Origin: Hydrurus foetidus
Taxonomy: Eukaryota
Assembly: GCA_900617105.1 (NCBI GenBank)
Contig: UYFQ01000001.1
Span: 4,836,001-4,900,000, forward strand
Reading direction: 5' to 3'
Length of the DNA: 64,000 nucleotides
In this document: positions 1 to 64,000 of the stretch, one piece after another
How the letters are laid out: each line of letters begins with the position of its first letter
How positions within the stretch are numbered: the stretch's first letter is position 1
The notes under the pieces: model-generated
The model's input: the letters and a program-made list of their open reading frames with translations, nothing else
Database searches by the model: none
Told to the model about the DNA's origin: nothing
Program-made: the position numbers and the translations under genes

Positions 1-170
1 ACAACTCCAGCATCAAGAATGAGCTATACGCAGTTCTCTACTTCGGCTGCATCGTCGTAGTTCCCGGAAATACTCATCCCCGAAACTACGACAGAGAATA
101 CGGCGTACACATTTCACCCAAAACGGGGCTTGTGTACAAAACTTCGGCTGAATGCCGCGCTTCACTGTAG
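1..170 (+). CDS. 3' end of a probable gene-cassette ORF (hypothetical protein, truncated by the window edge)
   Basis: Open frame NSSIKNELYAVLYFGC...AECRASL* ends at TAG 168-170, just before an attC-like site. Confidence 0.5.
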   Translation, partial: NSSIKNELYAVLYFGCIVVVPGNTHPRNYDREYGVHISPKTGLVYKTSAECRASL

Positions 171-184
171 CCGCCGCCTGTGAA

Positions 185-223
185 GCCTAAACCCCTCGCT
201 CAAGCGCAGCGCCAACGTTAGAT
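185..223 (+). repeat. Internally deleted attC-like site
   Basis: GCCTAAACCCCTCGCTCAAGCGCAGCGCCAAC joined directly to GTTAGAT (R' box); resembles the left arm of betaproteobacterial attC sites fused to the R' end. Confidence 0.65.
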
Positions 224-229
224 TTGTTC

Positions 230-811
230 ATGCCGTCCAGTGAATATGTACGCATCGACACAGCCGAGGACGCGGTATCGTCACTTGAGCTGGCCGCAGA
301 TTTCCTCGAACGCGCCGCCGTCGACGATCGGTATTGGAAGTGGTTCGTGGTTGCCCTCCACGCTGGTATCCAGAGCCTGTTCGCGCTTACGCTAGAAGCA
401 GGCAATGGATTTCTGGTTCAAAAGCCGGGTGTAATGCGCGCAATTCTTGCAGCGCACGAGTCTGGTGAAGATGCTCCGCTGCCACACATGGACAACTTCT
501 TAAAGCTCTACAAAAAGGTTCAGCGGGCGGAGAACCTACGAAACGTCGACTGTTTGCCGATTGATTCTTCGCCAGCGCGTGACCGCGACCACAAGTCATT
601 AGACGATCTTCGAGACAGCTTTCTCCACTTCAACACAAAGTCGTGGAGCATTGAGCGAGAGCTGATTCTCGAAAGCGCTCGAGGTTGCACGGAAGTTGCT
701 GAATTTATCGTCAGCAGAAGCAGGGCGATTTTTTGGCACCAAGAGTATCACCAACAACGTACCATCGTCGCTCTTCAGAGCTTGCATTCACTACTCCACG
801 ACCAAATCTAA
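230..811 (+). CDS. Cassette-encoded hypothetical protein with HEPN-like RxxxxH motif
   Basis: ORF starts 6 bp after GTTAGAT; its stop overlaps R'' ATCTAAC; helical protein containing RDSFLH. Confidence 0.65.
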   Translation: MPSSEYVRIDTAEDAVSSLELAADFLERAAVDDRYWKWFVVALHAGIQSLFALTLEAGNGFLVQKPGVMRAILAAHESGEDAPLPHMDNFLKLYKKVQRAENLRNVDCLPIDSSPARDRDHKSLDDLRDSFLHFNTKSWSIERELILESARGCTEVAEFIVSRSRAIFWHQEYHQQRTIVALQSLHSLLHDQI

Positions 812-847
812 CTCATCCATTGAGGGATGCACAAAAGGCTGTATTGG

Positions 848-2046
<1,199 letters not shown>

Positions 2047-2147
2047 TTATGCCATTTCGGTTTTAACAACCTATTGAGCTGTCTGTTTTTATTAGACCAC
2101 TACAGGCTGCGCCTTCTGTGCATCCCTCATTTCAAACGTTAGGCCTT

Positions 2148-2597
2148 ATGAAATTCACACTTGTGCCACATCCCTCATGTCCTCGGGCTTGCCTCGCGGC
2201 TGTAATCACGGCCACGATGCTGCCCCTAGCAAGCGCCCAGACGCTCAAGGACTACCGCTGCAGGATTGAGCGCGTGGCCACTGCTGACGCGATACCGAAT
2301 AGCAAGCTTAATCTTCAGGTTAAGAACTATGTCGGCAAAGGTTTCACAGTGGAGCGTAGTACCGGAGTAATGGCAGGCGCTTTGAAAAACTCTTACATCA
2401 CAAGACCAGAAGTCATCGACTTCGGATCTGATGAAAACTCGTATAAGGTCGTCACAACCCTACGTCGGGAACAAGGTGCTGGGCGCGGGTCCAATGCCTA
2501 TCTCCTAGTAGTCAGTGAATACAAGACCGGGCCTGCAAAGCCATTCACGTTCGTCGACAACGACGAGGTCTACTTCGGAACATGCATTCACTTTTAG
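2148..2597 (+). CDS. Cassette-encoded hypothetical exported protein
   Basis: ATG 3 bp after GTTAGGC; signal-peptide-like N-terminus (LASA-Q). Confidence 0.65.
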   Translation: MKFTLVPHPSCPRACLAAVITATMLPLASAQTLKDYRCRIERVATADAIPNSKLNLQVKNYVGKGFTVERSTGVMAGALKNSYITRPEVIDFGSDENSYKVVTTLRREQGAGRGSNAYLLVVSEYKTGPAKPFTFVDNDEVYFGTCIHF

Positions 2598-2606
2598 CGC
2601 GAACGT

Positions 2607-2644
2607 GGCCTAATCCCCACTTAAGCTGACAGACAACGTTAGGC
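2607..2644 (+). repeat. Internally deleted attC-like site
   Basis: GGCCTAATCCCCACTTAAGCTGACAGACAAC-GTTAGGC; GGCCTAA is complementary to the TTAGGCC that opens this cassette. Confidence 0.65.
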
Positions 2645-2654
2645 GCCACAACAG

Positions 2655-3023
2655 ATGACCGACACATCCACTTTCGAAGAATTTCCGAAGATGCTTTACC
2701 GCCTATGCGACGGCAATGCACCTAACGAAGCTCTCTACATTGATGGGCAAAAAGTTGAGTACAAGATTGTTGCGTCCGCCAATGACCAACGGGCCGCGAA
2801 GGGTTGGAGCGAATCCCCCTCGCAAGCAGTGAAAAAGAAGAGGCTCAGGCGTTGGGCTCGCACGACTCTCAAACCGTGGTGGGAAAACTGGGAATGGTCA
2901 CTCAAACTCTTTGCTGCTGTCCTCGTCATTGTTGCCGCAGGAGTGAAGATATTCGAAGCCGTTCCATTTGGCTCAAAGCAAGCTCCCGTGCAACTTGCTC
3001 CGGTTCAAAAACCAAAACCTTAG
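2655..3023 (+). CDS. Cassette-encoded hypothetical protein with one C-terminal transmembrane helix
   Basis: ORF directly after the attC R' box; hydrophobic segment LFAAVLVIVAAGV. Confidence 0.6.
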   Translation: MTDTSTFEEFPKMLYRLCDGNAPNEALYIDGQKVEYKIVASANDQRAAKGWSESPSQAVKKKRLRRWARTTLKPWWENWEWSLKLFAAVLVIVAAGVKIFEAVPFGSKQAPVQLAPVQKPKP

Positions 3024-3069
3024 ACTTTCGGTCAAGCAGGAGTCCAAACCGCGCCGTTGTCCCACTGCA

Positions 3070-3197
3070 GCCGAGCCTGTCGGTCAAGCGGAGCATACTT
3101 GCAGACTACAAGGGTCCGGTCGGCGATACGGTTTACGTTTTCGCCAGCCGAGTTTGGGTGTCCTATATTCGGCAGCTACTTACTTTGGATGTAATCT
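3070..3197 (+). repeat. Degenerate long attC-like site
   Basis: GCCGAGCCTGTCGGTCAAGCGGAGC...CGGTTTACGTTTTCGCCAGCCG...CTTACTTTGGATGTAAT resembles a decayed ~130-bp attC; a partial left arm (TCGGTCAAGC) is also present near 3028. Confidence 0.45.
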
Positions 3198-3246
3198 TCA
3201 CACCTCAGGCCGCTCAACGCCACTATTTCCCCTTTCTCGCCCACCC

Positions 3247-3690
3247 ATGTCACCAATCACCCGACGCGTGCTTCAAGCCCTGTTGTATGAAATTGGAGCT
3301 GTTTCGGTTGTGGGCCCGGTGCTGGCGCTGACCTTTGACAGGCCCGCGGGTTCAACTTTCGTGTTGGCCGTCGTTCTGTCTGCTATTGCTTTGGCTTGGA
3401 ATTACCTGTTTAACGCTGTATTTGAGGGCTGGGAGTCCATGCAAGTGGTGAAAGGACGGAGCTTAACGCGGCGGTTGGCGCATGGGGCAGGCTTTGAAGG
3501 CGGTCTTACGTTGATGCTCGTTCCGGTCATGGCGCTATGGCTTGACACAACCTTCATGGCCGCTTTTCTGGCGAATTTGGGGCTGCTGGCCTTTTTCTTC
3601 GTTTATGCGATTGGCTACACCTGGGCTTTCGACAGAGTCTTTGGATTGCCGCTATCCGCGTCGCCTTCGCGGCCGCCAGATAAAGCTTGA
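3247..3690 (+). CDS. PACE-family (AceI-like) efflux transporter
   Basis: Two repeats: RRVLQALLYE...WNYLFNAVFE and RRLAHGAGFEGG...YTWAFDRVF. Confidence 0.85.
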   Translation: MSPITRRVLQALLYEIGAVSVVGPVLALTFDRPAGSTFVLAVVLSAIALAWNYLFNAVFEGWESMQVVKGRSLTRRLAHGAGFEGGLTLMLVPVMALWLDTTFMAAFLANLGLLAFFFVYAIGYTWAFDRVFGLPLSASPSRPPDKA

Positions 3691-3708
3691 ATCCCAGGCT
3701 GACCAAAC

Positions 3709-4131
3709 CTAAATCAGGCCCAAAGCGTAAGCGGGCTTGCAAATAACCAGCTTGTGACTGTCGTTCATGCTCTTTGCCAACACCAGCAAGTCCTGATCAC
3801 CCGTGACTAACAGAATTGCCTCTGCTGCAATCGCGGCTTGAATGAACATGTCGTCTTCTGCATCGCTGATGTAGGTTGCGTTAGCAATGCTTTGCGGCAC
3901 TTCGACCCAAATGGCCGCTGCGCTCAGGTCGTGCAAAACGGTTTTACGCTCTTCAAGGTTGATGTAGCGGTCAAACTTAGGCTTCCAGATGCGTGACTCA
4001 AGTTCAGCAAAGGTGGCGGTTGTAAAAACCACTCGGTGGTCGGTCAGTACCTTGGCCAACAGCTTCGCTGGCGGGCCATCAGGCGACAGCGCCGCACTGA
4101 TGAGGACGTTGGTGTCTATGATGATTTGCAT
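3709..4131 (-). CDS. PIN-domain toxin (VapC-like)
   Basis: Motifs IIIDTNVLISA, DAEDDMFI, LVTGDQDLL. Confidence 0.85.
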   Translation of the reverse strand: MQIIIDTNVLISAALSPDGPPAKLLAKVLTDHRVVFTTATFAELESRIWKPKFDRYINLEERKTVLHDLSAAAIWVEVPQSIANATYISDAEDDMFIQAAIAAEAILLVTGDQDLLVLAKSMNDSHKLVICKPAYALGLI

Positions 4132-4160
4132 GGCCCAAGTGCCTTCAGGCATGCAACGGT

Positions 4161-4412
4161 TTAACTCTCGTCGCTGAGCAATTCGTCCAGTTTGTCTTGC
4201 GTCAACCCACGCTCACGCGCTTGGGTTGCCGTAGTTTGCAGTGTGTTTTTGAGCCGGTTGGCGTAGAAGGCCCGCATGTCTTCATAGTCTTGCGCAGACA
4301 CCATCACACCCACAACGCGGTTGTGCCGGGTAATGCGAACAGGCTCTTTTTGAGCCATGTCGATCATTTGCCCGAACTGGGTTTTGGCGTAATTGGCGCT
4401 TAAGAGTTGCAT
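4161..4412 (-). CDS. Phd/YefM-family antitoxin
   Basis: SANYAKTQFGQMID...EPVRITRHNR; lies directly upstream of the PIN toxin. Confidence 0.85.
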   Translation of the reverse strand: MQLLSANYAKTQFGQMIDMAQKEPVRITRHNRVVGVMVSAQDYEDMRAFYANRLKNTLQTTATQARERGLTQDKLDELLSDES

Positions 4413-4540
4413 TGCTCAATAATAGCACGAATCGTTCGATTTGAGCGCTTTTGATATTGCTATGAGCATTTCTGGCGGCATGGTGTAAATCAAATCGCCT
4501 AAAGTACAAAATTACCGTTTTTAGCCATCATTTACCCACA

Positions 4541-4594
4541 CATTAAGCCGATAAACCAATCAATACGGGCGCGATCAGCTCTTAAATAAATAGC
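4541..4594 (-). repeat. 54-bp dispersed element, copy 1 (intergenic)
   Basis: Reverse complement: GCTAT-TTATTTA-AGAGCTGATCGCGCCC-GTATTGATT-GGTTTAT. Confidence 0.85.
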
Positions 4595-4616
4595 AAAAAG
4601 TGACGACTTGGCAGTC

Positions 4617-4653
4617 AAAAAGAAACCCGCCCAAGCTGCCCGGGGCGGGTTTT
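4617..4653 (-). terminator. Intrinsic terminator of hppA
   Basis: Stem AAACCCGCCC/GGGCGGGTTT followed by a T-rich tail on the minus strand. Confidence 0.7.
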
Positions 4654-4670
4654 GGTTATTGGAAGGTCGG

Positions 4671-7148
4671 CTACATCAAAGCAACTTCAACCCGTCGCCC
4701 CTCATCCGCGCTGGTCGCACCGGCCTTGATGTCGTCGGGCTTTTTCAGCTCGATTTTGTCTGCTGGTACGCCCGCAACAACTAACAAGTCTTGCACGGCG
4801 AAGGCGCGCATTTTGGCTATTGCGGCATTTTTAACCGGGTCGCCGCTGGCGTCTACATAGCCACTGATCACGGCTTTTTTGCCGCCTGCAACGCCTTTGA
4901 CAATCACGGCAAGCGCTTCTTTGCCGCCGCCTGCAATTTCAGATTTGCCGGATGCAAAGTAGAACTTGACCACATCGCCTTCCACTTTGACCGATGCTGC
5001 GTCTGCCTCAGCTGCAGCAGTGGCCCCAGCCGTTGCAGGCATCGCCGCGGCTGGTGCGCTGATGGCCGCCGGAGCCGCAGCAGCAGGGGCGGGCGCTTCG
5101 CCGCCATGCACCTTCACCACCAGCGGCACAATCAGCAGCGCCACGATGTTGATGATTTTGATCAGCGGGTTAATGGCCGGGCCTGCGGTGTCTTTGTACG
5201 GGTCGCCCACTGTGTCGCCGGTGACTGCGGCTTTATGCGCCTCGCTGCCTTTGCCGCCATGGTTGCCGTCTTCAATGTACTTTTTGGCGTTGTCCCATGC
5301 GCCGCCGCCGGTGCACATCGATATGGCCAAAAAGATGCCGGTGATGATGGTGCCCATCAACAAACCGCCTAGCGCTTTGGGGCCGAGTAGCAAGCCAATG
5401 ACCACGGGCACAACCACTGGCAGCAGCGACGGGATGATCATTTCCTTAATCGCCGATGTGGTCAGCATGTCAACCGCAGCGCTGTAGTCAGGCTTGCGTT
5501 TGCCGGCCATGATGAGGCCGTCAGCAAACTGGCGGCGCACTTCCACCACGACTGAGCCTGCTGCGCGGCCCACGGCTTCCATAGCCATCGCACCGAACAA
5601 ATACGGAATCAGCCCGCCAATGAACAAACCCACAATCACCATTGGGTCGCTCAGGTCAAAGCTGATGGCTTTGCCGTAGCTCTCCAGCTTGTGCGTGTAG
5701 TCGGCAAACAGCACCAGTGATGCCAAGCCAGCCGAGCCAATCGCGTAGCCCTTGGTCACGGCTTTGGTGGTGTTGCCTACTGCGTCGAGCGGGTCGGTTA
5801 CGGCGCGCACTTCGGGCGGCATGTCGGCCATCTCGGCTATGCCGCCGGCGTTGTCGGTAATCGGGCCGTACGCGTCGAGTGCCACCACAATGCCAGCCAT
5901 ACTGAGCATGGCAGTCGCTGCAATGGCAATGCCGTACAAACCGGCGAGCTTGAACGACAGCAAAATCGCAATGCACACAAACACCACCGGCCAGGCGGTA
6001 GAGCGCATTGACACACCCAGGCCCGCAATAATATTGGTGCCGTGGCCGGTGGTGGATGCCTGCGCAATGTGCTTGACGGGCGAGTACTGCGTGCCCGTGT
6101 AAAACTCGGTCACCCAAACCAGCGCGGCTGTGAGCACCAGGCCGACAGCGCACGCGCCAAACAGCTTCATCTGGCTGCCGGTGGCGGTAATGGAGTTGTC
6201 CGGCATGATGCTCGTCGTGACGAAGTAAAACGCGACCAGTGACAGCACGCCTGCAATCGCCAGGCCTTTGTATAGCGCAGGCATCACATTCTTCATGCCG
6301 GGCGAGGCCTTGACAAAAAAGCAGCCAATGATTGAAGCCACAATCGACACCGCGCCCAGCACCAGCGGGTACAGCACGGCGTTGGTGGGCGCACTTGTCA
6401 CCAGCAAAGCGCCTAGCACCATCGTGGCAATTAACGTTACGGCGTAGGTTTCAAACAAGTCGGCCGCCATACCGGCGCAGTCGCCCACGTTGTCGCCCAC
6501 GTTGTCGGCAATCACGGCCGGGTTGCGCGGGTCGTCTTCGGGGATGCCGGCTTCAACCTTGCCAACCAGATCAGCGCCGACGTCAGCACCTTTGGTGAAA
6601 ATACCGCCGCCCAAGCGCGCAAAAATGGAGATAAGCGATGAGCCGAAAGCAAAACCAATCAATGGGTTAAGCAGGGCAGCGGTGGGAGTTTGCGCACCGA
6701 CTAAAAACCAGTAAAAACCGGCCACGCCGAGCAAGCCTAGGCCAACCACCAGCATGCCGGTAATTGCGCCGCCCCTGAAGGCAACGTCAAGCGCGGGGCC
6801 AATGCCTTTGGTGGCGGCTTGCGCGGTGCGTACGTTGGCGCGTACCGATACGTTCATACCGATGAAGCCGCAGGCGCCCGACAGCACTGCGCCAATGACA
6901 AAACCAATGGCGGTTTTGGCATCCAGAAAGATATAAATCAGTACCGTGAGCACCACGCCCACAATCGCAATCGTTTTGTACTGCCGCGCCAAGTAGGCAG
7001 CAGCGCCGGTTTGAATGGCGGCTGCAATTTCCTGCATGCGTGCGTTGCCTGCGTCTTGCGACAAAATCCAGCTGCGCGCCCATACGCCGTAAACCACGGC
7101 GATCAGCCCGCACACGAGCGCAAGAATTAGCGCTGAGTTACTTGTCAT
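4671..7148 (-). CDS. hppA: Membrane H+-translocating pyrophosphatase (K+-independent type) with C-terminal OmpA-like domain
   Basis: [26 protein letters not shown] (Lys variant), [10 protein letters not shown]; Ala/Pro linker then [10 protein letters not shown]...SGYVDASG...RRVEV. Confidence 0.93.
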
Positions 7149-7494
7149 ATTGAAATCCTCCTGTGTTTTTGCTTGGAGGGTTGAAACGCAAGCGTATCAA
7201 CCCGCTGCGCTGCTTCCTCGTATTTCAATGCCCAATAAAAACGATAACTGCGTTGCGTCGCCTGGCCGTGCCTCGGCACTGTCTGCGGCTTAGCGCCTTG
7301 TTCTCGTTTCTATTGGAAATCGAAATTTCTCATGGAATGAGACGATTGGCCAACAGGCGAAATTTAACGCGAAAACGTGACAACTTGGCAGTTCGTCTGG
7401 CCTGAATCTGTAAAATAGGGGTAAGTCCTAGCGTGGCATTTCACAGCTTTCACTTCGTTTCATTTTTTCCACCCACTACCCACAAAAAATATTC

Positions 7495-8034
7495 ATGGCA
7501 CTAGACAAAGTAACCCCCGGCGCGAAAGCACCCGAAGAATTCAACGTCATCATTGAAATCCCGATGAACGCCGACCCGGTGAAGTACGAAGTAGACAAAG
7601 AGTCGGGCGCCATATTCGTAGACCGCTTCATGAGCACCGCCATGCACTACCCGACCAACTACGGCTATGTGCCGCAAACCTTGAGCGGTGATGGCGACCC
7701 GGTTGATGTGCTGGTGATCACGCCCGTGCCGTTGATACCCGGCGTGGTGGTGACATGCCGCGTCATTGGCATTTTGAAGATGACAGACGAAGCCGGTGAA
7801 GACGGCAAAGTGCTGGCCGTGCCCATCGACAAAAAATGCTCGCTGTACACCCATTGGAAAAAGCCAGAAGACATGAACCCGCTGCGCCTGAAAACCATTG
7901 CCCACTTTTTTGAGCACTACAAAGACCTGGAAGAAGGCAAGTGGGTAAAAATTGGCGGCTGGGAAGGCCCGGACGCTGCCAAAAAAGAAATTACCGACGG
8001 CATTGCTGCGTATGCTGCATTGCATAAAATTTAA
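7495..8034 (+). CDS. ppa: Soluble inorganic pyrophosphatase (family I)
   Basis: Motifs [28 protein letters not shown]. Confidence 0.97.
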
Positions 8035-8037
8035 GCT

Positions 8038-8642
<605 letters not shown>

Positions 8643-8758
8643 GCCCCAGTTTTGCTGTCGATTGCATTAAATATGTAACGCCAGCAGGCTACTATGCGGT
8701 GGCGCTCGCCGCGGCCAGTAGCAGCCAGCCAAAGTTTCAATCTTTGAAAGAATTTTTA

Positions 8759-9145
8759 ATGAACTACGTCCACATCGTTGCCCTTTTAGCGGTTGTTCAA
8801 TTTATTGTTTTCGGAATCTTTGTGGGGCAGGCCAGGGGCAAGTACGGCATTGCTGCCCCAGCCATGACGGGTAACGAGCATTTTGAGCGCGCCGTTAGGG
8901 TGCAAATGAACACACTGGAGCAATTGATTGCCTTTTTGCCGGCGCTGCTGATTGCCGCCGTTTACTGGCCGCAAATCTACGTGGCGGCGGCTGGCGTGGT
9001 GTACCTGGTGGGGCGCACACTTTACCGCCAGGCTTACGTCAACGACCCTGCCAAGCGCGGCTTGGGCTTTTTGCTGACGTTTTTGCCAACCACGCTGCTG
9101 GTTTTGGCCGGGCTGGTGGGCGCGGTGATGCGTTCGGCAGCCTAA
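8759..9145 (+). CDS. MAPEG-family membrane protein
   Basis: ARGKYGIAAPAMTG...FERAVRVQMNTLE; several transmembrane helices. Confidence 0.85.
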   Translation: MNYVHIVALLAVVQFIVFGIFVGQARGKYGIAAPAMTGNEHFERAVRVQMNTLEQLIAFLPALLIAAVYWPQIYVAAAGVVYLVGRTLYRQAYVNDPAKRGLGFLLTFLPTTLLVLAGLVGAVMRSAA

Positions 9146-9170
9146 ACATTAGCCAAGGCAGCCGCAAACT

Positions 9171-9224
9171 GCTATTTATTTAGGAGCTGCTTGCGCCTGT
9201 ATTCATTAGGCTACAGGGCTAAAA
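9171..9224 (+). repeat. 54-bp dispersed element, copy 3 (intergenic)
   Basis: GCTAT-TTATTTA-GGAGCTGCTTGCGCCT-GTATTCATT-AGGCTAC. Confidence 0.85.
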
Positions 9225-9397
9225 GTTAATTAATTTTCTCGAAAAAGAGCTTTTCGAACTGTCAGCAGCGGCCTACAGGCAGTTGGCCGTTGCGGCGACG
9301 AATCCATTTGCAGCGTCGTGTCAAACTTACATGAGTAAAAACAGTGGTTGTTTGTGGCGGTCGCCTTTGCCGCCGCTCCACTGGGCAAAATCTGGTT

Positions 9398-10366
9398 ATG
9401 CACGTGAAATCTGAACGCTACGACAGTGACGCAGATGCGTTTCACCAAGCGCTGGCGCGCTTTAACGCCTCGCGGATGGCAGTGGCTACGCCCGGTGCCC
9501 ATTGGCAGCAGAGCCTGGCTGCCGACCTCGACTACCAGTTAACCGAAGGCAGTTTTTTAGAGCTGATGCGCGCCAACGTAGCGCATTTGCTGCCCGAGCC
9601 GCAGGGCACGGCCAATGATTTTGTGACATGGCTTGAAGGCTTGGTCACCACCGGCCCGGGCCAGCAACACGGTCTGTTTGATTGGCTGGCCAACCATGCC
9701 AGCATGGCGGATATGCGCTGGTTTTTAACCCAAGAAGCGGCGGGCGAAGCCGGGTTTGACGATTTGCTGGCTTACACGCAAGTCAAGTTGCCGGTGCGCG
9801 CCAAACTGGAATGCGCGCGCAATTATTGGGACGAAATGGGCCACGGCAAGCAAAGCGCCATGCACGGCCAAATGCTTGACCACATGGTGGCCGAGTTGGG
9901 CCTTGAGCCCAGCATAGACACCACGGTTTGGCAGGCACTGGCGCTCAGCAACACCATGCTGGGCTTGGCGCTTAACCGCCGCTACACCTACCAGTCGATT
10001 GGCGCGCTGGGTGTGATTGAGTTGACCGCACCGAGCCGGGTTAAAAAAGTGTCGATGGGCATGAAACGCTTGGGCTTGGACGGGCGAATGCGGGCTTACT
10101 TTGACTTGCACGCTGCGCTGGATGTGTCGCACGCGCGCGCGTGGATTCGCGAGATCATTGCGCCGCTGGTGGAGGCTAACTCTGCGTGCGCACCGCACAT
10201 AGCCGAGGGCGCGCTGATGCGGCTGACTTGCGGCGAAAAGTGTTTTGACCGGTACAGCGCGGAGTTGCGAGCTACGTCCGGGGCTATGCCGGGGCCGAAC
10301 GAGCCGGCCGTGAACGAGCCAGAGTTTGAGCAAACAGCCAAAGTTAAACCACGGGTGTCTGCATGA
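9398..10366 (+). CDS. Heme-oxygenase-like diiron oxidase (iron-containing redox enzyme family)
   Basis: Candidate ligand pattern NYWDEMGHG...H, GVIEL, YFDLHAALDVSH. Confidence 0.8.
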   Translation: MHVKSERYDSDADAFHQALARFNASRMAVATPGAHWQQSLAADLDYQLTEGSFLELMRANVAHLLPEPQGTANDFVTWLEGLVTTGPGQQHGLFDWLANHASMADMRWFLTQEAAGEAGFDDLLAYTQVKLPVRAKLECARNYWDEMGHGKQSAMHGQMLDHMVAELGLEPSIDTTVWQALALSNTMLGLALNRRYTYQSIGALGVIELTAPSRVKKVSMGMKRLGLDGRMRAYFDLHAALDVSHARAWIREIIAPLVEANSACAPHIAEGALMRLTCGEKCFDRYSAELRATSGAMPGPNEPAVNEPEFEQTAKVKPRVSA

Positions 10367-10382
10367 GCCAGCATGCGCCCCC

Positions 10383-11378
10383 ATGACCTTTTTCGACCCC
10401 GCAGCACTTAGAGAATTGCTGGCTCACCTTGCCGCCAGCGGCTACACATTTACAACGCCAACGCCGCTTACGCACCAACGCGTATTGGCGCACCGCAAGG
10501 GCCAATCCGCCGCTACCCTGCGCGATGTTTTTGGCTGGAATTTGCCTTTTTCGGCTTACGCACTGGTGCAGCAACTTCCGCCGGGCCTGGTTGACAAGTT
10601 GCGCAGCGCTGGCCTGATTGCTGACCATGCCAACCATTTGCAAGCCGCCATTCGGGTATCGAGTTTGGCTGGTGACCTGTTCGTACATTCAGCTTTCCCC
10701 ACCGTGCAAGACGACGCCGTATTTTTCGGCCCTGACACGTACCGGTTTGCGCGGTTTATTGAGCAAGGGCTGCAAGAGTTAACCCAACCGTTAGCTGCAA
10801 AAACTCAAACGCTCCGCGTGCTCGATGTGGGTTGTGGCAGCGGCGCGGGCGGTGTTGCCGCAGCCCGCGCACTGGCCAAAGCCAGCCCGGCGGGCCAGCA
10901 AATTGAAGTGGTCATGAACGACATCAATCCAGCCGCACTGCAGTGCACCGCAGTCAATGCAGCGTTTGCTGGCCTACCCGTTACGCTCGCCGAAGGAGAT
11001 GCGCTAGCGGCGGTCAGCGGCCTGTTTGACGTTATCGTGTGCAACCCGCCGTATTTAGAAGACCCAGCCCGGCGCGCTTACCGCCACGGCGGCGCGGGTC
11101 TGGGCCGCGCGCTTAGCGTGCGCATTGCAAGCGAGGCGTTGCAGCGCCTGGCACCCGGCGGGCGCTTGCTGCTGTACACCGGCGTGGCAATTGCCGCTGG
11201 GGTTGACGCATTTTTAGCCGACATGCAGCCGCTGTTGGCCGAGTCTGGCTGCATATGGTCGTATTCAGAAATTGACCCCGACGTGTTCGGCGAAGAGCTT
11301 GAGCAACCGCTTTACGCGCAAATTGACCGCATCGCCGCCGTCGGCTTGATGGCAACCCGACCCATGGCGTCTGCATGA
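10383..11378 (+). CDS. Class I SAM-dependent methyltransferase, HemK/PrmC-like
   Basis: VFFGPDTYRF, LDVGCGSGAG, NPPY. Confidence 0.85.
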   Translation: MTFFDPAALRELLAHLAASGYTFTTPTPLTHQRVLAHRKGQSAATLRDVFGWNLPFSAYALVQQLPPGLVDKLRSAGLIADHANHLQAAIRVSSLAGDLFVHSAFPTVQDDAVFFGPDTYRFARFIEQGLQELTQPLAAKTQTLRVLDVGCGSGAGGVAAARALAKASPAGQQIEVVMNDINPAALQCTAVNAAFAGLPVTLAEGDALAAVSGLFDVIVCNPPYLEDPARRAYRHGGAGLGRALSVRIASEALQRLAPGGRLLLYTGVAIAAGVDAFLADMQPLLAESGCIWSYSEIDPDVFGEELEQPLYAQIDRIAAVGLMATRPMASA

Positions 11379-12529
11379 TGCAAGCTGCAGCGCACACCTT
11401 GAACGCCGATGCCTTGGGGGCACGGGTGCCTCTTACCTTAATTGAAGACGACGATCAGTTGGCTGTGATGGGTGGGCAACAACGCCGCAGCCTGCTAGAG
11501 CGCATGCCCAAATGGCTAATTTGCATTCCGCTGGTGGTGCAGTGGCTGTTGTTGGCGCTGCGCTACCGCAGCTTGACGCTGCCAAGCTGCGCGAACCCGA
11601 GCATTACCTCGGGTGGTTTGGTGGGCGAGGGCAAGCTTGAGTATTTTGCCAATATGGGGCCGTTTGCGTTGGCCAGTACCGCGCCGCACTGCGGTCTTTC
11701 AACCCAAATTAAATACACCGGGGCCGAGCTGCGCCAGATTATTAAAGCCGCTGGGCTGGGCTTTCCGTTGATTGCCAAACCCAATTTAGGCCTGTGCGGT
11801 TACGGCGTTCGGCTGCTGGCCAACCGCAGTGAGCTGCTGGAGTACCTGGCTGATTTCCCGGCCAACGAATGTGTGGTGCTGCAGCAGTGGTTACCGCAAG
11901 AGGGCGAGGCCGGCATTTTTTATGCGCGCGAGCCGGGCGCCAAAAGCGGCCAAATCATCGGGCTTACGCTGCGCTACTTTCCCCGCGTGGTGGGCGACGG
12001 CTGGCGCAACACTGAAGCGCTGATTGCACTCGACGCCCGGGCCAAGCGGGCGGGCGACTCCGCGCGGCACCGCAGCAAACTGAGCGTTAGCCCCACCTAT
12101 CTACCCAAGTTAGGCGAGGTTGTGCGGCTGGCCACCATTGGCTCTACCCGGGTCGGCGGGCTGTACCGCGACGGCGCTGCTTTTGTCACGCCGCAGCTGA
12201 CCAGCGCCATCGACGACATAGCCAAAGACATGAATGAATTTCATTTTGGGCGCTTCGACGTGCGTTTTGACAGCTTGGCCGACCTGCGGGCGGGCGTTGG
12301 GTTGACCATCATGGAAGTGAACGGCGCAGGCTCAGAAGCTATTCAAGCCTGGGATCCTGACACTGGCGTGTTGGCCGGGTTCGCCATGATTTTTGAAAAG
12401 CAACGCATTTTGTTTGCCATCGGTGACGCCATGCGGCGCAAAGGCTTCAAGCCCATTCGGCTGCGGGTGTTGGCGGCGCTTAACCGGCGGCAAAACCGGC
12501 TGATGGGGTTGTACCCGCCGTCGAACTGA
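11375..12529 (+). CDS. ATP-grasp-like ligase
   Basis: FPLIAKPNLGLCGYGVR, LQQWLP..GEAGIFY, GRFDVRF, MEVNGAGSE; start overlaps the methyltransferase stop. Confidence 0.7.
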   Translation: MMQAAAHTLNADALGARVPLTLIEDDDQLAVMGGQQRRSLLERMPKWLICIPLVVQWLLLALRYRSLTLPSCANPSITSGGLVGEGKLEYFANMGPFALASTAPHCGLSTQIKYTGAELRQIIKAAGLGFPLIAKPNLGLCGYGVRLLANRSELLEYLADFPANECVVLQQWLPQEGEAGIFYAREPGAKSGQIIGLTLRYFPRVVGDGWRNTEALIALDARAKRAGDSARHRSKLSVSPTYLPKLGEVVRLATIGSTRVGGLYRDGAAFVTPQLTSAIDDIAKDMNEFHFGRFDVRFDSLADLRAGVGLTIMEVNGAGSEAIQAWDPDTGVLAGFAMIFEKQRILFAIGDAMRRKGFKPIRLRVLAALNRRQNRLMGLYPPSN

Positions 12530-12574
12530 CGCGTTTTGTTAGGCGTTTTTGCTGCGCGGTTCTGCCCGCCAGCT

Positions 12575-12628
12575 GCTATGTTTACAGAAGCTGCTTGCGC
12601 CCGTATCTATTGGGGAAAAGGCAGATTT
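12575..12628 (+). repeat. 54-bp dispersed element, copy 4 (intergenic)
   Basis: GCTAT-GTTTACA-GAAGCTGCTTGCGCCC-GTATCTATT-GGGGAAA. Confidence 0.85.
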
Positions 12629-12691
12629 GATTGTATTTTTTCTTGCTGGGGCGTGATTTTTCAGCATTGCCAACAGTGCGATACTTCAGCG

Positions 12692-13666
12692 GTGAAAAAA
12701 CACATCTACATCTATTCGCCGTCTAGCGCAGTGCGCGACAAACCCAGCTTTAAACGCGGCATTAAACGCCTGCAATCGCTCGGCCATGAAGTTGAAATTG
12801 ACGAAGCGGCGCTGGCCAAATACCAACGCTTTGCGGGAGACGACGAGACGCGCTTGGCGGCTGTGCACCGTGCCGCCGCCAGCGGGGCCGACGTGGCGCT
12901 GATCACGCGCGGTGGCTACGGGCTCACGCGCATCTTGCCCGCCATCAACTACAAAGCCGTTGCCAAATCAATTGAAAAGGGCACCCAATTCGTCGGCCAA
13001 AGCGACTTCACGGCGCTGCAAATGGCGTTGTTTACCAAAACTGGCGCGCAAACCTGGGCAGGCCCGGCGCTCGGCGAAGACTTTGGCACCGCGCACGCGC
13101 CAGACGACATCATGCAAGCGTGCTTTGACGATTTAATCACTGGCCAAGGGGAGGGCACGGGCTGGCAGTTGCCTTTACAGCCCGCCAAAATAGCTATAAA
13201 TTCAGGAGCTGCTCGCGCCCATAAAATAAGCGATACAGGTCAATTTACCATTAAAAATGCGCCTTTCTGGGGCGGAAACCTGGCGGTACTCGCATCGTTG
13301 ATTGGCACGCCCTACTTGCCACCGCCAGCGGCAGTTAAAGGCGGCATTTTGTTTATTGAAGATGTGGGCGAGCACCCTTATCGGGTTGAACGAATCTTGA
13401 CGCACATGCTGCATGCCGGGCTGTTGGACAGCCAAAAAGCGATTATTTTTGGCCAGTTCAGCAACTACAAATTAGTGCCGGGTTACGACAGCGGATTTAA
13501 CTTGGCTGGTGTGGCAGCGCGTCTGCAAACGCAGGTAAAAGCCAAAGTGCTGATGGGTTTGCCGTTTGGCCACGTGGGCACGAAAGTGCTTCTGCCGGTG
13601 GGTGCAAAAGTAACGTTGGCGGTAGACGGCCGGGACGCGTTTTTGCTGTGGGGGCATCAACACTGA
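12692..13666 (+). CDS. ldcA: Muramoyltetrapeptide LD-carboxypeptidase (S66)
   Basis: RGGYG, GQSDFT, GGNL, FIEDVGEHPYRVER, PFGH; GTG start inferred. Confidence 0.9.
   Translation: MKKHIYIYSPSSAVRDKPSFKRGIKRLQSLGHEVEIDEAALAKYQRFAGDDETRLAAVHRAAASGADVALITRGGYGLTRILPAINYKAVAKSIEKGTQFVGQSDFTALQMALFTKTGAQTWAGPALGEDFGTAHAPDDIMQACFDDLITGQGEGTGWQLPLQPAKIAINSGAARAHKISDTGQFTIKNAPFWGGNLAVLASLIGTPYLPPPAAVKGGILFIEDVGEHPYRVERILTHMLHAGLLDSQKAIIFGQFSNYKLVPGYDSGFNLAGVAARLQTQVKAKVLMGLPFGHVGTKVLLPVGAKVTLAVDGRDAFLLWGHQH
13193..13246 (+). repeat. 54-bp dispersed element, copy 5 (inside ldcA)
   Basis: GCTAT-AAATTCA-GGAGCTGCTCGCGCCC...; translated as AINSGAARAHKISDTGQF. Confidence 0.85.
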
Positions 13667-13718
13667 CGACGGTGTTGAAAGTAAAACTACAGCCTAGAGC
13701 CGTAGCTAAAAACCAAAT

Positions 13719-14087
13719 TTAGCGCGAGCGCAGCGCTGACCGCTTGGTCACGCTTTTCGGCAGCAGGCCCACAAACTTGCAGCTGATGTCCAGCATTTTT
13801 TCGCGCGCAATGGTCTCGCCGTAGGTGTTCGACAAAATAGCCATCACATCGCTGCGGGCGTACCAAAGCCCTTGCACGTCGGGCGCAAATCGCACGCGGC
13901 GCACGATTGCGGGGAATTTGCGGTCACCGTAGTCGCCCAATTCAGCCAGCATTTGCTCGCGAATGGTCTCAATTCGCCACAAAGCGTCTTTAGGCGGTGT
14001 GTCTGCCAAGCCCAATAACGCCATGCAGCTTGATTTAAGCTTTGGCACAAAGGTGGGCATATTAAAAGTAGAAAGTAACGAACGCAT
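13719..14087 (-). CDS. Hypothetical protein
   Basis: ORF with protein-like composition (IREQML...LWYARSDVM); start uncertain. Confidence 0.6.
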   Translation of the reverse strand: MRSLLSTFNMPTFVPKLKSSCMALLGLADTPPKDALWRIETIREQMLAELGDYGDRKFPAIVRRVRFAPDVQGLWYARSDVMAILSNTYGETIAREKMLDISCKFVGLLPKSVTKRSALRSR

Positions 14088-14287
14088 AATATTAATTGTT
14101 GACGTTAATTGCAAAATGGCAGCTTCACAAAATGTAGCGTACGCCTGCTGCACGCTTATGACAAGTGTATAAACGTTATTTTGTTCACACTTAACAACAT
14201 ATGAATCAACCACTTAGTAACCGAACGTGAAGTAATGTCTAAAACTTTATTATCTGTTTAGTCACTTGTTCCACCTGCCCATCACCT

Positions 14288-15733
14288 ATGTCAACTCCCA
14301 CCAAAACCTACCCTTCTCACTACATTAACGGCCAATGGGTAACCGCCCAGTCGACGGATACGCTGCCGGTTTATGACTCCAGCACTGAAGAATTAATGGC
14401 CACGGTACCGGCTGGAACAGCCGACGAAGCTGCTGCGGCGGTATTGGCAGCCCGCGCTGCCTTTGACGGCTGGTCGGCGCTGCCGGTAGAAACCCGAGCC
14501 GCCTTTTTAGACAAGGTTGCCGCAGGCGTTAAAGCCCGCAGCGACGAAATGGCATTGGCCATTGCGCGCGAAGTCGGTATGCCGCTAAAAATGTCCAAAG
14601 CTATTCAGGTGGGCGGGCCGGCTTGGCACTGGGGAAACTTCGCCAAAGTGGCGCGCAGCTTTGAGTGGGAGAAAAAAGTTGGCAATTCAGTGGTGGCGCG
14701 CGAGCCGATTGGCGTGGTGGGTTGCATCACGCCGTGGAATTTTCCGCTCAGCCAAATCACGTTGAAGATTGCTCCGGCCATGGTTGCGGGTTGCACCGTG
14801 GTGCTAAAGCCCAGCGAAATTGCACCGGTTAACGCCATGATTTTGGCCGAAATCATTCATGAAGCCGGTTTGCCGCCGGGGGTGTTTAATTTGGTTAACG
14901 GCGCAGGTCCGGTGGTGGGTGAAGTGCTGGCCACACATCCCGACATTGATATGGTCAGTTTCACGGGCTCAACCCGTGCGGGCAAACGTGTGAGCGAGCT
15001 GGCCAGCCAAAGCGTGAAACGTGTGGCGCTCGAGCTGGGTGGCAAGTCGGCCAGCGTGATTTTGGACGACGCGAATTTTGATGCCGCCGTGAAAGGCACA
15101 GTAGCTGCCTGCATGCTGAACAGTGGACAAACCTGCTCGGCCCACACCCGCATGCTGGTGCCCGCTGCGCGTTACGAAGAAGTCAAAGCGCTGGCGCAGG
15201 CGGCAGTGGCCAAGCTCACTATTGGCCCCAGCCTGGACGACGCTAGCCGCTTGGGCCCACTGGTCAGCAGCGCCCAGCGCGACCGCGTCATTAGCTTTAT
15301 TAAAACCGGCATTGCCGAGGGGGCCGACGTGATCGCCGGCGGCGCTGAAGCCCCGGCTTTTGCTACTGGCTACTTTGTGCAGCCAACCGTGTTGGGCATC
15401 AAGTCAACAGACACACTCGCTCAAGAAGAAATCTTTGGCCCCGTGCTGGTGGTGATTTGCTATGCCGATGAAGAAGACGCGATCGCAATAGCCAACAGCA
15501 CCATTTACGGTTTGGGCGGGGCGGTGTGGGGTGCAACGGACGAAAGCGCCATGAAAGTGGCGCGCCGCATGCGCACCGGCCAGGTCGATATTAACGGCGG
15601 GCCGTTTAACGCCCAAGCGCCGTTTGGTGGTTACAAGCAGTCGGGCAACGGGCGCGAAAACGGGCTTTATGGCTTTGAAGAATTTTTAGAATTCAAGTCG
15701 ATGCAGCTCAAACCCGCAGCTGCGCCGGCCTGA
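14288..15733 (+). CDS. Aldehyde dehydrogenase family protein
   Basis: [41 protein letters not shown]. Confidence 0.95.
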
Positions 15734-15756
15734 AGGACCAAGAACAAGAGCAGGCA

Positions 15757-17670
15757 CTACAGCACGCCGCAAGTGACCTGAAAAGTCAAACTCGAATTGG
15801 CCGGGAAGTTGTTCAGCAAGATTCCCGTGCCTTGCAGCAGCCCCAACGTCACGTTGGTGGATGTCGGGCAAACTGCCGACCCGCTGGCTGCCGTGCATGC
15901 CACTGCTGTGCAAACCAAACCTGCGGCTACCGGGTCTTTAAGAGATGCGTTGTTGGCGCTCGACGGTCCGCCGTTGGTTGCCACAATGTTGTACACCACA
16001 GTTTGGCCTGCCACTACGGCGCTGACATTGTTGGTTTTGGTGATGCTCAAATTTGCGCAGGGCAGCACCGCGTTACTGGCCGTGGCCACATTTGACTTAA
16101 ACAGGTAAGTTGCATTTCCCTCAACGCTGGTGCCTTCAGCTAGCACGCTGCCCGCAGGGCTAGTGGCAGTGCTCGCCACAGTACTGGTGTTGGTAACCGT
16201 GCCGCCGCAATAGGTTGCGGTGTCAATCACTGCAGTAATGGCGTAAGTCAGCGTTGAGCTTACTGGTAGAGCTGCGCTTTGCACAATAGCACCGCTACCG
16301 CTTGTAGCCGGGCAGGTGGTGCCCGCGGCAGTGCAAGTCCAAGCACTGAAGGTGATGCCTGCGGGCACTGGGTCGCTGATGGTCACGGTGTTGGCGTTGT
16401 GGGCCGTTAGCGGGGCTATCGTCAGCACCAAAGGCGTGACGTTGGCAAAGGTCACGGTGTAGGTCATCGTGCTTCCAAAAGCACTTGCAGTCGCCGTACT
16501 ACTGACTTTGGTAGTTTGCAAGTCAATGTTGTTGTCGACCAAGGTGTGCGTGTAAATCGGGTCGAACACGCCGCCGCAGGTGGTGACGTTGGCGTTAACA
16601 AAAGGGTTGGCGGCCGCGTTGGTGGGCATGGTCAGCACCACTGTTTTATTGTCTTCAATGATGGTGTTGTCGATGAGTCTGACGGGCAAGTTAAAAACGT
16701 TGTTGGCGCTGGCGTCGCTGTAGTTGCCTGGCGGCACTGTTACGCTCAAGGCGGTAGCTGAACCGGTCACGCTGGTCAGTGTGGTGGTGCCTGCGTAGTC
16801 GAACTTGTTGGCAAACACTGCCGAGCCTGACACGGTCAGGTTTAGCACCAAGCCGCCAGTCGGCACCACACCCACAATTTTGATGCGGGGCGGGGCGTGT
16901 GCGTTGCCTTCCACCGCGCTGCCTGCATTGCCGATAAATTCGACATAAGGTTTAAGTACGATGTTGATGTCGTCAAGCAGATTGCCGAGGCCCAAGCCAC
17001 CGCTGCCGGATGCAATCGCAGAAAAACCCAGCGGCTGAACGCCCGACGTGCCGGTGTGCACATAGGTCCCTGCATACCGTGTCCAGCCGCCCGCGATACC
17101 CACGGCGCTGCTGCCTGTCGCGCCCCCTCCCGCATTGATAACACCGGTGCCCGCGGTGTTGGTGGTGACGTCCAATACAACCGTGTTGGCCGAGCCAATT
17201 TGAAACTGTGCTCGGTCAGCGCCGGAGCGGCCCCGGTGCGCAAAATTGAAGGTGAAAGTCTCGCCCGTGTTCATGCAAATGTTTTGGAACAGCTTGGACA
17301 CGGTGTAGGCGCTCAGCTCAGCCAGCACTTTGCCGTTTGCTGGCACGACGCCGAGGAAATTGTTGGCCCACATCTCAATGGGCGTGCAGGTGTACTTGGC
17401 GGTGTAGTTAAAGCCGCCCACAGGGCAACCGTCAGTCACTATCGGGTGGGTGGTTTCCCAGCCCGGAATTTCACCGGCGTCCACTAAGATCCAATTGACC
17501 AATGTAAAAAACTGATTGAGACCAAGCGCCCGGGGGCCGGTAAAAGGCTGCTCAAAACTGGGGTTGACAATTGACCGCTGAATTTGCGCTTGCACCAAGC
17601 CGCCGCTTAACGGCCCTGCAACGGCGAGAATTGCAAAGGCTAGGACGCGCAAGGCGATGGAAAAACGCAT
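15757..17670 (-). CDS. Exported DUF11-repeat (Ig-like) surface protein
   Basis: Signal peptide; two DUF11-like modules (DLQTTKV...MTYTVTFAN; NLSITKTN...VVYNIVATNGGPS); Thr/Gly/Ala-rich. Confidence 0.7.
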   Translation of the reverse strand: MRFSIALRVLAFAILAVAGPLSGGLVQAQIQRSIVNPSFEQPFTGPRALGLNQFFTLVNWILVDAGEIPGWETTHPIVTDGCPVGGFNYTAKYTCTPIEMWANNFLGVVPANGKVLAELSAYTVSKLFQNICMNTGETFTFNFAHRGRSGADRAQFQIGSANTVVLDVTTNTAGTGVINAGGGATGSSAVGIAGGWTRYAGTYVHTGTSGVQPLGFSAIASGSGGLGLGNLLDDINIVLKPYVEFIGNAGSAVEGNAHAPPRIKIVGVVPTGGLVLNLTVSGSAVFANKFDYAGTTTLTSVTGSATALSVTVPPGNYSDASANNVFNLPVRLIDNTIIEDNKTVVLTMPTNAAANPFVNANVTTCGGVFDPIYTHTLVDNNIDLQTTKVSSTATASAFGSTMTYTVTFANVTPLVLTIAPLTAHNANTVTISDPVPAGITFSAWTCTAAGTTCPATSGSGAIVQSAALPVSSTLTYAITAVIDTATYCGGTVTNTSTVASTATSPAGSVLAEGTSVEGNATYLFKSNVATASNAVLPCANLSITKTNNVSAVVAGQTVVYNIVATNGGPSSANNASLKDPVAAGLVCTAVACTAASGSAVCPTSTNVTLGLLQGTGILLNNFPANSSLTFQVTCGVL

Positions 17671-17826
17671 AAAAAAATCTGTCGTCAGGCTACACATGGT
17701 CACAATTGTAAATTACCAAGTCATTTGTTTCTTCACAGAGGCAGCGGCAGCCACCACCGGTCACACCTTCATTGGGGGACGCTTATTGCCTGACTCATAA
17801 CTATTTGCACCTTTTCGGAGTCTGCC

Positions 17827-20091
17827 GTGCTTCACAGCACCACCTTGGCTAAATGTCGCTGGCTCCAGCGAGGGTTGTACGCCGTTGTCGCTTTGACCGT
17901 TGGGCTGGCCGCGGCTACGACCATTTACGTCTACCGAACGTTTCCGGCACTCAGCGGTGAACTGAAGGCAGCCGGCTTGAGCGCACCCGTAACGGTTGCC
18001 CGAGACGCAGCAGACGTGACCCACATCAAGGCGCAAACAAAGCGCGATGCCTGGTTTGCAATTGGCTATGTGCACGCACAAGAGCGCGGCTGGCAGCTTG
18101 AATTTAACCGCCGCGTGATGCACGGCGAGCTGTCTGAAGCTTTCGGTGCGGCTACGCTGGAAACCGACAAACTGCTGCGCGCGTTAGGCATCATGCAAGC
18201 AGCCGAGCGCCGGTGGAAAGGCCTGCCTGCCGAGGGGCGTGACGCCTTGCAGGCGTACAGCGATGGTATTAATTCGTTTTACGCCACCTCAGCGCAAGCG
18301 CTGCCGCCCGAGTTTCACATTCTGGGCATCAAGCCCGGTGGTGCAAGCGCAAAACAGTGGACGCCGCAAGACAGCATGGGCTGGTCGCTAATGATGGCGC
18401 TGGACTTGGGCGGCAATTGGGGCACTGAATTCGCCCGCTTGTCGGCGCTAAAAACCCTGAACACCACCCAGCTGTGGCAACTGTTCACGCCATACCCCGG
18501 CGAGGCGCCCGCATCTAAAGTTGACTTTGCCAAGCTGTATGCTGAGCTGGGCGTATACAAAGCCACTGTGCCAACCACTATCAAAACAGGAGCTGCTAGC
18601 GCCCGTATTAATTGGGCTACAGGCCTAAGTGATGCCGATTTCACGGCAAATTTGGCTCAAAACCTCACTCACAACATCACAGATTGGAGTAGCAGCCTGG
18701 GCACGGTGGACGGCAAGGGTTCCAACAACTGGGTGGTGGCAGGCAACCGCACTCTAAGTGCCAAACCGCTGCTGGCCAATGACCCGCACCTGGGGCTGTC
18801 AGCACCTGCTATTTGGTATTTTGCGCACGTTGAAGCGCCCGAAAGCAAGGCCGCAGACGGGCGCATTTTGCCGGCGGTGAATGCCATCGGCGCTACGCTG
18901 CCTGGTCTGCCATTTGTGGTGTTGGGCCGCACTGCGCAAGTTGCTTGGGGCGTTACTAACACCGGGCCAGATGTACAAGATTTGTACCTGGAGCAAATCA
19001 ACCCCGCCAACCCGCAGCAGTACCGCGTGCCCAGCGCGGACGCGGAGCTGGTGTGGGCCGACTTTAAAACCCGCACAGAAATTATCAAAGTCAAAGGCCA
19101 GCCAGACGCGACGGTAACCCTGCGCGAAAGCCGCCACGGCCCCGTGCTGAGCGACGCGCAAAAAAGCCACGCCGATTTAATCGACACCAACAAATACGTG
19201 CTGGCCCTGCGCTGGGCGGCGCTGGACGCCGACAACCAAACGGTGTTGTCTGGACTGCGCTCGAACCAGGCGCAATCGGTGGCTGAATTGCTGGCAGCGT
19301 ACGAAAGCTACCACTCGCCGATGCAGAGCTTGGTCATGGCCGACACCAGCGGGCGGACGGCATTTAAAGCGGTAGGCAAGCTGCCCTTGAGGCAGCCGGG
19401 CAACCACAGCATGGCCGCAGCCAGCAAAACCGCACTGCAAGGTTTTGACGGCGTGATGAAAGCCGAATCAGCTGCGCCACTGATTTTTGCCGCATGGGCC
19501 GACGAGCTTACACGCGGCGTTATCAGTGGCGATGTGAAAGGCAAGCTGGGCGACGACACCTTCAAGGCGCTGTATGGCAAGCGCAACTTTCGCGCAGCTA
19601 TCGAGGGCATCATGGTGAGGAATGATGCGGACTGGTGCGGTGCGGCTGGGTGTACGGGGCAATCTAGCGCCGCACTAGACAGAGCTTTAACGCGCCTGCA
19701 AAAAGATTACGGCGCAGACGTGAGTCAATGGACATGGGGCAGGGCACACAACGCCGTCTCAAGCCACAAACCGTTTGGCAACGTGCCGATATTGGCCAAG
19801 TTTTTCGACGTGCGCACCCCCACCGGCGGCGACACCTTCACCGTCAACGTAGGCCAATACTGAGCCAACGACGAAAAGCAACCTTTTGCCAACCGCCATG
19901 CTGCATCTATGCGAACCCTGTTCGACTTGGCCGACCTGGAAAAGTCGCTGTTTATTTACCAGACAGGGCAGAGCGGTTTGGTGTTTTCCAGCCGGTATCG
20001 GGATATGAGTGAGAGTTGGGCTAAGGTTGAATACCGGGCGCTGCAGATGTGGCCGGGGGTGATGGCGCATGAGCTGCGGCTTGTGCCTTGA
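17827..20091 (+). pseudogene. Penicillin acylase family (Ntn hydrolase), disrupted
   Basis: GSNNWVV and LLANDPHL present; in-frame TGA at 19861-19863 with homology continuing to 20091; apparent internal deletion near 19400. Confidence 0.8.
18577..18630 (+). repeat. 54-bp dispersed element, copy 6 (inside acylase spacer region)
   Basis: ACTAT-CAAAACA-GGAGCTGCTAGCGCCC-GTATTAATT-GGGCTAC; translated as TIKTGAASARINWATGL. Confidence 0.9.
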
Positions 20092-20275
20092 ATGCTACTT
20101 TTCAAAAGATCTAAAACTCGACTACCTTAAATAGCGAAACAAACAGTTATTTTCAGGAGATGATGATGCTTTGATTCGTTTTCAACGCCAGCGTCAAATC
20201 TGTCATCGCGTTTGTTGCATCAATTTGGATTCGTGGGGTAGTTTCGTGAAAAATTGGAATTAGTTCATTCACGCC

Positions 20276-21010
20276 GTGCAGGATCATCTTGCGAAGCTTG
20301 AGTTAGAGGGCTGTGACGTACCATTTTTTCGGGGTCATGCGGACAACAATTGGCAATTGCTCTGTGGGCTGGGACGACAAATGTCTTCTGCCAAAAAAAT
20401 GGAGAACATTGAACGCGTTCTTTATTACGACTTCTTGTCTCTTGGAGGCGGGCTTCTTGGTAAGCAGGCTGATTCTTGGGACGTTTTATTTTCCATGCAG
20501 CATCATGGATTGCCGACGCGTCTTCTTGACTGGTCTACGACATTTGCTGCTGCACTGTACTTTGCCTTGCGGCCTTACATGCTTCTTCCAGGTTTTCCAG
20601 AGGTGACATGTTTACAGACTTCGCCGTGTATATGGATTCTTAACCCGTTTGAACTTAACCAAATGGCGCAGCTAGATTCTGCGATCGGTAATCCCCAAAT
20701 AGATTTTGATGGAACGTATCAAGAAAACTTCATCGAAAAATCCAAGAACATAGGCGCTAGCGCAGTTGCAATTGGTCCAACGCAACACACTTCGCGCCAA
20801 ACAGCTCAGCGTAGCGTCTTCACCCTTCATGCAGATCTCTCACTTCCGCTTGACGCCATTGCCTGCAACGCAGCCAAAAAATTCGATATCCCCCTCGAAT
20901 GCGTTTCGCATGCAGGTAGCTTTCTAAGACTTGCTGGCCTGAACGAGTTTTCGGTGTTCCCTGACCTTGATGGCTTGGCTCGTCATTTAAAAAATCTGCA
21001 CGCATCTTGA
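20276..21010 (+). CDS. FRG-domain protein
   Basis: FFRGH, MQHHGLPTRLLDWS, RQTAQRSVFT, SVFPDLDG; lower GC than neighbours. Confidence 0.9.
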   Translation: MQDHLAKLELEGCDVPFFRGHADNNWQLLCGLGRQMSSAKKMENIERVLYYDFLSLGGGLLGKQADSWDVLFSMQHHGLPTRLLDWSTTFAAALYFALRPYMLLPGFPEVTCLQTSPCIWILNPFELNQMAQLDSAIGNPQIDFDGTYQENFIEKSKNIGASAVAIGPTQHTSRQTAQRSVFTLHADLSLPLDAIACNAAKKFDIPLECVSHAGSFLRLAGLNEFSVFPDLDGLARHLKNLHAS

Positions 21011-21065
21011 TTTGTGTTTCTGCACGGCGGAATAATTGGGGTTAGATTCCAATTGACTCTCCGTT

Positions 21066-21119
21066 GCTATTAATACGGGAGCTGCTAACTCAAGTATCGA
21101 TTGGGCTAGGGGCCGTTTA
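21066..21119 (+). repeat. 54-bp dispersed element, copy 7 (intergenic)
   Basis: GCTAT-TAATACG-GGAGCTGCTAACTCAA-GTATCGATT-GGGCTAG. Confidence 0.8.
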
Positions 21120-21165
21120 GACTCGAGAAATTGCTGTTTTTAAAATCCAATCAGCTTTTTGCAAG

Positions 21166-22098
21166 CTATCGCTTAACCTCAGGCTGTTGCCGCGCATACT
21201 CAGCCTTTTTCATGTTCAGGTAGTTGTCTTTTTCGATCTCACCCAGCTGCTCTGGGTATTTTTCAGTCGCATCAAACCAGTGGTTTAACCTGGCGGCTTG
21301 CTGCTCAGCAGGGGGCTTGTTGACGTTGGCCAAGTACGCGTCAATGGCCAAGTAGTAGCGCATGGTGTTGCGTTCAACCGCGCCGCGCATGCCGCCGATA
21401 TAGGCGGCTTCGCTGCCTTGGCCTATCTTGGTGAAACCCACTTTTTTGCTGCCCGTTGTGGCCAGGTAGCCGAGCATGGCGATTTTGCCGGCTACGCCGT
21501 AGCCGTACGAATAGCGAAGGTGCAAAAACGTCTTGGCTCCGGGCAGGGGTACAGCCTCTACTGCGATTCGGTAATTGCTGGTGCCCAGCGGGCCCTCCTT
21601 GGCATCTAGCAGCACAGCCAATAGGTCGGGCGTCGCGGTTTGAACCTGCATGGTGAACTCCAACGCGAAGGTGTCGCTCAGCTCTTGCGGCGTTTTTTTG
21701 CCGAAATTTACCTTTAAAAGAGCAGGGCCAGTGCCCCCCGCGGGGCGGCAATATTTAGTGTTGAGGTGAAGAATGATCAAGTCGCATACGCGGTTCGGGC
21801 TTTGAAAGACCGAGGTTGTCGTGGCAAACGGCGCGTCGATCACGGCATAGGCATAGCCGGTAACGCGTCCGTTTCCTTCGACTGATTCAATCACCAGCGG
21901 ACGGCCAAATGCATTGTTGGCAAGTGCGGCGCTTAGGGCGGTGTGTTTGCTCTGCAATTGCGCGCTGTCGGAAGCCTCATGCACCATCTGCGCCGAAGCA
22001 GGCAACGCAAGCGCCAAGACTGCGCACAACCCGACTGCCTGGCTAAACGCCCAAGATGCTGCAGCGCCTAACCCTGAGACCTGTTTGATTTTTTTCAT
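21166..22098 (-). CDS. Hypothetical exported protein
   Basis: Long ORF with signal-peptide-like segment; LHLNTKYC, GAVERNTMRYYLAIDAYL. Confidence 0.75.
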   Translation of the reverse strand: MKKIKQVSGLGAAASWAFSQAVGLCAVLALALPASAQMVHEASDSAQLQSKHTALSAALANNAFGRPLVIESVEGNGRVTGYAYAVIDAPFATTTSVFQSPNRVCDLIILHLNTKYCRPAGGTGPALLKVNFGKKTPQELSDTFALEFTMQVQTATPDLLAVLLDAKEGPLGTSNYRIAVEAVPLPGAKTFLHLRYSYGYGVAGKIAMLGYLATTGSKKVGFTKIGQGSEAAYIGGMRGAVERNTMRYYLAIDAYLANVNKPPAEQQAARLNHWFDATEKYPEQLGEIEKDNYLNMKKAEYARQQPEVKR

Positions 22099-22370
22099 TC
22101 GGCCAGTGTCGTTCGGGTTGCGTGGTTTGACGACGGCGATTAAGTACCGCCGCTTGTAGTCAACAGGGCATAGTTGGCCTGGTCGGCCTAATTGATGGCG
22201 AGCTGCCAAAACCTGGGTTTGGGTGGCTTGAGCGGTTTTGGGCAACTCAATTCAGCTACGTTTAAATATTACTTAACATAATATACATCGTGGAATGTCA
22301 ATGCAACCATCGCTCCAGCACTAAAACGGCTCAATGCTGAAGCTTGCCGCATGCCTGTGCCACCCAACGG

Positions 22371-23066
22371 TCACCATTTCCCCGGCGACTGCTTGCTGCG
22401 AACGGCCTTTAGCAGCATCTCAACTGAATCGAGCCGGTTACCGCGCTGCGCGAATTGCTGAGCAGTCAGGCCTTGCTGGTTTTTTAACAACGGGTCTGCG
22501 CCTTCTTCGATCAACAGCTTTACGGCATCTGGGGTGCCGTACATGCTGGCCATCATCAGGGGCGTGCTGCCGTTGGGCGACTCGGCGTCTATGTAGGCGT
22601 AGTTTTCGAGCAGCAGCCGAATCATTGGCAACTGGCCGCTGGTGGCGGCGTAATGCAGCGGCGTCCAGCCGGTTTTGTTGACGTCAGCGCCTTTTTTGAT
22701 TAGCACCTCCGCCAATGCAAGTTGCCCTTTGAGCGCGGCCATCATTAACGGGCTTTCGCCTTGGGCGCTGAGGTTGTTGAGCTCAATTTTGGGCGAGGCA
22801 GCCAAAACCTGCGCGACTTTTAATGAAGGCTCTCTGATGGCCAATAACAGGCCAATATTGCCCTTGGCGTCAATCGTGTTGGGATCGAAGCCGCGGTTGA
22901 GTAGCTGCTGGACGGCTGCCGCATCGTCGCGCTGAATGGCACTGAAGAAATCTTCGTACGACCCAGCGAACGATGAATTAAATCCAATTAAAACAAGCCC
23001 GTATAAAGTATTCTTAAAGTAATTTATCAAGATTAAACTCCTGCAGCCGCACGGCTTAGGCGCCAC
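22371..23066 (-). CDS. Ankyrin-repeat protein
   Basis: GESPLMMAA, GWTPLHYAA, GSTPLMMAS repeats; start uncertain. Confidence 0.9.
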   Translation of the reverse strand: MAPKPCGCRSLILINYFKNTLYGLVLIGFNSSFAGSYEDFFSAIQRDDAAAVQQLLNRGFDPNTIDAKGNIGLLLAIREPSLKVAQVLAASPKIELNNLSAQGESPLMMAALKGQLALAEVLIKKGADVNKTGWTPLHYAATSGQLPMIRLLLENYAYIDAESPNGSTPLMMASMYGTPDAVKLLIEEGADPLLKNQQGLTAQQFAQRGNRLDSVEMLLKAVRSKQSPGKW

Positions 23067-23883
23067 CTACTCGATGAATTCGGGGGAAAAGGTCTGTAAA
23101 GTTTTGACTGGTTACCGCCGCAATGGTTTCGATGCTTTGGCCCTTTAATTCGGCGATAAGCTTGGCAATCAGCGGCACATAGGACGGGTTATTGGTTTTG
23201 CCCCGGTGCGGCATGGGCGCCAAATACGGGCTGTCGGTTTCGATCAGCGTGCGGTCAAGCGGCACAAACTGCGCTACTTCCCGCAGGTCAGCTGCGGTTT
23301 TGAAGGTCAAAATGCCTGAAAACGAGATGTAAAACCCCAAGTCGAGCGCGGCCCTGGCTACTTCCATGCTTTCGGTAAAGCAATGAAACACGCCCGGGCT
23401 GGCTGCACTGTCACCCTGCCCGTCGGCAGCGGCAGGGCCAGCGCCCTCCTCTTTCAAAATTGCTATGGTGTCGTTTGAGGCGCTGCGGGTGTGAATCACC
23501 AGCGGCAAACTGGTCTGCCGAGCAGCGCGTATGTGCACCCGAAAACGCTCGCGTTGCCACTCCATGTCGGCAATGGTGCGCTCGCCCAAACGAAAGTAGT
23601 CCAGGCCGGTTTCGCCGATGGCAACGACCCTGGGCAGCGCCGAACGCTGTACCAGGTCATCAACCGTTGGCTCGGTAACGCCTTCGTTGTCTGGGTGCAC
23701 GCCGACGGTCGACCAGAAGTTGCCGTAGCTGGTGGCAAGCGAATGCACCTCTTCAAACTCTTCAAGCGTCGTGCAAATGCACAGCGCCCGGTCGACGAGG
23801 GCATCGGCCATGGCTTGGCGAATTTGGGGCAGTTGTGCTTTGAGCTCGGGAAAGCTCAAATGGCAGTGGGAGTCTGTGAACAT
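23056..23883 (-). CDS. tatD: TatD-family hydrolase
   Basis: DSHCHL, GVHP, GETGLDY, HCFTE, ETDSPYLAP. Confidence 0.93.
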   Translation of the reverse strand: MFTDSHCHLSFPELKAQLPQIRQAMADALVDRALCICTTLEEFEEVHSLATSYGNFWSTVGVHPDNEGVTEPTVDDLVQRSALPRVVAIGETGLDYFRLGERTIADMEWQRERFRVHIRAARQTSLPLVIHTRSASNDTIAILKEEGAGPAAADGQGDSAASPGVFHCFTESMEVARAALDLGFYISFSGILTFKTAADLREVAQFVPLDRTLIETDSPYLAPMPHRGKTNNPSYVPLIAKLIAELKGQSIETIAAVTSQNFTDLFPRIHRVGGA

Positions 23884-23918
23884 TAAAAAAAGCGCTAAAA
23901 GTGGCCTTTTTAGGCATT

Positions 23919-23972
23919 AAATACGGCTGTAGCCCAATAAATACGGGCGCGAGCAGCTATTGAATAAATAGC
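23919..23972 (-). repeat. 54-bp dispersed element, copy 8 (intergenic, pilZ-tatD)
   Basis: Reverse complement: GCTAT-TTATTCA-ATAGCTGCTCGCGCCC-GTATTTATT-GGGCTAC. Confidence 0.9.
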
Positions 23973-24008
23973 GAACAAATAGCGAATAAATAGGAAACAA
24001 CCGGCCTG

Positions 24009-24401
24009 CTAGATCGTTTGCGTGGGCCGATCAGACGCGAGATGGGCGCCTAAGATTTCTTCAATTTTCAACTTGAGTGCGCGCGATTTTTCGTCTGCCG
24101 GAAACCGCACCCCGACCCCTTGCGTTCGGTTACCGGCTGCGCGGGCGGGCGTTACCCAGGCCACTTTGCCGGCAATCGGGTAGCGCTGGGTGTCGTCTGG
24201 CAGCGTCATCAGCACATAAACGTCGGCGCCCAGTTGGTATTCACGCGCGGTGGGGATGAAGATTCCGCCTTCTTGAAACAGCGGAATGTAGGCCGCGTAC
24301 AGCGCCGCTTTTTCTTTGATGGCCAGCTGAATAACGCTGGGGCGCGCAATGGTGGCCGCCAAGGCTGCGGGCTTGCTGCTGGGGGGTGGCGTTGCACTCA
24401 T
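24009..24401 (-). CDS. pilZ: Type IV pilus assembly protein PilZ
   Basis: IKEKAALYAAYIP..GGIFIPT; canonical holB-pilZ-tatD order. Confidence 0.93.
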   Translation of the reverse strand: MSATPPPSSKPAALAATIARPSVIQLAIKEKAALYAAYIPLFQEGGIFIPTAREYQLGADVYVLMTLPDDTQRYPIAGKVAWVTPARAAGNRTQGVGVRFPADEKSRALKLKIEEILGAHLASDRPTQTI

Positions 24402-24430
24402 GCTTGAAGTTTATCGGAATACTTGGCAGA

Positions 24431-25501
24431 TTACCTGGCGCTAAGCGCGATTTTTGCGCGGCTGGCGAGCGACTCCAGCATCAACCCTGCGTTGAATGGA
24501 TGCTCGGCCGTTCTGGCGCTGGCCGCTAGCTCTTTAGACCAATGGCTTAACGCCAAAAGGGCTACTTTGCTGGTGCTGGCTGGCAAATCAGCCACACTGA
24601 AAAACCGGGGCGTGGCCCCAGAGCGGACCGCCCACACGTCGTGGCAAATTTTCTGCAGCGCATCAACCGCTTGCGCGGGTGCCCAGTCGCTCAAAGCAGC
24701 CGCGTCGCCTTTGGCCATGGCTTTGGGCAGCGCTTGCCAGCTTTTGGCAATGGCGCTGGCCTGGCCGCTTTGCAGCCAAGGCAACACGTCGGCCGGGCGG
24801 CCACCACAGGCCGTCAAAAGGGTTTTAAGCTCGTTTGCCGTTGGCGCTTTGCTGGTGTTGCCTGTGCTGCTGATATTGCTGTTACCTGCGGCCAGCCAGG
24901 CCAACGCTTCATCAAACTTGGGCCAAGTCATGGTGTGGCCCAGGCAGCGGCTTCGAATGGTGGGCAGCAACTGGTGCGCTGCTTCGGTGGCTAAAATAAA
25001 TTTAACCGCGCCGGGTGGTTCTTCAAGCGTTTTAAGCAGCGTGTTGGCGGTGATGCCGTTCATGCGCTCTGCGGGGTACACCAGCACTACTTTTGTGGTG
25101 CCGCGCGACCGGGTAAATTGGGTAAACGACACCACATCGCGTGCGGCATCAACTTTGATTTCTTTGCTGGGCTTGCGCTTTTTGCTGTCCAGCTCGTCTT
25201 GCGTTTTTTCGTCTAGCGGCCAGCCCAGCTCAAGGGCCAGCACCTCGGGCAGCAGCACGCTCAGGTCGGCGTGGGTATGCACGCTAACGGCGTGGCAGCT
25301 GGCACATACGCCGCAAGCCCCAATTGGCGTGGGCGCATCGCACAGCCAGGCCTCTGCCAGTGCCAGCGCCAAATCGAACTGGCCCAAGCCCGACGGGCCG
25401 CTAAGCAGCCACGCGTGGCCGCGCTGGGTGAGCAGCGCCTTGAGTTGCGCTTGCAGCCACGGCGGCAGCGTGCCTGTTGGGCTGGGGGCGTTCGTGGTCA
25501 T
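24431..25501 (-). CDS. holB: DNA polymerase III delta' subunit
   Basis: Zn-binding Cxx[21 protein letters not shown]. Confidence 0.93.
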
Positions 25502-26178
25502 GCGGGCAGCCAGCTTTTTGCTTTGATGGCTTGCTCCAGGTTGTGCCAGACTTCATCGCGGGAAAGCGATGCATCGATTCGGGTGAACCGCTCGGGCTCA
25601 GCCCCGGCTCGTGCCGCGTAGCCCGCTGCGACACGTGTAAAAAACGCCACCGGCTGTGTTTCAAATTTGTCTGGCACGCGCGCGCCTGCCAAGCGTGCGG
25701 CCGCTGCTGCCGGGTCCAGATCAAACCACACGGTGGTGTCGGGCTGCAGCAAACGGCTGGTTTCGGTGTTGAACTGAACCCATTTTTCAAGCGTATGCAG
25801 CAGGGCCAAGTCAAACCCCTGTCCACTGCCCTGGTAGGCAAAAGTGGCGTCGGTAAAGCGGTCGCACAGCACCACATCGCCCCTAGCCAGCGCCGGTGAA
25901 ATGACGCTGGCCAAGTGGTCGCGCCTGGCCGCAAAAATCAACAGCGACTCGGTCAGCGAGTCCATTGCATCGTTGAGCACCATGGCCCGCAGCTTTTCGG
26001 CCAGCGGCGTGCCGCCCGGCTCGCGGGTAAGCGTGACACGGCGACCCGCTTTTGTAAAAGCGGCGGCCAGAGCGGAAATGTGCGTGGATTTGCCCGCGCC
26101 GTCGATGCCTTCAAAACTGATGAACAGCCCGGGGCTGGCCTGATGCAGTGCGTCTGAAGCGGTGGGTACTGAGGTCAT
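25498..26178 (-). CDS. tmk: Thymidylate kinase
   Basis: [23 protein letters not shown]. Confidence 0.96.
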
Positions 26179-26190
26179 TGGGTTATTCAG

Positions 26191-27198
26191 TCACTTGTTT
26201 CTGATGTATTTATTGACCGCCGCGTTGTGCTCTTCCAGGTTGGCACTGAACTGGCTGGTGCCGTCGCCTTTGGCCACAAAGTACAGCGCGCTGGTAGGCT
26301 GCGGCTGCACCGCTGCCAGCAGCGCTGCCTTACCGGGCATGGCAATCGGTGTGGGCGGCAAACCGCCTCGGGTGTAGGTGTTGTAAGGCGTGTCGGCCAG
26401 CAAGTCGCGTTTGCGCAAATTGCCGTCGAATTTGTCGCCTAGGCCGTAAATAACAGTTGGGTCAGTTTGCAGGCGCATATTGATGCGCAACCGGTTGGTG
26501 AATACGCCCGCAATTTGCGCCCTGTCGCTGGGTTTGCCGGTTTCTTTTTCAACAATGCTGGCCAAAGTCAAGGCGTCAAGCGCCGACTTCAGCGGCGTGT
26601 CGGCCGCCCGCAGCGCCCAAGCGGCATCGAGCCGCTTGTCCATGGCTTTGGCAGCGCGTTTGAGCACCGAAAAATCACTGGACTCTTTGGCATAGGTGTA
26701 GGTGTCTGGGAAAAAGCGGCCTTCGGGGTGAATACCCGGTTTACCCAGCTTTTTCATGATCATTTCAAGGCTTAGCCCAACAGAATCGGGCGCGAGCAGC
26801 TCTGCTTTTTGTAGCGCTGCGCGCACTTGGGTAAACGTCCAGCCTTCCACCAGCGTTACGCTTTTCAGGGTTTGGTCGCCACGCACCAACATGCTAAGCA
26901 GGCTGCGCGGCGTGGTGCCGGGCGTGATCTCGTAACTGCCCGCTTTGATCAGCCGCGCCTGGCCAGACAAGCGAAACCACAGTTGCAGCAGTGGCACGCT
27001 AGATTGCGCCCCGCTAGACACCACGTCTTCGGCGATTTGCGTGGCCCGTGTGCCGGGTTCTACTTCAAGGTCAACGACGCTTGCGCCTTCTTTGAGCGTT
27101 AATGCCATAGGTGTGTAAAGCCACCACCCCGCGGCCCCTGCCACAACGCTGCTTGCCAGCAGCAAAAAAATCAAAAATTTAGAAAAAGCCGAACGCAC
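26191..27198 (-). CDS. mltG: Endolytic transglycosylase MltG
   Basis: EGRFFPDTY, LASIVEKET, LQTDPTVIYG, PYNTY. Confidence 0.95.
   Translation of the reverse strand: MRSAFSKFLIFLLLASSVVAGAAGWWLYTPMALTLKEGASVVDLEVEPGTRATQIAEDVVSSGAQSSVPLLQLWFRLSGQARLIKAGSYEITPGTTPRSLLSMLVRGDQTLKSVTLVEGWTFTQVRAALQKAELLAPDSVGLSLEMIMKKLGKPGIHPEGRFFPDTYTYAKESSDFSVLKRAAKAMDKRLDAAWALRAADTPLKSALDALTLASIVEKETGKPSDRAQIAGVFTNRLRINMRLQTDPTVIYGLGDKFDGNLRKRDLLADTPYNTYTRGGLPPTPIAMPGKAALLAAVQPQPTSALYFVAKGDGTSQFSANLEEHNAAVNKYIRNK
26762..26815 (-). repeat. 54-bp dispersed element, copy 9 (inside mltG)
   Basis: Reverse complement: GCTAC-AAAAAGC-AGAGCTGCTCGCGCCC-GATTCTGTT-GGGCTAA; translated as LQKAELLAPDSVGLSLEM. Confidence 0.8.
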
Positions 27199-27318
27199 GA
27201 ACCTGCTACCTTGTGAAATCGTTAAATGTTATTTAGCCGCGACGAAGCTGCTTACCCTGCTGCGGCGAAATTGCATGCTCTGCCAATGCAAAGCTGCGGA
27301 AGCCATGATAATTCAGCC

Positions 27319-28383
27319 ATGACCACACCTCCCCAAGCTACTGATTTACCACCTGCGGGTCACCTGTCGCAAACCCTTGAGAATTCACGCCTGTCGGGTG
27401 TATTGCGATTAAGCCATCTGGGCATCATTCGAGCAATTGGCGAGGAGGCAGGCAAATTCTTGCAAGGCCAGCTGACTCAAGACATCACCGGCCTGGGCTT
27501 AAACCAGGCGCGGCTGGCCGCGTTTTGCAACGCCAAGGGGCGCATGCAGGCGAGTTTTGTGGTGTTTAAGCGCAAAAACGACCACGGGGTTGACGATATT
27601 TTGATGGTGTGCAGCCATGATTTGCTGGCGCAAACCCTCAACCGCTTGAGCATGTTTGTGATGCGGGCCAAGGTCAAGCTCACCGATGCCACGGCGGATT
27701 TCTTGCTTTATGGCCTGTGTGGTGACGCGGCTGAAGCATTAGACGAAGCAGTGGACGAAGTAGATGCTACTGAATCAGGAGCTGCTCGCGCCCGTATTCA
27801 TTGGTCAAAGCATGACATTGATGCTGTAAATGTGATTCAACTCTACCCGGGCGCTGGCGTTGTGCGCAGCTTGTGGTGCGCGCCTGGCCAAACACCCGCG
27901 CCCGCTGGCGCGTTGCTTCCGTTGAATGACTGGCAGTATCTGGAAGTCCAGTCGGGCATTGCCACGATCACGCTGCCGATTTTTGAAGCTTTTGTGCCGC
28001 AAATGCTCAACTATGAATCAGTGGGCGGCGTTAACTTCAAAAAAGGCTGCTATCCGGGCCAGGAAGTGGTGGCGCGCAGCCAGTTCAGGGGCACGCTCAA
28101 ACGCCGGGCTTATCTTGCGAACGTACTGGTTGCAGCGGATGAAGAGCCGTCTCCCTTTATTGGGCAGGAAGTGTTTCACGCCAGTGATGTCGAACAGCCT
28201 TGTGGGCTGGTCGCCGCATACGCTGCGAACCCGGCGGGCGGCTTTGCCTTGCTGGTGTCTATGCAAACCGCTGCAGCGGCGATTGATGCAGCGGCAGGTG
28301 GCTGCCAGCTGCGCTTGGGCAGCAGCACGGGCCCTGCGGTGCAATTGCACAGCTTGCCCTACCCGTTGCTTGAAGATATTTAG
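27319..28383 (+). CDS. ygfZ: Folate-binding protein YgfZ
   Basis: KFLQGQLT; KGCYPGQE signature. Confidence 0.93.
   Translation: MTTPPQATDLPPAGHLSQTLENSRLSGVLRLSHLGIIRAIGEEAGKFLQGQLTQDITGLGLNQARLAAFCNAKGRMQASFVVFKRKNDHGVDDILMVCSHDLLAQTLNRLSMFVMRAKVKLTDATADFLLYGLCGDAAEALDEAVDEVDATESGAARARIHWSKHDIDAVNVIQLYPGAGVVRSLWCAPGQTPAPAGALLPLNDWQYLEVQSGIATITLPIFEAFVPQMLNYESVGGVNFKKGCYPGQEVVARSQFRGTLKRRAYLANVLVAADEEPSPFIGQEVFHASDVEQPCGLVAAYAANPAGGFALLVSMQTAAAAIDAAAGGCQLRLGSSTGPAVQLHSLPYPLLEDI
27766..27819 (+). repeat. 54-bp dispersed element, copy 10 (inside ygfZ)
   Basis: GCTAC-TGAATCA-GGAGCTGCTCGCGCCC-GTATTCATT-GG; translated as ATESGAARARIHW. Confidence 0.9.
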
Positions 28384-28401
28384 CCTGATTGCAGTTATAG
28401 C

Positions 28402-29274
28402 ATGTGTCTGGCTGCATTCGCTATCAATGCCAGCAGCCGGTGGCCGCTGGTACTGGCGTCTAACCGCGACGAATTTTTTGACCGCCCTGCACTGCCCTTG
28501 GCAGCTTGGCAAACCGCAGCCGGACAGCGCATTATTTCTGGCCGTGATGAGCAAGCGGGCGGCTCTTGGTTAGGCATGAGCCCCAACGGGCGAATGGCGC
28601 TGCTGACCAATGTTCGAGAAGCATCGCTACAAGCGCAGCCCCAATCACGTGGTGAATTGGTCATCGACTGGCTGATTGGCACTGGCGATGCACGCAGCTT
28701 TGCAGCAAAAAAAGACGGCTCGCTTTACGGCGGCTTCAACATCGTATTGGGCGACCTGCAGCAAGGCCAATGGTGCGTGTGGAGCAACCGCCCCTCAGGC
28801 GCAACGCCAGTGCTGCCACAACCACTGTCTGATGGTGTGTACGGCCTGTCGAACGCCGCCCTGGACACACCGTGGCCTAAAACCGTTGCTCTTAAATCTG
28901 CCCTTCACACCGCGTTGAATGCGGCAATAAACGCCGCCAGCCCAGCCGAATTGCAGCGTGCGCTTTTTGCGGCGTTGAGCAACCCTGATCGCGCCGCCAT
29001 TGGCGAATTACCGCAAACCGGTGTGCCACTTGAGCTGGAGCATACCTTGTCGAGCGCCCATGTCAGTCTGCCTGAACGAAACTACGGCACTCGCTGCGCA
29101 AGCGTGATTGCGGTGAGCGCAGCGCGTCAAAAAGCCGGCAGAACGGCCAACTTTTGGGACGTCAGCTTCACAGAAACCAGCTTTGTACCGAACCCCGCCG
29201 TGGCAACATCGGAAGCGGTCGCGGCAGTGAATTTCAGTGTGCCCTTGCCTGCAGCAACTTCAGCAACTGATTAA
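28402..29274 (+). CDS. NRDE-family (TANGO2-like) protein
   Basis: MCL start, SNRDEFFDRP, GGSWLG, YGTR. Confidence 0.9.
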   Translation: MCLAAFAINASSRWPLVLASNRDEFFDRPALPLAAWQTAAGQRIISGRDEQAGGSWLGMSPNGRMALLTNVREASLQAQPQSRGELVIDWLIGTGDARSFAAKKDGSLYGGFNIVLGDLQQGQWCVWSNRPSGATPVLPQPLSDGVYGLSNAALDTPWPKTVALKSALHTALNAAINAASPAELQRALFAALSNPDRAAIGELPQTGVPLELEHTLSSAHVSLPERNYGTRCASVIAVSAARQKAGRTANFWDVSFTETSFVPNPAVATSEAVAAVNFSVPLPAATSATD

Positions 29275-31577
29275 AGCCGCGCCAAGTAGGCCGGAGGGAT
29301 TTGCGCTTTCAGTGCATCCCGCTCTTTTTCAGGTGCTGCCGCCATCGCTGACTTATAAGCGGCCAGTGCTTTAACCTCGTCTTTTTTCTGAATCGCGTAA
29401 ATCGCGGCAAGTTTCATGTAGCCGTCTGGCCGGGTGGCCGGGAAGTCTTTGTTGCGCAGCTCCAGGCTTTGCACGGCCATGTCAAAGTCGCCGCCGCGCA
29501 CACCCAGCACGTACCCGGCGTTGACCAGGTCGTAGTCGTACGTGCCCTCTTGCATGTATTGTTTGGCCAGCGCTTTCGCCTCGGGCTCTTGCCCCATGCG
29601 GCTCATCAAAATGACCTTTAACGAACGAATCGACACGGCTTTGGGCTGCAATTTTTCGCCGCGAGCTAAAAATTCGAGCGCCTTTTCGTTGTTTCCCAAA
29701 GTTGCATAGCCACGCGCAATGTTAGACATGATGGCCACTACATAAGGCCGCGACACCACAACCGATTCCCATATAACCACCGCGTTTTTCCAGTCGCCCC
29801 ACTTGGCCAGCTCATCACCCAGCATGGGTGTGATTTTGCGGTAATGGGTATTAATGGCAATGCCTTCTTTGGCCAGCGTCATCATTTCTTTTTTGGTCTT
29901 GTCCCACTTGGGGTTGTTCACGTCTTTTGACTGGGAAATGCCCATCGCCATTTTGACGGCGGTGACGATTTTTTGCTCGGTTGCCGCCGCTTGTTGGCTA
30001 ATGTAGGCCGTCAAGGCCAGGCAAATCATCATGGCAACCGCCAGCAATTGCGAATACGCCGGCCGCCAAGCGAGCCTGGACGCCGCCGCCGGGCCGCGAA
30101 TGTTCAACCGCGCGTCCGACGCGGCCAACAAGGCCAGGCCCAGTGCAAATATGCACCCGGTAGCAGCCAATCGCCACGGGAAACCAATGTTGCTGACAAT
30201 TAAAAACGCCAGCAAACTGGCCAGGGTAATTGCCCGAAGCGGCGCTTCAGCCAAGCCCTCGGGGGTTTTGTTGCGCAGCGTTTTCCACGCGGCTGCCAGC
30301 AGATAGGAAAAAAGCGCAAACAAAAATACCCAACCAACCGCTCCGTACTCGGCCAGCAGTTGCAGGACTTCGTTGTGCACGTAATAGTCGGTTTCTAGTT
30401 GCGTACCTGCGGTTTGGTACAGCGGCAACATGGCTTCCCATGCGCCTGCACCCACGCCCGTAAGGGGAACTGCTTTCACCATGCCGATGGTGGCTTTCCA
30501 CATGACTAAACGAACGCCCAGCGAACCGTCTTGTGCAGAAATCGACGCTGTTCGCTTGAAAGCCATGTCAAAAGGCGTCGTGGCGTTGTTGTAGTCAGCG
30601 CGGTCAGAGATGATTTTGGGGTTGCCTGAGCTGATCAACCCCATCGTGATGATGGTGGCCATCAGCGCGCCTGCTGCCAAAATTCGCCGGCCGCTGTCCC
30701 ACGAGTAAAACGCAAATTGCTTGCGATAAACCGTTAAAACCAGCGGGAAAATCACCAGTACCAGCAACCAGAACGCCGCTAGTGCGCCGCGGGTACCGGT
30801 CATCATCAGCGCAATGACGTTAAACCCCAGCACGAAGGCAAGCAGAGCAATACGTGAGGTGGTCTTGGCCTGGGCCAGCAGGTACAACGTAAACGGGAAG
30901 GTGCACACCACAAATTCGGCAAAAAAGTTACGGTTAACAAAAGTTGACGCCGGGTTGGGCCCCTGCGGAAAATACGTAAAATCAAAATAAAATTGCAGCA
31001 CCGTCCAAAGCGAGCAAACAAAGGCGCCCCAGTGAATGCCTTCAATCAAATACGGCGTGCGTTGCCTGGACAGCGTGTTGATTCCGAGCCACAAAATAAG
31101 GCTGAAAATAAACCAGCGGATAGCCTCGACCCCGCCCAGAAAGGTATGTGACCACACCATGCTGCCCAGCGCATAAAACATCAGCGCCAGCGGCAGCCAC
31201 ATGACGGCGTGCCAGCGCAATCCGTCGCGGCGGTTTCTTTGTTGCCAGAAGAAAAGCAGCCCCGCGCCTACCGCAGCAAAAGACACCACGATGGACTTCA
31301 GTGTGTCTTGCAACATCAACTCGTTCGGCACCCCGATGCTGGGAGCCAAAAACATCATCAGCGCCAAAATGATGACGGTCCAGTCGCCACGCTCAACTTC
31401 AGTAGGTAAGGCTGCGGTTTTGGTGTCAAGCGTCACCGGCCGGATTCGCGCAGCTTGAGCGCGCAAGACTTGCGGCTGTGGTTCCTGCCCTGTGCCTGAG
31501 CCATCGGGGTTGCCCAAGTTGGCGCCATTTTTTGGTTGGCCCGTCGTGTTGTTCGGTATGCGTTTTTTCTTGGCCAT
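29271..31577 (-). CDS. O-antigen-ligase-family membrane protein with C-terminal TPR-like region
   Basis: Many transmembrane helices; STFVNRNFF, TGTRGA, GVGAGAW, HNEVLQLLAEYG. Confidence 0.8.
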   Translation of the reverse strand: MAKKKRIPNNTTGQPKNGANLGNPDGSGTGQEPQPQVLRAQAARIRPVTLDTKTAALPTEVERGDWTVIILALMMFLAPSIGVPNELMLQDTLKSIVVSFAAVGAGLLFFWQQRNRRDGLRWHAVMWLPLALMFYALGSMVWSHTFLGGVEAIRWFIFSLILWLGINTLSRQRTPYLIEGIHWGAFVCSLWTVLQFYFDFTYFPQGPNPASTFVNRNFFAEFVVCTFPFTLYLLAQAKTTSRIALLAFVLGFNVIALMMTGTRGALAAFWLLVLVIFPLVLTVYRKQFAFYSWDSGRRILAAGALMATIITMGLISSGNPKIISDRADYNNATTPFDMAFKRTASISAQDGSLGVRLVMWKATIGMVKAVPLTGVGAGAWEAMLPLYQTAGTQLETDYYVHNEVLQLLAEYGAVGWVFLFALFSYLLAAAWKTLRNKTPEGLAEAPLRAITLASLLAFLIVSNIGFPWRLAATGCIFALGLALLAASDARLNIRGPAAASRLAWRPAYSQLLAVAMMICLALTAYISQQAAATEQKIVTAVKMAMGISQSKDVNNPKWDKTKKEMMTLAKEGIAINTHYRKITPMLGDELAKWGDWKNAVVIWESVVVSRPYVVAIMSNIARGYATLGNNEKALEFLARGEKLQPKAVSIRSLKVILMSRMGQEPEAKALAKQYMQEGTYDYDLVNAGYVLGVRGGDFDMAVQSLELRNKDFPATRPDGYMKLAAIYAIQKKDEVKALAAYKSAMAAAPEKERDALKAQIPPAYLARL

Positions 31578-31650
31578 TAATGACAGTGTGAGGACAGGGT
31601 GAGGACAGGTTCAGCGCCGATTGTCGCTGGTTCGCGGGCGGCAGAAAACC

Positions 31651-32511
31651 TCAGCTTAGCCGCTTGAACATCTCGATATGTGGGATGCCGGCTTCGTCGA
31701 AAGGTTCACCGCGGCTAGCAAAGCCGGCGCGCTGGTAAAAGCCCTCGGCGCTGCGTTGGGCGTGCAGCACGATTTCTGTGTCTGCGCGCTGGACGGCTGC
31801 AGCCGTCAGCGCATCAAGTATGTCGCGGCCAAACCCGGCCCCTCGCATGACGCGCTTGACAGCCATGCGCCCGATTTTTGCGCGGCCCGGCGCGGGTGCC
31901 AGCAAGCGGCCAGTGGCCAGCACCTGCCCCAAACGGTTGCGGGCCACGGCATGAATCGCACCTGCATCGTTGCTGTCGTATTCCAGCTCGAGGGGCACGC
32001 CCTGCTCACCTACAAAAACCTCAACGCGAAGGGCTCCTGCACCCTGACCCAGATCGCGCCAGGTGCCCACGGAAACACTGCACACGCTCTCGCCTGCCTC
32101 GTAGCCTGTGAGAAGTTCACGCAAAAGGACTGGCACAGGCTTCGAGATTTGGGCCTGTGGATCTGCAAAGACGTAGATCAGACTGCCGCTGACCAGCAAC
32201 TCATCACCGCGAAAAGTAGCCGCCGCAAACTCGATCGACGAGCTGCCAATCCGCACGCATTTCAGGCCTATGCTGAGCTGGTCGTCAAACCGGGCCGAGC
32301 CTGCGTATTCCAGGCTCGCTTTTTTGACATACAAGTCGCCGCCCAGCATGTCCATCGCTTGTTCATACGGCAAAGCAAGAGCCCGCCAGTATTCGGCAAT
32401 GGCAGTGTCAAAATACATCAGGTAGTGGGCGTTGAAGACAATTTTTTGCATGTCTACTTCTACCCAGCGAACCCGCAATGGGTGAAAAAATCGAAAATCA
32501 ACTTTTGTCAT
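31651..32511 (-). CDS. YbgC/FadM thioesterase fused to a GNAT acetyltransferase
   Basis: EVDMQKIVFNAHYLMYFD; C-terminal LRVEVFVGEQ...KIGRMAV...FDEAGIPHIEM. Confidence 0.85.
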   Translation of the reverse strand: MTKVDFRFFHPLRVRWVEVDMQKIVFNAHYLMYFDTAIAEYWRALALPYEQAMDMLGGDLYVKKASLEYAGSARFDDQLSIGLKCVRIGSSSIEFAAATFRGDELLVSGSLIYVFADPQAQISKPVPVLLRELLTGYEAGESVCSVSVGTWRDLGQGAGALRVEVFVGEQGVPLELEYDSNDAGAIHAVARNRLGQVLATGRLLAPAPGRAKIGRMAVKRVMRGAGFGRDILDALTAAAVQRADTEIVLHAQRSAEGFYQRAGFASRGEPFDEAGIPHIEMFKRLS

Positions 32512-32595
32512 ATCTGGCTACCATCTGGCCGTCGTTAGTTTGCCTTGATGGTACAAGCTACAGCCCGCATTTAATTTCTCGAAAGCAACCGATCC

Positions 32596-33732
32596 ATGGC
32601 TTTTATTTACTACGTCACCCACATCCAGTTTGATTTTGGTGCTGTCAAATTGCTCAAGCAGGAATGCGACCGGGTCGGCATCACGCGGCCGCTTGTGGTC
32701 ACTGACGCAGGCGTTAAAGCCGCTGGCATTTTGCAAAAGGCGCTGGATCAGCTTTCAGGCATGGCGGTCACGGTGTTTGATCAAACACCGTCCAACCCCA
32801 CCGAAGCCGCCGTGCTGGCCGCAGCCGCCCTGTACAAGGCAAGCGGCTGCGATGGCTTGATTGCCGTTGGCGGCGGTTCAGCGATTGACTGCGCCAAGGG
32901 TGTGTCGATTGCCGCGACGCACGAAGGCCCGCTTACAAGCTACGCGACGATTGAAGGTGGCTCGTTGAAGATCACTGACCGTGCGGCTCCGCTGATTGCG
33001 GTACCCACCACCAGCGGCACGGGCAGCGAGGTGGCACGCGGCGCCATCATCATCGTCAACGACCACCGCAAACTTGGCTTTCACTCCTGGCACATCGTGC
33101 CGAAGGCGGCTATTTGTGACCCCGAACTCACGCTGGGGTTGCCCGCGCAGCTGACCGCAGCCACCGGTATGGACGCGATTGCGCACTGCATGGAAACCTT
33201 CATGTCGGCCGCTTTTAACCCACCGGCTGACGGTATTGCACTGGACGGCCTGGAGCGCGGCTGGGCGCACATTGAACGTGCCACCCGCGACGGCAGCGAT
33301 CGCGAGGCAAGGTTCAACCTCATGAGTGCGTCGATGCAGGGCGCGATGGCCTTCCAAAAAGGCCTGGGCTGCGTGCATTCGCTCAGCCACAGCCTTGGAG
33401 GTGTTGATCCGCGCTTGCACCACGGCACGTTGAACGCGATGTTTTTACCGGCGGTGGTGACGTTCAACGCGAGCGTTGAATCGATGCAAAAAGACAAACG
33501 CCTGGAACGCATGGCCCGAGCCATGGGCCTGGCCAGCGGCAACGATATCGCCAGCGCGCTGCGGGACATGAATGCGCGACTGAATTTGCCAACCGGCCTG
33601 TCGCAGTTAGGCGTGGCCAGAGAAGCTTTCGACAAAATTATTGATGGGGCGCTGCGTGACCATTGCCACGCCACCAACCCGCGCCTGGCAACGGCAGCCG
33701 ACTACACCACCATGCTTGAGCAGTCATTGTGA
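32596..33732 (+). CDS. Iron-containing alcohol dehydrogenase
   Basis: GGGSAID, PTTSGTGSE, DAIAHCME, HSLSH, HHG. Confidence 0.92.
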   Translation: MAFIYYVTHIQFDFGAVKLLKQECDRVGITRPLVVTDAGVKAAGILQKALDQLSGMAVTVFDQTPSNPTEAAVLAAAALYKASGCDGLIAVGGGSAIDCAKGVSIAATHEGPLTSYATIEGGSLKITDRAAPLIAVPTTSGTGSEVARGAIIIVNDHRKLGFHSWHIVPKAAICDPELTLGLPAQLTAATGMDAIAHCMETFMSAAFNPPADGIALDGLERGWAHIERATRDGSDREARFNLMSASMQGAMAFQKGLGCVHSLSHSLGGVDPRLHHGTLNAMFLPAVVTFNASVESMQKDKRLERMARAMGLASGNDIASALRDMNARLNLPTGLSQLGVAREAFDKIIDGALRDHCHATNPRLATAADYTTMLEQSL

Positions 33733-33769
33733 TGCCAGCAGGTCGGCGCCAAGTGTTCGGCAGGTCTTT

Positions 33770-34879
33770 TTACCGCTTCAGCGGGTTCAACCGCTTCGGT
33801 TTGAAGTAATTGCGCACGGGCGTTTCAAAGTAGCGCTCGCTCGCAAGAGCCACCAAAAACGCCATGCCGATGATGAAACAGCCAAATGCGAGCCGGTTAG
33901 AGAGCGACCAGTCTGCTGGGTTTGCCAAGCCTAGCCGCGGAAAAACAATTTGCACAAGTCCAAAAAACAGCACCGGATGCAGCAGATAAAGTCCATAGGT
34001 CGCGTCGCCAAAATAGCCCGCCAGTTTTTTCAAACCGCCCACAACAGGCAAGCGGGAGGCAGCGTAAACCATAGCGAAGCAGGTTGTGCTCAATACGAAC
34101 CCGCGCCAGCCAACAATTTCAGCACCGGCTAGCGCAGGATTGACCAGAACCATCAATACAAAACCGCCCAGCAAAATCGTCCAGCCCAGTGGCGCAGATC
34201 TGAAAACGCCAAGCACACCCCTGCGCCTGGCAGCGCCCAAAATACAGCCCCCCATGAAGTAGGCAGTAAAAGCGGGTGCCTGAAAATACAGTTGGGCATT
34301 TTGGGTGAAGCCACCGGCCTCGCCAACACTCATGGCTATCCAGCCTATTTGAAGCGCTGCAAACACGATGAAAAGACTGGCTGCCAGCCAGGCACTTCGA
34401 AAACTCCACAGCAAAAATGGGAAACAAAGATAAAAAATCACCTCGATGCCCAGCGACCAGCCGCCAATGAGCGTTGCGTTGGTGGACGGGTTGAAAAAAC
34501 CGAACAAAAATGTGGCGTTGAGCAGGTAGGACACTACCAGCGCACTGGCGCTGCCAGCGTTGAGTAATTTCCAGGGCAGTGCAACGAGCATCAACGCTAC
34601 ATAAAGTGGTGCAAGCCTGAGGTATCGGATTCGCAAAAAGGCTGAAAATGAAAAGCGGCCCGACTCAAACTTGTCCAGATAGTTGTAGGCCAAGCTGGCA
34701 CCAGAAAGAATAAAAAACAGGTAAACCCCGTAACTGCCCAGCGTGTTGATGGCCGCTACCCCCTGCCAGTACATCAGGTGATAACTTGCAACCGCAAAGG
34801 CGCACAAACCGCGCAGCAAGTCCCACCCTAAAACGCGCTCTGCTGGGGGCAGTGGCTTTGTCGGATCTGTGTCGGGCAT
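33770..34879 (-). CDS. Acyltransferase-3 (OafA-like) membrane protein
   Basis: DLLRG, VYLFFILSG, RYLRLAP, WSLGIEVIFY, YGLYLLH. Confidence 0.88.
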   Translation of the reverse strand: MPDTDPTKPLPPAERVLGWDLLRGLCAFAVASYHLMYWQGVAAINTLGSYGVYLFFILSGASLAYNYLDKFESGRFSFSAFLRIRYLRLAPLYVALMLVALPWKLLNAGSASALVVSYLLNATFLFGFFNPSTNATLIGGWSLGIEVIFYLCFPFLLWSFRSAWLAASLFIVFAALQIGWIAMSVGEAGGFTQNAQLYFQAPAFTAYFMGGCILGAARRRGVLGVFRSAPLGWTILLGGFVLMVLVNPALAGAEIVGWRGFVLSTTCFAMVYAASRLPVVGGLKKLAGYFGDATYGLYLLHPVLFFGLVQIVFPRLGLANPADWSLSNRLAFGCFIIGMAFLVALASERYFETPVRNYFKPKRLNPLKR

Positions 34880-34975
34880 CGTTTGTTTGTTAAAAGGGCA
34901 GCGCTGATTATGCGGCCTGCCTGAGCCTCTAAAATCAACCGAACGCAACAGGACTCAACAGGAATTAACAACACC

Positions 34976-35668
34976 ATGGCATCTATCAACTTCATTGGCG
35001 GCGAAAAAGGCGGCGTGGGCAAGTCGGTTACCGCGCGCGTTTTGGCGCAGTACTTTATTGACAAAAATGTGGCGTTCACTGGCTTTGACACGGACCGGTC
35101 ACACTTTTCTTTCAACCGGTTTTATACCGACTACGCTTCACCCATCGTGGTTGACAGCTTCGAGGGCATGGACCAAATCGTGGCGGTGTTTGAGGACAAC
35201 CCGCAAGCTAACGTGATTGTTGATCTGGCTGCGCAAACCTCAAGCCCGTTGGCCAGGTGGATCAAGGATGCCAGCCTGATTGAGCTATTCAAGGAAATGG
35301 GCGTCACAGTAAATTTATGGCACGTCATGGACGATGGCCGGGATGCGGTTGATCTGCTTGGCCGACTGGTGGACACATATGGCAGTGGGCCCAACTACGT
35401 GGTGGTGCAAAACTACGGGCGCGGCAATGATTTTGTACTGCTGCGTGAGTCTTACGCGCTGCAAAAAGCGCAGGCGCAAGGCGCTTATGTGATTGAGCTG
35501 CCCCGCCTGCACGATGTGAGCATGCGCAAAATTGACCAGCACAACACGAGCTTTTGGAAAGCGATTAACGATCGGGAAAGCTCGGATTCGCTCAGTTTGC
35601 TGGAGCGCCAGCGGGTTAAAACCTGGTTGAAAAATTGTTATGAGGTTTTTGACCGGCTGCCGGTCTGA
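34976..35668 (+). CDS. ParA/MinD-like P-loop NTPase
   Basis: Deviant Walker A GGEKGGVGKS, FDTD, IVDLAAQ. Confidence 0.75.
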   Translation: MASINFIGGEKGGVGKSVTARVLAQYFIDKNVAFTGFDTDRSHFSFNRFYTDYASPIVVDSFEGMDQIVAVFEDNPQANVIVDLAAQTSSPLARWIKDASLIELFKEMGVTVNLWHVMDDGRDAVDLLGRLVDTYGSGPNYVVVQNYGRGNDFVLLRESYALQKAQAQGAYVIELPRLHDVSMRKIDQHNTSFWKAINDRESSDSLSLLERQRVKTWLKNCYEVFDRLPV

Positions 35669-35722
35669 TTCAAAGCAGCCCTGTCTTGCAGACCGCAGCG
35701 CGGCGAGACGCCACGCTTCTTC

Positions 35723-35800
35723 ACGCTGTCCGAATGCGCTCAAGCGCATTTGGAGCCGCAGCGTTCAGCCCCTGCCCTCTCCCGTCAGCAGGAGAGGGAG
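35723..35800. repeat. REP-like tandem hairpins between convergent genes
   Basis: Stems TCCGAATGCGCT-C-AAGCGCATTTGGA and CCCTCTCC-N8-GGAGAGGG. Confidence 0.55.
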
Positions 35801-35806
35801 CGGAAA

Positions 35807-36712
35807 TCAAGCTGCCCGCAGCGCATCTTTTAACTGCTGCCCCAACTCCGGCTTGCCCTCGAACGGGTCGGTTGGGTTACGGGTTTGCACAATGTCTTCT
35901 AACCGTGTTTGCACTGACTTGATAGCTTTGGGGTGGCTGTAGATATAAAACTGGTTGGTGGCCACCGCATCAAACACCATTTGCGCCACATCAGCCGCGC
36001 TGACTTTGCCTGAACTGACGGCTTTGTTGCTCATGGCTTGGCCGACCAATTGGCTTTGAGTGGGTTTGCTGCCGCGCAGCTCTGCAGGCCGGTTGCGGTG
36101 GCTGTGGCTGATGCCCGTCGCCACAAAAAACGGGCACAACACTGATGCGCTGATTTGGTCAGTAACCAGCGACAAGTCCTGGTACAGCGTTTCGCTTAGC
36201 GAGACCACCGCGTGCTTGCTAACGTTGTACACACCCATGTTCGGGGCATTTAGCAAGCCCGCCATGCTGGCCGTGTTCACGATGTGGCCTTGCCACGCGG
36301 CATCGGCTTTGGCAGCAGCCAGCATCATGGGGGTGAACAGGCGTACGCCGTGCGCCACGCCCATCACGTTCACGCCCAGCACCCACTCCCAGTCTTTGAC
36401 GCTGTTTTCCCAAATCAGGCCGCCTGAGCCCACGCCAGCGTTGTTGAACACCAAATGCGGCGCGCCAAAGCGCTCAAAAACCTGAGCCGCCATCGCTTCC
36501 ATTTGCGCGGCGTTGGCCACATCGATTTTGACTGCCAATACATCCGCACCTGTTGCTTTCATCTCAAGTGCAGCGGCATCCAAAGCATCTTGCTGCACAT
36601 CTAGCAGCACCAGGTTCATGCCCAGCTTGGCGCCAATACGCGCGCATTCCAGGCCAAAGCCGGAGCCCGCGCCGGTTAATACGGCGGTTTTGTTTTTGAA
36701 ATCGGTGATCAT
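35807..36712 (-). CDS. Short-chain dehydrogenase/reductase
   Basis: TGAGSGFG, NNAGV, YNVSK. Confidence 0.92.
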   Translation of the reverse strand: MITDFKNKTAVLTGAGSGFGLECARIGAKLGMNLVLLDVQQDALDAAALEMKATGADVLAVKIDVANAAQMEAMAAQVFERFGAPHLVFNNAGVGSGGLIWENSVKDWEWVLGVNVMGVAHGVRLFTPMMLAAAKADAAWQGHIVNTASMAGLLNAPNMGVYNVSKHAVVSLSETLYQDLSLVTDQISASVLCPFFVATGISHSHRNRPAELRGSKPTQSQLVGQAMSNKAVSSGKVSAADVAQMVFDAVATNQFYIYSHPKAIKSVQTRLEDIVQTRNPTDPFEGKPELGQQLKDALRAA

Positions 36713-36722
36713 TGTTTTGCTT

Positions 36723-37658
36723 TCATGGGTCTACTTTCTTCAAGGCATAGCCTATGCGGGGGAAATGAACGTGTACAGTGCCGGCGCGTTCGTCTGTGCG
36801 GCGCAGCGTGTAGTGCATGCGGGTGGCGGCAATGAGTTCACCTTGCGTGGGCTCCAGGCCAAAATTCTCGCTGCGAATAGTGACCTGGCTGCCAAGTGCA
36901 ATGCCGTGCTCGTCTTGAAATTTATCGTCGTGCAACAGTGAAGGCGTTGCAGCTGCGGCCACCGCGATCGCATCTGTCGAACTGTATTTTTCAAACTTGT
37001 CATGCCCGATCGCCGCCATGCGGTCCATCCACTCCAGCACAGCAGGCGTTGCATCCAGCACGCCCGCCATCGCAGGCGTGCGGGTACGGGTGAACCACAG
37101 CGGGTGGTATGCGGCAAAGTCAGCAATGCTCGGTATCCCACCGAGTAAAAACGGCCAATCGTCGAGCATGTCAGACATGCGGCGCAGGTACGACTTGTAG
37201 GCCGCTGTTGCATCAGCAGCAGGCATGCGCGGCATGCCCTGGCGCATGGCCTGGCGGTCTTCAGCAAAAGCTTTGGCAGCTTCTGGCGGCGCGCCTGCAA
37301 ACACTTGGGCTGTGCCTGCTGGCTAAAAGTTATACGCCATAGCTGTCCAGAACAGCGTGGTGTCGGCCCACTGCGCCAGCGTGCGGCCCATGCCTTTGCT
37401 GGGTTCAGGGTATAGCGACGGTTCTGGTTGCAGGTGTTCCAGCACCTCGGCGATCAATGCGGTGTCGCAATAAACGTCTGCGCCGATTTGCAGAAAAGGC
37501 GTTTTGCGGTAGCCGCCAGTCAACGCCACTACATCGGGCTTGGGCATGATCATCGGGATGATGACCGACTTCCACGCGAGCTTTTTATAACCCAGCATCA
37601 GCCGCACTTTTTCAGCAAACGGTGAGGTTGGGTAGTGGTGAAGGATCAGATCAGCCAT
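36723..37658 (-). pseudogene. Glutathione S-transferase family gene with an internal in-frame TAG
   Basis: SPFAEKVR...GGYRKTP N-domain; TAG at 37323-37325, then the same frame continues to 36723. Confidence 0.8.
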
Positions 37659-37677
37659 GGCGCATTTCCTTCAGAAG

Positions 37678-38694
37678 CTAGACTAGTCTGACAATCTGCT
37701 TGCCAAAATTTTTGCCTTTGAGCAAACCTAAAAACGCCTCGGGCGCGGCTTCAATGCCAAGTGCTACTGACTCGCGCGGTTTGAGCTTGCCGGTGGCAAC
37801 CAGCGTGCCCAGTTCTTTCAAAGCGTCTGGCCAGACTTCCATGTGCTCGCTGACGATAAAGCCCTGAATCCGCAGCCGACTCATCAAAATCAGCGCCGGG
37901 TATGTCATGGGCAAGGGCTTGCCGTCGTAGCCCGCAATCATGCCGCACAGCGCGATACGGCCAAAGGCGTTCATGAGCGGCATCACCGCGTCAAGCACCA
38001 TGCCGCCAACGTTTTCAAAATAACCATCAATGCCGTTGGGGCAATGCCCCTTGATGGCTTTGGCGAGCGAGCCGGCGTTGTCGTGCAGTTTGTAGTCAAT
38101 ACAGGCGTCAAAGCCCAACTCGTCCACAGCGTATTTGCACTTGTCGGGCCCACCCGCGATGCCGACTACATGGCACCCACGGGCTTTGGCCAGCGCGGCA
38201 AACGCACTGCCCACAGCGCCAGTTGCGGCGCTAACGACCACTGTTTGACCGCCTTTCGCTTCAATGATTTTGACCAGGCCATAGTACGCGGTAACGCCCG
38301 GCATGCCGACTGCGCCCAGGTAATGCGACAGCGGAACGTGGGTGGTGTCCACCTTGCGCAGCGCGCCAAGCTGGTTGCCGTCGACCACGCTGAACTGCTG
38401 CCAGCCGCCCATGCCAACCACTTTGTCGCCCACGGCAAATTTGGGGTTGTGGCTTTCAATCACTTCGCCCACCGTACCGCCGCCCATGACCTGCCCAAGC
38501 GCTTGCGGAACAGCGTAGCTTTTGCTGTCGTTCATGCGGCCGCGCATGTACGGGTCCAGGCTTAAAAAATGGTGCTTAACTAGCACTTGACCGTCCGCCA
38601 ATGCTGGCGTGTCGGCAGTGGTCAGCTTAAAGTTGCTGGCAGCGGCTTCGTCCGTGGGGCGGTTGTCAAGAAGGATTTGCTGGTTACTTGGCAT
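37678..38694 (-). CDS. NADP-dependent oxidoreductase (CurA/PTGR family)
   Basis: SLDPYMRGRM, GMPGVTAY, GIAGGPDKC, GKNFGKQ. Confidence 0.9.
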   Translation of the reverse strand: MPSNQQILLDNRPTDEAAASNFKLTTADTPALADGQVLVKHHFLSLDPYMRGRMNDSKSYAVPQALGQVMGGGTVGEVIESHNPKFAVGDKVVGMGGWQQFSVVDGNQLGALRKVDTTHVPLSHYLGAVGMPGVTAYYGLVKIIEAKGGQTVVVSAATGAVGSAFAALAKARGCHVVGIAGGPDKCKYAVDELGFDACIDYKLHDNAGSLAKAIKGHCPNGIDGYFENVGGMVLDAVMPLMNAFGRIALCGMIAGYDGKPLPMTYPALILMSRLRIQGFIVSEHMEVWPDALKELGTLVATGKLKPRESVALGIEAAPEAFLGLLKGKNFGKQIVRLV

Positions 38695-38722
38695 GATGGC
38701 TCCAATCAATGAGGTTAAAATT

Positions 38723-38776
38723 ACTATAAATTTAATAGCTGTTCGCGCCCGTATCTATTGCGCTACAGCACGATTT
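38723..38776 (+). repeat. 54-bp dispersed element, copy 11 (intergenic)
   Basis: ACTAT-AAATTTA-ATAGCTGTTCGCGCCC-GTATCTATT-GCGCTAC. Confidence 0.88.
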
Positions 38777-38813
38777 AATACTTAAAAACGCTTAAAAAGA
38801 CTAAATTCGACGC

Positions 38814-39284
38814 TCAATCGGTCGAGATTCCACTTTGGGGCATGTGGGCTGCAGAAGCTGTCAGCGGGTTGCTTGTTTTAGGCCCGGTGACCAAGCGTTT
38901 GACATATTTAAACGTCCCAGTGGCGTGCGCGCAAGCCTTGCCCTGTGCGTCAAACAGTGTGGCTTCTGTAAACGCCAGCGTGGCGGTTCTGTGAATCAAC
39001 CGTCCCTTGCCAGTCAGGCGGCTGCCGTCGCCGGGTGCTGGCTGCATAAAGCTGGTTTTCATCTCAATCGTGACCACGCCCATGTCTTGCTGCACGCTGC
39101 GCGCCGCTACGGCCATGGTCACATCCATCAGCGTCATGATGACTCCGCCATGGGTGACGGCAAAAGAGTTGAGGTGCTCCGGCTTGGGAGCGTAGCCAAT
39201 CGCAGATTCACCGTTTTCAAACTTTTCGAGCTCGAAACCTAAATGACTGACAAATGGGATTTCAACGCCAAAACCGGTGGCCAC
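38814..39284 (-). CDS. PaaI-family thioesterase
   Basis: HLNSFAVTHGGVIMTLMD. Confidence 0.88.
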   Translation of the reverse strand: MATGFGVEIPFVSHLGFELEKFENGESAIGYAPKPEHLNSFAVTHGGVIMTLMDVTMAVAARSVQQDMGVVTIEMKTSFMQPAPGDGSRLTGKGRLIHRTATLAFTEATLFDAQGKACAHATGTFKYVKRLVTGPKTSNPLTASAAHMPQSGISTD

Positions 39285-39286
39285 GT

Positions 39287-40081
39287 CTAGCCGCCTGTTA
39301 CTACGCTCACGCCGCCATCAACCGCCAAGTATTGCCCGGTAATGTGCTTGCCCGCATCAGACGCGTACAGCACACACAAGCCTTTCAAGTCTTCATCGTC
39401 ACCCAAGCGTTTCAGAGGCGCATGCGCGGCCAGCTTTTCTTCGCCCATGGCCTTGAGCGTGCCCATCGTCATTTTGCTGGGGAAAAAACCTGGGCAAATC
39501 GCGTTAACAGTGATGCCATGCGCGCCCCACTCTGCCGCTAGCGCTCGAGTGAAATTGATTGCTGCGCCTTTAGACGTGTTGTAGGCAATGGTTTGCATAC
39601 CGCTGGGGTTGCCGCCCAGCCCGGCAATGGAGGCGACGTTAATGATGCGGCCCTGCTTGCGTGCAATCATCGAATGTTTGGCAATGTGCTGCGACAAAAT
39701 AAAGTAGCCGCGAATATTCAGGTTCATGACTTTGTCCCAAGCTTCGACCGGATGGTCTTCAGCTGGTGCGCCCCAGGCGGCACCTGCATTGTTGATCAAA
39801 ATATCAACATGACCCATGCGTTTAATGGTCTCGTCGGCCAGCATGCGAATGTCGGCTTCTTTGGCGCAGTCGGCGGCTATCCAGTCGGCGTCAATGCCTG
39901 CAGCTTTCAGCTCTGCTGCTGCCTCGGTCAGGTCGTCAGCCTTGCGCGAGCTCAGCATGATTTTTGCGCCTGCCTCGCCCAACGCATGCGCCATTTGCAG
40001 GCCGAGGCCGCGTGAGCCGCCGGTCACGAGTGCAGTTTTGCCTGTCAGGTCGAAAAGTTTTTGAATGGTTCTGGGTGTCAT
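39287..40081 (-). CDS. SDR oxidoreductase
   Basis: TGGSRGLG, NNAG, YNTSK. Confidence 0.92.
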   Translation of the reverse strand: MTPRTIQKLFDLTGKTALVTGGSRGLGLQMAHALGEAGAKIMLSSRKADDLTEAAAELKAAGIDADWIAADCAKEADIRMLADETIKRMGHVDILINNAGAAWGAPAEDHPVEAWDKVMNLNIRGYFILSQHIAKHSMIARKQGRIINVASIAGLGGNPSGMQTIAYNTSKGAAINFTRALAAEWGAHGITVNAICPGFFPSKMTMGTLKAMGEEKLAAHAPLKRLGDDEDLKGLCVLYASDAGKHITGQYLAVDGGVSVVTGG

Positions 40082-40112
40082 GGTTGCCTCCGAATGATGG
40101 TTAAGGTGTTAT

Positions 40113-40343
40113 TCAAGAATCAGTTGTCATGGTGGAGCGCACGTAAATCAAAATCGCGCCTACAGCCGTGAGCACGCAGCCGCCTGCAAGCATGGTCCAG
40201 CCAACAGCATCGTCAGCTTTGCCAACAAAAATACCGAGGATCACCGTCAGTAGTCCGCCAAAAATAAGCGTCCAGATGATCTTGTGCAGCCGGGCAGTCT
40301 TGGGGTCAGCGGTGTGGTTCGCACCAGGTTTGTAAAAGCCCAT
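40113..40343 (-). CDS. Small two-transmembrane protein
   Basis: Two hydrophobic helices; start overlaps the upstream stop (TAATG). Confidence 0.7.
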   Translation of the reverse strand: MGFYKPGANHTADPKTARLHKIIWTLIFGGLLTVILGIFVGKADDAVGWTMLAGGCVLTAVGAILIYVRSTMTTDS

Positions 40344-42205
40344 TAAAAAGCCTCCTCGGGCAAGGTGGCGCACAGCAGGTTGCGGCTTTCAACCACCGCC
40401 AGCCAGGCCGTTATTTTTGGCAGTTCGTAAGCGTAAAAATAGGCTGCAGCCCCCTGAATACCGGCGCGAGCAGCTATTGAATGCGTAGCAGTTGAATTCT
40501 GTGAGGCAAGAGCCACGTCAAGCCAGATCCAGGCCAGCACGGTGTGGCCAAAGGCCTGCATGTAGGGCACGGCATTGGCCAGTGCTTCTTGCGGGTTGCC
40601 CGTGGCCCAGGCGGCTTTCGTGGCTTTATCGATTTGCAGCAATGCAGACGTGAGGGCTTTTGCGTGATCCTTTAACTCGGCATGACCATAAGCCTTTTGA
40701 ATTGTGGCTTGCAAGCGGTCGGCCAGCAATTTCAAACCTTGTCCGCCTTCCATCAGCACCTTGCGGCCAAGTAAATCAGTGGCCTGTATGCCGTGCGTGC
40801 CTTCGTGAATCATGTTCAAGCGGTTGTCGCGCCAATACTGCTCAACCGGAAAGTCTCGTGTGTAGCCGTAGCCGCCCAGCACCTGTATCGCCAACGAATT
40901 CGCTTCCAGGCACCATTCGCTGGGCCAACTTTTTGCGATGGGCGTCAGCACTTCCAGCAACATGCGGGCGTCGTCAGCGGCTTGTGGCTCTGCGGTGTGC
41001 TGTTCGTCGACCAGGCGGGCGCAGTACAGCTCTAGCGCCAGCGCGCCTTCGCAATACGACTTTTGCGCCAGCAGCATGCGGCGGACGTCGGCGTGTTCGA
41101 TGATGCGGACTTGCGGCGCAGAAGCGTCTTTACCACCCTGCCCCACCGGCCTGCCCTGAGGGCGATTTTTGGCATAGTCCAAGCTGGCGTGATAGCCCGC
41201 CATGCCCAACATGGTGGCAGCCAAGCCAACACCAATGCGCGCCTCGTTCATCATGTGGAACATGCAGCGCAGGCCTTCGTGTGGCTTGCCGACCAGATAG
41301 CCCACGGCACCTGTGCCGTCTCCAAATGCTCCACCAGCTTCGCCATCAACCGGGTATTGGCCTTCCCCGAAATTCAGCAGCGTATTGGTCGTGCCGCGCC
41401 AGCCGAGCTTGTGATTTAAGCCGGCCAGAGCAACGTCGTTGCGCACACCTGTTAACTCACCTTTTACGTTCACCAGCTTTTTCGGCACGATGAAAAGCGA
41501 AATGCCCCGCGTGCCCGCAATCAATTTGCCATCAGGCCCCGGAATTTTGGCCAGCACCAAGTGAATGATGTTTTCCGTCAGCTCATGCTCACCTGACGAA
41601 ATCCACATCTTGTTGCCCTTGAGGCGGTAGCGGGCACCCAGCGGCTCGGCTTCGAAGTCATCGCCATCAGGCACAGCGCGCGTGGTCACGTCGCTGAGTG
41701 ACGAGCCCGCCTGCGGCTCGCTCAAACACATCGTTCCCGAAAAGCGGCCTGAAAACTCGTTTTTGGCAAACACGTCTTTTTGCAAGTCAGTGCCATGCAC
41801 CATCAGCAAATTTGCGTTACCCGTGGTCAGCATGCCAGAGCCAATACTGACCGATGCCATTGCAAAAAAAGCATTGGCAGCGGCTTCCACCGTGTAAGGC
41901 AACTGCATGCCGCCCATGTCGAAGTCTTGCGCGGCACTCAGCATGCCAGACTCGGCATAGGCCTTGTTAGCGTCATGCGTAGCCTGCGGCAAGATGACTT
42001 TTTCGCCATCAAAGTGCGGCTCTTGCGTGTCTACCAGGCGATTGAACGGCGCATACTTTTCACGCGCAATGCGCTCGCAGGTGTCAAACACCGCGTCAAA
42101 GGTTTCGCGCGAGTGGTCAGCAAAGCGTGGGCGCTGGTTTAGCGACTCGGCTTGCAGCCAGTCGTAAAGCAAAAAATCAAGTGTGGAGCGCAAGTTCATG
42201 GGCAA
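40343..42205 (-). CDS. Acyl-CoA dehydrogenase
   Basis: TMCLSEPQAGS, GNKMWIS, MMNEAR, GGYGY, IHEGT. Confidence 0.93.
   Translation of the reverse strand: MPMNLRSTLDFLLYDWLQAESLNQRPRFADHSRETFDAVFDTCERIAREKYAPFNRLVDTQEPHFDGEKVILPQATHDANKAYAESGMLSAAQDFDMGGMQLPYTVEAAANAFFAMASVSIGSGMLTTGNANLLMVHGTDLQKDVFAKNEFSGRFSGTMCLSEPQAGSSLSDVTTRAVPDGDDFEAEPLGARYRLKGNKMWISSGEHELTENIIHLVLAKIPGPDGKLIAGTRGISLFIVPKKLVNVKGELTGVRNDVALAGLNHKLGWRGTTNTLLNFGEGQYPVDGEAGGAFGDGTGAVGYLVGKPHEGLRCMFHMMNEARIGVGLAATMLGMAGYHASLDYAKNRPQGRPVGQGGKDASAPQVRIIEHADVRRMLLAQKSYCEGALALELYCARLVDEQHTAEPQAADDARMLLEVLTPIAKSWPSEWCLEANSLAIQVLGGYGYTRDFPVEQYWRDNRLNMIHEGTHGIQATDLLGRKVLMEGGQGLKLLADRLQATIQKAYGHAELKDHAKALTSALLQIDKATKAAWATGNPQEALANAVPYMQAFGHTVLAWIWLDVALASQNSTATHSIAARAGIQGAAAYFYAYELPKITAWLAVVESRNLLCATLPEEAF
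40436..40489 (-). repeat. 54-bp dispersed element, copy 12 (inside acyl-CoA dehydrogenase)
   Basis: Reverse complement: GCTAC-GCATTCA-ATAGCTGCTCGCGCCG-GTATTCAGG-GGGCTGC; translated as ATHSIAARAGIQGAAAYF. Confidence 0.8.
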
Positions 42206-42225
42206 TAGCGTTGTAGCTGAAATTT

Positions 42226-42265
42226 AAAAAGGGTCGGTCTGCAAATTGTTCGCAGGCTCGACCCC
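42226..42265 (-). terminator. Hairpin/terminator after the thiolase gene
   Basis: GGGTCG..CTGC/GCAG..CGACCC stem plus T5 on the minus strand. Confidence 0.6.
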
Positions 42266-42294
42266 TAGTGGCATCAGTGCACAGAAAACAATGG

Positions 42295-43470
42295 TTATAG
42301 AACCTCAAAAACCCCCGCCGCACCCATCCCGCCACCAATACACATCGTTACGCAAACCCGCTTGGCTCCACGGCGTTTGCCTTCAATTAAGGCGTGCCCC
42401 GTCAAGCGTTGACCTGTTACGCCATACGGGTGGCCGACGGCAATCGCGCCACCGTTGACATTGAGTTTTTCCATCGGAATACCCAGCTTGTCAGCGCAGT
42501 ACAGCACCTGCACGGCAAAGGCTTCGTTGAGTTCCCACAGGTCAATGTCGCTGATCTTCAAGCCCAGCTTGGTCAGCACTTTGGGGATGGCGAATACCGG
42601 ACCAATGCCCATTTCGTCTGGCTCGCAACCTGCAACTGCAAAGCCTAAAAAGCGGCCAAGTGGCTTGAGGCCTTTACGCTCGGCAACCGTTTCGCTCATG
42701 ATGACCACGGCACCACCGCCGTCTGAAAACTGGCTGGCATTGCCTGCCGCAATCACGCCGCCGGGGATGGCGGGCTTGATGCCGCTGATGCCTTCTTTGG
42801 TCGTGCCTGCGCGAATGCCTTCGTCGTTGCTGACGGTGACTTGCTTGGTGGTCAGGCCCATGACCGGGTCAGCAACGCCCATGGTGACGGTAATCGGTGC
42901 GATTTCATCGACATATAAGCCTGCGGCCAAGGCGGCAGTAGCTTTTTGCTGGCTCATGGCGCCGTATTCGTCCATGCGCTCACGGGCGATGTTGTAGCGC
43001 TTGGCGACTTGCTCTGCGGTTTGCAGCATGTTCCAGTAAATTTCTGGCTTGTTTTTGGCCAGCCATGAATCAGCCAGCATGTGGGTGTTCATTTCTTGCT
43101 GGACGCACGAAATGCTTTCGACACCGCCAGCCACATAAATGTCAGCTTCACCTGCAATCACGCGCTGGGCAGCAAGCGCAATGGTCTGCAAGCCTGATGA
43201 GCAAAAGCGGTTGACCGTCATGCCTGACACATTGACCGGGCAGCCTGCGCGCAGAGCCACTTGGCGGGCGATGTTGGCACCGGTTGCGCCCTCGGGGTTG
43301 GCGCAGCCCATGATGACGTCGTCTACTTCGCCAGCCTCAATGCCGGCGCGTTTGATGGCGTGTTCAACGGCGTGGCCGCCGAGGGTTGCGCCGTGCGTCA
43401 TGTTGAATGAGCCCTTCCAGCTTTTGGCCAAAGGGGTACGGGCAGTCGATACGATTACAGCTGAAGTCAT
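42295..43470 (-). CDS. Acetyl-CoA C-acyltransferase (thiolase)
   Basis: NRFCSSG, NEAFA, GHPYG, MCIGGG. Confidence 0.95.
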
Positions 43471-43496
43471 GATGAATTCCTAAAATTTTTAATTGC

Positions 43497-45596
43497 TTAA
43501 TTGAAGGTTTTGCCTTCAGCCACCAAGCGAGCCAGCAGCGGCGCAGGCTTCCAGAAAGCCGCGTCGTCCAGCGGGTTCTGCGCAAAGCGGTTCATGGCTT
43601 GCACCACATTGAACAAGCCCACTTCGTTGGCGTAGTTCATCGGGCCACCACGGTAGATGGGGAAGCCATACCCCATAAGGTACACCATGTCGATGTCGCT
43701 GGCTTTGGATGCAATGCCTTCTTCCAGGATGTGAGCGGCTTCATTAACCAGCGAGTACACCAGACGCTGCACTATTTCTTCGTCAGAAATTTTGCGCGGC
43801 GTGATGCCAAGTGACTTGCGGTGCTCTTCAATCATGGTCACGACCTCAGCATTCGGAATCGCATCACGTTTACCAGGAATGTAGTCGTACCAGCCCGCAC
43901 CGGTTTTTTGGCCAAAGCGGCCTTTTTCACACAACAAGTCAGCGGTTTTGCTGTACTTCATGTCTGGCTTTTCCAGGTAGCGGCGCCTGCGAATGGCAAA
44001 GCCAATGTCGTTGCCTGCAAGGTCGCCCATGCGGAACGGGCCCATGGCAAAGCCGAACTTTTCAATAGCCTTGTCGACCTGTGCGGGGGTGCAGCCTTCG
44101 TCAAGCAAAAAGCCACCTTGGCGGCCATATTGCTCAATCATGCGGTTGCCGATAAAACCATCGCACACGCCAGACACGACGGACGTTTTACGAATCTTTT
44201 TGCCCAGCGCCATCACCGTAGCTAGCACGTCTTTGCCGGTCTTTTCACCGCGCACCACTTCCAGCAGCTTCATGATGTTGGCCGGGCTGAAGAAGTGCGT
44301 GCCAATCACGTCTTGCGGGCGCTTGGTGAACGCTGCAATCTGGTTCATGTCCAGTGTTGAGGTGTTGGACGCCAAAATCGCACCTGGCTTCATCACGCGG
44401 TCCAGTTCTTTGAAAACTTTTTCCTTGACGCCCATTTCTTCAAATACCGCCTCAATCACCATGTCGGCCTCGCCGAGGTCGTCGTAGCTCAGCGTGGTGG
44501 TCAGCATGGCCATGCGCTGCTCGTATTTGTCTTGTTTGAGCTTGCCTTTTTTGACCTGCGCTTCGTAATTTTTACGAATCGTGGCAATGCCGCGGTCCAG
44601 TGCGTCTTGCTTCATCTCTAACATTTTGACGGGAATACCAGCGTTCAAAAAGTTCATCGAAATGCCGCCGCCCATGGTGCCAGCGCCAATCACGGCGATA
44701 GATTTGATATCGCGTTTGGGTGTATCAGCAGGCACGTCAGGGATTTTTGATGCCGCACGTTCAGCGATGAAAATATGGCGCAGCGCCCGACCTTCGGGGC
44801 TCCACATCAGGTTGATAAAAATTTCGCGCTCGAACGCCATACCGTCGTCAAACTTGCGCTTGGTGGCGGCTTCAACCGCTGCCACGCACTTAAGCGGTGC
44901 CGGGTAGTTTTTAGACATGCCGCCCACCATGTTGCGAGCAAACTGAAAGTACGCATCGCTGTTGGCGACTTTACATGGCAAATTGCGCACCAGGGGCAAT
45001 GGACGGGTGTCGGCAATCGACTGCGAAAATGCCAGTCCTTCAGCGGCAAGCGATTCCGCTGACGCCGCCATTTTGTCAAACAGCTTTTGGCCGGGGATTT
45101 GCGCCAGCAATTCGCTTTTGACGGGCTCGCCACTGACGATCATGTTCAAAGCAGGTTCAACACCCAGGGCGCGCGGTAAGCGCTGCGTGCCGCCCGCGCC
45201 AGGAATCAAGCCCAGCTTGACTTCTGGCAACGCCACAGCGCAACCCGGTGCAGCAATGCGGTAATGGCATCCCAGTGCCAGCTCTAGTCCGCCGCCCATG
45301 CAGACCGTATGTATGGCCGCTACGACAGGTTTGGCGGAATTTTCAATCGCCAGAATCACGCTGAGCAGATTTGGCTCTGCCAACGCTTTGGGGCTGCCAA
45401 ATTCCTTGATGTCTGCCCCGCCTGAAAACGCGCCTCCAGCACCCGTAATCACAATCGACTTAACCGATGCATCGGCGTTTGCCTTTTGCAAGTTGTCAGC
45501 AATCGACAGGCGTGTGCTGAAGCCCAAGCCATTGACTGGCGGGTTATTCATGGTGATAACGGCAACAGAGCCGTGAACTTCATAGAGCGTTGTCAT
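43497..45596 (-). CDS. Enoyl-CoA hydratase/3-hydroxyacyl-CoA dehydrogenase (multifunctional beta-oxidation enzyme)
   Basis: GGGLELAL, PGAGGTQR, GAGTMGGG, SNTSTL, HFFSPA. Confidence 0.95.
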   Translation of the reverse strand: MTTLYEVHGSVAVITMNNPPVNGLGFSTRLSIADNLQKANADASVKSIVITGAGGAFSGGADIKEFGSPKALAEPNLLSVILAIENSAKPVVAAIHTVCMGGGLELALGCHYRIAAPGCAVALPEVKLGLIPGAGGTQRLPRALGVEPALNMIVSGEPVKSELLAQIPGQKLFDKMAASAESLAAEGLAFSQSIADTRPLPLVRNLPCKVANSDAYFQFARNMVGGMSKNYPAPLKCVAAVEAATKRKFDDGMAFEREIFINLMWSPEGRALRHIFIAERAASKIPDVPADTPKRDIKSIAVIGAGTMGGGISMNFLNAGIPVKMLEMKQDALDRGIATIRKNYEAQVKKGKLKQDKYEQRMAMLTTTLSYDDLGEADMVIEAVFEEMGVKEKVFKELDRVMKPGAILASNTSTLDMNQIAAFTKRPQDVIGTHFFSPANIMKLLEVVRGEKTGKDVLATVMALGKKIRKTSVVSGVCDGFIGNRMIEQYGRQGGFLLDEGCTPAQVDKAIEKFGFAMGPFRMGDLAGNDIGFAIRRRRYLEKPDMKYSKTADLLCEKGRFGQKTGAGWYDYIPGKRDAIPNAEVVTMIEEHRKSLGITPRKISDEEIVQRLVYSLVNEAAHILEEGIASKASDIDMVYLMGYGFPIYRGGPMNYANEVGLFNVVQAMNRFAQNPLDDAAFWKPAPLLARLVAEGKTFN

Positions 45597-45663
45597 GGCG
45601 CTTGATTCCTTGAGTTGGGTTGAAAACGATTTTGCAAGGGTACCAACGACTGGGCTCAGTCAA

Positions 45664-45685
45664 AAATAGTACGACCGTTCTTTTT
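45664..45685. promoter_or_regulatory. Palindromic operator upstream of the beta-oxidation operon (TetR-type, FadP/PsrA-like)
   Basis: Imperfect palindrome AAATAGTACG-AC-CGTTCTTTTT, ~70 bp upstream of the start codon. Confidence 0.55.
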
Positions 45686-45765
45686 GCATTGTAGGCGTGT
45701 GATTTAGCTGCTTGGCTGTGGCCGCAGCCTGATTTGTCCCACCTGCGACAAACCCTTGTAATGCG

Positions 45766-46461
45766 TTAGACCTCAAGCCATTCTTTGCGAATGTATGCGT
45801 CGGCCCGCAGGCTGTCTGGCGTACCTGAAAACACAATAGCGCCATGGCCCATGACCAGCGCGCGGTCAGAAATCGCCATCGCAATTGTCAGCTTCTGCTC
45901 AATTAATAGCACCGAAATGCCCTTGGCTTTCAGGGTTTGCAGGTATTGGCCAACCAGCTCAACGATTTTTGGCGCCAAGCCCTCGGTGGGCTCGTCAATG
46001 ATGATGAGGTCAGGGTCACCCATCAGCGTGCGGCATAGCGTCAGCATTTGCTGCTCACCGCCCGATAAAACGCCCGCCTCAGTGTGCTGACGTTCAAGCA
46101 AACGAGGAAACATGCTGTACATGTCGTCAAACGACCAGCGCGAAGCTTTGCCCGAACCCTTTTGCCCAAGCATCAGGTTTTGATGCACGGTGAGCTTAGG
46201 GAAAATATCACGATTTTCAGGTACGTAGCCAATACCCAAATGAGCCACTTTGTAGGCTGGCTTGCCCAGTATCTCGCTGTCTTTCCAGACGATGGAGCCT
46301 TCGCAATCGACCATGCCCATGATCGCCTTGGCCGTGGTCGATCTGCCTGAACCATTGCGGCCCAACAGCGCCACAATTTCGCCCGGCTGGACGTCGAACG
46401 TTACGCCGTGCAGCACATGGCTTTTGCCGTAAAAGGCGTGAAGATTTTTAATAGCTAGCAT
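45766..46461 (-). CDS. ABC transporter ATP-binding subunit (LivF-like)
   Basis: GRNGSGRS, LSGGEQQML, DEPTEGLAP. Confidence 0.92.
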   Translation of the reverse strand: MLAIKNLHAFYGKSHVLHGVTFDVQPGEIVALLGRNGSGRSTTAKAIMGMVDCEGSIVWKDSEILGKPAYKVAHLGIGYVPENRDIFPKLTVHQNLMLGQKGSGKASRWSFDDMYSMFPRLLERQHTEAGVLSGGEQQMLTLCRTLMGDPDLIIIDEPTEGLAPKIVELVGQYLQTLKAKGISVLLIEQKLTIAMAISDRALVMGHGAIVFSGTPDSLRADAYIRKEWLEV

Positions 46462-46476
46462 GAAAGGCTCCGACGG

Positions 46477-46546
46477 GTCGCCCCTTGGAGGCCTTGCGCC
46501 CCCCCGGGGGGCAGTAAAGTACGCGAAGCGAAGAGCTCGGGGGTCA
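46477..46546 (-). repeat. REP-like element, family 2
   Basis: Reverse complement TGACCCCC...TCGCTTCGCGTACT...CCCCCCGGGGGG; matches 54749-54817. Confidence 0.75.
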
Positions 46547-47326
46547 TCAATGCCCACCTGCCTGTTGATCAGCTACCGACGAACCCAAGTAAGCCTCTTG
46601 CACCCGCTGATCTGCCCGGACTTTTTCCGGCGTGTCATAAGCAATGACTTCGCCGTACACCACCACCGCAATCTTGTCTGCCAAGCCAAACACCACACCC
46701 ATGTCGTGCTCCACAGTAAGCAAGGTTTTACCAACGGTGACCTGCTTGATCAATTGAATAAATCGACTGGTTTCTGACCGGCTCATGCCTGCAGTAGGCT
46801 CGTCGAGCAAAATCACATTGGCACCGCCCGCAATGGTGATCCCGATTTCAAGTGCACGCTGCTCTGCATAGGTCAGGTTAGTGGCTAGCACGTCGCGCTT
46901 TTTGTCTAACTTGATCATCGCCATTAGCTCGTCGGCGCGGGTGTTGGCGTCGTCCAGGTCAGCCAAAAATTTGAAGAACGTGTATTTGTAGCCAAGGCTC
47001 CACAGCACGCCGCAGCGCAGGTTTTCAAACACGCTCAGCTTGGGGAAGATGTTGGTAATTTGAAAACTGCGCGACAACCCCATCCGGTTAATTTCAAACG
47101 GCTTCTTGCCGTCAATGCGCTGGCCGTTTAGCAGCACCTCGCCGCTGCTGGGTTCAAACCGGCCGCTGATTAAATTGAACAGCGTTGACTTGCCAGCGCC
47201 GTTAGGGCCAATAATGCCAACCCGCTCGCCCGGCGGCACGGCCAAATTAATGCCGCGAATAATCTCTGATTTGCCAAAACTCTTGCGCAGGTCTTTGAGC
47301 TCTAAAGCAAAGTTTGAAGCTGTCAC
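46547..47326 (-). CDS. ABC transporter ATP-binding subunit (LivG-like)
   Basis: GPNGAGKS, LLDEPTAG, VQEAYLG. Confidence 0.92.
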   Translation of the reverse strand: MTASNFALELKDLRKSFGKSEIIRGINLAVPPGERVGIIGPNGAGKSTLFNLISGRFEPSSGEVLLNGQRIDGKKPFEINRMGLSRSFQITNIFPKLSVFENLRCGVLWSLGYKYTFFKFLADLDDANTRADELMAMIKLDKKRDVLATNLTYAEQRALEIGITIAGGANVILLDEPTAGMSRSETSRFIQLIKQVTVGKTLLTVEHDMGVVFGLADKIAVVVYGEVIAYDTPEKVRADQRVQEAYLGSSVADQQAGGH

Positions 47327-48615
47327 AGTGCTTCCCTCCGCTTGATTTCTTTTTCAATGATTTCCTGGATTTGACTCCACTCAACCGCAAACTGCCGTCG
47401 GCAGATTTCAAACAGTCCCACGCCAGTTAGCATGACAAACGCGGCGCCAAACCAGCTGTTCATGCTCTTCGAATCGAGTGTGACGCCCAAAAACGTTAAC
47501 TTTGAGCCAAGTGCAGCATTTAACTGCAAGTGATAAACCATTTCAATCATGCAGGCTGCGCCCAGCAACACCACTAGCGCGGTGAAGGCCAACGCGAGGT
47601 AGCTGACCCACAATTTTCGCAAGTGCCCAAACATGGCCACACGCAAATTCATCATGACCAGCGATGCCACGCCACCAGGGGCGTACATCACCATGAAAAG
47701 AAAAATCAGGCCCAGGTACAAAAGCCAAGCCTTGGTAAATTCAGACAGCAACACAAACGCCAGCACCATCAAAATAGCGCCAATGATGGGGCCGAAAAAG
47801 AAGGTGGCACCCCCCAAAAATGTGAACAGCAAATACGCGCCAGAGCGGTAGCCGCTGACCACTTCGGAGGTAACGATTTCAAAATTTAACGCCGCCAGCC
47901 CGCCAGAAATACCCGCAAAAAATGCGGCCACAATGAAAGCAAAGTAGCGTACCTTTTGCGTGTCATAACCGACAAATTCAACCCGCTCCGGGTTGTCCCG
48001 CACGGCGTTAAGCATTCGGCCGAGCGGTGTGCGCGTGAAGGCAAACATCAGTGCCGTGCAGACCAAGGTGTACAGCGCGATCAGGTAGTACAGCTGAATT
48101 TGTGGGCCGTAAGTCACGCCAAAGGGCTTGGAGCCCGTTACCCGGTTGCCCGACACACCGCCTTCGCCGCCAAAGAACTCAGGGAACATCAGCGACATGG
48201 CCCAAATCAGCTCGCCCACACCCAAGGTAATCATGGCAAACGTGGTGCCTGACTTTTTGGTCGTGATCCAGCCCAGCAAAATAGCTACCAACATACTCGA
48301 TATACCCGCCACGATGGGAATCAGGCTGACTGGCAACGGCAGCGCACCGCCGCTGATTTTGTTCAGCGTATGAATCGCCAAAAACGAACCCATGCCCGAA
48401 TACACCGCGTGGCCAAAGCTCAGCATGCCGCCCTGCCCCAGCAAGATGTTGTAGCTCAGGCACACGATGATCGCAATGCCCATTTGGCTCAAAATGGTGT
48501 GGCCCAAGCTGCTGGTAAAAACCAGCGGCGCCACGATCAGCACCAAAGCAAAAAGCGACCACACCAACCAGCGCCCAATATTGAGCGGCTTGAATTCATA
48601 AAAAGATTTGCTCAC
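47323..48615 (-). CDS. ABC permease (LivM-like)
   Basis: GMLSFGHA, AVRDNPER; multiple transmembrane helices. Confidence 0.9.
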   Translation of the reverse strand: MSKSFYEFKPLNIGRWLVWSLFALVLIVAPLVFTSSLGHTILSQMGIAIIVCLSYNILLGQGGMLSFGHAVYSGMGSFLAIHTLNKISGGALPLPVSLIPIVAGISSMLVAILLGWITTKKSGTTFAMITLGVGELIWAMSLMFPEFFGGEGGVSGNRVTGSKPFGVTYGPQIQLYYLIALYTLVCTALMFAFTRTPLGRMLNAVRDNPERVEFVGYDTQKVRYFAFIVAAFFAGISGGLAALNFEIVTSEVVSGYRSGAYLLFTFLGGATFFFGPIIGAILMVLAFVLLSEFTKAWLLYLGLIFLFMVMYAPGGVASLVMMNLRVAMFGHLRKLWVSYLALAFTALVVLLGAACMIEMVYHLQLNAALGSKLTFLGVTLDSKSMNSWFGAAFVMLTGVGLFEICRRQFAVEWSQIQEIIEKEIKRREAL

Positions 48616-48618
48616 GCG

Positions 48619-49608
48619 TCAGCCCTCCCGCGTGCCAAGCAAGCCCTTGGGCCTGAACACCAGCATCAACACCAGCAGCAGGTAAGGCAAGATCGGCGCC
48701 ACCTGGCTGATTTTTAACTTTAACAACGCATAGCCAAAGGTCTCGGGCGTCACAGTCATGCCAATCATTTTGACGGCTGAAATCATGGAGGCATCCAGGG
48801 CCACAGCAAAGGTTTGCAGCACGCCAATTAGCAGCGACGCCAAAAACGCGCCTGCCAACGAGCCCATACCACCCACCACAACCACCACAAAAATAACTGA
48901 CCCCACGGTTGCGGCCATGCCCGGCTCCGTGACAAAAGCGTTGCCGCCAATGACGCCAGCCAGCCCAGCCAACGCTGCGCCGCCGCCAAACACCAACATG
49001 AACACGCGCGGAACGTTGTGGCCCAGCGCCTCGGCTGTGTCAGGGTGGGTCAGCGCGGCTTGAATTACCAGACCAATTCGCGTGCGCGTCAGCAGCAGCC
49101 ACACGGCAATCAGCATCAGTACGGCAACCAGCATCATGAAGCCGCGGTACATGGGGAACTGCGTGCCAAAAATAGTGAACAGCGGGCCATCAAGGGCAGC
49201 AGGTACGCGGTAATCGACAGAAGAGCGGCCCCACACCAGTTGCACCAGCTCCAGCAGTATATAGCTCAAGCCAAAGGTGATGAGCAGCTCAGGCACGTGA
49301 CCGAATTTGTGCACGCGGCGCAAGCAGTACTTCTCGAACCCCGCGCCTAGCAAGCCGACAACCAGCGGAGCCAACAGCAGCGCCCACCAAAATCCCACCA
49401 GCGCGGTGACGCTATAGGCGACATAAGCGCCCAGCATGTAAAACGACGCGTGCGCAAAATTAAGCACACCCATCATGCTGAAGATCAAGGTCAACCCAGA
49501 GCTAAGCATGAACAGCAGCAAGCCGTAGCTCACGCCGTTGAGCAGCGAGATGGTGAAGAACTCGATGAAGCCCGGACTAAGGCCTAGTGAGTAAAGAGCT
49601 GCGAGCAT
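48619..49608 (-). CDS. ABC permease (LivH-like)
   Basis: GLTLIFSMMGVLNFAH, VVGGMGS, RPKGLLG. Confidence 0.9.
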   Translation of the reverse strand: MLAALYSLGLSPGFIEFFTISLLNGVSYGLLLFMLSSGLTLIFSMMGVLNFAHASFYMLGAYVAYSVTALVGFWWALLLAPLVVGLLGAGFEKYCLRRVHKFGHVPELLITFGLSYILLELVQLVWGRSSVDYRVPAALDGPLFTIFGTQFPMYRGFMMLVAVLMLIAVWLLLTRTRIGLVIQAALTHPDTAEALGHNVPRVFMLVFGGGAALAGLAGVIGGNAFVTEPGMAATVGSVIFVVVVVGGMGSLAGAFLASLLIGVLQTFAVALDASMISAVKMIGMTVTPETFGYALLKLKISQVAPILPYLLLVLMLVFRPKGLLGTREG

Positions 49609-49639
49609 GGAGGTTTCAAGAAATGACAACAAACAAAAA

Positions 49640-49678
49640 ATAAACGCCTTGGCAGCCAGGCAGCTGTCAGGCGTTTAT
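49640..49678. terminator. Intercistronic hairpin after the binding-protein gene
   Basis: ATAAACGCCT...AGGCGTTTAT inverted repeat, T-rich on the minus side. Confidence 0.6.
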
Positions 49679-49702
49679 AAAGTCAAACCCAACCCGGTTG
49701 AA

Positions 49703-50938
49703 TCAGCTAGGCCGTTTCATCTGGCAGCTGGTCGGGGTGCTGGCAACGTAAGCTTCAATGTATTTCACAGGCGCGAAGGTGTAGCCGGTTTTTTCAACGC
49801 TGTACGGGTTTTTGGCGTCGACTTTTTGCCATTTGGAAATGTACAGGCCTTGCTGCATTTGATGATCAGATTTGCGCATGGTGGACTCGCCGTTAAAGCC
49901 CTTGAACTGCAGACCACTCATGGCAGCAGCCACTTTTACCGGGTCCTGTGACTTGGCTTTGGCAATTGCCTCACCCAACATCGTTACGCCGTTGTAAATC
50001 GAGAAGGTATAAAAATCGTCGTTGAACTTTTGCTGAAACTCAGATGTCAGCTTGCCCATCACGCCTGTGTAGTTGGAGTGTGCGTAAGAAATTTGATAAA
50101 CCTCGCCCTCGCCGCCCGAAGCCAACACGGTCGGCGTGCCAGTCACTGCTGCGTAGTAGGTATACAGCGGCAGCTTCAAGCCAGCGTCGTTCAATGCCTT
50201 GACGAACAAGGTGAGGTCGGCACCCCAGTTTCCAGTCACGATGGTGTCTGCGCCTGACTGCTTGATTTTGGCGACATACGGTGCGAAGTCTTTGACTTGG
50301 CCCAACGGGATCAGGTCCTCACCTGCAATGGAAGTGTCGGGCCGCTTGCGTGTCATGCCTTCTTTAAAATACTTGGCAACCTGCACACCGTGTGAGTAGT
50401 TTTGATTAAAAAGATAGACCTTTTTAATCTTGGGCTGGTCCTTCATGAAGCTGGTGAGTGCTTCCATTTTTTGGCTGGTGTCAGCGTCCAGGCGGAAGTG
50501 CCAGTAGTTGCACTTGTCGTTGGTCAATGCTGGGTCAACTGCTGCATAGTTGAGGTAAACGACTTCTTTACCTGGGTTGCGCTCGTTGTGTTTGGCGACT
50601 GCATCGCTCAAAGCCAAAGCAGCTCCGGAGCCATTACCTTGCGTAATGTAGCGAAAGCCTTGGTCAACGGCTGCCTTGAAAGTGTTAAGGGCTTCTTGTG
50701 GCGAGCCTTTGCTGTCCATGCCGACGATTTCAAATTTAACTCCAGCCGGATTGCCAGCACCGTTCAATTTTTCAGTAATAAACTGCCAGCTTTTCAGTTG
50801 GTTTTGTCCCACATTGCCAAACGGGCCAGACAAGCCCTCGATCATGGCGATTCTGACGGTCTCGCCTTTTTGCGCCATAGCTGTACTTGCACACACCAGA
50901 CAGGCGGTAGCAGCAATCAGTTTGAGGGAATAGTTCAT
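49703..50938 (-). CDS. ABC substrate-binding protein (LivK-like)
   Basis: Signal peptide, GLSGPF, DFAPYVAKI; heads the Liv-type operon. Confidence 0.88.
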   Translation of the reverse strand: MNYSLKLIAATACLVCASTAMAQKGETVRIAMIEGLSGPFGNVGQNQLKSWQFITEKLNGAGNPAGVKFEIVGMDSKGSPQEALNTFKAAVDQGFRYITQGNGSGAALALSDAVAKHNERNPGKEVVYLNYAAVDPALTNDKCNYWHFRLDADTSQKMEALTSFMKDQPKIKKVYLFNQNYSHGVQVAKYFKEGMTRKRPDTSIAGEDLIPLGQVKDFAPYVAKIKQSGADTIVTGNWGADLTLFVKALNDAGLKLPLYTYYAAVTGTPTVLASGGEGEVYQISYAHSNYTGVMGKLTSEFQQKFNDDFYTFSIYNGVTMLGEAIAKAKSQDPVKVAAAMSGLQFKGFNGESTMRKSDHQMQQGLYISKWQKVDAKNPYSVEKTGYTFAPVKYIEAYVASTPTSCQMKRPS

Positions 50939-51071
50939 TTCGTTGTCTCCGTTGATTAAAAGCACACCTGTAAAGCGTACAAGTTTTTTCTTGCGCAACC
51001 GCTAGGGAATCCCCTCGGCAAATATCGCTGAAGTGACACCGCCGCAAAACGGCGAGCACTTCATCGACGGC

Positions 51072-52727
51072 TTACTTAACCGGCGACGCGTCGGGCAGTT
51101 TGTAGTCTTTGAGTGTCTCTCGCAATTTTGTTTTTAGCATCTTGCCCGTGGCACCAATTGGTATGGCGTCTACAAACACCACGTCGTCAGGGATTTGCCA
51201 CTTGGCCGTTTTGCCCTCGTAAAACGCAATCAGCTCGTCCCGGCTTACCTCAGCGCCGGGCTTTTTAACCACCGCCACAATCGGCCGCTCGTCCCACTTG
51301 GGGTGCGCCACGCCTATGCACGCTGCCATGGCCACTGCTGGGTGCGCCACGGCAATGTTTTCAATGTCAATCGAGCTGATCCATTCACCGCCAGACTTGA
51401 TGACGTCTTTGCTGCGGTCCGTGATTTGCATGTAGCCATCCGCATCAATTCTGGCCACGTCGCCCGTGGGGAACCAGTCGCGGCCATTGGCATCTTTGAT
51501 TTGCGGGTTGCCGCCTTCGCTTTTAAAGTACTGATCAACTATCCACGGGCCACGCACCAGCACATCGCCAGCGGCCACGCCGTCCCAAGGCAACTCTGCG
51601 CCAGCCGGGTCAACAATTTTCATGTCGACGCCAAAAATGCCGTGGCCTTGCTTGGCCTGCACTGCCCAACGCTCGGCGGGAGCCAAGTTCAAGTGCTTGG
51701 TCATCAATGTGCCTGCAGTACCCAACGGGCTCATCTCGGTCATGCCCCAGCCTTGAATGACCCGCACACCGTAGTCTTCATCAAACTTTTGAATCATGGC
51801 CAGCGGACATGCCGCACCGCCGATCACAGTTCGGTTCATGCACGCGAATTGGAGCTTATTGGCATCCATGTAGGTCAGCAAACCCTGCCAGATGGTAGGC
51901 ACACCCGCCGAAAAGGTGACTCGCTCGTTGTTCAATAACTCGTGCAGCGATTTTCCGTCCATGGCTGCGCCGGGGAAGACCAATTTAGCGCCCACCATGC
52001 ACGCAATGTACGGAATACCCCAGGCATTGACGTGAAACATAGGCACCACCGGCAAAATGGTGTCCTGGTTAGAACAATTGAGCACATCGGGCATGGCCGC
52101 GGCGTAGGTGTGCAGCAACGTAGAGCGGTGGCTGTACAGCACGCCCTTGGGGTTGCCCGTAGTGCCGCTGGTGTAGCACAGGGTAGACGCAGTGTTTTCG
52201 TCAAACTGCGGCCACGCATAACTGCCGCTCTGCGCGCCCATCCAAGCTTCGTAGCTTTGCAGGCCCGGAATGCCGGTGTCGAGCGGCAGTTTGTCAGCAT
52301 CGCACAGCGCGATGTAGTGCTTGATGGTGGTGCAGCGTGCGTGCACAGCCTGTATGAGCGGCAAAAAAGTCATGTCAAAACACAGCACCTGGTCCTCGGC
52401 GTGGTTAGCTATCCAGGCGATCTGGTCAGGGTGCAGACGCGGGTTGATGGTGTGCAGCACCCGGCCAGAGCCGCTGACACCGTAGTACAGCTCGAAGTGG
52501 CGGTAGCCGTTCCACGCCAGCGTAGCGACGCGATCGCCAAACGCCAGGTTTAACCCGTCTAGCGCATTGGCGACTTGCCGCGCCCGCTTGGCCGAATCTT
52601 TGTACGTGTATCGGTGTATGTCGCCTTCGACCCGGCGCGACACCACCTCAGCGCCGCCGTGGTTGCGCTCGGCAAATTCAATCAAGTTCGAAATCAGCAG
52701 CGGCTGATTTTGCATTAAACCTAGCAT
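51072..52727 (-). CDS. Fatty-acid-CoA ligase (DmdB/AlkK-like)
   Basis: [28 protein letters not shown]. Confidence 0.92.
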
Positions 52728-52844
52728 TTGAAAATCTCCAGTCAACATTAAAAACTAACCGCATCATGCCGTAACCGGTCAAGCCAAAGCCTACGGGAAT
52801 CCCCTGAATCTATCACCTGCTGGCGCTTGGGTGACAATTTGCCA

Positions 52845-54293
52845 ATGACTGCTGAATTGAACTGGACCAACCGCTTTGCCCGCCTGGGTGAAAATTTTTA
52901 CACCCGCTTGCAGCCGCAAGCGCTACCCGAGCCGTACTGGATAAGCCGCAACCTGGCCGTTGCTCGCGAACTGGGCATTGACGAAAGCTGGCTTGAGTCG
53001 CCAGACGTGCTGCAAGCCTTGTCAGGCAGCGGCGTTTTGCCGGGCAGCCAGCCACTGGCCAGCGTTTACAGCGGCCACCAGTTTGGCCAGTGGGCGGGAC
53101 AGTTGGGTGATGGCCGGGCGATATTGCTGGGGGAATTGCAAACGCCCGCCGGCGGAATTGAATTGCAGTTGAAGGGTGCTGGCAAAACGCCCTACTCTCG
53201 CATGGGCGATGGCAGGGCCGTGCTGCGGTCATCGATTCGCGAATACTTGTGCTGTGAAGCCATGCACGGCTTGGGCATTCCCACCACGCGGGCGCTGGCC
53301 TTGACGGGTTCAGACGCCAAGGTGCTGCGCGAAGAGATTGAAACTGCCGCCGTCGTTACCCGCACTGCGCCCAGCTTCATCAGGTTTGGGCATTTTGAGC
53401 ACTTCAGCTACAACGAGATGCACGGCGAACTGAAGGCGCTCGCCGACTTTGTGATCGACAGCTTTTACCCCGCCTGCAGGGATGCAACCAACCCTTACGC
53501 CGCTTTGCTTGAAGCGGTCAGTGAACGCACGGCGCACCTGATGGCAGCCTGGCAAGCCGTCGGCTTTTGCCACGGCGTGATGAACACCGACAACATGAGC
53601 ATTTTGGGGCTGACGATTGACTACGGCCCGTTTCAATTTTTGGATGCGTTTGACCCCACCCACGTTTGCAACCATTCAGACAGCCATGGCCGCTACGCCT
53701 ACAACAAGCAGCCCAATATGGCCTACTGGAACCTGTTTTGCCTGGGTCAAGCGCTGCTGCCGCTGATTGGCGAGCAAGACGCCGCCTTGGTCGCGCTAGA
53801 GTCCTACAAAACCATTTTCCCGGCAGCGCTTGAAGCAAAAATGCGTACCAAGCTGGGGCTGCTTGATGAGCAACCCGGTGACAAAGAGCTGATTGAAAGT
53901 ACCTTCAAGCTACTGGCTGCCAACAAGGTTGACTACACGATCTTCTGGCGCGCGCTGGCCAGCTTCACGCCGCAAAGTGGGCATGAACTGCTCCGCGACA
54001 TGTTCTTTGACCGCCAGTCGTTCAATGCCTGGGCGCTACAATATTCAGTGCGGCTAGCGCCCGTATCTATTGGGCAAAGAGCAGATTTAATGCTTAAAAA
54101 CAACCCAAAATACGTGCTGCGCAACCATTTGGGCGAACAAGCCATTCGCGCCGCGAAACTAAAAGACTATTCCAGCATCCATACCTTGCTGTCTGTGCTG
54201 CAGGCCCCATTTGATGAGCATGCTGACCACAACGCGCTGGCCGCATTGCCGCCCGATTGGGCCAGCGGCATTGAAATCAGCTGCAGCTCTTGA
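52845..54293 (+). CDS. selO: Protein adenylyltransferase SelO (YdiU)
   Basis: [22 protein letters not shown]-terminal SCSS. Confidence 0.95.
54035..54088 (+). repeat. 54-bp dispersed element, copy 13 (inside selO)
   Basis: GCTAC-AATATTC-AGTGCGGCTAGCGCCC-GTATCTATT-GGGCAAA; translated as [18 protein letters not shown]. Confidence 0.8.
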
Positions 54294-54325
54294 CTTTTTG
54301 AAAGCTTTTTGAAAGACCTCACACC

Positions 54326-54751
54326 ATGACCCCTACCGTGCCCCCCAAAGTTCAAAAAACCGACGCCGAATGGAAAGCCCTGCTCAAAGAAAAAGGCGCT
54401 GAATCTGTCGCTTTCGACGTCACCCGCCACGCCGGCACCGAGCGCGCCTTCACTGGCAAGTACGAAACCGTGTGGGCAGACGGCGCCTACCACTGCATGT
54501 GCTGCGGTGAAAAGTTGTTTGAATCAAGCACCAAATTCGACTCGGGCTGCGGCTGGCCCAGCTTTTCGCAAGCCACCAACGACAGCGCTATCACCGAACA
54601 CACCGACAACAAGTACGGCTGGAGCCGCACCGAAACGGTGTGCACCAACTGCGGCGCGCATTTGGGCCATGTTTTTAACGACGGGCCCGCACCTATTGGG
54701 CTGCGCTACTGCATGAATTCAGCGTCGTTAGATTTCAAACCAAGTACGTGA
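54326..54751 (+). CDS. msrB: Peptide-methionine (R)-S-oxide reductase
   Basis: [32 protein letters not shown]. Confidence 0.97.
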
Positions 54752-54817
54752 CCCCCACGCTTGTCGCTTCGCGTACTGCACTACCCCCCGAGGGGGCCGT
54801 CACTTGCTCGGGGCGGC
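54749..54817 (+). repeat. REP-like element, family 2
   Basis: TGACCCCCACGCTTGTCGCTTCGCGTACTGCACTACCCCCCGAGGGGG...GGGGCGGC. Confidence 0.75.
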
Positions 54818-54858
54818 TAGTGGCTGCGCGTTTCCAGCTAGAACGATAATCCCCACCC

Positions 54859-55404
54859 ATGAAGCAACTCTTAGATTTTTTACCCATCCTGCTGTTTTTC
54901 GGCGCGTTCAAGATGTACGACATCTACGTGGCCACCGGCGTCATCATGGTGGCCACCTCTGTGCAAATGCTGATTTTGCTCAAGCTCGATGGCAAGCTGC
55001 AAACCATGCACAAAGTCACTTGGGCCTTAGTAATGGGTTTTGGCGCGTTGACCCTGGCTTTTCATGACGAGCGCTTCGTAAAAATCAAGCCTACTGTGCT
55101 TTACGCCTTTACGGGGCTGGCACTGGCTGTGGGCTTGTGGGTGCTGAGAAAAAACTTTTTGAAGATGATGCTCGGCACGCAGCTCAAAATGCCCGACAAC
55201 ATCTGGCGCAACCTGACCCTCATCTGGATCAGCTACAGTTTTTTTATGGCGGCGCTGAACGCGTATGTTGCGTTTTTTTACACCACCGAACAATGGGTGA
55301 ATTTCAAGCTCTGGGGCTACGCTTTTCCGCTCGTTTTTCTGGTTGGCCAAGGCCTGTACATCGCCAAGTATTTGCAAACCGATGAAAGCGAAATCAAGTC
55401 ATGA
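54859..55404 (+). CDS. yciB: Inner-membrane septation protein YciB/IspZ
   Basis: [26 protein letters not shown]. Confidence 0.93.
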
Positions 55405-55703
55405 GCGCGCCACATTTGACGACCTACGCTAACGCTGGCGCCTACACCGCCGCCATCAACCAACGTTTGACAACGCTGCTGTCGCCTTCCCGGCTTGAAG
55501 TCATTGACGAGAGCGCAGACCACGCCGGCCACGTGGGCGCCAACGCTGAAGGGTTTGGCACCCACGTTCGGGTACGGATTGCCAGCCCGACGTTCACCGG
55601 CAAAACCCGCGTGGCCAAGCATCGGCTTGTGTATGATGCGATGCAAAATTTCATTGACGACGGCCTGCACGCCCTGGCCATTGACATTGTCGACACGCCC
55701 TGA
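55401..55703 (+). CDS. bolA: BolA-family protein
   Basis: [21 protein letters not shown]. Confidence 0.9.
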
Positions 55704-55764
55704 AAAGCTAATGTCGCCCCCTCTTTTAACCTGCAATTTTTACTTTTCATTCAACAGGACTTTC

Positions 55765-56547
55765 ATGAAAAAGCAACTTTTATTGGCCACCGCAGCCGCC
55801 GTTTTGGCCCTTAGCGCGCAAGGCGTGCTGGCGCAAAACGTGGCCATCGTTAACGGCAAAGCCGTGCCTAAAACCAGGCTCGACGCACTGGCGCAGCAAG
55901 TGGCCAAAGCCGGTCGCCCGGTGACGCCAGAAATGCAAGGCCAGTTGCGCGAAGAAGTCATTACCCGCGAAGTGTTCATGCAAGAAGCTGAAAAGCAGGG
56001 TCTGTCGACCAGCGACGAATACAAAGCGCAAATGGAGCTGGCCCGCCAAACCATTTTGATTCGCGCACTGTTTGCTGACTACGAGCAAAAAAACAAAGCC
56101 ACTGACGCAGAACTCAAAGCCGAATATGACAAATTTGCAGCGGCCAATGGCGGCAAAGAATACAAAGCGCGCCACATTTTGGTGGAAAGAGAAGCTGACG
56201 CAAAAGCCATCATCGTTGCCCTGAAAAAAGGCGGCAAGTTTGAAGACCTGGCCAAAAAGCAGTCTAAAGACGCGGGCTCCGGAGCCAACGGCGGCGACCT
56301 GGACTGGGCTAACCCAAGCAGCTACGTGGCCGAGTTTACGGAAGCCATGCTCAAGCTAAACAAAGGCCAGTTAACCGATAACCCGGTTAAAACGCAGTTC
56401 GGCTATCACGTGATTCGGGTAGACGACATTCGCAATGCGCAGTTGCCGCCGTTTGCAGAACTGAAGCCGCAAATTGCCCAGCAGTTGCAGCAGCAGCGCC
56501 TGGGTGCGTACCAGCAAGGCTTACGGGAAAAAGCCAAGGTTGAATAA
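55765..56547 (+). CDS. Parvulin (PpiC-type) peptidyl-prolyl isomerase, exported
   Basis: ARHILV, GGDLDW, TQFGYHVI. Confidence 0.92.
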   Translation: MKKQLLLATAAAVLALSAQGVLAQNVAIVNGKAVPKTRLDALAQQVAKAGRPVTPEMQGQLREEVITREVFMQEAEKQGLSTSDEYKAQMELARQTILIRALFADYEQKNKATDAELKAEYDKFAAANGGKEYKARHILVEREADAKAIIVALKKGGKFEDLAKKQSKDAGSGANGGDLDWANPSSYVAEFTEAMLKLNKGQLTDNPVKTQFGYHVIRVDDIRNAQLPPFAELKPQIAQQLQQQRLGAYQQGLREKAKVE

Positions 56548-56567
56548 GCGCTCGACCCCTGAAAAGC

Positions 56568-56593
56568 AAAAACGCGGCTGGTCCGCGTTTTTT
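56568..56593 (+). terminator. Intrinsic (probably bidirectional) terminator
   Basis: AAAAACGCGG-CTGGT-CCGCGTTTTTT. Confidence 0.75.
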
Positions 56594-56639
56594 GTTTCTT
56601 ATGGCTTTGTAAGCGGGTTTTTAGCGTATTTTGACTGTT

Positions 56640-56693
56640 AAATAGGCTTGTAGCCAAATAAATACGGGCGCTAGCAGCTCTTTATTTAATAGC
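56640..56693 (-). repeat. 54-bp dispersed element, copy 14 (intergenic)
   Basis: Reverse complement: GCTAT-TAAATAA-AGAGCTGCTAGCGCCC-GTATTTATT-TGGCTAC. Confidence 0.9.
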
Positions 56694-56742
56694 ATTAGTT
56701 GAAGGATTCGGGCTGTGGTCAAACGTTCAAAAATATCCGCAC

Positions 56743-57630
56743 TTACCCAAGGCGTTCGTACAGCCCTGTCAATTCTTCGTACGCTTTAAGAATCAACTCG
56801 CTTGCGGTCGCCATGTCCGCCAGTGCTTTGGGGCGCTCGTTTTTCGTGTCTGCCAGGGCGAGGTCAAAAAATACCCACATGTTTGCTACCTCGCTTAGGT
56901 TGCGCTTCATGTCAGCGGTGTTTTCTTTGGCGCCTTGCAAAAAGACGAGGGCTTGTGCGTATTCTTGCTGCCGCTTGACGATTTGCGGCTGCACTTGTGC
57001 CGCAGTTAAAGCCCAATTGCGGGCGAATCCATAAGCGGCTATTTGCTGGGTCAGCATGCGCTGGCGGCTGCAAACATTGGTGAGCTTCGATAACGCTTTG
57101 CCAGTCGCTTGCTCAAGCTGCAGCGTGGCAAGATCGGCCAGCACCATCAAGTCTTCAGCACCATCAAACACCAGTTTGACTCGCTCTTTGACTATCACGC
57201 TACCCGCCACCACATCTTTGAAATCGTTCCATTTCGCGCTGAGTTTGCTAAAGGTGTCCTTGATCTCAGCGGTAGGCGCAGACACCCGTAGCTGCGACAA
57301 CGCCAAGTCAAACTGCGCAACAGATTCGTTCAGTAACATTTGGCTGCCCGCGGGGTCAATGCCCCGGCCTACTTCGCAATAATTTTTGGTCATGCGCGCG
57401 AGCAACGTCCGTTGCCGCGCGGCAACGTTAACGGCCTGCGAGGCATTGGCAACCTGCGCGCTAACCCAAGGCACAATGCTGGCCGTGCTACAGGCTACTA
57501 CCAAACTGCGTCGGCTCAGTACATAAGCACCTACTTTTTTAGTTGAATTCAAGTTTCCGCCTTTTTTATTAACCGCAACCTCTAAATTTGACCACAATCT
57601 AAAATTTATTTGTAGCAATTCGCGATTCAT
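56743..57630 (-). CDS. Exported protein with two PilJ/NarX-like four-helix sensor domains
   Basis: Duplicated motif VNVAARQRTL / TNVCSRQRML; SRR twin-arginine-like leader; start uncertain. Confidence 0.7.
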   Translation of the reverse strand: MNRELLQINFRLWSNLEVAVNKKGGNLNSTKKVGAYVLSRRSLVVACSTASIVPWVSAQVANASQAVNVAARQRTLLARMTKNYCEVGRGIDPAGSQMLLNESVAQFDLALSQLRVSAPTAEIKDTFSKLSAKWNDFKDVVAGSVIVKERVKLVFDGAEDLMVLADLATLQLEQATGKALSKLTNVCSRQRMLTQQIAAYGFARNWALTAAQVQPQIVKRQQEYAQALVFLQGAKENTADMKRNLSEVANMWVFFDLALADTKNERPKALADMATASELILKAYEELTGLYERLG

Positions 57631-57648
57631 TACCTTTTTTCTAAGGCT

Positions 57649-58383
57649 TTACTTCAGCGCATCCAGCGCCATCAGCGCGCCAATCATCACCGGCTGGTGC
57701 AGCATGTACCAAGTCAAGCTCCAGCGGCCCAGCCATGTAAGCGGCGCCGCAGCACTCGGCAGCGGGCTGGCTAGCCACTGCGGCCGACGCGCCAGCATCG
57801 CTTGCCCTGCGGCCATGCCCCACCACATCACGCCCAGCCACGGCAGCAGCGGCACGTAGTCTTCGGTAACTGGCTTCTTGCCGATCAAACCGAGCCAATT
57901 AAAAGCTTTTTCATTCAAAAAAGCGGCTTCAGGCCAATCAATATGGGCGCGAGCAGCTACTAAAGGCATAGCAATTGCCAGCGCGCCAAGCAACCATAAC
58001 CACCGCCCCCAGCCGCTTGTGCACCGCACAATGATCAACATCACGGCAAGGCCATGCAGCACGCCAAAATAAATAAAACTCTTGGGATAGGTGGCGTACG
58101 AGCCCGCTGTCACCAGTAGCGCGCAGCCTGCCACTTGCGCCCAGCGCCGCCAAAACCGCTGGCGGGTTTGCCCCTGCTGCGCTGCTATCGCCTGACTCAA
58201 GCCCGCACAAAATACAAACAAACTGACGATGACGGCGCGCTGCGTTGTCCACAGCGGGTTGATGTAAAAGTTTTGTTTGATGTAACCGAATTGATTCAAG
58301 TCAAAACAAAAGTGAAACACCGTCATCCACACGATGGCCACGCCGCGCAGAGCGTCAATACGGTCAAAGCGGGTGGCTGGCAT
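57649..58383 (-). CDS. DUF1624 / heparan-alpha-glucosaminide N-acetyltransferase-like membrane protein
   Basis: IDALRGVAI..M..FH, IYFGVLH, DYVPLLPW, YMLHQP. Confidence 0.85.
   Translation of the reverse strand: MPATRFDRIDALRGVAIVWMTVFHFCFDLNQFGYIKQNFYINPLWTTQRAVIVSLFVFCAGLSQAIAAQQGQTRQRFWRRWAQVAGCALLVTAGSYATYPKSFIYFGVLHGLAVMLIIVRCTSGWGRWLWLLGALAIAMPLVAARAHIDWPEAAFLNEKAFNWLGLIGKKPVTEDYVPLLPWLGVMWWGMAAGQAMLARRPQWLASPLPSAAAPLTWLGRWSLTWYMLHQPVMIGALMALDALK
57919..57972 (-). repeat. 54-bp dispersed element, copy 15 (inside DUF1624 gene)
   Basis: Reverse complement: GCTAT-GCCTTTA-GTAGCTGCTCGCGCCC-ATATTGATT-GGCCTGA; translated as AMPLVAARAHIDWPEAAF. Confidence 0.8.
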
Positions 58384-58393
58384 ATGCGTACCG

Positions 58394-59425
58394 TCAGCGC
58401 AGGATGGAGGTGACCGCGTTGCCTTCGGCCAGGCGACCCATGGCCATTTCAAACAGGTGTTCCGGCGGCATGACGGCCAAGCCGCTGTCTATGCGCAGGC
58501 CTGCACTGGTCAGCTCCATTTGCTGCGGAAACACCATGCCCGCCACGGGGGCGGCGTCTTTTTCTTGTAAAAAACTGGAGATTTGTTCGCGCAGCACGTC
58601 TTTGTCTCGGGCGGCAAACAAAATGCAGCCACGCGCGCCGGGCATGTGGCACAAAATGGCATTGGCGGGCAGCCGCTGGCGAATAAATTGCGAAATCACC
58701 ATCAATTTAACTGCTGAGCCGCCTTTTTCGGGTGTTAAGTCAAAGTCTTCATGGTTAACCACCTGAATGCCGCACAGCGCTGCATAAACCTCGCCCGCCA
58801 CCACGTCTATCAGGGTGCGGCGCAGCAGCTCGATAAAGCCTGTCTCGCTCCAGCAGCCCGTGGTGGGGTCTAGCAGTTTTTTGCGCTGGTCGCGGCTGGA
58901 CTGGGTCAGCAGCGCCTTTTGGTTGTCGGTCATGACGTTGATGCGCAGCTCAGACTCGACCATGTGCGCCATGTCAGCCAGCATTTGCAGGTCTTCTGGC
59001 GAATAGGTGCGCGGCATGGTGTCCAGTACGCACAGCGTTCCCACGCGCAAGCCCAAGGCAATTTCTAACGGCCAGCCGCAGTACGAGCGAATGTATGGCG
59101 GGCCAAGCACCAGCGGATTTTTGGCAAAGCGCGCGTCAAGCAGCGTGTCGCGCACCTGAAAAACATCGGACTGCATGATGGCGTGGCCACAAAACGAAAT
59201 GCCGCGCGTGGTTTCGGCCACGGCTAGCCCTTGGGCTGAGCGAAACCACTGCACGTCGTCGTCAATGATCGAGATCAGCACAATCGGCACATGCATCAGC
59301 CGCTGCGCCATGCGGGTGATGCGGTCAAAGCGGTCTTCGCGCGGCACATAGGCACACATGGCCGACTGCAAAGCGGCAATGCGCTCGGCTTCGTTATCGG
59401 GAATGGGGGAAATCAGGTAGTCCAA
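58394..59425 (-). CDS. GAF-domain sensor with a degenerate GGDEF-like C-terminus
   Basis: NEAERIAAL, FDRITR, SFCGHAI, GTLCVLD; LDPTTGCWS but no GGDEF motif. Confidence 0.8.
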   Translation of the reverse strand: MDYLISPIPDNEAERIAALQSAMCAYVPREDRFDRITRMAQRLMHVPIVLISIIDDDVQWFRSAQGLAVAETTRGISFCGHAIMQSDVFQVRDTLLDARFAKNPLVLGPPYIRSYCGWPLEIALGLRVGTLCVLDTMPRTYSPEDLQMLADMAHMVESELRINVMTDNQKALLTQSSRDQRKKLLDPTTGCWSETGFIELLRRTLIDVVAGEVYAALCGIQVVNHEDFDLTPEKGGSAVKLMVISQFIRQRLPANAILCHMPGARGCILFAARDKDVLREQISSFLQEKDAAPVAGMVFPQQMELTSAGLRIDSGLAVMPPEHLFEMAMGRLAEGNAVTSILR

Positions 59426-59439
59426 ACGGGGTCCGATGT

Positions 59440-59493
59440 GCTATTAATTAATGAGCTGCTCACGCCCGTACTTATTGGGTTACAGCCCTATTT
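59440..59493 (+). repeat. 54-bp dispersed element, copy 16 (intergenic)
   Basis: GCTAT-TAATTAA-TGAGCTGCTCACGCCC-GTACTTATT-GGGTTAC. Confidence 0.88.
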
Positions 59494-59759
59494 TATGCCT
59501 GAAAACGGCACTTTTAAGGCAAAAATAACCATCTTCACCTGAGCTGTAAATTTGCATTTGCGCGTATACAAGTGTAGCCAACAGGTCGGCCAAGGCAGGT
59601 TCGTGGTCATTGCAATCAAGCGCCGGGCTGCGGTAAAACTGCTGCGCTTGAGGGGAGGCAATTTGAACTGAGGCCCTTCGTTTTATGTCGCTGAAGCGAC
59701 CAGATTAAGCATGACTGCTCTTTAGACTGAAAACATAAATCAATAACAGGAGACTCTTC

Positions 59760-61409
59760 ATGAATCATTTTTTTAAACTTGGCTTGGCCAGCGCCGTCAT
59801 TGGAATGGCGGCCTGCGGCACCGTGATGCAAAACGCCTCGACCACTCGGCCAGCCAGCTGGTCAGCGCCTGAGGTGTTGGTGGCTCCGTCGTCGTTTAGC
59901 GGCGTGCACGGGCTGGCAGTAGACATGCAAGGGCGTTTGCTTGCCGGCAGTGTGCTGGGCAACAACCTGTGGGAAGTTGACCGCACCACTGGCGCAGCAA
60001 AAGTGTTGATTCCCGCGCCCGAAGGCCAAGCCGACGACATTGCCATTGGCCCCAAAGGCGAGATGGCCTGGACGTCCTACATACAGGGCGTGCTGCGCTA
60101 CCGCGCCAACGACACGGCACCCATTCGCGTGCTGGCCAAAGACCTGCCCGGCATCAATTCGCTGGCGTTTGACCAGCGCAGCGGCAAGCTTTACGCGTCG
60201 CAGGTTTTTTTAGGCGATGCGATGTGGGAAATCGATGTCGCTGATAAACCAGATAGGGCTGCACCCCGCTTGATTGCCAAAGACATGGGCGGCTTCAATG
60301 GCTTTGAAGTCGGCCCCGACGGCATGATTTACGGCCCGCTGTGGTTCAAAGGCCAGGTCGTCATGATGAACCCAGCCAACGGCGCCATTACCGTGATCAA
60401 CAGCGACTTCAAAATTCCGGCGGCGGCCAACCTCGACGGCAAAGGCAACCTTTGGGTGGTAGATACTCGTACTGGCGAGCTGAGCAAGGTCGAGCTGGCC
60501 AACGGCCGCAAAACGGTGGTCAAGCAGCTCAAAACTGCACTAGATAACCTGGCCATTGCGCCCAACGGTTTGATTTATGTGTCGAACATGGCCGACAACT
60601 CGATTGAGTCGTTCAACCCCGCCACGGGCGAGTTGAAAACACTGACCAGCGGCAAGCTGGCCGTGCCCGGCGGCATGAAGCTGGACGGCGACACACTGTG
60701 GGTGGCCGACGTGTTTGGCTTCAGGCAAGTCAATATCAAAACCGGCGACGTGAAAGACGTGCTGCGCATGCAAGCGTCTGATATGGAGTACCCGTTTTCT
60801 GTGGGCGTATCAAGCAAGCAATTTGCCTTGACGTCATGGTTTACCGGCAGCGTGCAGGTCATTGACCGCGCCACGCTAAAAACCAGCACCATGATCCACG
60901 GCCTGAAAGCGCCAATGGACGCGCTGTTTTTAGAAGACGGCAGCCTGGTTTTCAATGAAATAGCGACCGGATCAATCACCCGCGCCAGCGGCAAAGACTT
61001 TATTGACCGCAAAGTGTTGGCGCAAGGCTTGGGCGGCCCGGTGCAAATGACGCTAGGCAGAGACGGCGCCATTTACGTGACTGAAGCCGCAGGCAACCTG
61101 ACCCGAATCAACTTGGCCGACGGCGGCAAAACAGTAGTCGCCGACAAACTGGCGCTGCCAGAAGGCGTGGCGCAAACGCCGTGGGGCACCTTCATAGTGG
61201 CCGAAACCGCCGCTCGCCGCCTGGTAGAAATTAACCCGGCAGACGGCACCCGCCGCACGGTGGCAGAGAACCTGCCGATAGGCCTGGAAGCCGGCCCTGG
61301 CCTGCCACCGCCCTACGTGCCTACGGGCGTGGCTGTCGGGGCTGATGGCACGATTTACATGAGTGCGGACCGGAACAATGCGATTTACAAGATTCGGCCT
61401 GGGCGGTGA
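59760..61409 (+). CDS. Beta-propeller lipoprotein (SMP-30/NHL-like repeats)
   Basis: Lipobox-like MAAC; repeated GLAVD/DIAIGPKG/GVAVGADGTIY blades. Confidence 0.75.
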   Translation: MNHFFKLGLASAVIGMAACGTVMQNASTTRPASWSAPEVLVAPSSFSGVHGLAVDMQGRLLAGSVLGNNLWEVDRTTGAAKVLIPAPEGQADDIAIGPKGEMAWTSYIQGVLRYRANDTAPIRVLAKDLPGINSLAFDQRSGKLYASQVFLGDAMWEIDVADKPDRAAPRLIAKDMGGFNGFEVGPDGMIYGPLWFKGQVVMMNPANGAITVINSDFKIPAAANLDGKGNLWVVDTRTGELSKVELANGRKTVVKQLKTALDNLAIAPNGLIYVSNMADNSIESFNPATGELKTLTSGKLAVPGGMKLDGDTLWVADVFGFRQVNIKTGDVKDVLRMQASDMEYPFSVGVSSKQFALTSWFTGSVQVIDRATLKTSTMIHGLKAPMDALFLEDGSLVFNEIATGSITRASGKDFIDRKVLAQGLGGPVQMTLGRDGAIYVTEAAGNLTRINLADGGKTVVADKLALPEGVAQTPWGTFIVAETAARRLVEINPADGTRRTVAENLPIGLEAGPGLPPPYVPTGVAVGADGTIYMSADRNNAIYKIRPGR

Positions 61410-61464
61410 TGGGGTTGGCTGGTAGATTGGGTTAAAAGCAGGCTTGGCCTGCTTTTTCTTATCT

Positions 61465-61518
61465 GAAACGGCCTCTAGGCCAATAAATATGAGCGCGAGC
61501 AGCCATTTAAGTAATAGC
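61465..61518 (-). repeat. 54-bp dispersed element, copy 17 (intergenic)
   Basis: Reverse complement: GCTAT-TACTTAA-ATGGCTGCTCGCGCTC-ATATTTATT-GGCCTAG. Confidence 0.85.
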
Positions 61519-61605
61519 GTCTACAACTGCGCGGTTTACGCCTCAACTATTGAAATGGCCCGCCAAGCCATGCACGCCCAATTCAGTTTGGCGGCAGGCC
61601 AATTC

Positions 61606-61692
61606 CTAAACCGGCAAAAGCGCGGTGTGCGGAATCGGCTCATGAAGAATGTCGATCGCATCGCCCGCCGTAACCAATCCACCGTGCAAAAC
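61606..61692 (-). pseudogene. 3' remnant of a probable MOSC-domain gene cut by IS3
   Basis: VLHGGLVTAGDAIDILHEPIPHTALLPV* resembles the MOSC C-terminus (VLxxGxVxxGDxI); abuts the IS end. Confidence 0.55.
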
Positions 61693-62875
<1,183 letters not shown>

Positions 62876-63085
62876 GTTTGAGAAGAATAAAAATCCGTCA
62901 TCTCGCAGCTCTAGCAGGACCCGGCTTACCGTCTGTGAGGGTGTTTGTCCAACACTAGAAGTATCCGCAGTGATTTTTGATAATTCTTGTTTTAGAAATT
63001 GGTCACGCTCAATTCGAATAGTGAAATTTTTAATCGCGTATCTCTCCAAACCAGCTTTAACTGCTTGCTGCCAAGTCAATCGCAT
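62876..63085 (-). pseudogene. 5' fragment of a gene truncated by IS3 (winged-helix-like N-terminus)
   Basis: MRLTWQQAV...GQTPSQTVSRVLLELRDDGFLFF runs into the IS end; AT-rich. Confidence 0.5.
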
Positions 63086-63714
63086 ACACGCTTCTTTTTT
63101 TTACGCCCAAACTGAAATCTGCAGCTATCGTGCGTCGCTAAAAACGGCTGGACTCAATCTAGAAATTGCAGAATACGTCCTGCCCGTAAGTCGTCTGTGT
63201 TCGAACGAGCGTTCAAGTTGTCATTTAACAATCACTACTCCCACTCAATTGTTTCCAATGCCTGCAAACCCGCATGAATACAGGCTTTCTCTGTATGGGA
63301 CATCTAATTTACCGTCATATTTACCGTCAAAAAACAAACGCTTTGACTGGCGCGGGAGATGCACTCGGTTTGTGCGGCGACTACTCTTCCACATCAATCA
63401 TCAACTATCGAGGGGGTCTGGAACCCCATCGGAGTCATTGCATCCTACGTTTTTCCACTCAAGGACAAGTATAAAGCAACGATTTCTCATTACCAAACGC
63501 TATACATCGAGCGTATTCCAACCCATGAAACCCAAGGTCAAACGCATGCCTGCGCCAACAACTCTCTTCTTGGCGCGGCCCATGGCGACTTTCACGATTG
63601 AATTTTTACTGTTACATTTTACGCTGAATTCGTCTCCCAGGGGGAAACAAGCTTGCCGCTAGATATCGTTAGTGTTATATTTACTGCGCATTACGTTTCC
63701 TTTAGGGGCGCAAA

Positions 63715-64000
63715 TTGAGCGTAAAATATCACTTGCAAACAAAGACGCTAGGCCCACGGGCAGCGCAGCTCTTCACTGAGCTGAATGAACTGCACCGGTC
63801 TACGTTCACGCTGGCGGATGTCGGCTCGATCACCGGCTTGACGGCTGCTGCTGCCCGCAATCTCGTGCACAAGGCTCAGCAGCGAGGCTTGGTGACGCGA
63901 CTGAAGCCCGGTTTGTACAACCTCGTCCCCTTCGAACTCGGCCGGGCCACTGAGCACATCGACAGCCCGTACCTGATCGCGCGTGAACTCGCCGGTGCCG
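63715..64000 (+). CDS. AbiEi-family (type IV toxin-antitoxin) antitoxin, N-terminal part
   Basis: Read manually from TTG: KTLGPRAAQLF...FTLADV...GLVTRLKPGLYNLVP...SPYLIARELA; winged-helix RLxxGLY motif; runs off the window. Confidence 0.75.
   Translation, partial: MSVKYHLQTKTLGPRAAQLFTELNELHRSTFTLADVGSITGLTAAAARNLVHKAQQRGLVTRLKPGLYNLVPFELGRATEHIDSPYLIARELAGA

Follow-up and report, generated by a model that had tools for sequence, protein, structure and literature searches.

The window, by which is meant the whole 64-kb stretch of DNA analysed here, carries 17 copies of an element that is a single motif restricted to the Comamonadaceae. By analogy with known systems, the motif may be an uptake-type 'self' signal spread by biased transformation, a tentative reading and the one toward which we lean.

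All 17 copies reported in the first-pass annotation were recovered at the same coordinates and on the same strands, and they aligned without gaps. Their leave-one-out matrix scores were 35-78 bits, while 50 locally shuffled windows gave at most 7.6, and a matrix scan of the window revealed no 18th copy above 8 bits. The seven coding copies in the window were all in the sense orientation. The whole genome of the window was represented by G001 and its relatives; genomes are designated by number. The copies, with their leave-one-out scores, were as follows:

4529..4594, minus strand: intergenic copy 3' of the H+-pyrophosphatase gene, 50.8 bits
8026..8091, minus strand: copy in the gap separating the pyrophosphatase gene from the deaminase gene, 60.1 bits
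9171..9236, plus strand: intergenic copy after the MAPEG gene, also at this place in G001, 55.9 bits
12575..12640, plus strand: copy 5' of the conserved part of the LD-carboxypeptidase gene, 53.9 bits
13193..13258, plus strand: coding copy in an LD-carboxypeptidase linker of variable length, where G239 has its own dialect, 35.1 bits
18577..18642, plus strand: coding copy in a gene of the penicillin-amidase family, in a linker of variable length, 60.2 bits
21066..21131, plus strand: copy between convergent genes, 40.1 bits
23907..23972, minus strand: highest-scoring copy, between pilZ and tatD, also at this place in G001, 78.2 bits
26750..26815, minus strand: coding copy in mltG/yceG, gap-free against G001, G130, G269, G239 and G020, 38.8 bits
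27766..27831, plus strand: coding copy in a ygfZ linker of variable length, with its own dialect in G239, 46.2 bits
38723..38788, plus strand: intergenic copy, retained in G351, G316, G311, G343 and G130, 60.9 bits
40424..40489, minus strand: coding copy near the end of the acyl-CoA dehydrogenase gene, 45.8 bits
54035..54100, plus strand: coding copy in selO, 46.2 bits
56628..56693, minus strand: copy between convergent genes, retained in G001 and G351, not in G343, G130 and G269, 71.0 bits
57907..57972, minus strand: coding copy in the gene for an HGSNAT-like acyltransferase, without gaps relative to G001 and to G239 (own dialect), 52.3 bits
59440..59505, plus strand: copy between divergent genes, 65.7 bits
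61453..61518, minus strand: copy 3' of the NHL/lyase-repeat gene, 50.2 bits

Strict matches numbered 40-597 in each of 48 of the 301 sampled Comamonadaceae genomes, while in 245 genomes from the order's other families the number never exceeded three. There were 313 in G001 against none in the control, 307 in Acidovorax temperans DSM 7270 against one in the control, 275 in G130 and 257 in A. defluvii DSM 12644. The density in motif-rich hosts was 60-160 per Mb, the spacing was one site per 3-8 kb and about a third of the copies were coding. Outside the window coding copies lay on both strands (sense/antisense: G343, 9/9; G130, 12/17; G020, 8/6). In G130, 20 copies occupied 53 convergent gaps and four occupied 60 divergent gaps; the corresponding counts in G343 were nine in 34 and two in 47. 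None fell in the G130 blocks below 59% GC (3 of 28 blocks), and in G020 the copy count was independent of GC (rho -0.03).

A role in chromosome organisation had been proposed for the element. The G020 copies were found all round the chromosome, in 19 of 20 evenly spaced blocks, without polarity (69 plus, 69 minus), so that a function like that of matS, KOPS or parS is not supported so far. The strands were similarly represented over 400 kb of G343 (31 plus, 27 minus); a weak asymmetry was seen in G130 only, in a post hoc split of the sample (8 plus/20 minus versus 28 plus/16 minus).

The element is longer than the 54 bp initially assigned to it, about 66-68 bp. In 346 pooled copies from five genomes the conserved signal begins sharply near -2 and stops sharply near +66, and it contains A/T tracts at 7-11, 51-54 and 60-64. 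A pseudo-dyad is centred on position 32 and a T-N11-A box, which we take to resemble LysR boxes, lies at positions 3-15. The register was fixed in 51 of the 54 sites in which both halves were scored. The N7 spacer varied between its conserved flanking arms while staying A/T-rich, and the pairwise identity of copies averaged 56-66% with a maximum of 78-85%. The information content was 51-65 bits, where 13-14 bits would suffice for locating the sites, and the module scores showed a weakly positive correlation or none, with no compensation. Near-miss sites were few, 19 at 5-25 bits versus 121 above 25 with two expected by chance, so that stepwise growth of sites fits poorly.

The compensated base pairs noted earlier in the third copy found no backing in covariation. 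Watson-Crick pairing in either dyad was at or below that of column shuffles in all four genomes tested, and a functional RNA or single-strand hairpin was rejected on this ground; Rfam had no match to the element. The inner N7 was less complementary than shuffles in three of the four genomes, which is what same-strand A- or T-tracts and readout of DNA shape would give. Extended DNA wrapping is likewise not supported so far, there being no periodic flanks beyond 66 bp. Strong gyrase sites have long periodic flanks on both sides, about 130 bp, and a gyrase-type wrap was discarded because the signal ends at -2 and +66. The reported lack of target duplications held: when three assumed ends were examined, duplications were no commoner than chance would give (p 0.27-0.86). 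Thus, of the original interpretation, a maintained double-stranded recognition site of fixed geometry that is no classical REP or MITE was upheld, and chromosome organisation and extended wrapping so far were not. That interpretation missed the dialects, the overwriting of codons, the genome-wide losses and the integron cassette described below.

In the alignment all 20 motif-rich rows have the selO site over the same codons, 19 of them gap-free, the G316 copy carrying 12 extra motif-like bases; 13 of the 14 motif-poor rows lack it. Several motif-poor clades are nested among motif-rich ones and have remnant residues at selO; the selO site was apparently lost in several independent lineages. 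The motif was lost repeatedly within one genus, and several lineages without sites have near-complete genomes of normal size. In selO, mltG and the HGSNAT-like gene the motif replaces codons gap-free and adds no peptide. The orthologous site without a copy was not one element shorter at selO or mltG, while at 38723 the copy was absent from the motif-poor G331 and G269 and the spacer was about 45-60 bp shorter. Three coding copies lie in linkers that differ in length from those of relatives; together with the shorter spacer, they indicate that indels do occur. The acyl-CoA dehydrogenase copy was present in G351, G316 and G130 and not in G311, G343, G331 and G269, with small length differences at the site. 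Alignments of LD-carboxypeptidase homologues outside G001 started only at residue 34-57.

The spelling of the motif, as judged from aligned orthologous sites, is species-specific, forming what may be called dialects. Leave-one-out assignment returned 15 of 17, 66 of 74, 147 of 163 and 39 of 58 copies to their own genome. G239 and G020 each had their own spelling at the selO site, and in G239 a near-uniform dialect block extended even inside selO.

The DUF1010 (PF06231) integron cassette has this motif at its centre, on the opposite strand. Such cassettes occur, for example, in R751, whose copy scored 64.9 bits with the G020 matrix, and in pPH1JI, and one chromosomal array held 13 of them. Labels used for DUF1010 cassettes include orfD/gcuD and gcuF. 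The pN/pS of the cassettes was 0.62 and variation was even across codon positions, so that constraint on the protein looks weak; TT/AA periodicity of 10-11 bp was significant (p<0.05) in three of the six tested. In the accessible part of one report the cassette is annotated as an uncharacterised protein (10.1101/2024.02.09.579496). The first-pass annotation had stated that no copies lay in the cassette array; an attC scan detected no cassette array in the window, and the integron arrays of relatives do carry the motif.

The 26 phage records examined (1.1 Mb) held 14 matches beyond the one for which each was chosen, a low density beside the 60-160 per Mb of motif-rich hosts. A strict copy was present in 55 viral contigs, several at the 3' ends of terminase genes and others beside repressor, recombination, portal and primase genes. 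BLAST with a window copy gave no plasmid match and one weak phage match, a search with a query of one dialect that must have been insensitive because another dialect did find plasmid copies.

The dialects, codon overwriting, repeated genome-wide losses and DUF1010 cassette together point more toward a DNA-uptake-type signal. A putative protein would read the motif on double-stranded DNA at uptake, during type IV pilus transformation; better-matching fragments would be integrated by recombination more frequently, and molecular drive would cause the motif to build up and, rather than fitness at each site, would maintain it. Sequence-selective transformation has been described in the Comamonadaceae (PMC4212676). 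According to the accessible part of that report, foreign DNA in an excess of up to 1500:1 lowers pilus-dependent transformation of Verminephrobacter eiseniae by only about 10-fold, Acidovorax temperans is transformed by its own species only, A. defluvii DSM 12644 gave no transformants and an uptake sequence is not named. The present motif scan covered species other than V. eiseniae. The A. temperans species limit could also stem from a recombination barrier.

The motif would work like the uptake sequences DUS of Neisseriaceae and USS of Pasteurellaceae, a likeness of action rather than membership of the class. As far as the accessible parts of the sources describe these (PMC2397512, PMC3458573, PMC3630211), the motif shares with them hundreds of dispersed copies on both strands, preferred reading frames and dialects, and its hosts likewise possess type IV pili and genes for competence (here motif-poor genomes too). 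Scarcity in foreign DNA is another trait of theirs; the present motif is sparse in phage records and in the low-GC G130 blocks but abundant in DUF1010 cassettes, and in G020 it shows no GC trend. Permissive core-genome and coding sites are shared with DUS (PMC2397512), and a GC-rich core with phased A/T tracts with USS (PMC3458573). In contrast to their described 9-12-bp, non-palindromic cores, the present motif is far longer, richer in information and pseudo-dyadic; its wide spacing, repeated loss in one genus and lack of a receptor pilin that follows it also set it apart.

Several observations count against the uptake reading: 1) A. defluvii DSM 12644 is motif-rich and, in the accessible part of PMC4212676, gave no transformants, 2) the ComP_DUS pilin, comEC and dprA do not follow the motif count, 3) the motif is 5-6 times the length of the DUS core, pseudo-dyadic and far richer in information than site location requires, and 4) near-miss sites are scarce, there are indels at some sites and G020 shows no GC trend.

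No cognate protein was found among the candidate genes compared. comEC was present in 42 of 43 genomes, dprA, comEA and pilQ in five of five, and motif-poor relatives retain comEC and dprA. The ComP_DUS pilin domain (PF16732) occurred in 42 of 43 genomes, whatever their motif count, and its variation did not follow dialect; comparison of about 73 kb of pilin loci from five genomes disclosed neither an orphan pilin nor a gene confined to the two motif-rich genomes. Other candidates were rejected. A second dprA-like gene (G130, G343) lies in unrelated accessory operons; 8 of 19 motif-rich genomes lack a reverse transcriptase and 5 of 12 motif-poor ones have one; the occurrence of small GIY-YIG nucleases is unrelated to the motif. 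As to a RAYT mobiliser, a single RAYT-like gene was present in 31 of 31 genomes, flanked by other repeats in G001, and the RAYT-like loci L002, L003 and L005 had no motif copy.

The leading rival explanation, less probable than uptake, is that a chromosomal protein or complex in the cytoplasm, for instance a LysR-like tetramer or another nucleoid protein, binds the motif, each site being kept by ordinary selection and decaying when the protein is lost. The pseudo-dyad and T-N11-A box, the fixed register, the enrichment in convergent gaps of G130 and G343, the copies in phages and cassette arrays and competence genes that do not follow the motif are all consistent with such a site. It would require, however, that hundreds of sites switch dialect along with the protein. 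The information is about four times that needed for location, module scores do not compensate, G020 lacks macrodomain restriction and polarity, and sites were lost from several lineages with near-complete genomes.

It is less probable still that the copies are written or homogenised by selfish, reader-free templated patch conversion from other copies or a master template. This would account for the deep gap between background and full sites, the uniform G239 block and the small length changes (the longer G316 selO copy, the shorter G331 and G269 spacer), but the copies are too divergent, the N7 varies between conserved arms while remaining A/T-rich, and none of the reverse transcriptases, RAYT-like gene and GIY-YIG nucleases follows the motif. 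Nor was there a clean skip of a copy among the 15 of 97 contig joints listed. Least probable is an intracellular self mark for machinery of repair, defence or packaging, comparable to Chi or pac, by which marked DNA would survive or transfer more; the site spacing, the viral copies at terminase 3' ends and the post hoc G130 split favour it, but Chi is far shorter, neither G020 nor 400 kb of G343 has polarity, and phage copies also adjoin genes of other functions.

Compared with REP/REPIN-RAYT systems and MITEs as these classes are defined, the motif is likewise short, abundant, partly palindromic and enriched between convergent genes. It differs from these classes in lacking pairing covariation, terminal inverted repeats, target duplication, near-identical copies and a flanked RAYT or transposase, in having about a third of its copies coding and in its gap-free orthologous sites. 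Rickettsia palindromic elements are in-frame repeats within genes that yield recurring peptides, as the motif does, but at selO, mltG and the HGSNAT-like gene no peptide is added. The betaproteobacterial repeat element BRE is described, in the accessible part of PMC3110155, as dispersed in Comamonadaceae and at times inside genes; its sequence is different and GC-rich, and it was rejected as the identity of the motif. A BRE-like copy is separately present in the window. A term search of the accessible part of PMC3733652 returned none of six Comamonadaceae-related names.

Fragments of the motif, to judge from the accessible part of Tong et al. 2017 (PMC5217627), are already in print without a function: ATAGCT(N)22CAAAAG, 125 copies in Polaromonas naphthalenivorans, and GCTTAT(N)5AAGCG, 114 copies in Acidovorax ebreus. 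Placed by eye, they fit motif positions 13-46 and 25-40, respectively. The convergent-gap bias was noted there; the accessible text treats separate pentamer pairs and not a single element, dialects, codon overwriting or losses. No description of the whole element was found in the literature searched, outside whose coverage most subscription papers lie, and the same literature describes uptake signals for two families only.

A more extended proposal, possible although rather doubtful, is that sequence-specific DNA uptake exists in the Comamonadaceae as the third such family of bacteria, with a 66-bp modular signal whose left box is family-wide and whose right part is a species barcode, a receptor unlike ComP or ComN, several off-switchings within one genus, and a DUF1010 cassette, in chromosomal and in clinical class 1 integrons, that is a signal carrier and not a protein gene.

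Even under a rival explanation, a 66-bp site that rewrites codons of conserved enzymes family-wide lacks an explanation. If the uptake reading is true, the motif would be a third, far larger and modular uptake signal after those of the two known families, it would name the signal behind selective transformation in Verminephrobacter and Acidovorax, and it would explain at the level of DNA a common integron cassette whose annotation is that of an unknown protein. Comparing sister species that have the motif with those that lack it would then amount to a natural experiment on molecular drive and could lead to the protein that reads it.

The first-pass annotation had placed 17 copies of the motif, a 66-68-bp element of fixed geometry, in the window; all 17 were recovered at those places and aligned without gaps. 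Leave-one-out scores were 35-78 bits, compared with a best score of 7.6 among 50 local shuffles, and a scan of the window for additional copies gave none above 8 bits. In 346 copies pooled from five genomes, the motif ended sharply near -2 and +66, and the sequence outside these limits showed no periodicity. The common frame consisted of RCTAY-N7-RTAGC at positions 1-17 and GC at 23-24 and 40-41, with A/T tracts at 7-11, 51-54 and 60-64. Together these form a pseudo-dyad whose centre is position 32 and whose left half is the stronger. Seven of the 17 window copies were coding, and two stretches of ordinary metabolic genes, 27820-38722 (11 kb) and 40490-54034 (13.6 kb), were copy-free. Spacing in G343 (G and L numbers denote compared genomes and loci) was near random (CV 0.9). 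An Rfam search with the motif returned 0 matches and literature searches found no paper on the whole motif; a portion of Tong et al. 2017 (PMC5217627) gives two pentamer pairs without a function, both of which fit the motif frame, and its supplements may hold further fragments.

G001, nearest to the window among the compared genomes (91-97% identity across long matches), had 313 strict matches as against 0 with the reversed pattern. With a pattern neutral to dialect, the genome-specific spelling of the motif, 40-597 matches were found in 48 of 301 family genomes. The genus sample of 71 comprised 44 genomes with 40 or more matches, 20 with 8 or fewer (the unpublished G321 among them) and 7 intermediate. 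In the rest of the order, 245 genomes of 57 families gave no count above 3. A few motif-bearing bins were labelled otherwise, but the named records were mostly Comamonadaceae (Polaromonas, Acidovorax, Rhodoferax, Comamonas, Giesbergeria, Simplicispira, Xylophilus and others); since the range is centred on this family, the window DNA is presumably also from Comamonadaceae.

The motif was present in 19 of 20 evenly spaced blocks of G020, with 69 copies per strand and no relation to GC skew across these blocks. The three blocks of G130 below 59% GC had zero copies, and a post hoc split of the G130 sample gave strand counts of 8 plus/20 minus and 28 plus/16 minus, an asymmetry repeated neither in G020 nor in 400 kb of G343 (31/27). 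Copies were commoner in convergent than in divergent gaps, and in co-directional gaps their orientation was independent of transcription. A strict copy occurred in 55 viral contigs, inside or adjoining ordinary phage genes; 26 of these records together had 14 additional matches in 1.1 Mb, well under host density. In at least six phage contigs (L418, L433, L436, L449, L453, L458) the motif fell within the 3' portion of a terminase large-subunit gene of lambda-like type, possibly one ancestral site.

The coding copies in mltG, selO and an HGSNAT-like gene aligned with orthologues without gaps. At the selO site the motif was found in all 20 motif-rich rows (19 gap-free, one with 12 extra bases) and was absent from 13 of 14 rows of motif-poor relatives. 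G239 and G020 each had their own spelling at the same selO codon positions, and held-out copies were assigned to their own genome in 15/17, 66/74, 147/163 and 39/58 cases. Among coding copies, frame 0 predominated in sense orientation and frame 1 in antisense. The ldcA, amidase and ygfZ copies were in linkers of altered length relative to relatives, a difference of up to 9 bases separated the acyl-CoA dehydrogenase site from that of relatives lacking the copy there, and G331 and G269 had a spacer at 38723 that was shorter by about 45-60 bp, all of which count against pure substitution. Motif-poor genomes were scattered at several places among motif-rich ones in the selO tree.

Positions of motif-poor genomes in the selO tree
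G269 and G341: adjoin motif-rich G130
G331: adjoins motif-rich G343, weak support
G318 and G304: adjoin motif-rich G327, G346 and G332
G311: adjoins the window clade
G333: groups with G308

Because this is a single-gene tree with open forks, it gives an approximate count of losses. Motif-poor selO genes retained remnant residues of the motif-shaped peptide, with codons drifting GC-rich, and G311, though motif-poor, retained the motif itself. From this pattern we infer a genome-wide process that can stop.

The earlier view that the element is not a classical REP or MITE was borne out by 1) low identity among copies within a genome (mean 56-66%, maximum 78-85%), 2) lack of base-pair covariation in either dyad in all four genomes, and 3) absence of target duplications at the copies, as also first noted. 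Complementarity within the inner spacer fell below that of shuffles in three of the four genomes, as expected of same-strand A- or T-tracts, and the halves were in register at 51 of 54 G343 sites with both scored. A RAYT mobiliser was rejected, the RAYT-like gene having other flanks and occurring in 31/31 genomes, as was a reverse transcriptase, absent from 8/19 motif-rich and present in 5/12 motif-poor genomes. BRE differs in sequence and was likewise rejected.

The RAYT-like gene was single-copy in all 29 tested genomes of the genus, was 6-7 kb from pilQ in 5/5 compared, and in G001 (L002 1402-2282) has 30-bp inverted repeats of its own; the gene has the appearance of one that was domesticated and is inherited vertically. 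A second repeat family, GC-rich and BRE-like by eye, lies at window 54746-54825 (minus strand), where many contigs pile up. IS3-type transposase genes occupy both window ends (848-2043 and 62060-62867, the latter split across two frames), and a glutathione S-transferase at 36723-37658 is seemingly split into N- and C-terminal ORFs.

A G020 copy used as query matched plasmids within DUF1010 genes. In R751, the DUF1010 cassette is flanked by dfrB3 and qacE; scored with the G020 matrix, its centre reaches 64.9 bits. The chromosomal integron array of G162 (L512-L513, 1577-1591 kb) held 13 motif-bearing, attC-bounded DUF1010 cassettes, each roughly 320 bp long, with at least five in direct succession; in one cassette of the array a 48-base deletion had taken out the motif. 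Deletions of 42 and 48 bases preserved the frame. The DUF1010 protein seems weakly constrained, because pN/pS was 0.62 among 13 related cassettes and variable columns were spread over the codon positions (33, 38, 39).

Many motif-rich genomes had an extended comEC matched span (reaching about 960 nt, mostly about 850 otherwise), and G332 and G343 had motif copies within or at comEC. A minor-pilin cluster between glyA-nrdR and ribD (L534-L538) was 25-60% identical among congeners, compared with 70-99% for its neighbours, and in G343 is flanked by one copy on each side. ComEA-like proteins (L349-L353) have a Lys/Ala-rich tail of highly variable length.

Uptake sequences have been described as conserved words that occupy permissive core-genome sites and are rare in acquired DNA (PMC2397512), and the USS as a GC core with T-tracts (PMC3458573). 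The motif resembles both descriptions, with a mixed picture for acquired DNA: zero copies in the low-GC G130 blocks and few in phage records, no GC trend in G020, and many copies in DUF1010 cassettes. In the results and first discussion part of PMC4212676, which name no uptake sequence, transformation of V. eiseniae is pilus-dependent and holds up against foreign DNA in 1500-fold excess, and that of A. temperans is limited by species. The named A. temperans genome contained 307 strict matches to the motif. This likeness, the selective transformation and the A. temperans matches make an uptake-type signal subject to molecular drive the leading explanation, at a little below an even chance. Several observations weaken this reading, 1) no receptor gene among the competence and pilin genes of the compared genomes followed motif presence, 2) motif-poor relatives retain competence genes, 3) the motif holds 51-65 bits when 13-14 would be sufficient, 4) near-miss sites are scarce, and 5) A. 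defluvii, with 257 matches, was not transformed in PMC4212676. Binding by a cytoplasmic protein is rather unlikely, copying by templated patch conversion is improbable, and an intracellular self mark is the least probable.

The motif differs from the DUS and USS of Neisseriaceae and Pasteurellaceae in size and in that no receptor gene among those compared tracks it, and is thus not classed with them; the likeliest reading is still that it acts in the manner of an uptake sequence. It is a real, family-restricted, maintained DNA signal.
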